From Leucoraja erinacea (taxonomy: Eukaryota): 64,000 nt of DNA. The notes below the pieces were generated by a model, which saw nothing but the letters and a program-made list of their open reading frames with translations, ran no database searches and was not told the origin of the DNA. Positions within the stretch are counted from its first letter, which is position 1, and every line of letters begins with the position of its first letter. The position numbers and the translations under genes are program-made. The stretch covers positions 6,014,001 through 6,078,000 of the forward strand of contig NC_073406.1 of the NCBI RefSeq assembly GCF_028641065.1, read 5' to 3'. Of this stretch, positions 1 through 64,000 are shown piece by piece.

Positions 1-202
1 ATGGTCTGAATCTATCCACAGATACATGATTAATGAATCAGAGCTGATCATTCAAATTAACCACTGGTGGTTATCCTAAACCAAGCTCCATAAAACAGTA
101 AAGCTTTCATCCTCTCTTCTGATGACTTGGTGGAATTGGATTGTGAATAGTACATTTTGCCCTGTAGTATATGATGTGACACAAGACTCCTTTAACACTT
201 AC

Positions 203-380
203 CAACACCAAAGCAATCACATATTGGAGACTGAGAGAGTAATACGGGTCCATCTGCATGGGTCTTGACACCACCTGGTATTCTGCACAGACCCACCAAA
301 CTAGCATTGACTGCATACAAGATATGTGTGGGTGTCACATCACAGTGCAACACATGTAGAACGACTGCATTAAATGGCAC
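203..380 (-). CDS. NOL9: NOL9 coding exon 10 (178 nt); gene continues beyond the window start
   Basis: ttgcag|VPFNAVVLHVLHCDVTPTHILYAVNASLVGLC...PICDCFGVG|gtaagt; NOL9 C-terminal domain; no stop codon reached. Confidence 0.93.
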
Positions 381-1193
381 CTGCAAAAAAAAAACAAAAA
401 ACATCAATTTATAGAATAAAAGGTTTATTGACATCTTAGACTACCGAGATAACTCCCACCACCACTCAGAGCATGACTTTTAACATGAATCACACCTGGA
501 ATGCAAAACTATTCTTCCTTTTTTTGAGAGGGAAAGCAATGAAGATTATATCTCTAGCGCCTCAAGAAGGATGGAAAAGTTCTTTGACACTGGTAACAGA
601 TGATTCAGGACCACCATTGTGATGGCTATCCATGCAGTTATCCCTCTGCAGTTTACTGTGCGATTTACTTTGTCACCTAACAGTTCATCAATAAACTGGC
701 ACTGCAGAGCATCATAGTCGATGGACTGCCCTGAAGTCCACATTCATTATTTGCAAAGAGACTCATGGCTTCAGTGCAGGAAAACAATAAGTCTGGTTCA
801 ACAGGAACCAGAAGCGAACTGCTTTGCCCTAATTTCTACAAATAGAGCTTTTCCATATTGCATGTTCCGAAGAATGGTCATCCATCTGAAATGTTGGCTC
901 TGTTTCTCCCTGCTCGACCTGCTGAATATTTGCCAGCATTTACTGTTTCATTAAAGGACAATGCCATGTTCACCTTCCTAAATTTCCCATTGAAGGATCA
1001 GATTAGATTATCCATTCCATAATTCCTGTGCAGTTTATTGGAAATTCACAATATTAAGTCCCCAAAAGCAAAATAAACAGATTACACAGGTAAATGCAGC
1101 CTAAATGAAAAATTAAAAAGTACCTACTCTGTGAAGCTTCAAATGTTGAGTTGACAGAAATAAGCAAAAAAGAATTTAAGGAATGGCACTTAC

Positions 1194-1305
1194 CTGATAT
1201 GGCAACATACTGTGCAAGGATAAGGGGTGGCGGATGTCCAATGACTGCAGGTGGCTGAAAGAACCCAGAAGAGCCAAATCTCTCAGCACATTGCTGCGGG
1301 ATTTT
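1194..1305 (-). CDS. NOL9: NOL9 coding exon 9 (112 nt), lid region
   Basis: caccag|KSRSNVLRDLALLGSFSHLQSLDIRHPLSLHSMLPYQ|gtaagt; phase 2 to 0. Confidence 0.92.
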
Positions 1306-1358
1306 CTGGTGGGAAAAAAATATTATTAGTGGCTTTGAAGAGGTGTCAGGACAGGGAG

Positions 1359-1452
1359 GTTACACAGAAAAGCTGGAGAAACTCAGCGGGTGCAGCAGCA
1401 TCTATGGAGCGAAGGAAATAGGCAACGTTTCGGGCCGAAACCTCTTTAACAC
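1359..1452 (-). mobile_element. Penelope-terminus-derived mini-element with 15-bp TSD
   Basis: Flanked by TGTCAGGACAGGGAG at 1344-1358 and 1453-1467. Confidence 0.8.
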
Positions 1453-2159
1453 TGTCAGGACAGGGAGTCTCCATTGCATCCAACACAGCTCTATTATATC
1501 AGGCATCAAATATTGGGACAACAAAACAATACTCGCAGAACAAATAAAGGTAAGGCTCAGGGCCAAGCTCAGGGACCTTAAAATTTCAAACAATTTTGAT
1601 AACAAGGCTACTTGCACTTGTGGGGAAGAGAAAAAATGAAAAGTCAATGCAAGAGATAATAAATTGTGAGAAATTAACAAAGCTGTTTTAGATTGTTTAA
1701 AAAAAATTGACATCAAAGAGAGTGGCGAGGCTAACAGTATAAATACATAAATTAAAAAAAAAAAGCTTGATAAACACTAGGGTAAACACTAGGCATTTAT
1801 AGAAGCTGATATGTAGTAAACCTTTGTTATAATGGACCATTGAGGGGGGGGAGGGGGAAGAATGGTGTCCATAATTGCCGTTTGTCCACTGTAACCAAGT
1901 AAGTTATTATCATTGTATGTGTAGTAGAATCAAAAAATTACAGTTGCTGGTTAATGCACAAATGGACACAAACTGCTAGATGGAGTAATTCAGTAGCCTA
2001 GGCAGCATCTCTAGACAATGTAAATAGGTGATATTTTGGATCGAGACCCTTCTTCAGATTCTCGGTCTGGAATTGGACCTGAAATCCAGGTGAATTAACT
2101 GCCCCGGCCTGCAGGTGGCTGAGGGAGGGGTGGCTGCGAGCGGAGTCAATGGTCGCGGC

Positions 2160-2295
2160 CAGTGTGTTGGCAGTGGCGGCAGAAGGCACGGCTTAAAAGC
2201 GGCCAAGGTATGTGTGTTGGCCAGCAGTGGCGGGAGAAGGCACGGCTTAAAAGCGGCCAAGGTATGCGTGTTGGTTAGCAGTGGCGGGAGAAGGT
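2160..2295. repeat. 54-bp tandem repeat, about 2.5 copies, within a GC-rich insertion (~2060-2720) in a NOL9 intron
   Basis: GAAGGCACGGCTTAAAAGCGGCCAAGGTAT recurs at 2182 and 2236. Confidence 0.8.
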
Positions 2296-3127
2296 CCGGT
2301 CTGGAAGTGGCGTAGGCGGCTGGCTCTGCAAATGGTCGTCGCGGCCGTGCGAGACGGGGACAGCACGGGTGGCTGGGGCTGTGAGCGCTGAGGTTAGCCT
2401 GCACTGCAAGCGGCCAGGGAGGTAGTGCGGGTGGCCGATGCTGTGAGCGGCAGGGGAGGTGCACGATCAGCTGTTGATATGTCCATCCGCTAAAACCAAA
2501 ATTTGTTCTAAACAGGTTATTTAAACTAGACCTTACTGTAGTCAGAAAATGAAGGATGGATGGAAGCCTAAATACAACATAAATCCTGGTCCATATTAGT
2601 TGAAGCAAATGTCTAATTTCTATGCTGAATAATCTACGAGAGTTGTGACCATATATCTGTACTTGAAATGAGATCACCTAATCGCCACATCCCGAGTTAT
2701 GCATCCCCCTCGCCGAAATGCATCCTCCTCATCCATACATGTATTCACTCACAAAATATTCACATTTTCCATTGCACAAAGACAAGAAGTGGGTAGGGGA
2801 CTTGTATATGAAAATAACCACAAATATATCTCTGTGTAAAAATAGTTTATGTAAAAAGGAGGAAGTTGGAGGTTTCTTGGAATCAGTTCCTTTTATCCTT
2901 GTGGGTGGTATAGAGGAAGCTTGGCCAGTTTCTCTTGTGCAGTATACAGCGAGTACTCTGTGCAATTAGTATACACTGTTCACTGGTCATCTATCTGAAA
3001 TGTTGATTCTGTTTCTCCCTTCATAGAGATTGCTTGACCTGCTGAATATTGGGAGGGAACAGACACTTGTATCCCTGTTAGGTGTTTAGAGTAATAGGAG
3101 ATATTAACATAACATAGTTATACTTAC

Positions 3128-3425
3128 GAACATCTTCCATCTTCCACTCCAGGAAACTCAGAATGAATGCACATCCATTTGTGTCCCTGGAGTCCCACGT
3201 GCATTTGCATCTCCTCATCTGAAGATGAGGAGTTTGAGGACAATTTGAGGTTCGCGGGCTTTTGCTGAATTTGGTGTTTCCCCTTGGTCTGCCACCCTGC
3301 AGCTGTCTGCACAAAGTCCGCTGTCAGAAGCACAAAGTCTTGGCTCCCCCTCGTGGCGACCAGCTGTACCACATGGGTTGGTGCCAAAAAACGGATCAGA
3401 TCAATCAAAACAGACAAGCCAAATC
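3128..3425 (-). CDS. NOL9: NOL9 coding exon 8 (298 nt)
   Basis: tgatag|GFGLSVLIDLIRFLAPTHVVQL...HSEFPGVEDGRCS|gtaagt; phase 1 to 2. Confidence 0.93.
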
Positions 3426-4416
3426 CTATCAAAGAAGAAGGGAGACAGGTACTGGTCAAGATCAGGTGGATGTGACAGAGACCGATTGAGGCTAAATGCG
3501 TGTGTATAAAATGGCATGATTTTGATCCGGGACTTTTCCCAAAATGTATGATGACCCGTATAAATGAATTCAATATTGTTCCTCTAATAACACAATCGCC
3601 ATTCTGTAATCATTCAAATTTATCAAAGTGATTAATTTACTGTAAAAAAGTTATATTAAATTTAAAAGTTATATTAAATTTAAACTGCAAAATCAAAATA
3701 ATGAGCAAAAGGAATAGACAGTGGAGTTACCAAAATATACTCTTGTATTCATTTTTTCAAAACCATTCTCCAGCTTAGTTTTAAAATGACTGTTGAAGAT
3801 GACAATTGTGGCAGGAGATGACATAACTGCAAAATACATTTAGCTCCTGAAACGATCTGACATGAGACAATATCTTGCAGATAATGGTTTGCCATTTATT
3901 CTAACAATAATGGGAAGCATCATTTAGCCAATGTTGCCAACTACATGGGACAAACTAGAACTGCGCGTACTATATCATATTAAACTGTCTCATATTAAAT
4001 AGGTTAATTATGCAAATCATTATCTCAGGTGCTGTTAGTCTGGGTTGAGAATTTCTACATTCTCGTGCTATTTCTGGGAAACAAGGGCTAACAATATATC
4101 AAAGAATATTCACTTCATGTGTAAATGGAAGGCTGTGGTACCTATGGAATGTATACTCCAGTATGCGGTGGGAGTGGGATTTAATTAATGGAAATAAAGC
4201 AATCTTAGTATCCAGGTTTCTGAATGGCAGTGGTGTAGAAGGTAGTGCTATTGTTCCATGTGGACAGCAAACCTGGGCTTGATCCTGACCAGCATTCGGA
4301 GCTTGGCTTTCTCCCTGTGACTGTGCAGGTTTCCTCTGGGGACTCCAGTTTCTTCAACATCCCAAGAAGATGGTTGGTAGGTTATCCTTTGTTTCATTAA
4401 GTAAAATAATCTATGT

Positions 4417-4545
4417 TTAAGAAGGAACTGCAGATGCTGGAAAACCGAAGGTAGACAAAAATGCTGGAGAAACTCGGCGGGTGAGGCAGCATCTATGGAG
4501 CGAAGGAAATACGCAACGTTTCGGGTCGAAACCCATCTTCAGATA
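4417..4545 (-). mobile_element. Penelope-terminus-derived mini-element
   Basis: aaggaactgcagatgctgg...gctggagaaactc...cttcag family sequence; AATAATCTA on both flanks. Confidence 0.75.
4515..4542 (-). ncRNA. Minimal hammerhead core, GUU-triplet variant
   Basis: Reverse complement CTGAAGATGGGTTTCGACCCGAAACGTT, inside mini-element 4417-4545. Confidence 0.6.
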
Positions 4546-4744
4546 ATAATCTAAGTGCAGTTTTTGGCAAGTCAGTGAGAAACTGGGAAATAAGTGGAGG
4601 ATTATTCTGAGAGGAAGCAAAGATTTGAGAAGCCTAATGGCCGCTTTCTGCAGTGTGAGAACATTTTAAAACGTATGAACATGACTTAAAAGGGCCAAAT
4701 GACACTTAATCATCTATACTCGATTGTATTGTAAGGTTTCTGAC

Positions 4745-4906
4745 CTTTGAACCAGCCCATGGTATTTATGACTAGTGGAGCCTCTTTCTTGTACTCTGCA
4801 AAGAGGTACCTCACAATGTTCATATATCGATCTGGGTGTTGATCACAGAGCACATTACCATAATACACCATCTTGCGCGGTTCACACTGATGCATGTAAG
4901 GAGGAC
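4745..4906 (-). CDS. NOL9: NOL9 coding exon 7 (162 nt), clasp motif
   Basis: PPYMHQCEPRKMVYYGNVLCDQHPDRYMNIVRYLFAEYKKEAPLVINTMGWFKG; contains the INTMGW motif. Confidence 0.95.
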
Positions 4907-5290
4907 CTATTAAAAGATAAAGGAATTAAACACAATGTGGGAAAAGAAAGGAGAATGTGCATGACAGTAGGCAGAGAAATTATAGTCTTATAATTATAGA
5001 AATGACTAAGTGCAAGCATGAGAGTGCAAGATCATGCGTGTGTCAGGAACTGGAGTAAAGGGTGGGAGTAAAAGTGGTGAGTGACGAGCAAAGAATTTGC
5101 ATGCACAAAAAGTCAACTTCATCCTCCATCACAGCAAGAACAAAAGCAGATTCCTTGTTTTTTTGTGTTAAAACTAAACCGTAACATTATCTTCTCCCCG
5201 GATGTTTAGCTTTAGCATGCTCCATTTTTTTTTTTAAGTCATTATATTCCAAAGGTTACCTGCATCAACATTGTTCAGTTGTATACTTAC

Positions 5291-5388
5291 TGAAAATAGG
5301 CTTTGTCACCAAGTTTAGTGCCATGCAGCCAGGGGGACTAAATTCCGTCTGACCTACGTCAAGTTCGAGAAATTCTACACATGGAATG
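5291..5388 (-). CDS. NOL9: NOL9 coding exon 6 (98 nt), Walker B DxGQ motif
   Basis: IPCVEFLELDVGQTEFSPPGCMALNLVTKPIF; the DxGQxEFxPPG motif is characteristic of Clp1-family kinases. Confidence 0.96.
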
Positions 5389-5663
5389 CTGTGGGAGAGA
5401 TAATTAAATGATGATAACGTTTCTCTGCTATCACCTCAGGTAGATAAAATTCATAAACCGGACAACAGCTTGAGAAAAGATAGTGTATTATAATAAATCA
5501 CTTAGCCACCAGTGCCCATTCAACATGAAACACGCCACCAATCTATGTGGATCAGTCACAGTCATTAGATCATTTTTGCAGTTAAAACATTCACATTCTA
5601 AATATGGGGAAATGTAATATTCCCCATCATTGAAAAGTTAATGCAAGGTGTAATAAAACTTAC

Positions 5664-5760
5664 TGATTCAGAAGCGAGTTCATGAGATGTCTGTTAAAGG
5701 TTGACTTCCCTACATTCTTTCCTCCACATGTCAAGATGACAGGATACCCATTGTCATCTT
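5664..5760 (-). CDS. NOL9: NOL9 coding exon 5 (97 nt), Walker A / P-loop
   Basis: EDDNGYPVILTCGGKNVGKSTFNRHLMNSLLN; GxKxxGKST P-loop of the Clp1/Grc3/Nol9 kinase family; flanked by ttttag and gtaagt. Confidence 0.96.
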
Positions 5761-6477
5761 CTAAAATGAAACCATATATGCATTACACACTGTAACACAA
5801 CTTAATCATATTAACACCATGACTGGAATAGAAGTACACCACTCAGTTCCAATTCAATAGCAGCAAACATGATTACAACCTCCCCATTCCTGTAATCCCC
5901 TGGTAACCTTTTGTCACCTACTTGTTATGAATCAAAGCGCTGGAGGAACTCAGTGGGTCAGGCTGAATTCGGCCAGCATTTCGTATTTTGCTCAAAATTC
6001 CAGCATCAGCAGTTTCTTGTGTCTCCTCTTTATTGAAACATTTAAGGACTAAGGTCTCAGAAAAATAAACATCCTTTTCACAACCATATTACCTAATCCT
6101 CAGGATCTTGCATGCTTTAAATAGAGTCCCCTCTCATTTTTCTATACTCTAGCATATGCTAGTCTCGACTCGCCAACCTTTCCTCATTCAATAACCTGTC
6201 TATTCCACGTATCCGTTTTCCACGATTACTTCCAATACATTTATACCCTTCCTTAAATAGAGACCAATACTGTACATTGATCTCCAGATGTGATTTCAGC
6301 AATGTCCTATATATATGAATCATAACCATAGTTCTATATTTTAATTTCCCTTGCAATAAATGAAAACATGTTAGTTTTCCCAATTATTTGCTGTACGTGC
6401 ATTTCAGTATTCGAAAGTTTAGATAATATACTTTATTTTTTGTGTCAAAATAGAGTGCTTCACTTTTTTTGCAGATA

Positions 6478-7315
6478 ATAACCTGCGCAGGCAGTGAAGA
6501 AAGCTAATGGCATGTTGGCCTTCATTGTGAGAGGATTTGAGTTTAGGAGCAAGGAGGTCCTATTGCAGCTGCACAGGGCCCTGGTGAGACTGTACCTCGA
6601 GTATTGTGTGCAATTTTGGTCTCCTAATATGAGGAAGGGCATTATTGCTATTGAGGGAGTGCAGCGCAGGTTCACCAGGTTAATTCCCGGAATGTTAGAA
6701 CTGACATGTGATGAAAGAATGGGTCGATTAGGCTTGTATTCACTGTAATTTGGAAGGCTGAGAGGGGATTTTATAGAAACATATAAAATTCTTAAAGGAA
6801 TGGACAGGCTAGATGCAGGAAAAATGTTGCCGATGTTGGGGGAGTCCAGAACCAGGGTCACAGTTTAAGAATAAGGCGTAGGCCATTTAGGACTGAGATG
6901 AGGAAAAACATTCATCCAGATTTGTGAATCTGTGGAATTCCCTGCCACAGAAGGCGGTGGAGGCTCAACTCTACAGAACATTTTTTTCATTATTTATTAT
7001 GTAAAGAGTGTTTAGATTTGTTTGGTTGTTTTGTTGTTTGTCTTTTGCACAAAAATCCGCGAGCATTGCCACTTTCATTTCACTGCACATCTCGTATGTG
7101 TATGTGACAAATAAACTTGACTTGACTTGACTTGACGGCCAATTCACTGGATGTTTTCAAGAGAGTTAGATTTAGCTCTTAGGGCTAAAGGAATCAAGGG
7201 ATACGAGGAAAAAGCAGGAACGGGATACTGATTTTAGATGATCAGCCATGATCATATTAAATGGCAATGCTGGCTTAAAGGGCTGAATGGTCTAATCCAG
7301 CACCTATTTTATGTT
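6478..7315 (+). mobile_element. CR1/HER1-type LINE 3' fragment
   Basis: KKANGMLAFIVRGFEFRSKEVLLQLHRALVRLYLEYCVQFWSP...; interrupted at ~6967-7136 by a Rex1-type 3' UTR with (CTTGA)n tail. Confidence 0.88.
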
Positions 7316-7513
7316 TAAGCAACTGTCATTAGTATAGAGAGGCATGATGTTGGCATGACGTGAGCGGTAATAGAGCCTGTATTCACACTGTAGAACTCTC
7401 TGGTGAATGCCTGTGTAAAGCAATGATATAACAAGGGCAGCAGAAACACTAAATCTTCATACTTGCCATGTTCCAAATCCTTCCTCCATCAACATCAAGT
7501 CCCCAATGCTTAC

Positions 7514-7658
7514 CAAGACACGTCTTTACAAGTTCCTGCACAGTGGCCGTCCAGCTTTCGGACATATTCATCCCCTGATCATCGGGAAGAACAACTACCC
7601 CAATAGACGCCAATGCTGCGCATTCATTGAATGCAACTTTCCCAGAAATCATCCCTTT
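7514..7658 (-). CDS. NOL9: NOL9 coding exon 4 (145 nt)
   Basis: tttcag|KGMISGKVAFNECAALASIGVVVLPDDQGMNMSESWTATVQELVKTCL|gtaagc; phase 0 to 1. Confidence 0.9.
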
Positions 7659-8515
7659 CTGAAAGGTAAGAGTCCAAAAAATAAATTAAATTCACTGTAT
7701 AATTTGATACAGAAATGTTAAACTATACTCAGTAAACTAAACTGCATCAGGAATAATGGTTTGACTATCTGCAATAAATGGATAAAGGCCAATCATGAGA
7801 TATAATACCACAACGAAGACTCTCAGCACCAAATAAATGAATGAGCGGCTCATTGCAGTTTCAGCAATTCTCAAGAGCAATAGCCTAATTTGCTCACAGC
7901 ACCCAAGTAATCCTCGACCATCTTCAAATCCCAATACAACATCTGTTCCTCATGTTGACATTTTATAAAACTGCTCAAGTATCTCTGACAGACATTGGAA
8001 GTAATGGAGGTATGTTTCGCTCGGACCCTATAATAAATTAATCATATTCATTCTGTATGATGAAGCTTTCTATGGCTAATATTGTACATTGTCTTTTACG
8101 ACAGTGACCACACTTTAATAAAAATTGGCAATAAAGTATTTTGGAATGTTCAAAAAACTGGCAAGCTGTTTATTTTCTTACATCAGTATTATCCCTAATT
8201 TACCATTCCAATTTATTTTAAATGTCTCTCAATCTTCAATTGCATCTAGTCATATTGATCTTATTTTATTCAGATGAGTAAATAACAAACAACGGTTAGC
8301 ATTTGAAAGCCTATTTTAAAGGCTGCTCGGACAGAGATCTGCAGTTTTCAGTACAAACTAATACATAACACAACCTCAGTGTTGTAGGCAGCCCTACATT
8401 TATCCACAGAACAAGAGTCACTCGACAGTGATAACACCCTGGACACTCACAAACACATGCACTAAACCCAGACAGCATTCTTTGGATGTGGTTGTAAATC
8501 TTATAAACCACTCAC

Positions 8516-8646
8516 TGAATGTGATGCAAATATTTCCTTGTAGTCAGAGATGTTGGACAGAAAGAGTGTTTCTGGGCTATCAAGATGCTCCAACAGCAGG
8601 ACTGAGCTCGAAGATGTTACCTCCTTCATCAAAATATGTCTTGAAG
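8516..8646 (-). CDS. NOL9: NOL9 coding exon 3 (131 nt)
   Basis: ttgcag|ASRHILMKEVTSSSSVLLLEHLDSPETLFLSNISDYKEIFASHS|gtgagt; phase 1 to 0, open frame. Confidence 0.88.
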
Positions 8647-8933
8647 CTGCAATAAATACAGAGATTAGGAGCACAACACCAAAATACCCCCATTAGCAAT
8701 CCTAAACTAAAATGCGAGTGTTAGACATACTCAGCAAGTCCAGCAGCATTTTTCAGAGAGAAACAGAGTCCATGTTTTAGGTTGATGACCTTTTTATCAG
8801 AACCTGAATTCAGCTAGAAAAATTAGGGAAGCGATTTCAGCTTGGCAAACCCTCTCATTCCATCCCAACAAACACATCTAGGACAGATACCAAATGGGTC
8901 AGATAAAGAGTAAAGCACTGTCAATATATTTTA

Positions 8934-9030
8934 GGTAGACAAAAATGCTGGAGAAACTCAGCTGGGTGCGGCAGCATCTATGGAGCGAAGGAAATAGGCA
9001 ACGCTTCAGGTCGAAACCCTTCTTCAGACT
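8934..9030 (-). mobile_element. Penelope-terminus-derived mini-element
   Basis: Same family sequence; TATATTTTA on both flanks. Confidence 0.75.
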
Positions 9031-9523
9031 ATATTTTAAATGTCCTTAAACTTCACAAAAAGAATGCAAACCTTGTTTTGTTTTACTTTTTATACCGTTT
9101 GGTAGCCTTCCTGGGTATCTATTTACGGCCATTACTAGTTGTCACAATAAAAGGTGCAGAATTTAGAAAAGTGTAAATCCCAGTATTATTAAAAACACTC
9201 CCAATTTTATTCTACAACAATTTCTGCTTATATGCACCCTTGCATCTTTACAGGAACATTATCAAACACAAAAGCTGCCAAGAGTAATTAAGATAATAGG
9301 TCAATATTAAGAGGTGACTTTTAAAATATTTTTTTAAAGAAGGAAACGAAACAGAGGGAGGAAAAATCCAAACCAAGATGTTTGTTAGTTGCAGAGTTGG
9401 GCACTCACACTGTAATTACATTCAGCCCAAGTGGATAAGACAGATAGTTGGGAAAAAAATTACAGAAATATGGAGGAATGAGACCACAGCAGGATTTAGA
9501 AACCCGAATAAAGATTTTAAAGG

Positions 9524-9732
9524 AAGAGAGACACAAAATGCTGGAGTAACTCAGCGGGACAGGCAGCATCTCTGGTGAGATGGAATGGGTGGTGTTTCTG
9601 GTCGAGAGAAGGGTCTTGACCCGAAACGCCACCCATTGCTTCTCTCCCGAGATGCTGCCTGTCCCGCTGAGTTACTTCAGCATTTTGTGTCTATCTTTGG
9701 TCTAAACCAGCATCTGCAGTTCCTTCCTCCAT
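9524..9732. mobile_element. Inverted (hairpin) double mini-element with 10-bp TSD
   Basis: Two inverted arms; ATTTTAAAGG at 9514-9523 and 9733-9742. Confidence 0.8.
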
Positions 9733-10066
9733 ATTTTAAAGGCAAGGTGTTATTTAACCAGGAGATAGTATGCTTGAGTATGGGTAAACAGAAGTTGATC
9801 CAAGTTAGGACATGGGCAACAACGTTTTCAGTGACCTCAAGTTCAGTGAGTGCAGAATGAGAAAGGCCATCCAGGGGTGTGCTGGAAACTTACATTTCAG
9901 CTTTGCTAAAGCCATCAGACAAGGCCCTTACAACTTGCAATAGGAATAAATTCCTACATACCCCGTGTACCACGCACCATCCTCTTGCTACACAAATGGT
10001 ACAATAGACATTTGATGCATCTGGTCTAACAACTAGTATTCCTTTCCATGGATCCCAGATCCTCAC

Positions 10067-10286
10067 CTGCTGCTACATGGTGTCGTAGAACTGATTTCAC
10101 TTCCATTTTCATCTCACGCTTCGTCAGGCCTGGTTTACAATGAGGCAGAGCCTCGATGCTCAGCGCAGCATGTGTTGGTAAAGAGTACAGATGGTATGTG
10201 GGCTGCCCCTCTCTAATTGTAAACCCAAATACCTGGACACTCCCATACAGGCATGTTACTTGACATCTTCCTCGAAAAGTCAGTAT
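10067..10286 (-). CDS. NOL9: NOL9 coding exon 2 (220 nt)
   Basis: acacag|ILTFRGRCQVTCLYGSVQVFGFTIREGQPTYHLYSLPTHAALSIEAL...|gtgagg; resembles the NOL9 N-terminal beta domain; phase 0 to 1. Confidence 0.93.
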
Positions 10287-10479
10287 CTGTGTAAATTAAA
10301 GCAACAGTGACAAGCCAAATTGAAATTCATGGTAAAAACGTGTCTTTCACTCTCAACAAGGATCACATGACATAATGTCTTATAACAGTCAATCTCTGGG
10401 CTCACAAAGAAAAAAACAACATTGGTAAAGAGCAACAAAAAGACCAGTGAGTCAATACTTCAAGGCTGGGGTGGGGGGG

Positions 10480-11580
10480 GAATGATGGATTTGTAGCCAA
10501 GTTTGCAGATGACATGATAATATGTGGAGGGAAAGATGGAGTTCTCCTTATTGCGTATGGCGTGCACAGCCTAAAGTTGTAGGACAACTTGTTCTATTTG
10601 ATCTTATTTGATTGTGCACGTCGGTTTGATTGCATTCGGCGAAACAGGGCGGACCTCGTGAAGGTTGCAATCTTCCACCCCAAAGATGGAGTTGAGGAAG
10701 CAGGGAGTCTGCAGAAGAAATTGGATAGGTTTTGGAGGGTGAACAAGGAAGTGGTGAATGGAATACAGCATAGCAAAGTGAACTATCGTGCACTTTGGTG
10801 GAAGGGCTAAAGGTGTAGACTATTATTTAAACGGGAAAATAATTCAGAAATCAGAGGGGCAAAGGGACTTGGAGGTGCTGTTGCAGGATTTGCAAAAGAT
10901 TAATTTACAGGTTGAGTCAGTAGTACAGAAGGCAAATGCAATGTTAGCATTCATTTTAAGATGACCAGAATATACATGCAAGGATGTAAAGCTGAGATTT
11001 TATAAGGTGCTGGTCAGACCATATTTGGAATATTGACTGCAGTTTTGGGTTCCATATCCGAGGAAGGAAGTGCTGGCATTGGAGAGGGTTCAGAGGTTTT
11101 GCACTCAGAGGTTTTGCACTCAGTGGGTGAGGCAGCAATCTATGGAGAGGAGGAATAGGCGACGTTTCGGGTCGAGACCCTTCTTCAGACTGATGTCTGG
11201 GGAGGGGGGAAGAAAGGAAGAAGCGGAGACAGTAGGCATGTGGGAGAGCTGGGAAGGGGATAGGAAGGAGAAAGCAAGGACTACCTGAAATTGGAGGTGA
11301 ATAAAAGGACGTTCCTTTAGAACGGAGATGAGGACGAATTTCTTTAGCTATATGGTGGTGAATCTGTGTAATTCATTGCCACAGAAAGCTGTGGAGGCCA
11401 AGTAATTGGGTATTTTTAAAACAGAGATTGATAGATTGCTGATTAGGAAGGGCATCAAAATTTACAGGGAGAAAGCGAGAGAATGGAATTGAGAGAGAAA
11501 AATAGACCAGTCATGATCAAGTGGCAGAGCACACTCTATGAGGCGAATGGTTTAATGCTGCTACTGTCTCTTATGATCTC
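10480..11580 (+). mobile_element. Degenerate CR1-type LINE RT 3' fragment with nested insertions
   Basis: VAKFADD motif; YKVLVRPYLEY..QFW.P; interrupted by a Penelope-terminus segment at ~11120-11300. Confidence 0.75.
11161..11188 (-). ncRNA. Minimal hammerhead ribozyme core (Penelope-type), intact
   Basis: Reverse complement CTGAAGA-A-GGGTC-TC-GACCC-GAAAC-GTC: CUGANGA box, 5-bp stem II, GAAA box, palindromic ACGU helix III, GUC cleavage triplet. Confidence 0.75.
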
Positions 11581-11751
11581 AGTGTTGCAGAGCACCAGTT
11601 CCAGAGGCTAAGAACAATGTTCGCAATGGGGTAGAGGCGAGTCAGACAGTACACTAGCTTTTAAAAGGACTGTTCAGAAGTCTGATAATTCAACACCGCA
11701 TGAAGGGCGAGGGGCTGAAGGAGCAAGGAGCAAAACAAAACTCTTTAATAC

Positions 11752-12330
11752 CTGTGATGGTGACATGAGGACTATACTTTGTTCATTCCCAGTGTTAATT
11801 GCAGTGAAACAAAATCTTGCATTGACTTCAGAGGATGCAGTGCCATTGTCAACAAGATCTTCAAATGGTTCACCATTGAGCCCACCATTAATTGTAAACA
11901 AGCCGGCATTCAAACACTGTTGCTCGATTCCTTCCTCTTTCTCCTCAGTTCCATTTGCCTGCTCTATTAAAGTCCTGCTCTTTTTTAATGAAATGTTGAC
12001 CTTTTCCTCCAAGTTTTGAGACGGGGGCTCAGTTTTATTTTCTTCCTTGTGTAGTTCACCAGTATTTGATTGCAGATTTTCATCATCCTCACACTTTTCT
12101 TTGGCACTTTCCCATTCAACGGCATTTATTGTGTTGTGTCTGAGGCGTGGTCTCTTCATTCTGCGGCGACAGGGGGCAAGTAAGCAGCAACGTCGCGTGA
12201 GCACGCTCAGCTGCTTGGCTCCTGAAACATCAGTCAGTACCAACATGGTCTTGCGCTTCCACCTGCGGCGCCGAGCTACTGTGGGAACAGACTGGCTCAA
12301 ACACATCCCCGCTGGATTAGTGACTCTCAT
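11752..12330 (-). CDS. NOL9: NOL9 first coding exon (193 aa, basic N-terminus followed by acidic linker)
   Basis: ATG at 12330, preceded by an acceptor (ctcaagcag, ~12357-12365). Basic clusters RRRRWKRK and RRRMKRPR. Ends ...SIVLMSPSQ|gtatta, phase 0, joining in frame to the next exon. Confidence 0.85.
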
Positions 12331-12950
12331 CTTTTGTTAGTTTCAGCACGATCCAACTGCTTGAGAGGAGAAATAACATATTTTAAAAATCAGTAATTAT
12401 TCAGCTTTCTGGTGCGTGTCTGAGTATTCAATGTGGGTGATTGACAGATCTGACAGAATGATTACATAGAAATGCAGAACCAAGAAAACGTAACGCCACA
12501 TCTCTTAAAATCCTTCTGTTTTAATCTGTTATTTTTAATTATTTGCAACAGTAATTAACCTGGTTTCAAATATTTGTTTTTGATTGCTGTCATTCAACTC
12601 TACTACCTTCTCTAAATCCATCTCTACATTTAATCAGTTTTCTCTTCCAAAACTCCATTCCCTTAGTATTCCAGCCAGCTCTGAAACCTGCTTAGTGCTC
12701 AAGGTAGTGACTTTATGCAACAGGCAATCTATAATGTGCCTACAATTAAAAGCACCGTACAATTGTTAGTAACTCTATACACCTTGATAATCCCCTAATG
12801 CACATTGCAATAAATTCCAATTATTCCTTGCTCCTATTCCTCACCTCAATCAAAAACATTTTCATATCTTGAAAACATTTACAGCAACAACCATGTTCAT
12901 TTCCCCAAACCTATTCTCTCATTGCATATAACCATTTCATACCCAGTTAA

Positions 12951-13048
12951 GGTAGATAAAAGTGCTGGAGAAACTCAGCGGATGGAGCAGCATCGATGGA
13001 GCGAAGGAAATAGGCAACATTTCGGGCCGAAACCCTTCTTCAGACTGA
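12951..13048 (-). mobile_element. Mini-element with hammerhead core and 14-bp TSD
   Basis: TCATACCCAGTTAA at 12937-12950 and 13049-13062; core at 13016-13043. Confidence 0.82.
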
Positions 13049-13599
13049 TCATACCCAGTTAATCCTCATAACCCTTTTCTTTATATTCTCTCCACTATGT
13101 CTCAATGTGCATTGTCTGCCAAAGCAAACTGCAAGCACACTTCACAACTCAGTACCCACAACCCACCAAAACCAACTATTTGGCCGGGTGCATTTCTATT
13201 GAGTTCTTTGAGCATGTGACAAGCATTGGATTTTCAGAAGGCTTTCAATGAAGTCCTACATAGGAAATTGGTTATCAGTACACTTAGTTGCAATATTGTG
13301 ACAGACCGAATAGAACCAAATGGATCTTTCTCGGTTTGGCATACTGTACAGTACTGCTGGGATTGATACTTATGCTCCAGCTTTTTACAATTTAAATCAA
13401 TGATTTGACTGAGGGAACCAATGTCATCTTTCCTTTGCGCTGATAATACTAAATTATAAAATGTGAGCTGGGAGGAAGATGTAAAGAAGCTTCAATGAAC
13501 TATAGACAAGCCTAGTAAGTTAACAAGAATTTGGCAGATGCAAAATAACGTGCCAGAATGTGAGGTTGTCTCTCGTTTACACTGCCCCTGCCCCATCGC

Positions 13600-15123
13600 C
13601 ACATGAAACCACACTCTGCCTTGCCCTCCTACACTACACCCGTCTTCCCTCCTCTCCAACACAACACCCTCTCCCATACCTCTCGCCCAGCAGAGCTGGT
13701 CCTTACCCTCAACTTCTCCTTCAACTCCTCCCACTTTCTCCAAATCCAAGGAGTAGCTATGGGCACTCGCATGGGCCCCAGCTATGCCTACCTCCTTGTA
13801 CGGTACGTCAAACAATCCCTGTTCCAGGCGTACACTAGCACTATCCCTGAACTCTATCTCCGCTACATTGATGACTGCATGCACCCATGCAGAACTCACT
13901 GACTTCATCAACTTCACAACAAATTTCCATCCTGCACTCAAATTCACTTGGACCATCTCTGACATCTCCCTACCGTTTCTAAATCTCACCGTTTCCATTA
14001 CAGGAAATAGACTATTGACCAACATCTACTACAAACCTACTGACTCCCATAGATATCTTGACTACACTTCTTCCTACCATGCTTCCTGTAAAGACTCTGT
14101 CCCCTACTCCCAATTCTTCCATCAACACTGCATTTGCGCCCAGGATGAGGTGTTCCATACCAGGGCATCGGAGATTACCTCATTCTGTAGGAAACAGGGA
14201 TTCCCTTCTTCCGTTATAGATGAGGCTCTCACTAGGGTCTCCTCGATATCCCACAGTTCCGCTCTTACTCCCTCTCACCACCATTCGTAACAAGGACAGA
14301 GTCCCCCTTGTCTTCACCTTCCACCCCATCAGCCGTGGCGTACAGCATATAACCCCTCCAACATTTTTGCCACCTCCAACGGGATTCCACGACTAGCCAC
14401 ATCTTCCCATCTCCACCCCTTTCTGTTTTCCGGAGAAATCGTTCCCTCTGAAACTACTTGGTCAACTCGTCCCTTCCCACCCAAACCACCTCCTCCCCAG
14501 GTACTCTCCCTTGCAACCGCAGGAGATGCAACACCTGTCCCTTTACCTCCCCCCTTGACTCCATCCAAGGACCCAAACCGTTTCTCCAGCGGAGGCAGAG
14601 GTTCACTTGTACCTCCTCTAAACCTCATCTACTGTATCCGCTCTTCCAAGTCAACTTCACTACATCGGCGAGACCAAGCACAGTCTCGGCGATCGTTTCA
14701 CTGAACACCTCCGCTCAGTCCGTCTTAACCTACCTGATCTCCCGGTGGCTCAGCAATTCAACTCCCCCTCCCATTCCCAATCTGACCTGGTCCTCCCCCA
14801 TTGTCCGAGTGAGGGCCAGCGCAAATTGGAGGAACAGCACCTCGTATTTCGCTTGGGTAGCCTACACCCCAGCAGTATGAACATTGACTTCTCTCTAACT
14901 TCAGATAGCCCTTGCTTTCTCTCTCCATCCCCTACCCAGTTCTCCCACTAGTATTACTGTCCCCGACTACATTCTAGCACTGTCCCACCCCTCCCCCCTC
15001 CCCTGACATCAGTCTGAAGCAAAGATACTGGTCTGAAGAAGGGTCTAGACCAGAAACGTCGCCCATTCCTTCGCCCCATAGATGCTGCCTCACCCGCTGA
15101 GTTTCTCCAGCATTTTGTGTCTG
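13600..15123 (+). mobile_element. Penelope-like retroelement remnant (RT, GIY-YIG endonuclease, terminal repeat with hammerhead core), frameshifted
   Basis: FLQIQGVAMGTRMGPSYA..YLRYIDD (RT); YYKPTDSHRYLDYTS (thumb); CNRRRCNTC; YIGETK..LGDRFTEHLRSV (GIY-YIG); CTGAAGA..GAAACGTC at 15033-15060. Confidence 0.9.
15033..15060 (+). ncRNA. Minimal hammerhead ribozyme core at the Penelope 3' terminal repeat
   Basis: CTGAAGAAGGGTCTAGACCAGAAACGTC, with one mismatch at the base of stem II. Confidence 0.62.
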
Positions 15124-15224
15124 CCCTCTCTCACATTGCAGCAGCCATCTCCTGTACTGCAAATCTCTCGGCTCCCAGAGACTGCAATCCTTTCTAATAT
15201 CCCACCCTAACTCTATTTGCCGCA

Positions 15225-15590
15225 CACTACACCAGGTGCAGCCTCACGCTACTTTCTGCTTTCCCTTCACGCCACTAACTGTCGCCGGCGACGAACCATT
15301 CGCCCCCTTTCTCCGCGCCTCACGACTGTATAAATTTTCCAAGCCCCAGGCACTTTTATTTTAGCTTCCCGACTTTCGACAATAGACGGAATTTGAACAA
15401 TACCACGATTCCAGCCCGCTCTGGCCCCGGCCCCGGTGTCCGGCTTCCAGCACCTTCCACCCCGTGCTGGCCTAACACGGCTGGTGGCGGCCAATCCACA
15501 TCGCTCCCGGAATTGCTTCCGTGCGGCTCCCCCTGCTGGCGGGAGGTCGAGGCGGGACAGCGGCATCCTTCAGCAACTCACGTCCTCACA
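15225..15590 (-). promoter_or_regulatory. NOL9: CpG-rich promoter / probable non-coding first exon of NOL9
   Basis: Locally GC- and CpG-rich non-repeat segment about 3 kb upstream of the NOL9 ATG exon. Paired ETS-like sites (CCGGAA..CTTCCG, ~15507-15521). Minus-strand GTGAGG donor candidates near 15247 and 15323. Confidence 0.55.
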
Positions 15591-16335
15591 TAGAAAATAG
15601 GTGCAGGAGTAGAGGCCATTCGGCCCTTCGAGCCTGCACCGCCATTCAATATGATCATGGCTGATCATCCAACTCAGTATCCTGTACCTGCCTTCTCTCC
15701 ATACCCCCTGATCCCTTTAGCCACAACTAACTAACAGAGCAAACAAAATCATGAGAGACCTCTTCCACCCCTGCAACGGACTGTTCCAGCCGCTACGGTC
15801 AGGCAAACGCCTCCGTTGCCATGCTGTGAGAACGGAGAGGTTGAGAAGGAGTTTCATCCCAGAGGCAATTCGGACTGTAAACGCCTTTCTCACCAAGGAC
15901 TAACTCTACAGAACGTTTTTCCTTCTATTATTTATTATGTAAAATAATATGTGTGTTATGATTGTGTTTAAATTTGTTTGGTATTTGTACCGCGAGCATT
16001 GCCACTTTCATTTCACTGCACATCTCTATGTAGCCACAACTAAACTCCCTCTTACTTATAGCCCTCTGAACTATGGCCTCAACTACCTTCTGTGGCAGAG
16101 AATTCCACAGATTCACCACTCTCTGTGTGAAAAATGTTTTTCTCATCTCGGTCCTAAAAGATTTCCCCCTTTATCCTTAAACTGTGACCCCTTGTTCTGG
16201 ACTTCCCCAACATCGGGAACAATCTTCCTGCATCTAGCCTGTCCAACCCCCTAAGAATTTTGTACGTTTCTATAAGATCCCCCCTCAATCTTCTAAATTC
16301 AAGCGAGTACAAGTCGAGTCTATCCAGTCTATCCA
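15590..16335 (-). mobile_element. CR1/HER1-type LINE 3' end with nested Rex1/Babar fragment
   Basis: LYSLEFRRLRGDLIETYKIL..TRGHSLRIKG. Nested plus-strand RANKIMRDLFHPCNGLFQPLRSGKR..RLRRSFIPEAIR (~15735-16030) flanked by TAGCCACAACTAA. Confidence 0.85.
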
Positions 16336-17114
16336 CACGATTGTTCTATCGAGATACACCATGCATCTTCTTAGAGCGAGATTCAAGAGAGTTTATTGTT
16401 ATGTGTCCCTGATAGGACAATGAAATTCTTGCTTTGCTTCAGCACAACAGAACATAGTAGGCATGACTACAGACATAACCAAGTTGCAAAGAAAGGTTCT
16501 GTGCGTCCTCAAAGTCAGGCAACTAAAACTCCTGTGGCCCAGCGCCTGATTATTCCGAAATCCTGATGTTCGGCTCCTTCTGGGTCACAGCCTGAGCTGG
16601 GCTCCAGAATATGCCGGGGTCAGAAACATGTAGGCCTATGGTTGGAACCAGGGTCTTGGCTTCTTATTTAATTCCCACTGCCTTTAAATTCACCAAGGTC
16701 ACTGGAAACCGTATTATTCAAGCCAAATGTGTAGGAAGGGGGTGCAGTTGCTGGTTTAACCAAAGACAGACACAAAATGCTGGAGTAACTCAGCGGGTCA
16801 GGCAGCATCTCTGGGGAAAAGGAATCCGTGATGTTTTGGGTTGAGACCCTTCTTCACACTGAGAGTCATGGGAGAGGGAAACTAGCCACAACCTTGAAAA
16901 CATCCTGGTCCTCAACCCAGTGGGAAACAACTGATCCTTTTGGGCGATATTAATACCTGCATACATTCCCTACTACTTCCTTGCTCTCTGGCAACTCGAA
17001 TGAGGTCTGCCTCTGGACCCCATCAGACAATAGTTGTATGTCCTCATGATAATACTCCTAGTCTGATTGAAGGACAAGATTGTCTGCATTACCTGTGCCA
17101 TGACTGGTGCCAAT

Positions 17115-17680
17115 TGTAGATCAGTCACTATATTCCTAATCCATGTCAGGTATTCGTACAGACTATTCCTGGAGTTTGTTATCTGGAGCATGCGCGCCAT
17201 CTGGAGGCAGTTCAGACAGGGAGTGGACAAGAGGAATGTGGAGGCTTTCTGAATAGTCTGTTGCCTCGTGGTTATTAAAACATAATGAAGTTAAACTACT
17301 TGTCGTTATTCACACAATTTCAGACGTGGTGTCAGAAGTGGGAAACGGACCCACATCTTTTGTATAAACTTTGCTATAATCAAATGTATGTATATCTGCT
17401 TTTGTTTCATGGGGCATGAACTAAAGAAAGAGGATGTAGATCAGGCACAATATTCCTAATCCATGTTGGGTATTCGTACAGACTGTTCCTGGAGATTGGT
17501 ATCTAACGCATGCGTTCCATCCAGGGACAGTTCAGACAGGGAGAGGACAAGAGAAAAGTGAGGGCTTTGTCAATAATCTGTGCCTCGAGGTTATTAAAAC
17601 TTATAATGAAGTTGGATTGGATTGGTTTGGATTCAATTTTAAGTTAAGTTAAATTACTTGTTGTTATTCACACAATTTCA
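17115..17680. repeat. Diverged direct duplication of about 210 bp, offset 320 bp
   Basis: tgtagatcag..tattcctaatccatg..gtattcgtacagact..cagttcagacagggag..ttattcacacaatttca occurs from 17115 and again from 17435. Confidence 0.85.
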
Positions 17681-18403
17681 TACACCAACCACTGCTGGAC
17701 TGATCCGCTCTATTATCTTCATCAATCTGGTGCCAAAATAACAGCATTGTTACTCGAGGATTGATGTCAACGTTCTCAATGACCATGCACACCAATATAA
17801 ATTAATGTACTTAAATTAAAGTGAATGAATTAATATTGCTCTTTAACTAGGCTTCAGAACACTGTTTTTAGAAGGGTCCCGATCCAAAATGTCACCTATC
17901 CATCTTCTCCAGGGTTGCTGACTGACCTGCAGAGTTACTCCAGCACTTTGTGCCTTTTTTTAAAATCGTATTTCTTTTGTCCATTTACGGTTTTCTAATC
18001 AACGTTTGCCTTTTTTGGCTGAATTTGGTTTTTAGCAGTGGCCGCTTTTAAAAGTCGATAGAATCCGAACAGTACAAATAATAAGTTTCTTTGTGAGGCC
18101 TCCCCACCCAACAATGGGGGTTGGAGTGCACCTGAGTTTAATGTTCTTTCTCCTGCTGCCTGTTACTCAATACAAATTCTCTCCATAGGCATATAGCATT
18201 GATATCCTCCAAATGTGGAGATGTGTGGATATTTTGTCATTATTTTTGTATGTCTTCTGATTTCCCTCAGAAGGATAAAAGGTTAGTTAAACTGTTATCT
18301 AATCTATATCTATAAAGAAACAGATTTGTTCATCTGTGAAATAAATAGTAACTGTAAACCAGCACTAATTGAAAAAGTATTAAAAAGGGTATCCCTATTT
18401 CAC

Positions 18404-18677
18404 ATGGTTAAGCTTTCATCCTGTTTTTCTCCCCATTCTCTCCCTTTCTTTTTGTTTTACATGTATTTTATCCTTATGTCTTTCCTTCTCCGTTGCAAAG
18501 GAGATTCTCCGTGTTCTTCTCGTTTGCTTTGTCGGCTTAACAAAAGTGACCAAACAGATGATCAAAAGAATGCTAAAACCTTAAGTGACCAGTTTCCACA
18601 GTTCACAAATTCACTCAAAGGAACTTCTGAAATCATGGACCCTAGTCATCGAGTCTTGGGAAGAGAAGGGGAGACAG
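18404..18677 (+). CDS. ZPBP-family membrane protein, exon 1 (signal peptide plus spacer)
   Basis: MVKLSSCFSPHSLPFFLFYMYFILMSFLLRCKG hydrophobic leader; strong donor acag|gtaaga; phase 1 matches the next exon. The start could instead be a downstream Met. Confidence 0.65.
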
Positions 18678-19247
18678 GTAAGACACATCCCTTTGGCTGG
18701 TTAAAAATTCTTAAAACCCAACTTTAAATTCAAAGGCAATGCTCCTAGCCATTCCACAAATAATAGATTAAAGCTAAGTCTTTTATCAAAAACAAACATT
18801 TCCCACTTAACTAAGTGAGGTAGCTGGACATGTTTCTGCCCCCTTCCACCCTCAATGACCACTGTCCTTCACAACAATTGTTTTGAGAAAATCCTTCAAA
18901 TTCCTGTGCATTAGCTTGTCTCTAACAAAAATAAAATCTGGGGAAAAGGCTCTGGTAATTTGTGGATGGTCATTTTAAAACATTTGAGCCTAGTGTACCT
19001 TTAGCAGCCGAAAAACGTAATTGGTTACAAGATACCCCGTAGGCTGGTCCCAGAAGCTCAGGCCTCGAATGGTCGCTGTTGCTCAGGGTTAATAATGTCT
19101 GGGACTTGGTATGACATTCCATGGATGCTCTTGGAGGCACAGATGATCGAAAGATTCCGGATGCATTATTCAGGGAAATGTAGGACAATCCTTTTCAGAG
19201 TTCTGACCATTATTTCTCCCTCACCAATGTAACCAGAACAGGCTAAA

Positions 19248-19585
19248 TAGAAACATAGAAACATAGAAAATAGGTGCAGGAGGAGGTCATTCGGCCCTTC
19301 GAGCCTGCACCGCCATTCGATATGATCATGGCTGATCATCCAACTCAGTATCCCATCCCTGCCTTCTCTCCATACCCCCTGATCCCTTTAGCCACAAGGG
19401 CCACATCTAACTCCCTCTTAAATATAGCCAATGAACTGGCCTCAACTACCTTCAGTGGCAGAGAATTCCACAGATTCACCACTCTCTGTGTAAAAAATGA
19501 TTTTCTCATCTCGGTCCTAAAAGACTTCCCTCTTATCCTTAAAGTTGTGACACCTAGTTCTGGACTTCCCCAACATCGGGAATGT
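19248..19585 (-). mobile_element. CR1/HER1-type LINE 3' end
   Basis: (ATAGAAAC)n tail followed by the same 3' sequence as the copies at 15590 and 59068. Confidence 0.85.
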
Positions 19586-19877
19586 CTTTAGCACAACGGT
19601 TTGTGGGACCTTGCTGTGAAACTATGATTAAATTTCAAAATAACTTAATTGAACGCCAAGTGTTTTGAAATCCCCTGAGACCAGGAAGGGTGATTTGTTT
19701 TTCTTCAAATTTCCCTTCCAAAACATTCTCTGAAACATGGCAGCCTGGACACTACATTGACATGTGCATAGGGAGTTCCACCTTAATTAGCCTTCAAGAA
19801 AGCGTGGCATTACAAAATTGTGGATGTTATTGAAATTTATTGCAGTAAACATGCTGGTGTGTCATCTTGCCTTTCAG

Positions 19878-20009
19878 TTGAAGTTTTCATTCCTTTGAAA
19901 GGCTCTCCCGTTGCTATTTATTGTCTGACCCCAGAACTGAGTCGGAAAACCATCAGCAATCCTATGACCCACTGGTGGAGAGAGGGGAAGTCCCAGGCAC
20001 ATGTCATAG
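19878..20009 (+). CDS. ZPBP-family protein exon 2 (Ig-like domain, first half)
   Basis: tttcag|VEVFIPLKGSPVAIYCLTPELSRKTISNPMTHWWREGKSQAHVI|gtatgt; resembles the ZPBP 'VYV..SP.L.C....L....I.DP...W' pattern. Confidence 0.85.
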
Positions 20010-21225
20010 GTATGTTGGACAAAATTAGCTTGTTGGTTTCTACAGACTTTCATAAGTTTCTGCAGAATTAATTGACATCACACCCTCAGTAAAAGAAAAA
20101 GCAAATATATAATGGAGTGATAAATTATGGGAGTGTGTGAGCAAACAAAAATAATAGTAAGAATATCCTATTTGCCTCCCCAATACTCCTCATCCTGGGA
20201 AAAAGATGTCTCTTTTTTTAAAATACAATTTTGTTTGAATAGTACAAATGTTGAATCCTGATCATTAGGTTACTTTTTAGTGATGAAGGCTGGTGCCTCA
20301 ATTCTCTAACCAAGCATTAAGTTCCAACATGTCAGTATTCTATGGGTGCAAACAATTTCCCTCAACTCTTCTCTAATGCTTCAACCAATTAACTTAAATC
20401 TATGTCTCCTAATTCCTAGGAGCTTGAGCCCACAACGTCCTTGTCAAATATTATTCCAAGATAAACTAATCTTAAAACTCTCACAAAGTGCTGGAGTAAT
20501 TGAGTGGGTCAAGCAGCATCTCTGGAAGACATGGATAGTCGACATTTTGGGTAAGACCCTGCACATGATCCATATCCCTTCATTTCCATGTGCCGACTTG
20601 AAACCTCTTAAACACCATGGCAGAATTTCACTGCTTTCATATTTTGCCTTTCTGACAATAACGCCAAATATTTTGTTTGACATTTGCTTTCTTAATGCAC
20701 CTGAGATCCTTTATACTTATTAGCATTCCATTTACAATTTTCGCTCACCATTTTTGTCCTTCACAAATACATTTCTTGCAATAAGTTCCATTTGATAATC
20801 CAGATCTAGCCAGAAAATTGGGAAGATTATGACAAAACATATTTAACCTTCGAAGCAAACCGTGTTTCTCTTCTCACAGGCGTGGGCTGAGTTGCTGAGT
20901 ATTTCCAGCATTTTCTGTTTTTATTTTTTAATTTTAGCATCCGCAGGTTTCTTTGATCTTCACTGACTTTCAAGCAGCTGTTTCACTCCACGTTTGTTAA
21001 ACCGTACCTTAGAAGGGCAAAAAATGTTTACTCTTGAAACAAGATAAATCGTTGCTATAAATCTGTATCATAAGCAAAGGATTATTTTTGAATAGCAGGG
21101 CGATGGGACCAACTGGTTATTTCTTCTAGAGGACTGGCATAAGAATATTAGATCAGACAGCCTTCTACTGTTCAGTAGAATTCATTGCTTCTCTATGATG
21201 ACCCCTGCATCAACCTGTCTAGCAG

Positions 21226-21375
21226 GAGAGGGCGATCAGTACAGAGTACGGCTCGATGGGAGTCTGATGTTGCTAAACTGGGAAACTTCGCAGGCCACTG
21301 GTTTCTATTATTGCACCATGAAACACATCAGAGGCCAGAAAGAATACAGCCTCACACTCCAGTTTTGTTTAGTAG
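21226..21375 (+). CDS. ZPBP-family protein exon 3 (Ig-like domain, second half)
   Basis: GEGDQYRVRLDGSLMLLNWETSQATGFYYCTMKHIRGQKEYSLTLQFCLV|gtgagt; Ig GxYxC motif. Confidence 0.87.
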
Positions 21376-21590
21376 GTGAGTGACTCACCCCCCCCCCCTC
21401 GCCCCTCCTCCCCACCGCTCCTCTCCCCTCCCCTGGCCTCTCTCCCATCCCCTCTCTAGATAGTACATTTTTCTTTATACGTTGATTTCATTCAAACTTA
21501 TTGCAATCTGCCAGTGTTCAGCTTGTTGTTTTACGATAGAATCTTAATCCAGACAATGTTTAATATAAAATGTGTTTTCTCCTTCTCCAG

Positions 21591-21809
21591 CCTACCACAT
21601 ACCATTTCGAAGTCTCCAAGTTAATGTGCAGTTAAAAACCACAACTTGTGAAAAGCATTTTGTGGAGAATTCTGTCAAATTTCTGGAATCAGTGTTGAGC
21701 TCTATGTGTCGGCAGCTTTCCTGTGTGATAACAAGCACGACCTTTAATTGCACACAATGGGGAACATTGGCAGGCACAGTGGAACATCACATTCAGCTCA
21801 AAATCCCAG
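21591..21809 (+). CDS. ZPBP-family protein exon 4 (Sp38 domain)
   Basis: ctccag|AYHIPFRSLQVNVQLKTTTCEKHFVENSVKFLESVLSSMCRQLSCVITSTTFNC...|gtatgt; parallels ZPBP 'AYREP...RF....C...L..L...LSC......C'. Confidence 0.87.
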
Positions 21810-21989
21810 GTATGTGGACAGACTTAAAGATTGCTGCATTGCACGCCAAACAAGGCTAGCACAGTAATTCCAATGGATAAATATGTCAGTTGATGGGGAA
21901 TTGGTCTTCATGGCTCTGAATCTCTCAGCGCAGGCTTGTTTCAAGTTTATTTCCTTCCCACACAAAACTTATTTTCTTTTCCTATGCAG

Positions 21990-22066
21990 TGCAGTCACAA
22001 GGTGAAGATATAATTATGCCTTGCAAAACTGGCCAAGAGTGCCACAATGAAGAGACTTTAAGGAAG
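21990..22066 (+). CDS. ZPBP-family protein exon 5 (77 nt)
   Basis: atgcag|VQSQGEDIIMPCKTGQECHNEETLRK|gtaagg; two-cysteine mini exon, phase 1 to 0. Confidence 0.8.
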
Positions 22067-23794
22067 GTAAGGATCGTGTGGGGAATGGATTAATTCCATC
22101 ACCAAACAATACTTACAATCCATTTAATGCATTTTGTGCAAAACCGGGAGTGTTTGATGAGCTAATGAAAAGTGCTGTTTACTCTGTACTTAACTGTTGA
22201 TGTACCTGAATTTGGCATTGTACTGTGAAAGGAGATTTATGCTGTACTTGACTCATGTATACTTGGTCAGTTAGGGTTTGATTGGGCAGTATTGCTGGGC
22301 GATTGCTCTGCTTCTTACTAATCCTATGCTGTCCTAATAGATTGGGGAAACAAGTGTGAGCATGTTATTCCTTCCAATCTGTTGCAAGGATGGTTTACAA
22401 AGCGAATGAGCCTCAAGTAGATTAGTGGAACCCACAAATGTGCAAGATGTATGTCAACCCTCGCTGAATGGCCTGGTCCACTGGTGAGATCTACCCTTAG
22501 CTCATCAATTGTGAATGCTAACCCAGCTGTTCAATTGTAGCAGGAAGGTACTTTCAGGAAGGTGTTATGGACCAGAGTTATTTAAATAATGCAATTGTGC
22601 ATTCTTCTTGCTGTGTCTCTGTAGTTGAGTGCTACTTGGTTTCAGATAACAACATCAAGCCATCATAGTTGGAAATCGTGAGCCCAGTGCATATCTCAGT
22701 AGTTGGGATAGATCTCTGCTACATGTTCAGAGCTAAAAGTAATATGAATCCAGCCTCATGTGTTTAATTGTAATCCAGTTAGTCATGGTGCTGGGATTTA
22801 CCATTCTTAAAACATGCTTAGAAACAACTAGTTAATTAATTTCTGTGTGGAATTTTGGTGATAAAGGAATCATACGGAACATGACATGAATTTGCTAAAT
22901 AACATGGTTTGTATGGATTGTTTGGGGAAGACAGATTACCTCTCCTATCAACTGGTGATTAATTATTGGCATTTCCCACAACTTATCAAAACATAATGCT
23001 CAGGAATGCATGATACTTTGTACTTGTTGACTACAACGTTCGTGTGCCTATCTCAGTGCAGTTAAGACAGATGGTTGTGGGGCTTGCAACAATATAAGAT
23101 CAGAGCTTAGTACTGGAGCAATCAGCTATTTAGCCTTCCAGAGAAGCACCTCTAGTATTGGCATCCAGCAAATTGGGAGCTCAGCAACCAGTATTGGGAA
23201 TAACTGCCAGCATGGCTTCTGAAGAATTGGCCCAACCTGGTGAGAAATTGAAAGGGCTGCAGCCAAAGTGGCAATTATAGGAAAATGAACAAGCGGTATG
23301 CTTTAATTAAAGTGTACAATAAGGCACCTGGAACAATAAATGGGTATGAAATACATATGCATGAAATTTGGATTTTGAGCAACAGTGGGCAGGATAGAGG
23401 TGAGCAAGAAGTCTGAATTGTGTATTAGACTGTTATATTATGGATGTTAAAAATGTTACAGAACATAGAATAGTACAGCATCAGAACAGGCCCTTCAGCC
23501 CACAATGACTGCCGAACATGATGCCAAGACCAAATCTTCTCCATATCCCTCCATTCCTTGCACATCCATATGCCTAGCCAAAAGAATCTTAAGTGCCACC
23601 ATCATATCCGCCTCAACCCCCTCCCACAGCAACACGTTCCAGGCACCCACCTCCTCCATGCACATCTCCTCTAAATTGTGCCCTCTCACCATCTTACATA
23701 TATATGTTTATTATAAATCATAAATTATAAATCAGGGAATCGCACCTGTCAAATCTGAGCAGGGTAACTGATATACTATCTGCTTCCTTTGCAG

Positions 23795-23969
23795 GCCTTC
23801 CAGAAAATACATACATTTTTAACCCAGTCTAAGTTTGTCCTGGACACCTCTAACGATGTGCCTCCTCTCTACTATGTGGAGGGATCTTTTAAGGCAATGA
23901 AGGTGGATCACTGCCTAGCAGGGATGGGGAAGTTACTTGGGAGGAATAGACCCTGCGTGGATTGCTGTG
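23795..23969 (+). CDS. ZPBP-family protein exon 6
   Basis: ttgcag|AFQKIHTFLTQSKFVLDTSNDVPPLYYVEGSFKAMKVDHCLAGMGKLLGRNRPCVDCC|gtaaac; parallels ZPBP 'A..RI..FF..Q....LP...FV..SL....D.C.PG.G......C..CCV'. Confidence 0.9.
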
Positions 23970-24067
23970 GTAAACATTTTACTTTATTCAAATATGGTCA
24001 TGCAAAACAGTCACCACTTCTGATGAGGGAATCAAGAATACAGGGACATAATCTTATATTTAGAGTT

Positions 24068-24291
24068 TAAGAGGGAACTGCAGATGCTGGAGAATCGAAG
24101 GTTACACAAAAAAGCTGGAGAAACTCAGCGGGTGCTGCAGCATCTATGGAGCGAAGGAAATAGGCGACGTTTCGGGCCGAAACCCGACAGGGTTTCGGCC
24201 CGAAACGTTGCCTATTTCCAACGTTGCCTATTTCCTTCGCTCCATAGATGCTGCTGCACCCGCTGAGTTTCTCCAGCTTTTTTGTGTAACC
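24068..24291. mobile_element. Inverted (hairpin) double mini-element with 17-bp TSD
   Basis: Near-perfect inverted arms; ATCTTATATTTAGAGTT at 24051-24067 and 24292-24308. Confidence 0.85.
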
Positions 24292-24587
24292 ATCTTATAT
24301 TTAGAGTTGGGTTATTCAAAAAAATAGAAATATCTCCCCTCAAATTCCCGTAGGTAATGGATATTTTGTATTTATGGGATCTGGGCATTCTGGTAAGGCC
24401 AGCACTTCTTGCCCAGTCCCAAATACCCATGAGGATCCACCTCTTGAATTGCTATAGTCCTTCTGTTGAAGATACTCCTACAGTTCTGTTAAGCAGATAG
24501 ATGCAGGATTAAAACCCAGCCACAATGAAGTACCGTGCTTCCAAGGTCGAATAATGCATGCCTTGTTGGGGATCCAATAGGTGCTGA

Positions 24588-24723
24588 AGATAGACACAAA
24601 ATGCTGGAGTAACTCAGCATTGTCAATCCTTCTCTCCAGAGATGCTGCCTGTCTGGCTGAGTGACTCCAGCATTTTGTGGCTATCGTTGGTATAAACCAG
24701 CATCTGCGGTTCCTTCATACACC
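24588..24723. mobile_element. Inverted mini-element with 11-bp TSD
   Basis: ATAGGTGCTGA at 24577-24587 and 24724-24734. Confidence 0.75.
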
Positions 24724-26916
24724 ATAGGTGCTGATGTTCCCTTGTGCCGACTGCTCATGTCTGTAGGTTTGGGAGATGCTGGTAGAGTGTGGCTGGGGTG
24801 AGTAACCATATCCTGCCATTGGATTTGGGAGCAACGCTATTGGCCAGGACTTGCCGGCAGTTATTTCAACGGCTGATTTCTTACCTGTATAAAGGCAGGA
24901 AGCCAGAGTTAGTTTATGTACGAGAGGGTTCGCTGATGGGCTGAATCGCCATCAGCTCCAGAGAGAGAGAGGACCCTGCGTAAACCAAGACAAGTATTTT
25001 TTTTGTTCTCTCTCTTGCCAATAAATCTGATGTGGTCATGTAAGAGAGGGGTTCATCGATGGGCTGAGTCTTGATCAGCGCCACAGATGGAGGCAGAGAC
25101 AGAGAGACAGAGGGACAGAGAGGTGGGCTGCTGTAAACCTGACCCCGCGCATACCGAGACAGTATTGTTTTTGTTCTCTCTTGCCAATTAAACTGATTTG
25201 TAACTAAACAGACGAGTGAGCCTTTTTCTGTTCCGCTAGTCAGATCCTTGAACCTGGTCCCTTGAAACAACCTGGGACATTGCCCTGAAGGAATTCCTGC
25301 AGTGAATTCTTGGGCAGGGATGATTGACCTCTGAGGTCCACAATAGTTTTCCTTTATGCGAGGTAAAACACCAGCCACTGGAGTATTTTCCTTTTAGTGT
25401 CCATTGACTTCAGGTCATATTGAGTGACATACACTCAAAGGGCACTTTAATGTAAGGCTGTCACCTCACCTCCAGAATTCAGTTCTTTAGTCCAGGTTTG
25501 AACCTAGGCTGTGATGAGGTCAGGACTTGAGTGGTCCTGGCAAACACCAAAGTGTGCATTGACGAAGGGTTTATTGGTTAGTAAGTGCTACTTATTTACT
25601 GCTAATAGCACTGTTAATTCTCATCAAATTGTTCTATCAAAAGCAGAGATTGTGGGATTTAGTTGGGCATCAAGGAAATGCTTGTTCATACTGTATATGG
25701 CACCATTCACTAATGTGGCAGCCAATATGCATGGCAAGGTCCTCTAAACCAGCAATGTAATTAAGTTTAGATATTATGTTTGAGGGAGGTGATTGAGGAT
25801 AAGCAGAGCCATGAATATTTATACAATTATTTAATCAAACAACAGAGAAGAAGGCCAAATGGCACATGTTATCTTCAGACGGTATACCCTTGTTCATCAG
25901 ATAGCATTGAGATGGTTTTCATCTACCGGAGAGATTGAATATCTTGATTTTATATCAAATCTGCAAAAAAACATCCTCAACAATGTAGCGATGTGCTACA
26001 TCATCAGTTTAGATCATTAAAGTGTGCTGAGAATTCACAACCAAAACCCACTCAGCTGTCAGCATGAATCCAGAGTAAAAGCATGAAAATGCAACTCAGG
26101 ATAGAATGCCTTAAACAATAGTTTAAATAAATCACAGAGCATGCTTGATTGATCAGACTAATTTAATTTACAGTATAATCCTGATTGCATGCTAGCAGGG
26201 GAGAATTCACATTTCATTACCTCCAGCGTTGATTTGGCCGAATATGATAGAATCACGCAGCATGTAAACAGGCCATTAGGCCCAATTCATACATGCTGCC
26301 TAATTAGCATCCTATATTAATCTCATCGCCAGTACTTGGTCCATAAACGATTCAATTACTCTTCCAGACATTTTTTCCATTCCATCAATGACCCAGCTTC
26401 AACCACTCTCTCAGGCAATGCATTTCCGGTACACAGGTTATGTATGCCTGACTTACAGACACCCCTACATACGATCAAGCTCCCATAATATTATTAATAT
26501 AAGTTTGACGCATGTACATATGTTTGCTTCTGTGAATGGCAGAACTGGTTGCTTCCCCACTCACCAATTTTAGTATTTGTTCTTTATTACAATACTGTGG
26601 CAGTATCATTATCGCATCGTAATTTTTGCCTAGTGTCTGAAGTGCAGACAAAATCAACTTATGGATGTCTGTACAAACAGAACCTATTCATCACCCAGGG
26701 ATGGCCTGTACTTACCACTCTCTGATAAAGAAGATCATGCTCACTTCACCCTTACCCTAAACCAATGTCCTCTAGTTTTATCTATCTTTGATACGCTGAA
26801 AAGACACGAGATGAACATGAACACCTTTAGGGCAGAAAGAGATGAAAGGCCACCACATTTCCAGATGAAAAAATGGTATTAGATGTGTTGACTGACTGCT
26901 TATGCTTTTCACACAG

Positions 26917-27144
26917 TGACTTGTGGACCAGGTTCTTATAGCCCCAATGGGACATCCATCTGTATTCCATGTCCAAACAATTTTTACCAACATAGATTTG
27001 GCAGGACGCAATGCATGGCTTGTCCTCTAGGCCTTAAAACAAATGGAGAGGGAGCAATATCTTCAACTGATTGCCATAATGCTAGGATTCAAGAAAGGAT
27101 GTTGGACTTCAAATCAGAAAAGTCTAGAGTGAATGATTCAACAG
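26917..27144 (+). CDS. ZPBP-family protein exon 7 (Cys-rich ephrin-receptor-like/GCC2-GCC3 repeat plus stalk)
   Basis: acacag|VTCGPGSYSPNGTSICIPCPNNFYQHRFGRTQCMACPLGLKTNGEGAISSTDCHN...NDST|gtaata. Confidence 0.85.
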
Positions 27145-27166
27145 GTAATAGCAGGATCAATGTAAT

Positions 27167-27540
27167 GGATCTTATAGAAACATATAAAATCCTTAAAGGA
27201 TTGGACAGGCTAGATGCAGGAAACATGTTCCCGATGTTGGGGGAGTCCAGAACCAGGCGTCACAGTTTAAGAATAAAGAGTAGGCCATTTTGGACTGAGA
27301 GGAGCAAAAACCTTTTCACCCAGAGTTGTGAATCTGTGGAATTCTCTGCCACAGAAGGCAGTGGAGGTTTTCAAGAGAGAGTTAGATTTAGCTCTTAGGG
27401 CTAAAGGAATCAAGGGATATGGGGAAAAAGCAGGAACGGGGTACTGATTTTAGATGATCAGCCTTGATCATATTGAATAGCGGTGCTGGCTCGAAGGACT
27501 GAATGGCCTACTCCTGCACCTATTTTTCTAGGTTTTCTAA
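27167..27540 (+). mobile_element. CR1/HER1-type LINE 3' end
   Basis: DLIETYKILKGLDRLDAGNMFPMLGESRTR...ggcctactcctgcacctatttttcta. Confidence 0.85.
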
Positions 27541-28231
27541 TCTGCATAATATTTATACAATGCCCTGTCATCTGCTAATGAGTATTATTTTCATAACTTT
27601 ATGTGCGGAAGAGAAATAATCATATTTGACCATTATCCAGCACAGGAATGTCAATGTTTCTGATAAATCTTGTGATATAAATGATCTATTGCATGGGGCA
27701 TAGAGTGTAAAAATAGGGCAATTCTGATGCAACTTTACAAGACACTGGTAAGACCACACCTGGAGTACTGTGCATAGTTTTGGTCTTCATGTTGAATGAG
27801 GATGTGTTTGCATAAGATGCAATGCGGAGAAGTTTCGTTAGGTTGACTCCTGGGTTGGAGATGCTGAGATTGAGCAGATTGGTCTATACTCATAGGAGAA
27901 CAGAAGAATGAAGACAATGTCACTGAAATATAAGACACTGAGGGGGAATTGATGGATGGATGCTGAGAAGATATTTCTTCAGAATTTGGGTTATTCATTT
28001 CAGAGGGAGATGAGGAAGAATTCTTTGCCCGCAGAGAGCAATCAATCTGCATAAAATGTAGATGCAGTCATTGAATATTTATTCAAGGCAAAGACTGACA
28101 GATATTTAGACTAAAAGGCAGTTAAGGGATATGGTGAGAAAGCAGAATGTTAAGGCCAAGACTGGATCATCCAGGTATTAATTTAAGGGCCTATTTCTGC
28201 TCCTGTTTCTAATTTTCTTCTGTTCTTCCAG

Positions 28232-28328
28232 CTCCAAAGGACGAAAGGCACAATTCCACTCATTTCATGATAACTATTGTTGTGTGCAGTCTGGCATTCT
28301 TGGGAACCACTGCTCTAACAATATACTG
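28232..28328 (+). CDS. ZPBP-family protein exon 8 (transmembrane helix)
   Basis: Long polypyrimidine tract then ttccag|APKDERHNSTHFMITIVVCSLAFLGTTALTIY|gtgagt; phase 1 to 2; hydrophobic run of about 21 aa. Confidence 0.78.
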
Positions 28329-31022
28329 GTGAGTGAATCCTGTGATGATCAGATGTTTAATGTGAAATCTAAATGAATTTGGAAATGGTGGAAGAGATCT
28401 TCCCCAATTCTCATGAATAAGACTTGTGAGGGGGGGTGGGGGGGGGGGGGAAGAAAAATAAAGTGTTGGTTAAAAAAAAAACAAATGGAGGGCAAAACCA
28501 TAACTTGCAATCAGTCCAAAGCAACATGCAAGGGGAGATTGAAAGAGATAACTGAGGTGAAATAGAGAAGGAGGGTTGATTAGGAAATTCCAGAACGTGT
28601 ACCCAGGGAAGAGATTTTTATTGTGCCTTTTATGACCCTTATTGGTCCTCTCTGAGATCGCATGTTGTGGAATAGTGGCACTGGCAGATCAGAGCACTCG
28701 GTCCACAGCAACGTCTCATAAACAGCAGTGTGATAATGGTCTGATAATTTGCGATGTGGTTGAAGTACGTGTCAGTATAGTTTAGGATGCCATTCCGAAA
28801 TGCCCAGCTTTGTCCACACTTTTCCGTGCATCCGTGACAGCAGATAAGGACTCTGCTTATACCTCAACTTAAAAGCCAAACCTCTAACCATGCAGCATCC
28901 CACAGAACACCAGCATCTCACCTGAAGGGTCACAACCTAAAACATTGTCTGTGCATGTCCCTCCACAGATGCTGCCTAACCTGTTGAGTTCCGACAGCAG
29001 TTTGTCTTTTGGGAGCTTAGAAACTGACTGATAATGCTACCCTTATGTATTTTCAGAAGACGTTTGACAAAGTCCCACATAAAAGGCTGGTTTGAGGCCC
29101 ATGGGATAAAGGGTGAGTGGGTACATGAATGAAAAACTGAGAGCAGAAATCAATGGCAAAGGTTGTATTTCAGTTTGGAGAAGGGTGGAAGTTTTCCAGC
29201 AGTCAGTGAAAGAAGCATTTTATTTTCATGATGTGGAATATGAAAGGTCACATTTCAAAATTGATCTTCTTAAAATATTGAGGTGTGGAAAACAATGAAG
29301 CCAATAATTGTCAATAAGAGGAAATAGATTCAGTGGCAACATGATTGACATGACAGATACAATTTAATACCAAGAACCATGATGAGAAAAAAAACCGACT
29401 AATGGTGTTAAAATAATGGTCATGATATATGCACCACTCTAACACGTTTTAGAAATTCTATAAACAGTACAAACTTCAATTGCAAAGTTCCTGTTGGGTT
29501 CCTTGTTCGATACGCTCACTTTACTCAACTCATTCCCTGCTCTGCCCGTTTCCATCTCCTACCCAAAATTCACAAACAGGACTGCCCATGATAGACCCTT
29601 TGTTTCTGCCTTCTCTTGCCCCACCAAACTCATGCCCCCACTCTATCTTGCTGCCCCCTTGTCAACTCCTCACATGCTCCCCACCACTTCAAGAACTGGC
29701 AATTCCTTGGCCTCCGTTGCCTCATCTTTACCGTGGATATCCACTCCAGGTCCTTTACACTTCTATTCTCCATCAGAAAGGAGTCAGGCCCTCCGTTTCT
29801 TCCTATTACAGATACACAACTAGCTCCCCTTAATTAACACCCTCCTCTGCCCAGCTGAACCCGTCTTCACCCTCAACTTCTTTTCTTTTGTTTCCTCTCA
29901 CTTTCTTCGAATCAAAGTCTGAAGAAGGGTCCCGACTCGAAATATCACCTTTCCACATTCTCCAGAGATGCTGCCAGATCCACGGAGTTACTTCAGCACT
30001 TTGCGTCTTTTGAAAATAAAAATAGCATGGGCCCAAGCTCAGCCTATAGTTTCATTGTTACCATTCCTCAACCTTTTCTCCCGTATATCGCCGACTGCTC
30101 CTGTACCCATGCAGATCTCCTCAATTTTATCAACCCTACCACCAGCTTCCACCTCGGCCTCAAATTCTCTTGAACTATGTCTGACACCTCTTTTCCTTTC
30201 TTGATCTCTGTCTCCATTTCAGGAGACCTATTATTCCTAAACATAGAAAATAGGTGCAGGAGTAGGCCATTCGGCCCTTCGAGCCAGCATCACCATTTAA
30301 TATGATCATGGCTGATCATCCAAAATCAGTACCCCGTTCCTGTATTTTTGAGTGCTATCTCTTTCAGTAGCAAAATTCAGGGATTAATAAAAGCTGTGAA
30401 AAAAACTAAGAATTGTTGTTTTTAAATCAGACCAGAAAGCTTTTTAGTTTAGTTGAGAGTTAAGAGTCAATTTCTTAAGGGGTGCCAAGACACTTGGAAA
30501 TGTGTCCATTGAGAGTCAAGCTGATCCACTGCGCTACTGTGCCACCTTGTGTCTCAGTGCAGGTCCTAGAGGGCATGGAAGAGATTCAATAGAACAATTC
30601 ATTAAAAAAAGAAATTCAGCTAATCCTCCTTTGAGCAAAGAAGAGTGAGGAGATTTGATATAAGTGTACAGGATTATGGTGGATTCAGATAGGGTAAATT
30701 GAAGGCAGCTTCTTATCACCAACACGTTTCAAATTGAGAAGGTTCAGATTAAAACTAATGGGTAAAGGTGCAGGAGGGATCAGGGGTGGTTGAAAAAAAC
30801 CCCCTTCATTTTCAAAGATAGAGAGTATTGATGATCTGGAAATTGTAATGGACTTTCCAACGTGGGTATGGAGGAATGGAACCGAATTAATTGTTTGAAA
30901 GGGATCTTTTTCATTAATGGTTATAATGTCTGGTATAAGTCTCGAATGGGCAACCTTTGATTCAACAGAGCAGAAATCGGCAATTGATAGCTAAGTTGCT
31001 GACTACACTCAGATGGTAAAAT

Positions 31023-31326
31023 CAGGGGCGGATTAACCATTAAGCAGACTAGGCACGTGCTTAGGGCACCAGGGCCAAAGGGGGCACCACAAAGTTGGGA
31101 AAAGGGTGAAAAGAAAAAAAAAAAAACAGATGAAGATTTGTAAATGAAGATAAAACTAGTGCAAATTGATCATAATGTTCTGTTTCTTGATCATGGTGCA
31201 CCCTAGGGTTATCTTCCCAGGTGTACCACAAGGTCAACAACTAAAATGGACTGGTCAGTGTGGAAAGGAGGAGGGCGCCAAGATTGGTCAGTGCTTAGGG
31301 CACCAGTGAGCCTTAATCCGCCCCTG
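31023..31326. mobile_element. Non-autonomous hAT element
   Basis: TIR CAGGGGCGGATTAA / TTAATCCGCCCCTG; perfect 8-bp TSD GGTAAAAT at 31015-31022 and 31327-31334. Confidence 0.88.
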
Positions 31327-31806
31327 GGTAAAATAGCTATCAACATCCAGACAATTTTTATAGCACGCTTCCAGTGTCCTACTGGTAAATAAAATCAACA
31401 AGCTTCAACATATGGAGGTACAAGAGACTATAGGTGCTGGAATCTGAAGCAACAAACAATATGCTGGAAGAACTCAGCAGCTTGAGAAGAATGTGGGAAC
31501 GGTAAGGAATTCTCGACATTTCAGGTCAAAACCCTCCATCAGGGCAGAATGGAAAATGAAGACACTCATGGTAAAGAGGAGAGAATAAGGGGCGAGACAG
31601 AGCCAGAAGGTGATTTGCAGACTAAGGAGGACTGAAGGTTGACAGGCAGATGGAGGCAGGTAGTGAGTGAAGTGCAGGTGCAACAGGGACAGGTCCTTAT
31701 CCTCCCAAAACATCAGATATCTCCAAATATTTGATTCCCATCTTGGTCACCTTGTATCCCTAAACTGTCAAATATTCCAGTAATCCTTGTGTCCGTATGT
31801 TTGCAG

Positions 31807-31963
31807 CCTGGTGACATTCCTATGCAAGGATAAGGATGCCACTGCCAATCAGCCTGCACTTAGAGTGAAGGAGACGGAAAATGCAAACCTGAAAAACATC
31901 AGATCTTCCACACACCACATGCCAATGAAAGCAGATCAGAACAGGGGAACGTGGTTCAAATAA
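31807..31963 (+). CDS. ZPBP-family protein terminal exon (end of TM, cytoplasmic tail, stop)
   Basis: ttgcag|CLVTFLCKDKDATANQPALRVKETENANLKNIRSSTHHMPMKADQNRGTWFK*; phase 2 fits exon 8; AATAAA 5 nt after the stop. Confidence 0.68.
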
Positions 31964-31968
31964 CAAAG

Positions 31969-31974
31969 AATAAA
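31969..31974 (+). terminator. Candidate polyadenylation signal of the ZPBP-family gene
   Basis: AATAAA immediately downstream of the predicted TAA stop at 31961-31963. Confidence 0.45.
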
Positions 31975-34900
31975 AGCAGCATTAATTGAGAGCAACATGA
32001 ACAGAAGGCGAGCAGCTGACCTCGGAGAGATAAAAAAAACTGCAGGAGAACACAGCTGGGACAAAGCAGGAAAACAAAGAACAAGAATTTACAAGGGATA
32101 CAATGGCGAGTGTTCAGGAGGTGGAGCTAGCAGAGAGCAACAAAATGAAAGAAGCTCTTCTGCGCGCGAGTGTGTGCGTGCGTGTGCGTGTGTGTGTGTC
32201 TCCGTCCGTCCTTTGTATATTTCTGTTGCCATATGGTTGCATGGATATGGCCATATTGTTCTGTCAATGTTTGTGTGGCTGTATTGAGAGCATTTGTGTG
32301 CTTGGTCTCTCCCCATCTGTGTGTGATTCTCTGTAACTCTGATATATATGTGTCTATGTGTCACTCTGTATATATATATATATATATGTCCGTGAATGGG
32401 TATGTGTGCATGTTTGGGACTAAATGTACAAATTTGTGGAAACTTCTGAGTGGGCTTGGGAGTATTTTTTACTATTTGCCTTTGTTCAGTTAAGAATTGA
32501 GAGGGGTAAGCAATGAGTCCTGTTAGATATTCTCCTCTAATGTGGATAATTCCAGGAGCTCAGAGAGAGAGAGAGAGAGGAAAATAAATTGAAACTTATA
32601 CAAAGAATGGTTTGGAAATTCTGCTTTTTAATTTCAAGCCAAACCTTTTTCCTGGAGTGGAAATGTCCAACACTAGAGGGCGTAGCTACAAGGTGTGAGG
32701 GAGAAGGTTCCAATGGTGATGTGTCGGGCAAGAGTGGTGGGGGCCTGGAATACATTGTCGGGAGTGGTGGTGGTGGTGGCAGATATAGTCATAGAGTGAT
32801 ACAGTGTGGAAACAGGCCCTTCGGACCAACTTGCCCACAATGGCCAACAATGTCCCAGCTACACCAGTCCCACCTGCCTGCGCCTGGTCCATATCCCTCC
32901 AAACCTATCCTATCCATGTACCTGTCCAACTGCTTCTTAAACAATGGGATGGTCCCAGCCTCAACTACCTCCTCTGGTAGTTCTGTTCATGGTTTCCCCT
33001 CAGATTCCTATTAAATCTTTTCCCCTTCACCGTCAACCTATGTCCTTTGGTTCTCGATTCCCCTACTCTGGGCAAGAGGCATCTGTGCATCTAGCAAGAG
33101 ACTCTGACTATGGGAACCGACCTGCCAGCTCCGACCAGACCTGAATTCCAGAGCCCCGGTCTCTGGCATCAAATTCGACCCACCAATCGCGCAGAAGTCC
33201 CGATGAGGTCAAGATTGGCTGCCTCACCCATCCTAGGCACCACAATTTCAGGGGGACTCGGGGTAATTTTGTCTGGGTTAAAGTTGCAGGAAAATCGGAG
33301 GTGGACCTGTATTATACTCAGTGTCTTCATGCAAGTCATCGATAAAGATTGCAAATAGCTGACGTTCAAACATGGTTCCTTGCTGTACCCCAGTGGTTGC
33401 CACGTGCCAAGACAAAAAATACCCCTTTATTTCTAGTCCGGTTTCTGTCCAATCAACCCTCAATCTAAGAGATTAAATTGAGCATCAAATGCAGGTTAAC
33501 CATAAACCTGTAATTACAGATTCAACATCGATTTTCCTGCACCCTTGTTTCTAGAGAATTTCTGATTAATCGATTTTCTGGACCAACAGAGGTCACGTGA
33601 CACCCATGGTCCTCTAATGCCACCCCTCCTGTTTCTCTAAAGCACCGTGGTGTGCCAGAAATGTAAATAAAACAAATATAAAATGTAAACTGAATGTGAA
33701 CTGTTGTTGTAACAGCTGGGGAGAGTGCTTTCTTCGCCCCCCCCCTCTCCCTCCCACCACCCACGCCCCGTCCTCCTCTTTCCTCCTGGAGCCGCCAACA
33801 GACTCCATCTTGGGAGTGACAGCAAGTGAGAGGGGAGAAGGCCCAAGGTGTCTGAGTGTTTTCTGTGTGTGGGGGCCCCACTGAAGCACTGTTCCCGGGG
33901 AGGGTGGGGCTACAACGCGAGCCGCTACAACAGCCTGTGGACCAGTGGTGTCAGAAGCTGGGGCTCTACATGGCCGGGGAGACGGTGTGGGCCGGGGATG
34001 GGTCGGCAGGTCTGTCCGCTATATCCGACATCTGTTATAGAGGGGTTGTTGAAACAAGGGTTTGCAGTATTGCCTTTACGAAAGAGTTTGGAGAGAATAT
34101 TGAGGGAATAGTTGATTCTTTGACGACCAGAAAGAGCACTCGCCACTCGCAATGCCACCTGTGGGCGCTTAGGGAATTGCAACTGAGCTCTCGTAATTTT
34201 TCCAGATCATAGGGATGGGTGCCGGAAAATTGGTGTTCAAGCTGTAGTACATCTGCCTTCCTTCCTGCCCAATCTATGACCAATAATATAAAATATAAAA
34301 AGTGTAGAGGATATCCTGTAAATCATTAGAGATTAATGTGGGGTTATAGAACCGAGTTAAGAAAGACAGATAACTCTTCATAGTGGGTGAGCACTCTTGA
34401 GTAAGTATGATAAGAAAAACTGAACAGATTAGAATAAAGCCAGGTTGATGGGAGCAGGGCAGATGAATGGCAACATAATCAAGAGAGAAGATGATAGGAA
34501 AAAGCTAAAACGGGAAAACCTTGGAAACAATGAGAACTGAATGTTAACGGATCAGCATAATTAGGGGGTCAAGTCTTGTGGTTGTTGAGTTAAGAAATAA
34601 TTTGCTGTAAATATGGATAAAAGTACTGTACTAATTGCTGATGGAAGTGTGAACGGGCACTGTGCTAGGAAAGAATGAGGCAATGGTCAGACCAGGACAT
34701 ATGAGGTCACCTGGATGGCTTGGTGTTCTGGGCAATCTGACTTTGTTTTCATTCACTTGACTTGCAAAAAGAGCATTCACTCCCAATGGGATCAAACAGT
34801 TGGAAAAGTGGCTCATGTTCAAAACGTTACAACATTTTCAAATATTTATTAACTAACATGGAAATGATTAAACAATTTATTATGTACTAACATTTCTTGC

Positions 34901-35814
34901 ATTACATTGAAGTGTTTATAATAAAGGGTATTTTATAATAGTCATGTCATCATCATGCCTATTTTTCCTTTACTTAGAATCACTCTGTATATGTACGTTT
35001 CTTCTGGGAATGAATGAAACAAACTGTCAATTCTCATACCAAACCCCAACTAAGCATTAGGAAGATTAAAGACATTCCCGTCTGCTGCAAGCTCCATATT
35101 CTTCCTTTGGCATTTTAACTCTGAACTAGACCATTTACAAACTCTGAATTCAAGCCAATGAATTCAATGCCACCTTAACAATCTTCACAAAATCCTTCAA
35201 ATTCAATGCTACTATAAGCATAACACAAACTAAAGAGCCCTTCAGCCCACAATATCTGTGGCATTCACAATGCTAAATTAATCCAACCCCCTTTGCTTGC
35301 ATATCCCTCCATTCACTGCATATCCATGTGCCCATCTAAAAGCCCCTTAAATGCCATTATATGCTTCCACCAGCACCCCTGGCAGTGAGTTCCAGACACA
35401 CACCGCACCGCTCTCAATGTAAAAAACGTGCTCTGCACACTTCCTTTAAATGTTTCTCCTCTGACCTTAAAATTATGTCCTCTACTCATTTCCACTGTTG
35501 GTAAATGATTGTGATTGTTTCCCCCTATCTATGCCTCTCATAACTTTATGAATTTCAATTAGGTTGTCCCCTCAGCCTCTGAAGCTCCAGAGAAAACAAT
35601 CCAAGCTTGTCCAACCTCCCCTTACAGCCAATACACTCTAATCCAAGCAGCATCCCACTAAGCCTCTTCTGCAAACTCTCCAGTTTCTCCACATCCTTCC
35701 TGTAATGGGATGAGCAGAACTGTACATAATATTGCAAACCTAAAACTGCAAAATGACTTCCTGACTCTTGTACTCTGTGCCCCGACTGATGAAGACAAGC
35801 ATGTCATACACCTT

Positions 35815-37680
35815 GAGAAGACTCGGAGTGTTGGAGTAGCTCAGCAGGTCAGGCAGCATGTCAGGAGAACATATATTGGTGACGTTTCGGGTCGGGACCC
35901 TTCTTCAGTCTGATCCATTCCCCACCAGGAAGGTCTCAAGACCCTTGGTTCTTCCTTGAACAGAGAACCAATCAGTTCTACTCCACTAACACTCTCCTCT
36001 GCCTGGCAGACTTGTCCTCACACTCAAGAACTTTTCTCACTTTCTTTTAAGTTGAAGGTGTAGCCATGGACACTGGCATGGGTCCCAGCTATGCCTGCCT
36101 TTTTGTCGGTTATGCCGAAAATCCTTGTTCCAATGGTACACTGGCACCATCCTCCAATTCCTTCAATGCTACATCACCGACTGCATTGAGGCTGCCTCGT
36201 GTAGTCATACAGAATTTGTGGATTCCATTAACTTTATCACTAACTCACCTTGTTCTCAAATTCACTTGGACTATCACTCCCCTTTCTTGATCCGTTTCCA
36301 TTTCAGGGGACTGACTATTGACTGATGTCTGCTATAAAACAAATGACCCACCAATGACCGTACAGTTATCGGGACTATTTCTCCTCCAACCCCGTCTCGT
36401 GCAAAGATGGCATCTCTTCAATGTGATCGCACCACCAGTCACGTCTTCCCTTCCCCACCTCTTACCACTCTCCGCTCCCTCTGCAACTCCTTGGTTCACT
36501 CATCCCTTGCCACTCAAGACACACCATCCACAGGTACTTTTGCTTGCAACCACAAGAGATGTAATACCTGTCATTATACCTCCTCCCTCACATCCACCCA
36601 GAGACCCCAGCAGTCCTTCCAAATCCACATGCACCTCCTCTAAACTCATCTTCTGCATTTGATGTTCCCAATATGGTCTCCTTTACATCACCAACCATTT
36701 CACTGAATACTTGCTTCAGTCCACCAAGGCCTGCTGGATCTGCCAGTTCCTAACCATTTTAATTCCCCTTCCTAGACTGACCTTTCCATTCCTGTGCCTC
36801 CTCCATTGCCAGAGTGAGAGCACGTGCAGAATCCAGGAACAATACTGGATACCGAGTTGGATGATCAGCCATGATCATATTGAATGGCGGTGCAGGCTCG
36901 AAGGGCCGAATGGCCTACTCCTGCACCTAATTTCTATGTTTCTATGTTTCTAATACCTCATATTCTGCCTGGGTAGCTTACAACCGAATGGTATGAATAT
37001 TGAGTCACCATGTTTTAGGTAACCACCTTTCTTCCCCTCTCTACATTCTTCCCCTTCACTTCCTGGTGTCCCACCTGGTTGCTTTCTCTTTCACTCGACC
37101 CCCTTCTACCGATATTCCTTCCTCTGGCTTCATATTTCATGCCTCTTCTACCCTTATCTCATTCTTAGGCTATTTGTCTTTTCATCTTTAGACTTAAATT
37201 TACTTTAGACCAGAGATACAGCGTAGAAACAGGCCCTGTCTGTGCCGACCAGCGATCACTCTGTACACTAGTTCTATCCTACACATTAGAGACAAATTAT
37301 TATTTACAGCAGCCAATTGACCTATAATCCTGTCCAGCTTTAGAGTGTGGGAGGAAACCGGAGCACCCTGAGAAAACTCACACGGTCACAAGGAGATGTA
37401 CAAACTCCATACAGACAGCACCTATAGTCAGGACCGAACCCGGGCCTCTGGTGCTGTAAGGCAGCAATTCTACCGCTGCACTCTGTTCCACCCAGTTATG
37501 TCTCTGGCCTTCGTCCAACCATTTGCCGATCAAAATTCCTCTTCACCTGCATCCATTTATCTGTTGCCAACTTTGCCTTGCCCTCACCTCCCTTCCAGTT
37601 TTCTCTCTCACCAACTACAATCAGTCTGAAGTGGGGACCAACCCGAAATGTTGCCCACCAATGTTCTCCCGAGATGATTT
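35815..37680 (+). mobile_element. Degenerate Penelope-like element with inverted 5' terminal repeat, interrupted by a LINE tail and a SINE
   Basis: GVAMDTGMGPSYACLFVGY (RT) and CNHKRCNTC; minus-strand terminal repeat at 35815-35912 and a plus-strand degenerate copy at ~37620-37677. Confidence 0.8.
35881..35908 (-). ncRNA. Minimal hammerhead ribozyme core, intact
   Basis: Reverse complement CTGAAGAAGGGTCCCGACCCGAAACGTC. Confidence 0.72.
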
Positions 37681-38379
37681 TCTTCTCCTCGTAATTTTGT
37701 ACATGTTATCAGAACCCTGAGCCTCTTCTGCTACAAGGTAAACAAAACCAGCCTTTCTAATTTCTCTTCACATCCCAGGTTGATACATTTTCTTCTATGT
37801 AATATGCCCTATATATGGAATTAAATAGCAACATATGTGTAGATTGTCTTAGATTCCATCTCATCGCTTTTTAAAGCCTGTTCAAAAAACAAAATCACCG
37901 GCATTTTATGGTCAGGGATCATGTGGAGACAAGAAGAGCTCACGTTTTTTACATTATTTCTGCTGCAGCAGCAGTACTCATACAAGGAGCGTGGAAACCT
38001 GCTGGGCATCCCTTTGAAGTTGAAAATACTGGCTTGGTAGCTCATGTCAAACCTTCAGGCCAGTTTGTGGTAGGAGGGAAGCAGCTGCTGAGATGCGGGC
38101 TGTTTGAGGGGGCTGGGTCGGTCTGGAAGTTATTTCACTAATGACCCAACAAAAAAAACGACACATGTGTCAAACTCACTTTTCAAAATCTTTCAAAGAA
38201 TTCACACAGCACTTTGAGCGTGAGAACCCTGCTGTATTTCCCCAGTTGTAGAATATGTCCTCTCCATAGCTTCGTGAATAAATCCTATAAAACATAGCAA
38301 TAAAACTTCATTCTCCAAATCCTAGTTTGGATATTGTGACAAAACCTCAAATGGGGTCCATTATTTGGAATGGGGTCCA

Positions 38380-38505
38380 TTATTGCTACTTGTCTGCTGT
38401 AAAACATTACGCAGAAGTATTACCTGATCTAAGCTACAAATCAAGGTCTCAATACAATGCAACCAATGGCCCTGTGACAAAACACCTGGAAACTCATTGT
38501 AGCCA

Positions 38506-38550
<45 letters not shown>

Positions 38551-38895
38551 AGACAAAAGTGCTGGAGAAACTCAGCGGGTGCAGCAGCAATGTTGCCCAT
38601 TTCCTTCGCTCCATAGATGCTGCTGCACCCGCTGAGTTTCTCCAGCACTTTTGTCTACCTTCGATTTTCCAGCATCTGCAGTTCTTTCTTAAACTCATTG
38701 TAGCCGGGGACTTCAATCAAGCCAACCTCACGAGTGTTCTGCCAAAATGCTATCAGCATGTGTTTTGTCCCACCAGGGGTCAGAACACCCTCGACCAGTG
38801 CAACACATCCATAAAAAACTCCTATTGCTCCATTCTCTGGCCACATTTCGAGATACCAGATCACCCAACTGTGCTTCTATTCCATATCAGCTAGA
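38380..38895 (+). mobile_element. LINE AP-endonuclease fragment (Rex1/Babar-like)
   Basis: IVAGDFNQANLTSVLPKCYQHVFCPTRGQNTLDQC...PHFEIPDH (GDFN and xDH motifs). Confidence 0.72.
38505..38690. mobile_element. Poly-G plus inverted mini-element with 15-bp TSD, inserted into a LINE endonuclease fragment
   Basis: AAACTCATTGTAGCC at 38490-38504 and 38691-38705. Confidence 0.78.
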
Positions 38896-38909
38896 CAAAG
38901 GAGATTATG

Positions 38910-39095
38910 TGTAGGGGAGAACTGCAGATGCTGGTTAAATTGAAGATAGACACAAAATGCTGGAGTAACTCAGCGGAACAGGCAGCATCTCTGGAGAGAA
39001 GGAATGTGTGACATTTTGGGTCGAGACCCTTCTTCAGACTGAAGAAGGATCTCAACCCGAAACGTCACCCATTCAGACTGAAGAAGGGTCTCAAC
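38910..39095. mobile_element. Mini-element with back-to-back hammerhead cores
   Basis: Minus-strand core 39010-39037 (degenerate), plus-strand core 39039-39066, truncated plus-strand core from 39078. Confidence 0.72.
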
Positions 39096-41040
39096 TACTT
39101 TTATCCTTTATCTGTGCACTGTGGATAGTTTGATCGTCTTCATGCAGTATTTTTTTTTGACTGGATAGAATGCAAACAGAGAGTTTTTCATTGTACCTCA
39201 GTGCATGTGACAATAATAAACCAATCTAACCTCAGGTAGGCAACTTGGTCAGAATATTCACGTTGCACTAGAGGGCCTTGCTTGCATTCTGTATGCAAAA
39301 GAAAACACCCTCAAAGCACTGGAACAATAACACCAAAGCAATCTCCACAGAATTCCAGAACCCCACTGGCAATACAAGTGAATCAGTATCAGCAATCCTA
39401 CCTAGGCTAACATCTCTGTGATGTAATCTGAATCTGAATCGGAATCCCAAGCACTGCCTTTAAATACACTCAGTTGGCTTCAATGGGCAAGCTATGTCAC
39501 CAGACTGTCTGGTTGTATGACAGTCACTAGATTCTTAAAAGAGACTTTATGCTTTAAGCTCCGTCACATTAAGAAATCATCAGATGGACAGAGGTAAAGA
39601 TTCAATGTTGTTCCCAAATCTTCCATGAAGAAGAATAACATCACCACTGATTTGTAGAAGTGTAATTGCCACTCAAAATGTGAAGGAGCATTCAGGATGA
39701 ACTGATGACCTTATATCCCAGTGACGGATCTTCATGTATCACTGCAGCAGTCTGATTCAACCGATTAACTTGTTCAGCACTTCCAATCAACACATAGGCA
39801 TAGGATTGCAGTTGGCTTTCTACACACAGAGAAGCACAGGCAAAGGAGCTCCCTGATGAACCATCCACCTATGCTGTTCATAGGAGAGCCACCAAAATAA
39901 AATTAGCCATGACAGTAGGAGATTAAATATTATTGTACCATAAATTAGCACAGATTTCTTCCCTGGATATGTTTGAGGAAGACATAATTGCCTTGTTTAG
40001 AGATAAAACTAGAAAGATATTTGAAGGGCGAAAAGTGGAACAATAAAATTTCTATTTTTCTTGCTTGATTTGTTGACCATCTTACATTTTTTTTAAATAT
40101 TTTTATTTATTAGAAATACAGTAAGTTACAGTAGTACAAGCCACATATATCTTATTACATTTATTGTACCCCTTCATTTTTTAAGCTTTAAGGAAAGACA
40201 GAAATAAAGAAAGTAAAGAAAGAGAGATAGAGAGAGATAGTCATGTTAGTGTGAAAGTGATCAAAAAGAATGTAAACTTATGTAAGACCATCTTACACTT
40301 ATGCAATCTGTTTTTTGAACCTTCTATGTAAAAACACCTCTATCTATTAAATAATGTTGTTATTTTGAAGCTCCCTGCCATATCATTTTGCATATTTTTA
40401 AAGACTTCCAGGTTGTTAACTTTCTTAATTGTTAAATTCTCAGTTCTGATTGCATTTAGACATTGTTTGAACACTTCTATTATGTTGCCTAGGAATAGGT
40501 GGTGAACATGGGAAGAATAATTACTAACAGAAAGGGTAAAAAGCCTTAATGAACCTGTCTGAACCACGTACATTTCTAGTCAAGAACACACTTGTGTTGT
40601 TTGATGTATTAATGTTCTTGTAAAAATCACAAAGGTCTGCTTCAATGATAATAAACTATAAGCCACATACACATACTGCCACATTTTGAGTTCTCTAGAA
40701 CGGTATGGTACATTACGAGGAGAAAATAAAACTGGTCCACTGCCTTCTCATGAATGATGTGCTTTACTCAATAGCTGTTACTAATCTCTCAATGTTTTTA
40801 AATATATATCTCCCACCTGAGATATTGTTTAGTATGGTAGTGACCATAGATCTGTTACGACTCTCCTATCACTTCAGATTGGTGATGCTGATTGGGACAA
40901 GTGGACTAGATCTCAGGCTTAGGAACTAGGGTGAAGCTAGACACAAAATGCTGGAGTATTTCAGCGGGACAGGCAGCATCTCTGGAGAGAAGGATAGGGT
41001 GACGTTTCGGGTGGGTGGAAAGGATTGGGGATGTGCAAAG

Positions 41041-41083
<43 letters not shown>

Positions 41084-41084
41084 A

Positions 41085-41450
41085 GGGAGGGAAATCATTC
41101 TACCCACGATAGAAGGGAGAGGAGTTGTACAGTTTGATAGCCGCAGGGAAGAAGGATCTCCTGTGGCGTTCAATACTGCATCTTGGTGGAACCAGTCTGT
41201 TGCTCAGGTTGACCAGTGTGTCATGGAGGGGGTGAGCTGTATTGTCCAACATGCTCTGTAGTTTGAGGAGCATCGTCGCCTCCAAGACCACCTCCCATGA
41301 ATCCAACTCCGCCCCCAGGACGGAGCCAGCCTTCATGATGAGTTTGTTAATCATATTGGCTACTGCGGCCTTTGCCCTGCTGCCCCAGCACACAACAGCA
41401 AAGAAGATGGCACTGGCTACCACCAATTGGTAGAACATCTGCAGCATTTT
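41085..41450 (-). mobile_element. Rex1/Babar-like LINE RT C-terminal fragment
   Basis: MLQMFYQLVVASAIFFAVVCWGS...HPLH...RRSFFPAAIKLYNS. Confidence 0.82.
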
Positions 41451-43821
41451 ACCATGCGGGGATCGCCAGCCAGCTCGGGCTTGGTGGGCCAATATCCCTA
41501 AACTAAACCATACCACACCACAGGGCAGCCTACACCTCATACTCAAGGACCATGCTGCTGCTTAACACAGATAGAGGTGGGCATAGACTACGGGCATCTG
41601 GTGGAGGTTACTGAGGTAGATGGGGTAACTCCTCAGAGTGGCTCTCAAACACTATGAAAGGAGTTATTAGTATTGTGAACCTATCATTTGCTCTCCCGCT
41701 GGGAGCTGCTTCATTCTTCAGTTTCCAGTTGGGTTTATGGGTCTGAAATGAAATTAATTAATGAGCAGTGGAGCAGCATTTCAGTCTGGGAACAATTATC
41801 TGCTATTAAATGAACACAAAATGATTACATTATGTTTTTAGGTATAATAGGGACTATTGTTTTTAAAACTAGTTTTTTTCAACCTTTTATTGAAACAACA
41901 GGAGTAGGCCCACCTGGCACCTCAGGCCTACCCAACATTCAATATGATCATGGCTGATTTGCTTCAGGCCTCTGCTACAGTTCAACATACAGTAGCTCTC
42001 AATTCACCAATTTTTCAAAAATTATCTAATTGATATCTCCGTTGATTAAGCCTGTACAATCCTCTGGAATAGAGACTTCCATAAGCAGGAGTATCTCAGA
42101 ATCCACCCAGTCATAACCCTGAAGAATCTATTTTTCGACAAGATTGCACCAATGTTCTAAACTCCAAAGAATATAAATCTTTGTTTTGTTACTGGTGGGA
42201 GAAAGCCATGCCATCCCAGGGAATATCTTCTGGGTTGCCTCCATTGCTAGTAATTCCTTTTCCAAATAAGATTAAAAAATGTACACATTGCACCAGATGC
42301 TCACTGAATGAATTGGTCAAATCACAGCTCTCAATGGGTACATCACTGGCTGCCTGGATATGACTAGTATATTAAAACAAATTTAAATGCTGGAAATCTG
42401 AAATAACACAAAAGGCGAGAGACACCTGGGAGGTCAGGTAGCATTCGTGGAAAGAGAAGGACTTAACATTTCAGGCCCAGTCCCTATGTTTTAATACAGT
42501 CTCCTCTATTTTTTCTAATCTCTGAAGGATGCCTGATCTACTTATTTTCACATCTTATACAGATGCCATGTCTATGACATAAGGCTAAAATTGGGTTTTT
42601 TTCCCCATCTTTAAAAAAAATCATACAAGATTACAATCAAAACCAGACATGAATACAACAGGTAGCGTAAGAGAAAGGAGTGCAGTACATAGTGGTACGG
42701 AAACAGAGAAATTGCAGTAAAAAAATGCAAGGGCTGCAATGTGGTCGTTTACTAGAGCGTGAATACCTTCTTAGCTTGTGAGAGGTCTGAATTATTATCA
42801 AAATTATGCACAATTTCCATATGTGTTCACACCAGGACTCCAAATAATGATAAAACAATATCCTTAGTCTTACATACTCAATTTTTCTAGCCAAAACGGC
42901 AACATATTAACATGTAGAAGCTTGCTGCATTTGCATGTTAGCCTTCAGTGACGTGTACAAGAACACAGAGGCCATTTGAATATCATCTGCTTCCACTATC
43001 CATCTTTTAAAAAGGTACTCCATATCACTAATATTTTTATCCTACTGTATAACTGCTCCAGGATTGTCATTGTACATTCAATGCAAAAATGCATGCAGGA
43101 CTGTAAAGTTTCCTAGTTGCCAAGTTGTCATTAACTATTTTTGAAGTCCCTAGAAATAACAGTGGTATCTGACCGGCATGTGTTTTGACAATGCAATGCC
43201 GGAGAATATGCCCCACTGTTTCAGAGAACATTATAAGCGTCCTGGTAGAACTAAAGAAAGGTGGGGTTTATCTTGTGTAAGGGAACTGCCGAGACTGATC
43301 TCAGAAAGCCTTATAGACTCTCAGTAATGGTCTCCAATACACAGTGCTGGTAAAATAATTATGATTTTACCAGATTGGTCAAGATAATACACATACTCAA
43401 ATAATGTCATTCTTCAAGGGATAACAACAGCAGCATAACACTATGTCAACAATAATTGTTTAAGAAAAGTCAAAACTCATCTTATCTGGCAAACTCATAG
43501 CCACAAATACTGTCACACGCATTGATTCTAAGACACACAACGCATTTCACAAGCTGCTGGCCCAATGAACAAACACTAACTAGAAAGCTCAAATTGATAG
43601 AAACCAGGCTGTCTTTCTGCACTAGAGAGTCAAAACTACACATACACAAAAGGCTGACTCTTGGAAAAATGTGTTTATTCCTCTTGTGTGTGCAGCATAT
43701 TTGAGGTCAGCCACAAACTCGGAGTTATTGAAAATACCCAGAGTGGATCAGATGTGTTTTCAATGATGTTCCACCATCCTTATTCACATTACTGCCCATT
43801 TCTCAGCTGACAAACTGTATG

Positions 43822-43920
43822 TATCTGAAGAAGGGTCTCGACCTGAAACGCCACCTATTCCTTTTCTCCAGAGATGCCGTCTGACCCGTTGAGTTACTCG
43901 AGCATTTTGTGTCTATCTTT
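43822..43920 (+). mobile_element. Mini-element; hammerhead core with mutated triplet (GCC)
   Basis: CTGAAGAAGGGTCTCGACCTGAAACGCC followed by family tail ...gagttactcgagcattttgtgtctatc. Confidence 0.7.
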
Positions 43921-44578
43921 TGTGTATATTCCCCATTCTTATGTTTCAATGCTTATCAATACAAATGGGTTTTCTCTCCCTCTAACTGTTATTTTAACAA
44001 GAAGACGTTTGGAAAAGTAAAGGTGGGACGCTCTCTCACAAGAACAGGAGTAAACAGAACGATACGGATGGAGAATCCACCTGAATAATCTGACGGGAGA
44101 GTTGGTTAACTAAATAAATCTCAATCATAGAGACTCTTACTGCAGCCACAGACACTGCATTATTGCATCAGACTCCACTGTCAATAGTTCTAATACAAGT
44201 ACTGGAAGGGATAAGCAGCAAGAATCTTCAGGCAAAATCAGAAAGGCAGGGGCTCTGAGATCTGACTGGAGTAAACAATGGCACAGCACTTTTAGCTGAG
44301 GACCATGAAAGGGAAGAACTTTGGAGAGGGTTGGAGGTGATGTTTACTGGTATGCTATGGCTAAAGACTTATCTGACTGCCAATTTACTGCAGCATATTT
44401 GAAACAGGAGTCGCATCTCGTTGTGCAAATGTGGAGAGATAATGTTTCACTGTAAAGGCTTTCCACTTCGACCTCCCACATCATAAAACCTCATGGATTT
44501 TGTGATTGCTTTTACACGGATAAAATCAATTAAATGTACATGCTTGATAAGAGATTCAACCTGCATCCTTGGAGATCT

Positions 44579-44910
44579 AGGCGACATCGTGGCGCAGCGG
44601 TAGAGTTGCTGCCTAAAGGGCCTGTCCCACTTGAGCGTTATTTGCGCGCGAAGATTTTGCGAATCCTAAAATCCTGGGGCACCGCTCGCAACCGCACGTA
44701 AATTATGTTGCGTAAATGACACGCAAATGACACCCAAGTGGGACAGGCCCTTTACAGTGCTAGAGACCTGGGTTCGATACTGACTACGTGCGCTGTTTGT
44801 ATGGAGTTCATACATTCTCCCTTTGACCGAATGGGTTTAATGGGTGCTCTGGTTTCCTCCCACATTCCAACCACGTGCAGGTTTGTAGGTTAATTGGCTC
44901 CGTAAATTGA
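44579..44910 (+). mobile_element. tRNA-derived V-SINE (HE1-like), split by a MITE
   Basis: A box TGGCGCAGCGG (44590-44600), B box GGTTCGATAC (44771-44780), central 'gggtgctctggtttcctcccaca' domain. Confidence 0.75.
44617..44751. mobile_element. MITE with 17-bp TIR (PIF/Harbinger-like)
   Basis: AGGGCCTGTCCCACTTG...CAAGTGGGACAGGCCCT, flanked by TAA and TTA. Confidence 0.8.
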
Positions 44911-45084
44911 AGTGGAGTAGGGAGAAAAAAATGTGTGCATTCAGAGCTTTCATCAACAGCAAGCAGATGTTGATATTTGCTCTTCAGAAAGCTATGTTAC
45001 AAAGCAGACAATGCAAATAAAACATGTTTCTGCTGACAGTGATGAAGATCGTAGTTAAAAACAGAGGGACAATATTTTAGTTTC

Positions 45085-45367
45085 ATTTGGCGCAGAAACA
45101 GCCCTTCGGCCCGCCTTCAGACCAGCGACCCCTGCAAATTAACATTATCCTACACACACTAGGAATAATTTACCCTTATACCAAGCCAATTAACCTACAT
45201 ACCTGGATGCCTTTGGAGTGTGGGAGGAAATTGAAGATCTCGGAGAAAACCCACGCGGTCACGGGAAGAACGTACAAACTCCGTACAGACAGCACCCATA
45301 GTCGGGATTGAACCCAGCTCTCTGGTGCTGTAAGGCAGCAATTCTACTGCTGTGCTACTGTGCCGCC
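45085..45367 (-). mobile_element. tRNA-derived V-SINE (HE1-like)
   Basis: Reverse complement of the same family; further copies at ~37205-37480 (-) and ~4225-4385 (+, degenerate). Confidence 0.75.
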
Positions 45368-45956
45368 CATAAATAATATGTTCCAATATTTTCTGCCTGG
45401 GATTCAGAGCATTGTAAAAATGGTCATGCAACAAACCCGGGTTCAGATTGCAGCCCTGAACTGCTATTCTTCCTCATTGGTCACCCTCTGACTATCAATG
45501 ATCGGACTTTACTGGTTTTACCTTGCACTATTGCCTTACAATGTATCTATACAATGTCAATGGCTCGATTGTAATCATGTATTGTCTTTCCGCTGACTGG
45601 ATAGCACACAACATAAGCTTTTCACTGTACCTCAGTATACATGACAATAAACAAAACTGAAGATATTATTTCTGAGTGTCAAGCATGATATTGGACCCCA
45701 AAATACAACTACCTAATGGGATCCATTATCTTGGCAGATATCTTTGAACACTCGTCAAAATCTCACTCCATTTTGTCTTTAATACTAACATTTAAGTACC
45801 CCAATTATTTTGAGGTAGATGAATTTCCATTTTCTGTCAGTGTGAAATTGAAGTATGCACCTGTAATTGAATTATGCAAATGAAGCTAGATGCAGAATGT
45901 TCTGTTTATGCTTTCAATTGTCTGTTAAATAGTGCAATAGTGCTTCTAAAGCAGAA

Positions 45957-45995
<39 letters not shown>

Positions 45996-46018
45996 GATGG
46001 ATGTTCAAGATCAAAAGG

Positions 46019-46112
46019 TCTAAAGAGGGGTCTTGACCCAAAACGTCACCCATTCCTTCTCTCCAGAGATGCTGCCTGTCCCACTGAGTTACTCCAGCTT
46101 TTTGTGTCTATC
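46019..46112 (+). mobile_element. Mini-element with 13-bp TSD
   Basis: CAAGATCAAAAGG at 46006-46018 and 46113-46125. Confidence 0.78.
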
Positions 46113-47408
46113 CAAGATCAAAAGGACCATGCGCTCACCAATTTCAGAACTAGGAGTGACTACATCGAGTCAAAATTTCATGCACTTGGAATGACCACTC
46201 ACATCAGCAGATAAATTAAGTGTATTTGTACATAGGGAATTACAACTTGTACTGAAAGTGTTCAGGGAAGCTGGTATCATGGAGTAGTGGCGCCTCACAG
46301 ACATCCGAGAGAGGTTCATAGATTAACTGGGGAGTTAATGTTATGTTTCAGAGTTTGTTCGTGTTGTGTAGAATGGCTGCAGTACTCCCGCAAGAACTTG
46401 GAAGATTCTATTTCTCTGCTATACTGTTTCTACCCCACCCGAATCTCCAGTCTTCAGTATTTTGGACACAGTCCTGTATGTCGTACTTTCAGCCCAGTTC
46501 TGAAATTATCAGCACATTCCAAGCAGCTTATTTCATTCCAGCGCCGTGCAGTTTGTTGATTCTGCTGGTCGGCAATATTCACAGTCCCATGTGAGATACA
46601 GAAACAAGCGGCAGCCTTGTGAACCATAGATCTCTTTATTCAAAAAGCACAGTTGCAACTAACCTACAAATTCACACTGCTAACCTGCTAAATAGTTAAC
46701 AAGAGAGTCAGTAAATTCAATAATTTTGATTGACATTTTAGCCTGCTGCTCTTATATTTTTGTTCAGTAATGCTCTCTCTGGGTAACTTAAATGGGGAAT
46801 TTCCCTGTTGACAGAAAAATAGAAAATGGCACCACAGAAGAAGCATATAACAATACAGTACTGCATTATTGGAAAGAAATGAACTTGAAGTGAATTACTT
46901 TTGATACAGGGGCTGCCTTCCGCAATCACGTGAACTTAACCCGATGAGAAAGTGTCTAAAATTGGAGGAGCATCTCAGTCTGGACATTATGAGATTAATT
47001 TCATATTTCTTTGACACAATGAAAGAATGGATTGAAAGTGAGTAGGTTAAGAGAAAGGGGTGAATGAGGGTTGATGTAGTCAGTAGGAAAGAGAAGATTT
47101 TGTGGTTCGAATGATTAGTAGATCCCCTGGAGAAAGTGCTTTTGTCCGATTCTGTTTTTTTTCAGGATTCTGCCAATTTTATACCAAAGATTTCACTGAA
47201 ATTTAGATTGTTCCTCAGAAATGTAAAACAACAAAATGGCATTTCACTACCTTGGTACATGTGACTATACTAAACTAAATGCAATATTGAATAAAATATA
47301 GTGACTGATCCTGGACTGAAAAACTGGCAAATAACGAATGCAAGCTTTTAGCCGGCACGTTCAACCTAATCGAATAAATATACATCTTACACACCAGTAA
47401 ACGACTTA

Positions 47409-47614
47409 TGCCCCTGTCCCACTTAGGAAACCTGAACGCAAACCATTGGAGACTTTGCGCCCCACCCAAGCTTTCCGTGCGGTTCCCGGAGGTTTTTGTC
47501 AGTCTCCCTACCTGCTTCCACCACCTGCAACCTCCGGGAACCGCACGGAAACCTTGGGTGGGACGCAAAGTCTCCAGAGGTTTCCGTTCAGGTTTCCTAA
47601 GTGGGACAGGGGCA
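47409..47614. mobile_element. Almost fully palindromic MITE (PIF/Harbinger-like)
   Basis: TGCCCCTGTCCCACTTAGGAAACCTGAACG...CGTTCAGGTTTCCTAAGTGGGACAGGGGCA; TTA and TGA flanks. Confidence 0.82.
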
Positions 47615-49780
47615 TGACTGTTTTGTCACGATAGATGTGTGTTCCATATCAAAGGGATTGAGAGTGCACATAGATTTAATAAGAAACATGGACATCTATC
47701 AATTTTACCATTTGGTCATTGAAGCATTCAGTGTTGAACTGGAAATGGGTCCATACTTTCTGACTGTCAGAAAGTTAAAGAAAGAGCAGACACCCTATCT
47801 GCAACCAATGACTCCGAGTCATGTCTGATACCAAAGGTAAATCCCAAACAATTGAAGTCAACTTTGAATTAATTTCCCCACCAAAATATGTCTTTACTCT
47901 TACAAGTTAAGCACAATTCCACAGACCAATACATATTTTGAGATATTTTAGCGGCTACAAAAATCAGACGTGAAAAATGGTAATTTTGTGCATCATCTTA
48001 TTTCACTGTTAATTGAAATCCCCATTGGATGGATATTAAAGTTGGTTCCACCCAACCTGCCAAGTTTACTTGCCAGCATAATCTCAGTGGTGACTTAAGG
48101 CCCCGTCTGCCCTTACAGTAGTCTGTAAAAACAAAACCCCATGGCATCATTCATAGAATGAGCAGCGTTCTCAGTTTTCCGGACAATATTACTTAATTCA
48201 AATATATAATTTAATGAAAAGATTATTTATGTACCTGCTGTGACCTCACCTCTGAAGTACTTTGTGGTAACCCGAACTCCAGGAATTCAAAATATAACTT
48301 AAATGTGTTTGATTTATATTGAAGTGTTGCCTTTCACTGTGGGGTTTGTTCATTGGAGTACCATTGCATAGCTGATTATCCTCATAGGGATATTTCTTTG
48401 GCTGGTGACACTACCAAACATTCTATCAATACTGCCTATTTGTGTATCCAGTTTTCTCGTTATGACCAGTTTCATGGGCAAGTATATTTATTGTAATCTA
48501 TTCACTAGGAATGGTTCCGATTGGTTTCACAGGCATCAACGCTGGCCGAGGTGCCATCCACGGACACACACTCCTGTTGGGATGTGGATTTCATCTTTAT
48601 TTAGCCCAGATACTTCTGCGGCAAGTCTGTATGGTTTAGAGTACGTGCAACAGGCATTAAGTTTGTCTGTTGATGCTCTTTCGAAAAGCAAGCCCAACAA
48701 ACTGTGCTGGCTCAGTGTGATGAGGGAAGTCACAAGTAGTTGGTGAATGAGAAAAATTCAACTTCTTAACCCATTAGCATCCTGAAGGGGCAGATATGAC
48801 GAGACAGCAGTTATCATTACTTAGTTTTCACTACCAGGAATCTTTCAGAATACCAGTCAAATTGTAACATATAAATTTGAGAGGGATTAAGTTCCATGGT
48901 TGGACTTCTCTTGCACAAACAAACACTTACAACAATTAGTGATCTTGCAATTATCAATCTCCTGAAGAATTTCAATGTCAATTTCCCTCTTAACAATGAT
49001 TGAGAAACTGGAGACATGGCCATAATAATACTGGTTCATTTGAACAAATGAGTGGCACTTCTGAAATTATCTGTCCCGGAGAAATGAATATGATTCACAA
49101 TTTCAAAATGCACATGCTTCGGACAGCAAATTAGTTTAAATTTTGCACGAAAGATACCAGAGCAAACAAGCACGAGTTCTCTGCAGAGCCCCATCTGAGT
49201 GTATATTTTCGACCCCATGTTGTTGTTGAACTTTACTATCGTCATACGTGGGTTTAAAAGATCAAGGTTGAGGTTTACATAAGGCAATTTCAGGCCTGTA
49301 ATCAAGGGGGCAGATTAAAGGGGAAAATAAACAAAACCAAAAAGTCTCAAGTAGTTTTATGGCCCAGAGTCAAATAAGGCTGGTTCAAGTGGAAGCTGTT
49401 CCAACTCCCAGATAATTAATAACACACATACAGAAAGCAGAAAAGACAGCTTAGGATCTGGAGCCGTGCAGAGCAGTCCGATTAACAGGAGAGTCGCAAT
49501 ACACCCTGCCGAAGTTAGAAACAGCAGAGACGTCGTCATTAATTGGAGTCAAAAACACTCATTTGGTTTAAGGGTGTTACCACAACAGAAAACCTTTACT
49601 GACAGGACACCCCCACCATCCAATCTCTCCCACCATTTCCTGATAAAAGAAATATCCAAACTTAAACAGCTCCCTTTTGGACGAAAAACATCTGGACCTT
49701 TTGCAACAAAATGCTGTGTTGATGTTATGATCTTTTTAAAATTGAGACAACTGTGAAGAGTTTACTGAAGAAAGGAGATA

Positions 49781-49829
49781 ATGCAGCAGTTAGTAAAAGT
49801 GCTCTTGTGGCATTTCCTGCTCTTACAAG
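49781..49829 (+). CDS. MXRA8: MXRA8 exon 1 (signal peptide)
   Basis: MQQLVKVLLWHFLLLQ|gtgaga; resembles the MXRA8 leader (..ILLWKLVLLQ); phase 1. Confidence 0.85.
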
Positions 49830-50029
49830 GTGAGAATTTTTATAACTTTGAAAAAATTATAGATATTTACCGGTAGTTAAAAGTTCAGAGACTTAAATCT
49901 TATTTTTGTGTCGAGATTCAAAACTTAAATGACTTTCTTCTATGTCACTCTGTAACTTTTGAAAGCAGCGATTGCAAGAGGAAAGTTTGCTGGCTAGGAT
50001 ATCTGAAGTGAATGGCATGTGTGTGATGG

Positions 50030-50100
50030 CATCAGCAATGATCACAAGTAAACAAGTCATCAGTAGCACCCGTAGTGTTTACTTGTGATCATTTCTGATG
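50030..50100. other. 71-nt near-perfect hairpin in MXRA8 intron 1
   Basis: 25-bp arms at 50030-50054 and 50076-50100 with one mismatch; 21-nt loop. Confidence 0.85.
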
Positions 50101-53100
50101 AACGAATTGAAGGTCAGATAGACATTGCTATTAAATAAGCTGTTAAATAAATAAAGCATCTCAAGAATAAAGTGGCAGAGTTTTTGATAGAATTGATGTG
50201 CTGTTTATGATAATTTTAGAACTCTTCTGCATACTTAGAGTTGGACCGTTCAGCCAGTGGAATTTATTTTTGTATTTAATTTCTTATCAATTTGCCTTGG
50301 GAATGTGTCATGGGTCAATGAAGGAGAAATTAAACTTTGAATGTAACGTGCTTCACCTCGTCTTGGGTATTGGATGGAATGATGCAAATCTGGTTTTGCA
50401 TCCAACCAACACTGCATCTATTTTCATATTTCATGGAATAGAGCAAAGTGGTCTAGGGGAGTCACTCAACGCTAAAACGATTCCTTTGGCACCATGTTCA
50501 CACCTACCATCAAGTATCTATCAATACCAATCCCAGTTACCACAACTTCAGCTGTAGCCAACATTGCCTTGGCAATTCAAATATTTCTTAAATGATGTGA
50601 GTGTACCTGCCTGCATCACCTTCTCAGCCAGTACTACAGATTGCTTTCATCATCAAGGTGAAAAATAAACTCTTCCTCAGAATGCATTGAAGTCTCGCGC
50701 TCGTCACCAGTAAACCTGTGCCCTCTGGTCTTATATATCTCTGTCATTGAAAAAAAGTTTCATGCTATCTACCTTCTGTCTGCTTCTCATAATTCTACAG
50801 TATATGCATCTATCAGGTCCCTCCTCAGACTCTAATGGTTTTCTGGTTGATTTCAGGCTTTTTATTGAGAATGCTTTCCTGTTAGATCATTGAATTCTCA
50901 ATGATACACCAAATCCAGTAGTACACATGGCATCAGAATGAAGCATTCTAAGAAGGACTAAAACATCTGCAGGACACAGCTAAACGTCTACAGAAGATAA
51001 ATAGGCTATCAATCTCTGTGGTGCTTCCTACTGGCTCAAAACCAATCACCCGTGTCATGTCCCTCCCTTATAGGTCCTGATCTCAGGGGGCCCGTTGGCA
51101 TTACCTCATTACTTTCACCCTAATAAGGGGTTGTTATTCACAGTTCTGCCTGGGTTTTTATCAGTTATAACCTTGAGTAAACAGACTGTTCTTTTCAAGG
51201 TGTCAGCAGTTTCCAACAAACTCACTCTGTCAATTTTCTGCATACCCCTAGGGTTCCCCCATGAGATTCCTCTTAAAGGCATCTGGCTAGTTTATACAAG
51301 CCCTGCACCCAAAATTAGATCAGAAGACACAGAATTAAAAAACGCTCATACAAACATATTTGAATATAGATTTACCTATTTCCATTGTAGGTTATTTCTC
51401 GACTACAATTTACATCAGTGTACCTGACATTGGAAGGGGAAATCTTTTCTTGCTCTTGATTACAGGATTGGGTTTGGATATTATTTGCCCAGTGTTGAAT
51501 AGAGATCCGCACTCTTCTTTTATTGGTGAATTTAAAGGAGATTCCAGATCCTGTACCCAACACGAGTCAAAGCAACAGGAGCGATGGGAAGAAAAGTTGA
51601 AAAAAAATTAAATCTTTGAGCTTTTTAGCTAGGGTCTAAAGCAACAACCAAATCATCTGACCGATAATAAGTGGCCTTGAAGATTTTAACTCCTGAGCAT
51701 TATTTGTGTAGGTGCAGCACATACCACCACAAAAACAAGTAAGCAGCAGCAGTAGCTGTCCAGGAAGCAGTGAAATGCCTTATCGTGGAAATAATCATTC
51801 TTGATATATTTAAATGTTCAGTGGAGTTTCAGTGGGGATGTGTTTGGACATGCCTGTTGATTCTGGTCTTACAAAGAAGAAACAAAACATCTCCATGGAC
51901 CACGTATGGGGCTGGATATTCCTCCTGATAAGCTTCTCAACAACGGAAAAATCCAGTAAAATACAGTAGAAGTTCTTTGTAGGCAATCAGGCGATGTAGT
52001 ATCTCACTGCATCCTGGATCAGAGATGATATGTTTCATTTGGGTTTTGTTGGTCCCGAGATCACTGATGCAAACGCTTCCACAGATGGGACAGAAGATGC
52101 ATGCCAGGCTAGACAAGTCTAGACAAGTCTAGACAAGTGGGTAATTTTGTGAGATGGTGTACACCTTCTGCCATTAATACAGGGCTTCTGTATTTACCTA
52201 GTGCATGGTATCAAGGTTATCAATACCATTTTAATGCTGCTCAACAGTCATGGACCAAAAATTGTCAAAAGTAAGGGAATATCGCATATTTTCATGGAGG
52301 CTTTGAGCACATCCGTGAATCTTTTTCTCTGCCCATCGGGTAATCTTCCTGTGACACATTTCATGTAAGATGCCAACGATTTAAGGGAGGGTATTTAATC
52401 GGGTATAACATTTTAAACATGTGAGAAAGAGTCAGTGTTTGTAAAGAAGTTCCAGTTTTTCCTATATGATGTTAACTGCAATGGCTCTATTCTGCTGGAT
52501 GGGCTGGATTAAAATAATTGCCTAACCTGTAGTTGGTAAGTTACTGGAGAGCATTCTGGGGGATAGGATATACAGGCATTTGGATGGGCAATGGCTGATT
52601 AGGGACAGTCAGCTTGGTCTTGTACGTGGGAGTTCGTGTCTCACAGATCGGATTGATATTTTTGAAGCCGTGAGCAAAAAGGTTGAAGAAGGTAGAGCTG
52701 TAGATGTTGTGTACATGGCATCATATTGTTAAATCTTCTCTGCACCCTTTCCAAAGCCTCCACATCATTCCTGTAATGGGGTGACCCGAATTGCGCACAT
52801 ACTCCAATCAAAATCCTACAAAGCATTATCATCATTTTCTGACTATTACTCAATGCTCTGATCTATGAAAGCACACATGCATAAAGGTCATGCTTTTAAT
52901 TGTATATTTTCTCCTTATATTCGACCTTCCAAAGTGCAACATCTCACAGACTTAATGTCATCAGCCAATTCTCTGCCCAGTTCTGTAGTCGATCCATAAT
53001 CCCACTGTATCTTCTGACAGCCTTCCTCATGTCTGCGATTTCAGCAATCTTGGAGTTCACTGTAAACTTACTAACCAGCCAGTCTATGTTTATGTCCAAG

Positions 53101-53323
53101 TAATTTATCCATACTAGACTAAGTGGGGCCCGTTGGGTCCCATGTTCGCATGGTCCCCCAATGCAATATTCCACCTCCCCACCATTTCCAATATTGGTGG
53201 CCAGTGGGGGGGGGGGGGGGGGGGGGGGGGGGGGGCTTCTGGAGTGCTAGTATGGGTGTTGTGGGCTGAAGGGACTGATTTCCAGGGGGCTAGTATGGAC
53301 ATAGAGGGTCAAATGGATTCTTG

Positions 53324-53415
53324 GGCTGGCATCTCAGTCACTCAGGCCTGGTGGGCTGGCAGCTCAGTCACCCAGGGCTGGTGGGCTGGCAGCTCAGTCA
53401 CCCAGGGCTGGTGGG
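53324..53415. repeat. 30-bp tandem repeat, about 3 copies
   Basis: Unit GGCTGGCAGCTCAGTCACCCAGGGCTGGTG. Confidence 0.85.
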
Positions 53416-53456
53416 GGCTGGTGGGCAGCACAGTCATGGCTATTCCTTGAAATTTA

Positions 53457-53676
53457 ATTTCAAGCAGAGTGCAGGCTAGCACATTCAATTTCATAGCATT
53501 TCAAGCAGAGTGCAGGCCACCACATCCAATTTCATAGCATTTCAAGCAGAACGCTGGTCACCACATTCAATTTCATAGCATTTCAAGCAGAGTGCAGGCC
53601 ATCACATTCAATTTCATAGCATTTCAGGCAGAGTGCAGGCCACCACATTGAATTTCAGGCAGAGTGCAGGCCACCA
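53457..53676. repeat. 41-bp tandem repeat, about 5 copies
   Basis: Unit ATTTCAAGCAGAGTGCAGGCCACCACATTCAATTTCATAGC. Confidence 0.88.
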
Positions 53677-56600
53677 AATTGCCAAACAACTCATTGCATT
53701 GTCATTAAAGGCTAACAAATCATTTATTGCAAGTACATTGCAGACTCACTGTTCAGTTGATTCACAGCTTAGAATGACAGTTGTGGTCTCTCCCTCGCGA
53801 TCTTCCAGAGTGACTGACTAATATCCAGGCATCCGGGGTTTTATAGTCCTGCATGGAGACCTACGATTGGTAATCAGATGAGTGATTAATTGAGCTAAGG
53901 AAGGTATGGAGTTAGATACAGAGAGACCCATTGGCATAGAATAATGAGAATTGAAGGATGAATTATATTGGAATCAGGAAGAGGGGGAATAATATAAGAA
54001 TTAGATGAAAATTATTTTCATCTATTTTGGAAAATTATTCTAGATATTTGAAATATCAAAATAATTGACTAAGTCTGTATCTTTTTACTTTGGGAATTCG
54101 TGTGAATTCTAATGAACATCCCTAAACAGGGCAGTTATCTTATTCATGTTGAAATTGGGATATATTACCAATTTCAGTTGAAGCAACAATAGGCCTCAGG
54201 CATTACCCAGAGCCTTCTGCCAGTTTATGTTCAGTGAGATGAGATAATTAGGCTAAGCCGTTAAGATCTTACAGTTAAATAGCATCTCTATAATAATCAT
54301 TAAACTCTGCAGCACACAACTATTTGTTTTATTCCATATTTAATTCTTCATGTGTTATACTTCATTAAACAAACTATAAATGCATGTTGGTGTTCAGAAA
54401 ATTATTCCAGGTGGAACACATCTTGTCATGTTGCACATGACGCATCTGCCTTGAATGTCTTCTTGAATGTAATTCATCCCAATCTTTGAATTAATTTGTT
54501 TGTAACTATTATCCCTATTATTCTCAGTGCAACATTTAATTCTGTTCTGTGCATTATTTAGGTCCTTTGGTTGAAGAGTTGACATTTTGTGCTGTTAACA
54601 TTTCTTGCTCTTTTGTTCTCTAATTTATAACAGCTGTTATCAGACCTCTGTATTTCCCATTGAGTCGACTGTGTTACTGTCCAGAGTTTTCTGCAGTGCT
54701 GCACATTGGTTCATTGCTCACTTCCTTCATCAGCTCCCCGGAGGATATTTAATATTATTTTTGTTCAGCTGTTTTTCTCTTCTCTTGCTTTAGAAACAAT
54801 GTCATCTGACCTTGAAGTCCCAAACACCAAGCAGCACAGAATTCTTATCTAATTATAGGCAGCTGTTACTAACCGCAGCTCTAATTCTCTTGTTCGTCCA
54901 AATAATCATATAACAATTTCCCCTGTAGGAATGGGTGGAGCCCTCTCAGGTTTCTTGACTATTTAATTAGGTCATGGATGATGGTACCTCAACTCCATTC
55001 TTCAGGTCATGTCCCTTGATACCCATATTCTTTAAAAGTTTGATTTCTGTGAATGTTAGTTGTCCTAAACAGTGATCTTCATTTCAGGACATGTGTGCAT
55101 TGGTGATTTATTTTGCTCTATCATTGGTGGCTGTGCCTTCACCTGTCTGAACTGTGAGCTCTGAAATTCCATTTAACACTCTTCTTTGATACATTCCTTC
55201 AAAGTATTTTCATCCAAGGTTTGGGCCATCTGTACTATTATCTTATTATGTGGTATATTTTTATTGTCTAACTATGCTGGGATGTGTTACTTCATTAAAT
55301 ATCCTATATTAATGTGTTGTTGGTGTTAAAATAGTTCCAGATTTCTCCAGCATTAGGTAGAATTCATGACTTTGCTGCCCTGTAGACAATATCCAGTTTT
55401 AAGATTGCATTCATTATTCTAGAATATCCCATTTGGGTGGATGTATTTTCAAATGTAATTATGTCATTTAGAGCACTCAGCAACCAGCTGAAATCAAGGG
55501 AAAGCAAGTAATATTTTTGAAAACACATAATGTAACTTTTTCTACTAAGAATAATTATTTTGAGTCTGCATCATACCCGCCCAAGCCAAGCCACTTTCTA
55601 AAGGCGTGACGCCCAAAATTGAATGGAGTCCAGAATTGAAGATGTCTCGCCAAAGTTTCATATAACTGAAGAAAAACAGCCTCTTAGTTCATTTTAGTGT
55701 CATTGGTGGGGGAGCTGGTGGGAGGGGGGGAAGAGGTGTAGAAAGAAGGATTTGTGGAGCATGGAAATTTGAGGGACTGAAAAGGCAAGAGTGGGAGCGA
55801 GAGATCTTTAAGTCTAGGTTAATACGCAATTGTAATAGTTTCATCCTATGATCCCATTCTTAGTAGTATTAGGAAAGGCACAATTCCACCATTTCCACAA
55901 CCTCTCTCTGCACATTGTATTCCATGTTCTACACTGCACTGCACTAGGTCACCCAGGGCACTCTGGTCGCACTCTTATATTGACCACCTCAACTATCAAC
56001 AAGTATAAATGCAATAATGGCATGGGAACCTATCCACCTGCAGGTTCCCCTCTAAGCTGGTCCTTCGTTGTCATTGGGTCTAAATCCTGGAACACCCTAC
56101 ACAACAATGACATAGTGTACCTTCACCTGAAGAAATACAATAGTTGGAAAAGACGGCTCATCGTCACCTTGTCAGGGGGATTGGGATGAGCAATACATAC
56201 TGGCGTGGCAGGTGATGGTCAGTTTCCAAACATAAATATACTGTATATACAATAACATTAACAGATAACCTGTAAGAAGCTTCACCACATACTTACAAAG
56301 GTACAGGCATTAGCTGATCTATCCACTGGTTTGATAAAAAACAACTCCCTACTGTCAAGCTCTATACTTTAACAAGTGTCAGGTTGGACCACCTTTAGAT
56401 TAAAAGAATGTGGGCTCAATCCAGTCTTGAACATGTAAATTAAGATGACACATACCTTCCTGTCCTACACAGATTTAAGGTGCCATGCATTAGTTAAGCA
56501 CTTGTTGAAATCTATGTAGAGGTCTTGCTTACAGATTCAGATAATTTTTAATGTTCTTTCAAGATTTGAAGATAAGCTGAGTTCTCGTGTCTTAACAAAT

Positions 56601-57554
56601 TTTGATTGATTAAGCATTCAATGGATATGAGGGTCAGACACAGGATCAGCATGATCTTATTGAAGGACAGGTAACTTGAGGGGTTGTATGCTGTTCTTTC
56701 TTATTTTTTTGCACCGTTGAAATAAATATCACAGTCACAGAAAGAGACTTTAAGGCTTCTAAAAGGAATAGAAGGAGGTGGAAAAGTTGAACAAGGAAAT
56801 TCTAGAACTGCCGATGGTGACCACAAAAGTTCAGGTATGTGAAAGAGATCGGCACAAGAGGACCATGGGGACCTCAATGAGTTTTGAATACAGAGATTAC
56901 AAACACAAAAAGACATGAGCCATAGCAGGATTTCAAAATGTAGCATTAGTTCAGCATTAACTAATTCATTATATTTGAAAGACAAAACGACCTGAAATTG
57001 CAAATATTTATTTAATTGTACTTCCAGACATACTTAAGAAGGCTTGAATTATTTCTATCAAATGACCAATACTGTTAACTTTAACTAAACTACAATCCAA
57101 GATAATTTCCATATCTTCAATCCAGCCAATGAAACTTTTAAATTCACACCAGGTGCTGATCCGGTATCACTATTTTCTGGAATTACTCCATGTTAAAACT
57201 AGCTCAACCTTGAAAATATCCCTTTACATTCCAAGTAACTGAATGTGTAAACTGAAAAAAACATTATCTGACATAGTTATTTAGTAGAACATGCTGTATG
57301 ATGAAGGTTACAGAGTTTATATTCTGAGGTTAAAATGGATTTGAACCTTGAATTACAGGGAACTATATTTAGTATTTTTCTTTAGAATCTTCCAGAATAT
57401 TGGGTGGTGCATTGAGTTATGGTCTGTGTTTTGCAACATACATTAAAATCAGTACAGACCAATTGCAGTGAAGTTGTAGAAAATACAGTTCAGCCCATGG
57501 GTACTGTATTGGTACCAGATTATGAACAGACTCCATACTTTTTCCATCCCTCTT

Positions 57555-57790
57555 CCCATCAGAACTGCCCCCTCCATCGACTCCTTTAAGTCAGGACTTA
57601 AAACTCATCTTTACTCTCAAGCCTGTCTTGACGTCCTCTGAGGGAGGGCTATATGTATGTATTTATGTATGTACTTAATCTATGAACCACTGTTGTATAA
57701 CGTTAGTACATCCACCAATGTAAAGCACTTTGGCCAATGAGAGTTGTTTATTTAATGTACTATAGAAATAAAAGTGACATGACTTGTACA
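57555..57790 (+). mobile_element. L2-type LINE 3' tail
   Basis: SIDSFKSGLKTHLYSQA then tgtaaagcactttg...tatagaaataaa and (tgact)n-like tail. Confidence 0.6.
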
Positions 57791-59067
57791 CCTACTTACT
57801 TTCTAAGATGCCTTCATTTCTACCACTCTGGCATGTAATTACACTGTAACACTAAATGCTGGACGTCTGCCCCTTTTTTTGTGCAGGAAGCAGATGTCTG
57901 TACAAAATGCTCTCAACGGGCTGCAGACATGCCTCCTGACTGTTCCATTTAGCCAGCAGAGGCTGCAGTCTGGAAAAGCGTCTATGGGGCACATTTGTGG
58001 GCATTGCCAAATATTTTTTAGTGGGGGGGAGAAATGTTGATATTTCTAGGGGGGGGGGAGGGGTGGGAGGGGGCAGGACTCTCAAATTCTGCAGTGTCAC
58101 AGGAATTTTCATAAGACCACACAGCTAAAAGTGCACAGGTCTGCTGTGGCCCAGATCACAATAACCTCTGGAGTATTGCCAAACCTGACCACGGCCATCC
58201 ACTGAGAAACTACTGTCTGCTTCCTCATGGATACATTAAAGTTAAGTGAGACATTGTCGTCTTCATTTCCCTGAGGGAAGGAAGAAGCATTAGAGAGTTG
58301 TATCGCCAACAAATCTTGGTGCTTGGGAGCCACAGTATCCACCAAGTGGACCGTCTCCTCTGGACTAATTCATCTCGCAGTCTGACGGCTCCCTATGTCT
58401 TAAGTGACAATTGACAATCCTGTATACCTTGGTCGGGAAGAAAACGAGACGTTAATGAGGTGGACCCATAATTAGCGCATTTAAAAGGTTTGTGAGTGAA
58501 TGTGGAGGAGTGAGGAATTATCTGGCTGTCAGTGAGTGGGAGATTAGCAGAGGTAAGCAGGTGTCTGTTTGATCAGTCTTGCATCATAAGGTATGCATAG
58601 TGATCTCTCATTCTTGCCTATCTTGAGGTTATGATACTTTTACTTATATAGTTGCATACTATAGTGTACGGGCTGGAAGTCAGCTCTGCTGCCACCTCTT
58701 GCCAATCAAACCTGTTGTTGCTATAAACATCATCGTGGTCACCTTTCACAAAAGTCATCTTTCCTATTAGCAATTTCAAAGTGTTTAATGGTGAATCTCT
58801 GAGTTTGCATCCCCTCTGTTCTGTTATTTTAGGATTCATGACAAGTTCCACCAATAACGTGCAGCACCAGACAATCATCAAGTACTCCATTGTGGGTTTT
58901 CCTGTAGCCTGCAGAAGGTTTTTTTTGCGGTTCTCATTTCCGTGAAACCTTTTAATGACTAGAGTCCTGACACCACGGCTATGTAGCTAGATGTCTCAAA
59001 AAATGGACTTGAAATTTCTGTAGAGATCAAAAACAAAGAATTTGAAAAATAAGGATTCTAATGCTTT

Positions 59068-59452
59068 TAGAAACATAGAAACATAGAAATTAGGTGCAGG
59101 AGTAGGCCATTCGGCCCTTCGAGCCTGCACCGCCATTTAATATGATCATGGCTGATCATCCAACTCAGTATCCCGTACCTGCCTTCTCTCCATACCCTCT
59201 GATCCCCTTGGCCACAAGGGCCACATCTAACTCCCTCTTAAATATAGCCAATGAACTGGCCTCAACTACCCTCTGTGGCAGAGAGTTCCAGAGATTCACC
59301 ACTCTCTCTGTGTGAAAAAAGTTCTCCTCATCTCGGTTTTAAAGGATTTCCCCCTTATCCTTAAGCTGTGACCCCTTGTCCTGGACTTCCCCAACATCGG
59401 GAACAATCTTCCTGCATCTAGCCTGTCCAACCCCTTAAGAATTTTGTAAGTT
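59068..59452 (-). mobile_element. CR1/HER1-type LINE 3' end (young copy)
   Basis: TYKILKGLDRLDAGRLFPMLGKSRTRGHSLRIRG; (ATAGAAAC)n tail. Confidence 0.88.
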
Positions 59453-59601
59453 TTGCACTTAATTTTCAATTTAAGGATGTGCACAGTTAGCAACTTCTAA
59501 AAATAACACCACAACAAAATGCAATGTTACTTTAATATTCCAATTTGAGAGCAAATAACATTGACCAAAACATAATATTTCTGATTCTTTTTTTTTAACA
59601 G

Positions 59602-59628
59602 TGAAATTGAACCTTGCCTACACGAACG
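59602..59628 (+). CDS. MXRA8: MXRA8 exon 2, 27-nt microexon (VKLNLAYTN)
   Basis: T-rich tract, then aacag|...|gtaagt; frame-preserving phase 1 to 1 between exons 1 and 3. Confidence 0.72.
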
Positions 59629-59859
59629 GTAAGTGGTTGTTTGCTTGTTTTCTTATAAATATTTAAATGGGAAGTAAATACTTGTAACTTCATTTCTCTG
59701 CAGATTTGCAGATTGCATGTCTGGACACGCTTCATGGAAAAAAAATCTTTAATTTGTATAAAATGTGAAAAATACACTGTAGGATTGTCATATTAACATT
59801 AAATGTATCTATTTATTTATCAATCTGTTCATTTATTTATTTATCTGTTTGTTTATTTT

Positions 59860-60790
59860 TTTAATTCTTTATTTCGAACAGAATAAAAGAATAAAAAGCA
59901 AGTGTGAAACAGCATACAAAAAACAAAGCAAGAATATTTATAAAGTGTCATAAACAATATCTATAAGTAAATGAAATCCAATGTGTCCGAAAAGGAGCAG
60001 GAAGAAGCCAAAGCTTATTAATTCCCACCCCTTATTCAACTGCTTGTAATTATCTTATACAAATTTAGCAGCTATATGTACACCATATGTCCACCAGCAG
60101 CTATATGTACACCAAATTATTTACATTTATACACTAATCAAATATTTACAAAGCCATACAAAAAAGAGAGAAAAAAATAAAAAAGAAAAAAGAAAAAACC
60201 CTCATATACAGCATACAATATATGTACCCAGCAGCTATATATAAAACTTATTTACATTTATACACTAATCAAATATTTACAAAGCCATACAAAAAAGAGA
60301 GAAAAAAAGAAAAAAGAAAAGAAAAAACCCTCATACACTATACAGTATCTTAGTCGTATAAACCCATCACCCTATAATCATCCTTCCCAGTACAATCAGT
60401 ATAACAAATATCCCACTCACAATCACCTATCCTCATCCCAATATCCTTTTAAACAAGTGTTTCTGTACATCTTTTTAAACTGAATTATGTTTGTGCTAAG
60501 TTTTATCTCCTGTTCCAGACCATTCCACAAATTCACACCACAGATTGCTATGCACATACTTTTAAGAGTTGTTCTGACATTGAGTTTTTTTAAATTATGT
60601 TCCCCTCAAATTATACCCACCCCGTCTTTCCATAAACAGTATTTGTATATTTCTTGGAAGTAAATTATTTCTTGCTTTGTGCATGATTTGCGCAGTCTTA
60701 AATTGAACCAGATCGGTGAACTTCAGTGTATGTGACTTTAAGAATAATAAATTGGTATGTATGGTACAGGCTATATGAATTAACATATAG
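59860..60790 (-). mobile_element. L2-clade (Crack/Daphne-like) LINE 3' end with internally duplicated 3' UTR
   Basis: HTNLLFLKSHTLKFTDLVQFKTAQIMHKARNNLLP..YNLRG; ~130-bp tandem duplication within ~60095-60335. Confidence 0.65.
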
Positions 60791-61277
60791 CCTGTAGTGG
60801 GTATAGAGCCTTAACCACGATCATGAGTCTTCAAATAGTTTGATGCTCAAATCACTGAGTTTGATCATGGCCTGGGGAAGATGGCATAGTGTAACGGTGA
60901 CGGGTGGAGGGAGATAGTGAAACGCATTTGGCTGATCTTCCAGTTCAGCCTTGCACTACAAAGCCCTAATAGATGCTTCCTCCTGCAGTAATGTGGTACA
61001 CTTTCCCCATTTATGCTTAAAAGGGAATATCGCACTGGGAATTTGTCATCCCATTGTACCCAATACAGACATTTCCAGTGACACAAGATAACCTGGAAAT
61101 TATTGTTATTATTATTATGTTTCACTCTAGAAAATGTTTTCAATTGCATGACAATGATAATTACACAATGGAATTTCATGACAAACAAAGAAATTCTTGC
61201 CAACAAAGTTAATGCAACAAGGAAAATGCAGTTTACATCAATTAAGTAAAATCATTTATACTATTTTATTTATCTAG

Positions 61278-61574
61278 TTCCTGCAAATGCCATAAACCCC
61301 GATAGTGTTGTGTTGGCTTATCAAAACGTGTCTGCTCCGGCTGGGTCGGAAGTTGTACTGCAGTGCTACAGTCAACGGATGGTATGGACACAGGACAGAT
61401 TGATAGATCGTCAACGTGTGGCCCATTGGGATTCATTCTCTGACCATAAGTTCAATCGTATTCTCGATATGTTCTCAGCGGATGAACAACGACTCTATAA
61501 CCCCTATGATCAGGGTCGGATAATGATGTCACCCTCTGCTTTCTCCAGTGGAAACTTCTCTTTAGTAATAAAAG
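61278..61574 (+). CDS. MXRA8: MXRA8 exon 3 (Ig domain)
   Basis: VPANAINPDSVVLAYQNVSAPAGSEVVLQCYSQRMVWTQDRLIDRQRVAHWD...GNFSLVIK|gtaaaa; RMVWTQDRLxDRQRVxHWD is diagnostic of MXRA8. Confidence 0.96.
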
Positions 61575-61699
61575 GTAAAAAAATATCAAATTGTTTTGCT
61601 CTTTCTATTTCCGACTTTAAATACACTGTAATGGACTAAATTAGCAAAGCTTATTAAATAATATTAGATATAGTAATACTGTATTGAAAATAGTTTTTG

Positions 61700-62115
61700 T
61701 TTTCTCTGGAATGTCGGAAGTTGAGGGAATACTTGATAGATGTATATTAAATTATGAGATAGGATAGACATAGCATAGATAGGGTAGACAGTCAGAACCC
61801 TTTTCCCATGGTGGAGATGTCCAACACTAGAGGGCGTAGCTATAAGGTGAGAGGCAGACAGTTTAATGGAGATGTACGGGGCAGGTTTTCTTTACGCAGA
61901 GGGTGGTGGGGACCTGGAATCCATTGCCAGGAGTGGTAGTGGAGGCAGATACGATAGTGGCATTTAAGAGGCTTTTAGATAGGCACATGGAAGTGAAGAG
62001 AATGGAGGGATATGGATCATGTGAAGGTAGATGAGATCAGTTCAACTAGGCAACATGTTCGACACACACATCATGGGCTGAAGGGCCCGTTTCTGAGCTG
62101 TACTATTCTATGGTC
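61700..62115 (+). mobile_element. CR1-type LINE 3' fragment (second subfamily)
   Basis: TRGRSYKVRG..F.GDVRG.F.TQRVVG.WN-like translation; related pieces at ~23460-23690, 32660-33090 and 35230-35810. Confidence 0.75.
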
Positions 62116-62777
62116 TGAGACAAGTGGTGTACTGTGGTCACAACCATAAAGGGTATCATTTGGGACTGGTTGGTGTTGGTTCATTGTTGTGGCCGAGGGA
62201 AAAAATGTAATTGCAGGGAACAAAATAAGAAGTTACGGGAAAGATGAGCATAGTTTTTCAACAGGTCCATAATAGGAACACATAATCTGGAAGTTCAGTC
62301 ATAAAAGTTGAGACAATTATACTTTCTCTTTTCTGTTTTGTGAAGTAAATCTGACCTGCAACCTTCGAAAGAAATTTCATGGCTCTGCAGTATGATTTGT
62401 GGATGGATATTTAGTTCAAACGCCTAGATCAGTCTCTTCCAATACCTGGAAATGAATGGGAATGGGGATTTAAAATATGTACTTTTTCCTGAAGGTTCCA
62501 TTTAAGTATTTTGCAAGTAATGACTATAAAAGCTTGGATAATTATTGCCAGTTATACTGTGTAATGGTGGGTACATAAAGTATGGAGATTTAATGTAAAA
62601 CCATTTTGGAGGGAATCCTCTCACTGTTGGAATCCCTTTTATTGTCAATTCTTTGATGTTCGTGCTGAAAATGAGAACGGAAGCGACTAATGGTGGTTTA
62701 ATTTTATTAGTAACACCACATCTACCAAGTAACATCAAATAAAAATGATAACCCCATCTATTTTGCCTCATTTACAG

Positions 62778-62879
62778 ATGTTAGAGCAACTGACCGAGGA
62801 ATTTATTCCTGTCATCTCCACCACCATTATTGTCACCTTTATGAAACAGTAAATATTCAACTCAATATCACCAAAGCAG
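62778..62879 (+). CDS. MXRA8: MXRA8 exon 4 (102 nt); gene continues beyond the window
   Basis: ttacag|DVRATDRGIYSCHLHHHYCHLYETVNIQLNITKA|gtaact; YxCxLHHHYC motif of MXRA8. Confidence 0.95.
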
Positions 62880-62890
62880 GTAACTGAATA

Positions 62891-63357
62891 TTTGTTTAAG
62901 AAGGAACAGCAGATGCTGGAAAATCGAAGGTACACAAAAAAAGCTGGAGAAACTCAGCGGGTGCAGCAGCATCAATGGAGCGAAGGAAATAGGCAATGTT
63001 TTGGGCCGAAACCCGGAAGATTCAAACAAGGGGACATGACATGAGAATTAAGGGACAGAAGTTTAGGGGTAACATGAGGGGGGACTTCTTTACTCAGAGA
63101 GTGGTAGCTGTGTGGAATGACCTTCCAGTGAAGGTGGTGGAGGCAGGTTCGTTTTTATCATTTAAAAATAAATTGGATAGTTATATGGATGGGAAGGGAA
63201 TGGAGGGTTATGGTCTGAGCGCAGGTATATGGGACTAGGGGAGATTATGTGTTCGGCACGGACTAGAAGGGTCGAGATGGCCTGTTTCCGTGCTGTAATT
63301 GTTATATGGTTATATGCTGCTGCACCCGCTGAGATTCTCCAGATTTTTTGTGTACCT
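62891..63357. mobile_element. Composite insertion: mini-element arm, CR1-type LINE 3' end, inverted mini-element arm, with 14-bp TSD
   Basis: CAGGTAACTGAATA at 62877-62890 and 63358-63371; internal TRGHDMRIKGQKFRGNMRGDFFTQRVVAVWN. Confidence 0.8.
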
Positions 63358-64000
63358 CAGGTAACTGAATAATTAGATTGGCATGAGATGGTGAAATGGA
63401 ACATGGTGTTATTTCAGTCTTCCTCATGGGCCTGTTTTTGTTTCAGCAAAGTAGATGAAATGTTACTGGATTGGGCTATTTATAATTCTAAAGGAAAAGG
63501 ACTGATTGGATAGACTCTGACTGGTTCTAATGATAGAGAGATTTAGAATAAGGGACATGCAGAAACAAGGAACTGCAAATGCGGACAAACAAAAAAGGAC
63601 GCAGTGCTGGCGTAACTCAGTGGGTCAGGCAGCATCTTTGGAGAACATGGATAGGTGACGCTTCAGAGTGGGACCTATCTTCGTAAACAATTAAAATCTT
63701 GAAATATGCTTAATTACATGAAATAGAAAGTTCTATTTACCTTTTAGCAGGCTTTCAACTTCTCCTTCAAATGCGTTTTAATTTGTATATTTCATTCATT
63801 AGTTTCCATATCTGTGTCACGTTCAGTGGGCAGTCTTCCTAGCCTGAACACTGTAAAATCTTCCTTTGACTATCCTGGGCAGGTGAAATGTTGCATATAG
63901 CTCATTCTCATGTTTTGCCCAGATACAGGCTTGCCTGCTAGATTATATGCCAACAGATCTGCCCATTGTATATATATATTTACATCTCCTTAGATTGTTG

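Follow-up and report, generated by a model that had tools for sequence, protein, structure and literature searches.

Short repeats in a skate genomic window read as hammerhead-bearing terminal tips of Neptune-type Penelope-like elements

The window, by which we mean the whole stretch analysed here, comprises 64,000 nt of Leucoraja erinacea (GCF_028641065.1, NC_073406.1, positions 6,014,001-6,078,000, forward strand). A search of all of it with an iterated nhmmer profile revealed 36 matches (E ≤ 0.01) to a repeat unit of 95-130 bases; the same repeat profile gave no match in the reversed window used as control. A covariance model built from 24 copies likewise found 36 matches, 35 of them in common with nhmmer (24618- was missed and the weak 20815+ was gained). 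The repeat occupies ~31 loci totalling 3,416 bp (5.3% of the window), or one insertion per ~2 kb (Table 1), consistent with a previous sequence-only reading in which a ~100-130 bp unit recurred more than 15 times.

Table 1. Penelope-like element (PLE) remnants and repeat units in the window. Positions in brackets are relative to hammerhead C3 (+1); TSD, target-site duplication.
Position	Strand	Feature
1344..1467	-	insertion, 15-bp TSD (1344-1358/1453-1467); untailed arm from +10 plus inverted ~12-nt tail tip (1441-1452)
1925..2058	-	older solo tailed unit
4405..4553	-	solo tailed unit, 9-bp TSD, 5' end (-1/-2), intact core (GUU site)
8925..9038	-	solo untailed unit, 9-bp TSD, 5' end (-3)
9514..9742	.	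head-to-head pair, untailed (-) and tailed (+), 10-bp TSD
11118..11296	-	copy extending ~108 nt upstream into PLE 3' region; best-preserved hammerhead; 3' part lost after +71
11161..11188	-	predicted core of a minimal type I hammerhead; C3 is 11188 and cleavage would follow 11161
12937..13062	-	solo untailed unit, 14-bp TSD, 5' end (-5)
13684..14912	+	PLE1 ORF, frameshifted, 5'-truncated, Neptune-type by linker fit (tblastn with P0007/P0010/P0022 and homologues)
14893..15128	+	PLE1 pyrimidine-rich 3' region and terminal repeat, untailed (short) 3' end
16730..16882	-	tailed unit with ~25 nt of PLE 3'-like sequence upstream
17870..17960	+	older solo untailed unit, 5' end (~+5)
20482..20560	-	older solo untailed unit, 5' end (~+8)
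24051..24308	.	head-to-head pair, tailed (-) and untailed (+), 17-bp TSD
24577..24734	.	head-to-head pair, untailed (-) and tailed (+), 11-13-bp TSD
28922..29007	+	older solo untailed unit
29535..30299	+	PLE3, decayed RT remnant, invaded by the 29917-30008 unit
29917..30008	+	solo untailed unit within PLE3 RT, 5' end (-1 to -3)
31415..31542	-	old divergent tailed unit
35819..35913	-	untailed arm head-to-head at PLE2 5' end (inverted pLTR), core 35881-35908
35949..37676	+	PLE2, older decayed remnant interrupted by other repeats; partial unit at end (core start 37626)
38490..38704	.	head-to-head pair, untailed (-) and tailed (+), ~15-bp direct repeat each side; G44 run between left repeat and untailed end
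38909..39092	.	tailed arm (-) with partial fold-back copies (+1..+36, then -4..+19) joined on at the TCAG-N-CTGA palindrome
40934..41012	-	solo untailed unit, 5' end (~+17)
42385..42485	-	old divergent tailed unit
43824..43919	+	solo untailed unit, 5' end (-1), no significant TSD
46006..46125	+	solo untailed unit, 13-bp TSD, 5' end (-1/-2)
62893..63014	-	solo tailed unit, 5' end (~+9)
63311..63357	+	short untailed fragment, 5' end (~+48)
63560..63684	-	older solo tailed unit, 5' end (~+3)

The PLE1 ORF encodes the C-terminal half of the reverse transcriptase (RT), the thumb, a linker near 14510-14540 and a GIY-YIG-type endonuclease, and it aligns over 13684-14912 to a whale-shark RT/linker/GIY-YIG-type protein (E 2e-91). 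This match confirms the Penelope remnant previously proposed, whose 3' terminal repeat was placed at 15010-15123; two further remnants lie at 29535-30299 and at 35949-37004. Relatives carry RVT_1 and GIY-YIG domains, and Pfam gave no match for the window's own PLE fragments. PLE1 and PLE2 both have a C-x4-C-xx-C linker, which fits the CX2-5CxxC motif described as a trait of Neptune and also of Nematis (PMC8557442) and agrees with the Neptune-type assignment. As proposed, the unit is the 3' terminal repeat of the PLE1 remnant, and it forms the 3' terminus of two RT/endonuclease remnants; its position downstream of an RT and GIY-YIG ORF is that of the pseudo-LTR (pLTR) of an endonuclease-bearing (EN+) PLE. 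In the PLE1 repeat a first core start, at 15014, breaks off after 6 nt and, beyond a 12-nt insert, a second begins at 15033. Because the window holds no full-length PLE, the link from tail to ORF start is not visible in it. Judged from sequence, the units are pLTR tips of a Neptune-type PLE carrying a minimal type I hammerhead, an already known feature of PLE pLTRs; the element class is not new.

We numbered positions from hammerhead C3 (+1), which places the 5' end left by the predicted cut at +29. A strict minimal-hammerhead descriptor matched 4 copies (4542-, 11188-, 29919+, 35908-), against 0.005 expected per window, the four being related copies and not independent. All strict matches have the core boxes, the extra nucleotide after A9, the G10.1-C11.1 pair and a palindromic helix III; both core boxes are intact in 8/36 matches. 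The motif at 11161-11188(-) is exactly as the sequence-only reading quoted it, with a stem II of 4-5 bp, an ACGU helix III and a helix I of 2 bp. The second motif it called intact, at 35881-35908(-), keeps both core boxes but has a changed loop (CCCG) and no helix I pair. The six variants it listed (4515-, 13016-, 15033+, 29919+, 39039+, 43825+) are present, and its assignment to minimal type I hammerheads with a palindromic ACGU helix III is supported. Rfam returned no hammerhead at E ≤ 1 in the window, nor at E ≤ 10 in 11060-11260. Helix I has 0-2 bp in the four strict matches instead of several; at 15033 it has 3 bp by eye, but the stem II closing pair is broken. A core no more conserved than its flanks had been named beforehand as a refutation, and the core is the more conserved (0.96 vs 0.82 for the downstream flank; non-CpG columns, permutation p = 1.4e-4). 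In stem II, 93% of cells are paired and the changes are one-sided wobbles without significant covariation (38-269/500 shuffles were equally high).

The 5' ends of 33 arms, assigned by hand and including one junction common to 39037 and 39039, fall mainly at the hammerhead edge: 13 at -5..+1, 10 at +3..+12, 6 farther downstream and 4 upstream. Truncation rate per nucleotide rises from 0.3% (+13..+61) to 4% (+2..+12) and 20% (-5..+1), and is ≤1% beyond. A constant-rate model, run 20,000 times for each of six rates, never gathered 10-11 ends into a single 6-nt window at that distance from the origin; the pile-up is not significant (p 0.05-0.8) if the window position is unconstrained and mean extension is ≤30 nt. 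All four TSD-anchored solo copies begin at -5..-1, and the clustered copies have no common sequence in their upstream flanks. No arm (0/33) starts at the predicted cut site, the nearest (24622+) beginning ~3 nt upstream of it, and there is no 3'-end class at +28. A hairpin predicted at -13..+3 has 5 bp in the 11188 copy and only 3 bp in PLE1. The 3' ends lie at two fixed sites, ~+92-95 and ~+126-129, ~33 nt apart; the segment between them would be the PLE 'tail', present in 7/18 and absent from 11/18 solo 3' ends (classed by hand), and the two classes match the optional 30-40 bp 3' tail of PLE pLTRs. A length continuum had also been set beforehand as a refutation, and the 5'-end cluster instead marks a discrete short class. 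In this window the repeat behaves neither as a retrozyme nor as a plain continuum of truncations. Its ends probably record where the PLE copying enzyme stops and starts.

Exact direct repeats of at least 9 bp (TSDs of 9-17 bp) surround 8/26 events, a set that excludes four weak matches (869, 2991, 5968, 8791), compared with ~0.3% of 310 mismatched flank pairs; the remaining 18/26 have repeats of 4-6 bp, the chance level. The repeats previously quoted at 1344/1453 (15 bp), 12937/13049 (14 bp) and 46006/46113 (13 bp) are among those found, and RT-free insertions with their own TSDs are well founded. The 8 TSDs are 69% AT (window, 59%). Complete head-to-head insertions combine one tailed and one untailed arm in 5/5 cases (four pairs and the 1446 tail tip; chance 0.02-0.06, for five events only and a pattern noticed before testing). 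Such inverted, 5'-truncated copies with a one-sided tail are a recognized trait of EN+ PLE pLTRs. Two alternative hairpins are predicted in the unit, one UGCUG arm pairing with either CAGCA copy, within 2-5 kcal/mol.

We favor, at a probability of about 0.6, a reading in which the RT/GIY-YIG protein of the PLE itself inserted solo and head-to-head pLTR tips of several subfamilies of a Neptune-type PLE, copying mainly autonomous PLE RNA. The two fixed 3' ends would be two internal RT start sites bounding the tail, as in vitro for the Anolis PLE protein, which starts at two such sites without hammerhead cleavage and cuts and extends both strands (PMC11167929). RT would then run out of template at a boundary immediately 5' of the hammerhead, perhaps an internal-promoter start site (Penelope has an internal promoter; PMC2377424) or a splice junction, with 0-15 nt lost on joining giving the shoulder to +12. 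Staggered cuts give the 9-17 bp TSDs, and head-to-head insertions would arise when both DNA strands are primed, one per start site, and the two cDNAs are joined; in Adineta PLEs one inverted pLTR bears a tail, TSDs measure 8-10 bp and there are 5' palindromes (PMC3846280). The hammerhead, conserved in the source elements, would be a passenger that does not define the unit, the template being uncut RNA.

Templates could be either full PLE mRNAs or solo units copied in trans, and a single window fits either. Upstream PLE sequence is present in only 4/33 arms. Subfamily A (10 arms, mean 5% from its consensus) has none past -5 upstream in the window, which also fits a separate non-autonomous lineage. 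Copies that run on upstream into PLE sequence occur in subfamily B, in subfamily C and in a group of two copies sister to A; the short copies may therefore be by-products of autonomous PLE RNA and not the 'non-autonomous' family of the sequence-only reading.

A tentative alternative, compatible with the favored reading, is a self-regenerating PLE mini-element of ~95-130 bp without ribozyme processing. Solo units would retain their internal promoter together with the two RT start sites; copying of read-through transcripts in trans, from +93/+126 as far as the start site, would give the same unit again, and short master copies would have founded at least some subfamilies. Its 5' end would be set by an internal promoter or splice junction and its 3' end by internal RT initiation, and poly(A), a Pol III head, tandem arrays and ribozyme cutting would all be dispensable. 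Head-to-head insertions would preserve the trace, left in vivo, of a PLE dimer that primed both target strands at the two RT start sites, the alternative UGCUG/CAGCA hairpins possibly deciding between these sites. The ratio of short to upstream-extended arms (29 vs 4), the youth of subfamily A, the sufficiency of pLTRs in cis for trans mobilization (PMC3846280) and the non-autonomous PLE derivatives described in Chlamydomonas (PMC8557442) point this way. The PLE-linked copies in B, C and the group sister to A argue against it, and the lack of extended arms in A (0/10) is no surprise given that ~1 in 8 arms extends. Nor was a Pol III head found (ARAGORN, 0 genes; no Rfam tRNA match; no sense-strand A/B-box signal). 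These scans also speak against a tRNA-derived SINE, which would have a tRNA-like Pol III head on the template strand.

It is improbable that the units are ordinary severe 5' truncations of PLE cDNA piled up by RT stalling or template switching at RNA structure on the hammerhead's 5' edge, for which the small hairpin and the TCAG-N-CTGA palindrome are candidates. Heavy 5' truncation is described as typical of PLEs (PMC8557442, PMC8969392), the hairpin predicted in the 11188 copy could cause such a stall and the 39037/39039 junction lies at the palindrome center; however, the PLE1 hairpin is weaker, and a stall at stem II predicts ends near +20, where we see 1/33 at +17 and 1 at +21, with the shoulder at +3..+12. 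Least probable, and very unlikely, is a retrozyme, whose hammerhead would cut tandem or circular RNA into unit-length monomers that are then reverse-transcribed and inserted. In its favor, the subfamilies have a conserved core, retrozymes are derived from PLE pLTRs, one chondrichthyan genome has retrozymes as dispersed monomers averaging 363 bp (bioRxiv 10.64898/2026.07.22.740005), and arrays may exist elsewhere in the genome. Against this, the window has no head-to-tail junction (nearest same-strand neighbors are 171-499 bp apart) and TRF finds no array of the unit in it; unit ends avoid the cleavage site; cleavage there would part the core from the rest of the unit; and, besides the short helix I, the predicted dimer pairs through stem II and not in the active fold. 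The sequence-only reading was right about PLE origin, and its terms 'ribozyme-processed' and 'retrozyme-like' are not supported.

PLE transposition is poorly understood. A full-length PLE protein studied in vitro, that of Anolis, is a Poseidon (PMC11167929). If the density seen here holds genome-wide, minimal Neptune-type insertions bounded by TSDs would be available in the skate in very large numbers, and two RT start sites, both-strand priming and the relevance of hammerhead cleavage could be tested on them computationally. The case is also a warning against counting every dispersed minimal hammerhead of a vertebrate genome as a retrozyme or an active ribozyme.

The closest known motifs are the hammerheads in EN+ PLE pLTRs of the Neptune clade (Cervera & de la Pena 2014, PMC4209133), which have the same core, the extra nucleotide between A9 and G10.1, the G10.1-C11.1 pair, the palindromic 15.2-16.2 and the terminal-repeat location. 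Stem II is 4-5 bp in the skate and 7-8 in those hammerheads, and a helix I of at most 2 bp resembles that of D. virilis. Like the skate units, the motifs of that study are mostly dispersed singles, 'probably related to truncated PLEs', with some opposite-strand pairs; its main text names fishes, coelacanth, Xenopus and reptiles, and there mentions no cartilaginous fish and no fixed 5' boundary. The Anolis Poseidon PAc (Frangieh et al. 2024, PMC11167929) and Adineta vaga pLTRs (Arkhipova et al. 2013, PMC3846280) share with the skate units two 3'-end classes ~30-35 nt apart, a one-sided tail on an inverted pLTR, similar TSD lengths, a pLTR 5' palindrome and AT-rich targets. They belong to the Penelope/Poseidon clade, whereas the skate units are Neptune-type, mostly the pLTR tip alone, and have 5' ends clustered at the hammerhead edge. 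Non-LTR retrozymes of animals (PMC7229834; bioRxiv 10.64898/2026.07.22.740005) are likewise short, non-coding, pLTR-related and type I, but are defined by tandem units (at least 2 hammerheads), cleavage-defined monomers or circular RNAs and mostly canonical hammerheads, none of which is seen in the skate window. Schistosome Sm/Sj-alpha elements (PMC6765202) are also short, interspersed and hammerhead-bearing; they are described as a promoter head followed by the ribozyme, whereas the skate unit has the ribozyme at its 5' edge, no tRNA-like head and PLE terminal sequence throughout.

A profile search placed the unit, a ~95-130 bp repeat carrying a minimal type I hammerhead (numbered from hammerhead C3 = +1), at 36 positions in the window and at none in the reversed window; a covariance model likewise gave 36 matches. 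These matches represent ~31 loci and cover 5.3% of the window (41% GC). The abundance claimed in the sequence-only reading is thus real, and the hammerhead motif it quoted is exact at 11161-11188(-). Its observation that short copies have direct flanking repeats of their own is also confirmed: with four weak matches left out of the count, exact repeats of 9-17 bp flank 8/26 insertions versus 0.3% of 310 null pairs. A ninth direct repeat, beyond this count, spans a 44-nt G run at 38.5 kb. The units form at least three subfamilies (A, B and C among them) that differ in age, with a mean divergence of 5%, 7% and 16% from their own consensus (with a tree).

Using homologous proteins as tblastn queries, we identified three remnants of Penelope-like elements (PLEs). 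The first two (PLE1, PLE2) terminate in the unit, and the third (PLE3) has a unit inserted within its reverse transcriptase (RT). The PLE identity of the remnants derives from homologues; a Pfam search of 10 window ORFs found no RT and no GIY-YIG domain, which frameshifts in the remnants explain. Among named sequences, those closest to the retroelement ORF come from rays, skates and sharks, so that this vertebrate DNA most likely has an elasmobranch source; several named homologues are gene models that combine a host gene with PLE sequence. A C-x4-C-xx-C linker precedes the endonuclease, and such a cysteine linker is described as a Neptune/Nematis signature (PMC8557442). Together, the linker and the two unit-terminated remnants identify the unit, at the level of sequence, as the tip of a PLE pseudo-LTR (pLTR), and the Penelope derivation first proposed is correct. 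The family fits best within an already known kind of element, as pLTR tips of a Neptune-type PLE that occur singly or inverted. Our literature search, with Repbase/Dfam, subscription journals and bioRxiv supplements outside its scope, returned no description of this unit family, which may already be catalogued somewhere.

In the hammerhead the core boxes are present, A9 is followed by one extra base, G10.1-C11.1 closes a stem II of 4-5 bp, ACGU replaces helix III, helix I has 0-2 bp and the cut is predicted after +28. A strict minimal-hammerhead descriptor is passed by 4 copies (0.005 expected), and 8 copies retain both core boxes. Cervera and de la Pena report this same minimal hammerhead both within the terminal repeats of PLEs and as single motifs dispersed on their own (PMC4209133). 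Rfam scans of the window matched no hammerhead family, the matches being chance hairpins at inverted pairs. Across the non-CpG columns of 24 copies, with 5′ boundaries masked by hand and columns that are not independent, the core is more conserved than downstream sequence (0.96 versus 0.82, p = 1.4e-4). Between subfamily consensuses the contrast is weak (p = 0.025 excluding G12 as CpG decay, 0.09 counting it); G12 decays as a CpG in the copies (0.67). Conservation points to hammerhead selection in source elements rather than in copies. In stem II the changes are one-sided and covariation is not significant; RNAalifold retained just 3 stem II pairs. Hammerhead cleavage as dimers is described by Lunse et al. 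(via PMC6765202); in free-energy folding, neither monomer nor dimer reached the active form.

Arms (unit copies, solo or paired) end at ~+92-95 (untailed) or +126-129 (tailed); 18 solo copies, classed by hand, comprise 11 short and 7 long. The two end classes are ~33 nt apart, in agreement with the 30-40 bp tail that PLEs optionally carry (PMC8557442, PMC3846280). In Anolis PAc this tail is flanked by two internal sites at which RT starts (PMC11167929). Both ends lie shortly downstream of a repeated CAGCA, and a single UGCUG further upstream can form a hairpin with either copy. The alternative folds are 2-5 kcal/mol apart (3 copies), and the first CAGCA hairpin is 85-91% paired, without covariation.

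Head-to-head pairs at 9.6, 24.2, 24.6 and 38.6 kb each combine a tailed and an untailed arm and are enclosed by a single direct repeat. In the insertion at 1344-1467, an untailed arm is joined to an inverted 12-nt tail tip. The chance of this pairing is 0.02-0.06, for a pattern noticed prior to the test and a count that omits incomplete structures at 39 kb and PLE2. The untailed arms share their stop site with the solo short copies and so arose by priming rather than as random fold-backs. Inverted pLTRs of which one carries a tail are already known (PMC3846280), and PAc protein cuts and extends both strands (PMC11167929). By analogy with PAc, both target strands would be primed, at two RT start sites. 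Among the open-access papers and preprint main texts searched, none ties inverted PLE pairs to twin priming. Of four G runs measuring 30-44 nt, three are no more than about 35 nt away from a unit, a proximity that was noticed before testing and has a rough chance of 0.002. The run at 38506 separates a direct repeat from an untailed end, and the other repeat copy is followed by GGGG; the run may stem from reiterative addition of G during priming, from an expansion afterwards or from an assembly artefact.

The 5′ starts of 33 arms, all assigned by hand, bear on whether the short copies are merely truncated: 13 lie at -5 to +1, 10 at +3 to +12 and 6 beyond that, while 4 are upstream (one at -25, one at about -110 and the two long remnants). 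TSD-anchored solo copies start at -5 to -1 (4/4). The flanks of clustered copies are mutually unrelated and have no common upstream sequence past TCAG, so hidden subfamily sequence does not account for the edge; the 29919 flank, which is RT sequence, has marginal similarity (26 versus a null maximum of 22). With possible fold-back arms dropped, none of the 20,000 trials run for each rate of a constant-rate truncation model produced an equal pile-up at such a distance; the pile-up is not significant when position is unconstrained and mean lengths are short. No start among the 33 arms falls at the cut site. The pile-up and this absence therefore indicate a discrete class, as first suggested, whose boundary is not set by the ribozyme. 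At the edge, TCAGT is similar to an initiator-like TCACT in Adineta pLTRs (PMC3846280), and a DPE-like motif fits partially, as judged by eye; such a motif is reported in the D. virilis PLE (PMC2377424). TCAGT also supplies the AG that closes a pyrimidine-rich stretch of ~95 nt, which starts at a donor-like GT at the ORF end, and the D. virilis PLE intron is reported to end at helix I (PMC4209133). From sequence alone, the edge may be either a transcription start site or a splice junction. The intron-like PLE 3′ region has its GT in the last ORF codons, a pyrimidine-rich body and AG at -2; the copy with the best-preserved hammerhead (11188) starts 12 nt upstream of the donor-like site.

Processing by the ribozyme, as proposed for a retrozyme-like element, is not supported in this window. 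Animal retrozymes are described as tandem units with at least two hammerheads giving monomer and circular RNAs (bioRxiv 10.64898/2026.07.22.740005; PMC7229834), and are reported in one chondrichthyan (bioRxiv 10.64898/2026.07.22.740005). In contrast, the window has no unit arrays, and a cut at +28 would part the core from the remaining unit; the unit is not a retrozyme. A self-regenerating mini-element seems to us unlikely. PLE-linked copies occur in subfamilies B and C and in a group sister to A, and are absent from the ten arms of A. Since the D. virilis PLE has an internal promoter (PMC2377424), a solo unit could by analogy hold all that recopying in trans needs, so this route and by-product formation by the autonomous PLE may both operate. 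Against general box consensuses, 6 copies had no Pol III boxes on the sense strand; antisense boxes with 2 mismatches occur in 3/6 (0-5% of 60 shuffles), with A- and B-box-like words 53 nt apart. Insertion polarity points to the sense strand as template. With its fixed ends and tailed/untailed pairing, the family is a useful test bed for PLE mechanism.

Positions of features in the window
Feature	Position	Strand	Remark
PLE1	13684-14912	+	
PLE2	35949-37004	+	
PLE3	29535-30299	+	
PLE1 terminal repeat	15014-15033	+	breaks past +6, 12-nt insert, restart at -2; as though from an RT template switch at the boundary where solo copies end
Intron-like region, ORF end to hammerhead	11190-11284	-	~95-110 nt
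Intron-like region, ORF end to hammerhead	14905-15012	+	~95-110 nt
Splice-acceptor-like, unit ~+35 to +53 (example)	46055-46075	+	pyrimidine run, then AG, then ATG
Antisense box-like words	38942-39042, 46015-46115, 43820-43920		
G runs	38506-38549, 41044-41082, 45957-45994, 53206-53235		
Other repeat families, group 1	7132-7317, 15588-15726, 19248-19582, 27167-27535, 30238-30348, 36843-36953, 59067-59453		
Other repeat families, group 2	37302-37494, 44752-44907, 45184-45369		
Open frame, 220 codons	11674-12336	-	E/K-rich; possibly host exon; no Pfam match
Probable exon	26892-27080	+	Ephrin_rec_like domain
MXRA8-like gene exon	61292-61579	+	PDB matches, E 1e-43

A scan of bacterial and archaeal genomes with a 25-nt unit motif gave 0 stray copies. 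Two further repeat families occur in the window; one looks like the 3′ end of a CR1-type LINE and the other like a V-SINE-type element. Some of their copies interrupt PLE2 and PLE3. Downstream of the MXRA8-like exon, three units are found at a distance of 1.3-2.1 kb.

Follow-up and report, generated by a model that had tools for sequence, protein, structure and literature searches.

A conserved ZPBP-family gene of cartilaginous fishes with a predicted, likely ancestral membrane anchor

The analysed window, a stretch of 64,000 nucleotides from the skate Leucoraja erinacea, carries a real and automatically annotated gene of the zona pellucida-binding protein (ZPBP) family whose product is predicted to be anchored in the membrane; it is one of two such variants in the genome and is apparently undescribed. 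The gene is conserved in chondrichthyans, and its predicted type I layout, composed of a signal peptide, an Ig domain, a ferredoxin-like (SEA-like) domain, a Cys repeat and one transmembrane (TM) helix, is likely to be ancestral. By analogy with its family, the protein could act as a tether of the acrosomal membrane in sperm, a role for and against which we see the balance as even.

Nine exons with AG/GT ends (Table 1) splice into an open reading frame of 1509 nt, corresponding to 502 aa and a stop codon, with intron phases 1,1,1,1,0,1,1,2. This model, proposed by an earlier sequence-only reading, is borne out by the splice sites, by the consistent phases and by the RefSeq protein XP_055515251.1 ('zona pellucida-binding protein 1-like isoform X2 [Leucoraja erinacea]'), which is identical to aa 78-502 at every position, the joints between exons 7 and 8 and between exons 8 and 9 included. 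The gene model, TM helix included, is therefore already part of the automatic annotation, the RefSeq X2 model beginning later, at aa 78. The motifs quoted in the earlier reading were all found in the sequence; its gene end at 31974 had to be corrected, since the stop codon ends at 31963 and 31974 is the last base of the AATAAA motif. Hydropathy (Kyte-Doolittle, 19 residues) peaks at aa 11-31 (1.8) and aa 428-457 (2.1), and the predicted signal peptide and membrane topology rest on these values and on conservation. Further in-frame acceptors for exon 3 are present at 21223 and 21229. Rfam gave no match within the window.

Table 1. Exons of the skate gene (coordinates of the window) and its paralogs elsewhere in the genome.
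Feature	Position	Strand	Content	Basis
Exon 1	18404..18677	+	Start codon, predicted signal peptide (~aa 1-33), linker (aa 34-91)	Splicing; hydrophobic N-termini in full-length shark orthologs
Exon 2	19878..20009	+	Ig (Sp38) domain, first half	Splicing and RefSeq; Pfam Sp38 E 2e-4, just under cut-off
Exon 3	21226..21375	+	Ig domain, second half	Splicing and RefSeq; Ig fold match
Exon 4	21591..21809	+	Predicted ferredoxin-like (SEA-like) middle domain begins	Splicing; structure model
Exon 5	21990..22066	+	Middle domain, Cys pair	Splicing and RefSeq
Exon 6	23795..23969	+	Middle domain end, start of Sp38 C-terminal Cys region	Splicing; Pfam
Exon 7	26917..27144	+	Completed GCC2/GCC3 (Ephrin_rec_like) Cys repeat, stalk; symmetric phase 1-1	Pfam
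Exon 8	28232..28328	+	End of stalk, most of predicted TM helix; phase 1 to 2	Splicing, RefSeq, TM identity in orthologs
Exon 9	31807..31963	+	TM end, predicted cytoplasmic tail (45 aa), stop	Splicing, RefSeq, tail identity in orthologs
AATAAA	31969..31974	+	Candidate polyadenylation signal, 5 nt 3' of stop	Sequence
C26 paralog	6111035-6112057		Intronless, soluble, 341 aa	RefSeq XP_055512039
C27 paralog	534-545 kb		Spliced, soluble, same phases; stop within exon 7 equivalent	Domain search
C2 paralog	47.53-47.60 Mb		Completed repeat, TM exon with same 1-to-2 phases	Domain search

Several observations bear on the exons that encode the anchor. Exon 7 reaches a GT donor with the frame still open, and a filter for phase 1-to-2 exons with strong splice sites and a hydrophobic end, defined after both TM exons were known, left only two candidates in 1,208,000 strand-bases: exon 8 and the matching TM exon of the C2 paralog. 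Ten shark and ray ortholog records were found besides that of the skate itself, and nine of them retain the predicted TM helix and the tail (18-23 of 29 TM residues and 19-26 of about 41 tail residues identical). A soluble ZPBP-like product would be expected if exons 8 and 9 lay outside the main transcript or if the gene were a copy in decay. Four ortholog records without a TM helix would fit such a reading, i.e., those of Callorhinchus (45% identical, grouping with the ortholog clade) and Mustelus, both of which stop short of the Cys region, and the two pieces in which the Scyliorhinus gene is annotated. It is nevertheless made highly improbable by the open frame at the exon 7 donor, by the conservation of TM helix and tail in nine other species, by the RefSeq model that joins the same exons and by the C2 paralog, whose TM exon has the same phases. 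A search with positions 26800-28400 listed no RNA data set. Four RNA-seq runs without a testis label were neutral on splicing: over positions 18000-33000 they were dominated by intronic repeats, and none of the 15 joints listed, beyond which there were 1140 more, was an exon joint; over 28180-28390 three runs were empty and one held a single unspliced read pair.

Exon 7 is absent from three of the ten ortholog records, in which exon 6 is joined straight to exon 8, as the symmetric phase (1-1) of exon 7 permits; one Heptranchias gene model has no exon 2. The linker encoded by exon 1 shares 37 of 58 identical residues with that of Heptranchias. In three word-index searches and in the tree described below, the lineage of this gene was found in cartilaginous fishes only.

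The Pfam model Ephrin_rec_like matches aa 348-395 (E 4.7e-15 to 1.5e-13) and overlaps the match of EGF_Sp38_C (PF20626) at aa 324-375 (E 9e-5). The HMMER comparison suggested by the sequence-only reading thus held for Ephrin_rec_like and fell just short for the two Sp38 models, with 22.8 bits against a cut-off of 24 for EGF_Sp38_C and 21.5 bits against 23.1 for the Sp38 Ig domain (PF07354; E 2e-4). A soluble skate ZPBP can be aligned with the C30 protein (the product of the gene in the window) over 312 columns (hhalign probability 99.6, E 6e-25, 22% identity). This alignment stops at the equivalent of Cys375, and the C30 protein runs 127 aa further, through the predicted TM helix, which rules it out as a soluble ZPBP1-type protein ending after the Cys region. 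The overlap of the Pfam matches and the alignment up to Cys375 together limit the added part to aa 376-395, with two Cys, the stalk, the TM helix and the tail. On this comparison, soluble ZPBPs end within the Cys repeat, and the C30 gene is predicted to complete it with about 20 residues; what had been described as an extra full Cys repeat is a repeat shared with the soluble ZPBPs and completed here. In a PDB search, the Cys region encoded by exons 6 and 7 matched thyroglobulin (E 6e-10) and ELAPOR1 (E 0.008).

A first structure model (11 sequences, pLDDT 37.9) yielded no usable structural match. A second AlphaFold2 model, based on 26 rows and lacking aa 1-77, reached a mean pLDDT of 60.2 and a pTM of 0.40, with pLDDT <50 in the Cys region. 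In this model (P0001 numbering), the structural matches of residues 10-112 are Ig domains (4dep_C, Z 11.4, rmsd 2.1, 96 aligned). Those of residues 111-246 are ferredoxin-like domains (1j27_A, Z 9.7, rmsd 2.9, 98 aligned; 5o5j_F, Z 9.0, rmsd 2.8, 90 aligned), a fold class for which 'SEA-like' is our own label. Pfam SEA had no match in the C30 protein, an atlas search with the middle domain gave no match, and SEA, IZUMO1 or SPACA6 chains were not among the structural matches listed, which is neutral on kinship. In fusion factors of the IZUMO1/SPACA6 type, the Ig domain is preceded by a four-helix bundle at the N-terminus, and the 58-aa linker found at this place in the C30 protein is short for such a bundle.

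Foldseek matches included the N-terminal region of alpha-dystroglycan (E 1.8e-5), CDH23 EC25-MAD28 and PCDH15 EC10-MAD12. They could be taken to indicate a somatic cell-surface receptor for adhesion or matrix, combining Ig and ferredoxin-like domains in the manner of dystroglycan or of protocadherin MAD and having no role in sperm, to which the existence of an anchored relative in an annelid and the strong divergence of the C30 protein among the skate paralogs would also correspond. We consider such a receptor rather unlikely: with rmsd values of 15-18 and TM-scores of 0.14-0.18 over the query, these matches show domain order only, and the family members characterised are sperm proteins, as described in passages of three papers (PMC7827414, PMC6186287, PMC12435281).

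The gene is located on C30 between NOL9 and MXRA8, the neighbours named by the earlier reading and recovered by domain matches at both flanks. Minus-strand NOL9 domains were matched at 195-440 and 10029-10295, NOL9 thus lying upstream, head to head, and an MXRA8 exon occurs at 62717-62884 (E 6e-24). In mammals, the ZPBP1 locus is beside SPATA48/IKZF1 and the ZPBP2 locus beside GRB7/IKZF3. The skate SPATA48 gene is at C2:60.37 Mb, away from the C30 gene, which rules out a ZPBP1-type locus for the latter; on the one side of SPATA48 that was searched (200 kb, C2:60.38-60.58 Mb), no ZPBP remnant was detected. A ZPBP2-type locus is ruled out as well, a GRB7/10/14-type BPS match lying 130 kb from the C27 ZPBP gene instead of near the C30 gene.

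Searches of the genome with PF07354, PF20626 and P0001 led to three further ZPBP genes (Table 1). The gene first presented as a third ZPBP paralog is accordingly one of four in the skate genome, two predicted to be soluble and two with a TM exon. Exons 2-7 of the C30 gene correspond in position and intron phase to those of the soluble C27 gene, and in the C2 paralog all nine exons can be identified against a stingray ortholog. Pairwise identity among the four paralogs is 23-39% (243 columns); the C30 protein is the most divergent, with 23-27% identity to the three others, including 23% to the anchored C2 paralog. A tree of the four skate paralogs alone made no choice among the three topologies.

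A profile search of 1.84 billion representatives gave at least 150 matches. Of the matches listed, 71 were taken further, being proteins that were short or whose match extended past the Cys repeat; long multi-repeat proteins were set aside. Twenty of these 71 ZPBP-type representatives contain a TM-like stretch after the Cys region, three more have a completed repeat without a TM-like stretch and four have a hydrophobic stretch elsewhere. The named anchored members among ten that were looked up, which are no guide to mammals or teleosts, come from Hemitrygon and Hypanus (stingray), Pogona, Latimeria, Petromyzon and Lampetra, Erpetoichthys (two), Vipera and Crotalus, and Owenia; most of them are labelled 'ZPBP1-like' or 'ZPBP2-like' and contain Sp38 and Ephrin_rec_like domains. 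The set Sp38, EGF_Sp38_C and Ephrin_rec_like also characterises an ESM Atlas cluster of 52 chordate members. Since anchored forms are present in lamprey, bichir, coelacanth, squamates and an annelid, the anchor is not tied to internal fertilisation, and the lamprey, bichir and annelid proteins give no support to the special link that had been suggested.

The phylogenetic analysis included 43 sequences, i.e., 36 of the 71 representatives (fragments were dropped) and seven skate or ortholog sequences. It used only the part of the ectodomain that soluble forms also possess (277 columns, LG+G4) and was rooted on Owenia, the root depending on three long-branched outgroups. The two soluble groups, with 17 sequences in all, come together in a single clade (SH-aLRT/UFBoot 100/100), which is nested within the anchored lineages. 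The C30 clade (99.6/100) contains cartilaginous fishes only and is the first-branching vertebrate clade, possibly through its long branch. A second anchored clade unites the skate C2 gene and Pogona (91.7/94), and a third one coelacanth, bichir and snakes (92.8/90). The two other, soluble skate genes fall in the two soluble clades, the C27 gene taking the place of ZPBP2; the names ZPBP1 and ZPBP2 for these groups rest on the RefSeq label and on the synteny of the mammalian genes.

A placement within ZPBP1, when imposed on the C30 clade, lowers the log-likelihood by 17 units; it was rejected in a fast search (AU 0.031) and not in a fuller one (0.078). Orthology with ZPBP2 was rejected, the forced grouping costing 18 units (AU 0.026 fast, 0.042 fuller). 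The sister positions of the C30 clade that were not rejected are ZPBP1+2 (AU 0.46), the second anchored clade (0.26) and the coelacanth/snake clade (0.22). Against its own proposal, the sequence-only reading had set the case of a plain ZPBP1/2 ortholog already annotated with this architecture. The second half of this case is correct, the architecture being annotated automatically under ZPBP1-like and ZPBP2-like names; as for the first half, the best tree places the gene outside the ZPBP1 clade and the soluble clade as a whole.

The position of soluble ZPBP1/2 within the anchored lineages suggests that the anchor is ancestral, in agreement with the ancestral receptor-like form envisaged earlier, and that soluble mammalian ZPBP1 and ZPBP2 probably descend, in shortened form, from an older membrane protein. 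A single loss of the anchor would be the simplest reading, depending on the root. The ancestor of soluble ZPBP1/2 would then have had a single origin, in which a stop within exon 7 cut off the final Cys pair together with the TM helix and the tail.

ZPBP1 is linked to human globozoospermia, and for the C30 gene a role in sperm is inferred from the family only. Passages of the papers on mammalian ZPBP1 locate it on acrosomal membranes and matrix and describe its binding to the zona pellucida and the disruption of the acrosome upon its loss (PMC7827414, PMC6186287, PMC12435281), acrosome compaction being affected (PMC7827414, PMC6186287). In mice, ZPBP1 is needed for acrosome assembly. In excerpts of further papers, chondrichthyan sperm is described as having an acrosome and teleost sperm as lacking one (PMC8812575), and a 'ZPBP2-like' protein (XP_058862561.1), under a label silent on anchored versus soluble forms, is reported in sturgeon sperm (PMC11291920). 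As an acrosomal tether, the C30 protein would enter the ER and Golgi of spermatids and reside in the acrosomal membrane with its ectodomain facing the lumen. There it could hold and compact the acrosome matrix, perhaps together with soluble ZPBPs, and after the acrosome reaction the ectodomain would be exposed to the egg envelope.

The protein might instead be a receptor for the egg envelope, acting in gamete recognition on the sperm plasma membrane or after the acrosome reaction and not as a structural tether. A stalked Ig domain at the N-terminus, together with one predicted TM helix, would suit this function. Species-recognition proteins often change fast, unlike the ectodomain of the C30 protein, which is well conserved in sharks and rays (73-81 of 94 Ig residues identical). 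The description of mammalian ZPBP1 as a secondary ZP-binding protein (in a passage of PMC7827414) and the report of an Sp38 gene in elephant shark and human and not in teleosts (in a passage of PMC1845163) speak for an egg-envelope receptor, whereas the mouse knockout phenotype concerns acrosome assembly; overall, we find this receptor unlikely. Whether tether or not, the Sp38 Pfam scores under the cut-offs and the 23-27% identity to the paralogs suggest that function may have drifted, so that the function of the C30 protein may differ from that of the family.

In its widest form, our proposal would be an ancient family of membrane-anchored ZPBP receptors in at least three jawed-vertebrate lineages, lamprey and annelid, from which ZPBP1/2 derived by a single truncation in the Cys-repeat exon, the chondrichthyan lineage serving as an acrosomal-membrane anchor or egg-envelope receptor; it could prove right or wrong with equal probability. 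If true, the chondrichthyan lineage would show what the soluble mammalian ZPBPs had to replace. Mammalian ZPBP1 sits on acrosomal membranes though the soluble clade shows no TM helix. Should the anchored form prove to be ancestral, the family would consist of old membrane proteins from which a soluble branch arose once. The presence of anchored forms in lizards, snakes, bichirs and skates makes the role of the anchor directly testable. Several distinct lineages are concealed behind the database names 'ZPBP1-like' and 'ZPBP2-like', which could lead work on gene loss or on sperm proteomes astray. The gene models themselves are already in RefSeq, and the sperm role is predicted from the family. 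Membrane-anchored ZPBPs are apparently undescribed in the literature searched, which did not extend to subscription papers and bioRxiv supplements.

Among known systems, the N-terminus of alpha-dystroglycan, the EC-MAD regions of PCDH15/CDH23 and SEA-domain proteins likewise have a beta-sandwich followed by a ferredoxin-like domain, as predicted here; this is a resemblance of fold class only, with no sequence similarity to these proteins in the PDB search. The Cys region is like the thyroglobulin type-2, ELAPOR1 and Eph GCC2-GCC3 repeats, from which the C30 protein differs in having a single repeat only, the remainder of the proteins being unrelated. The anchored proteins of Hemitrygon (XP_072910554), Pogona (XP_072860011), Latimeria (XP_064414388), Petromyzon (XP_032831533) and Erpetoichthys (XP_051791188) also combine Sp38, EGF_Sp38_C and Ephrin_rec_like with a subsequent TM-like stretch and belong to other clades than the C30 gene, whose tail is shorter than that of the C2/Pogona clade and without clear similarity to it. 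Vertebrate ZPBP1 (sp38/IAM38) and ZPBP2 align with the C30 protein over the signal peptide, the Sp38 Ig domain, the middle domain and the Cys region. The C30 protein differs from both by two additional Cys, a stalk, a predicted TM helix and a tail, as well as by its separate clade and other locus, which supports the original view of a ZPBP-family gene distinct from ZPBP1 and ZPBP2 with a predicted type I membrane layout.

The skate genome carries three ZPBP-family genes in addition to the membrane-anchored gene of the window, and one of them, on contig C2, is also membrane-anchored. The C2 paralog shares 80% identity with a Hemitrygon protein and groups with a Pogona protein, and its tail profile matches a lamprey protein (E 2e-8). 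A weak IFT57 match, under the cut-off, lies about 35 kb upstream of it.

ZPBP-family genes of the skate genome (G000; C, contigs; L, stretches of that genome) and features in and around the window
Feature	Position	Strand	Remarks
NOL9	window 195-12336	-	head to head with the window ZPBP gene
Exon 4 stretch	window 21760-21800		Gly-Thr-hydrophobic
Exon 7	window 26917-27144
MXRA8 exon	window 62717-62884	+
Further V-set exon	L043:2854-3360
Reverse-transcriptase ORFs	L043:4485-9999		just beyond the window; weak tyrosine-recombinase match
Second anchored ZPBP paralog	G000:C2:47527891-47596038 (L056, L014-L019)	+	nine exons; tail ~130 aa
Soluble ZPBP	G000:C26:6111035-6112057 (L001:1333-2355)	+	intact, intronless; groups with ZPBP1-type clade
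Soluble ZPBP2-type gene	G000:C27:534208-544772 (L009, L010)	-	spliced; stop within exon 7 equivalent

The two remaining genes encode soluble forms. Since no spliced ZPBP was found in the 200 kb adjoining SPATA48 on one side in the skate genome, the intronless C26 gene, which two other skates also keep, may be a retrocopy that took the place of its parent gene. A GRB7-type BPS domain is encoded at 130 kb from the C27 gene.

In sturgeon sperm, a 'ZPBP2-like' protein of Acipenser ruthenus (XP_058862561.1) is listed with 140 MS/MS counts (PMC11291920, supplement file 4, row 216).

The reverse-transcriptase ORFs neighbouring the window likely belong to a DIRS-type retroelement.

For Hypanus and for two species of Chiloscyllium, the RefSeq models lack exon 7 of the window gene, through either exon skipping or an annotation error, and thus predict an anchored form devoid of most of the Cys repeat. 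In exon 4, the Gly-Thr-hydrophobic stretch lies in the loop ahead of a strand of the predicted ferredoxin-like domain. Its Gly is present in 8 of the 10 ortholog rows, with Asp in the other two, and it is not conserved in the paralogs. The stretch resembles the SEA self-cleavage motif and offers a weak lead towards a putative site of that kind.
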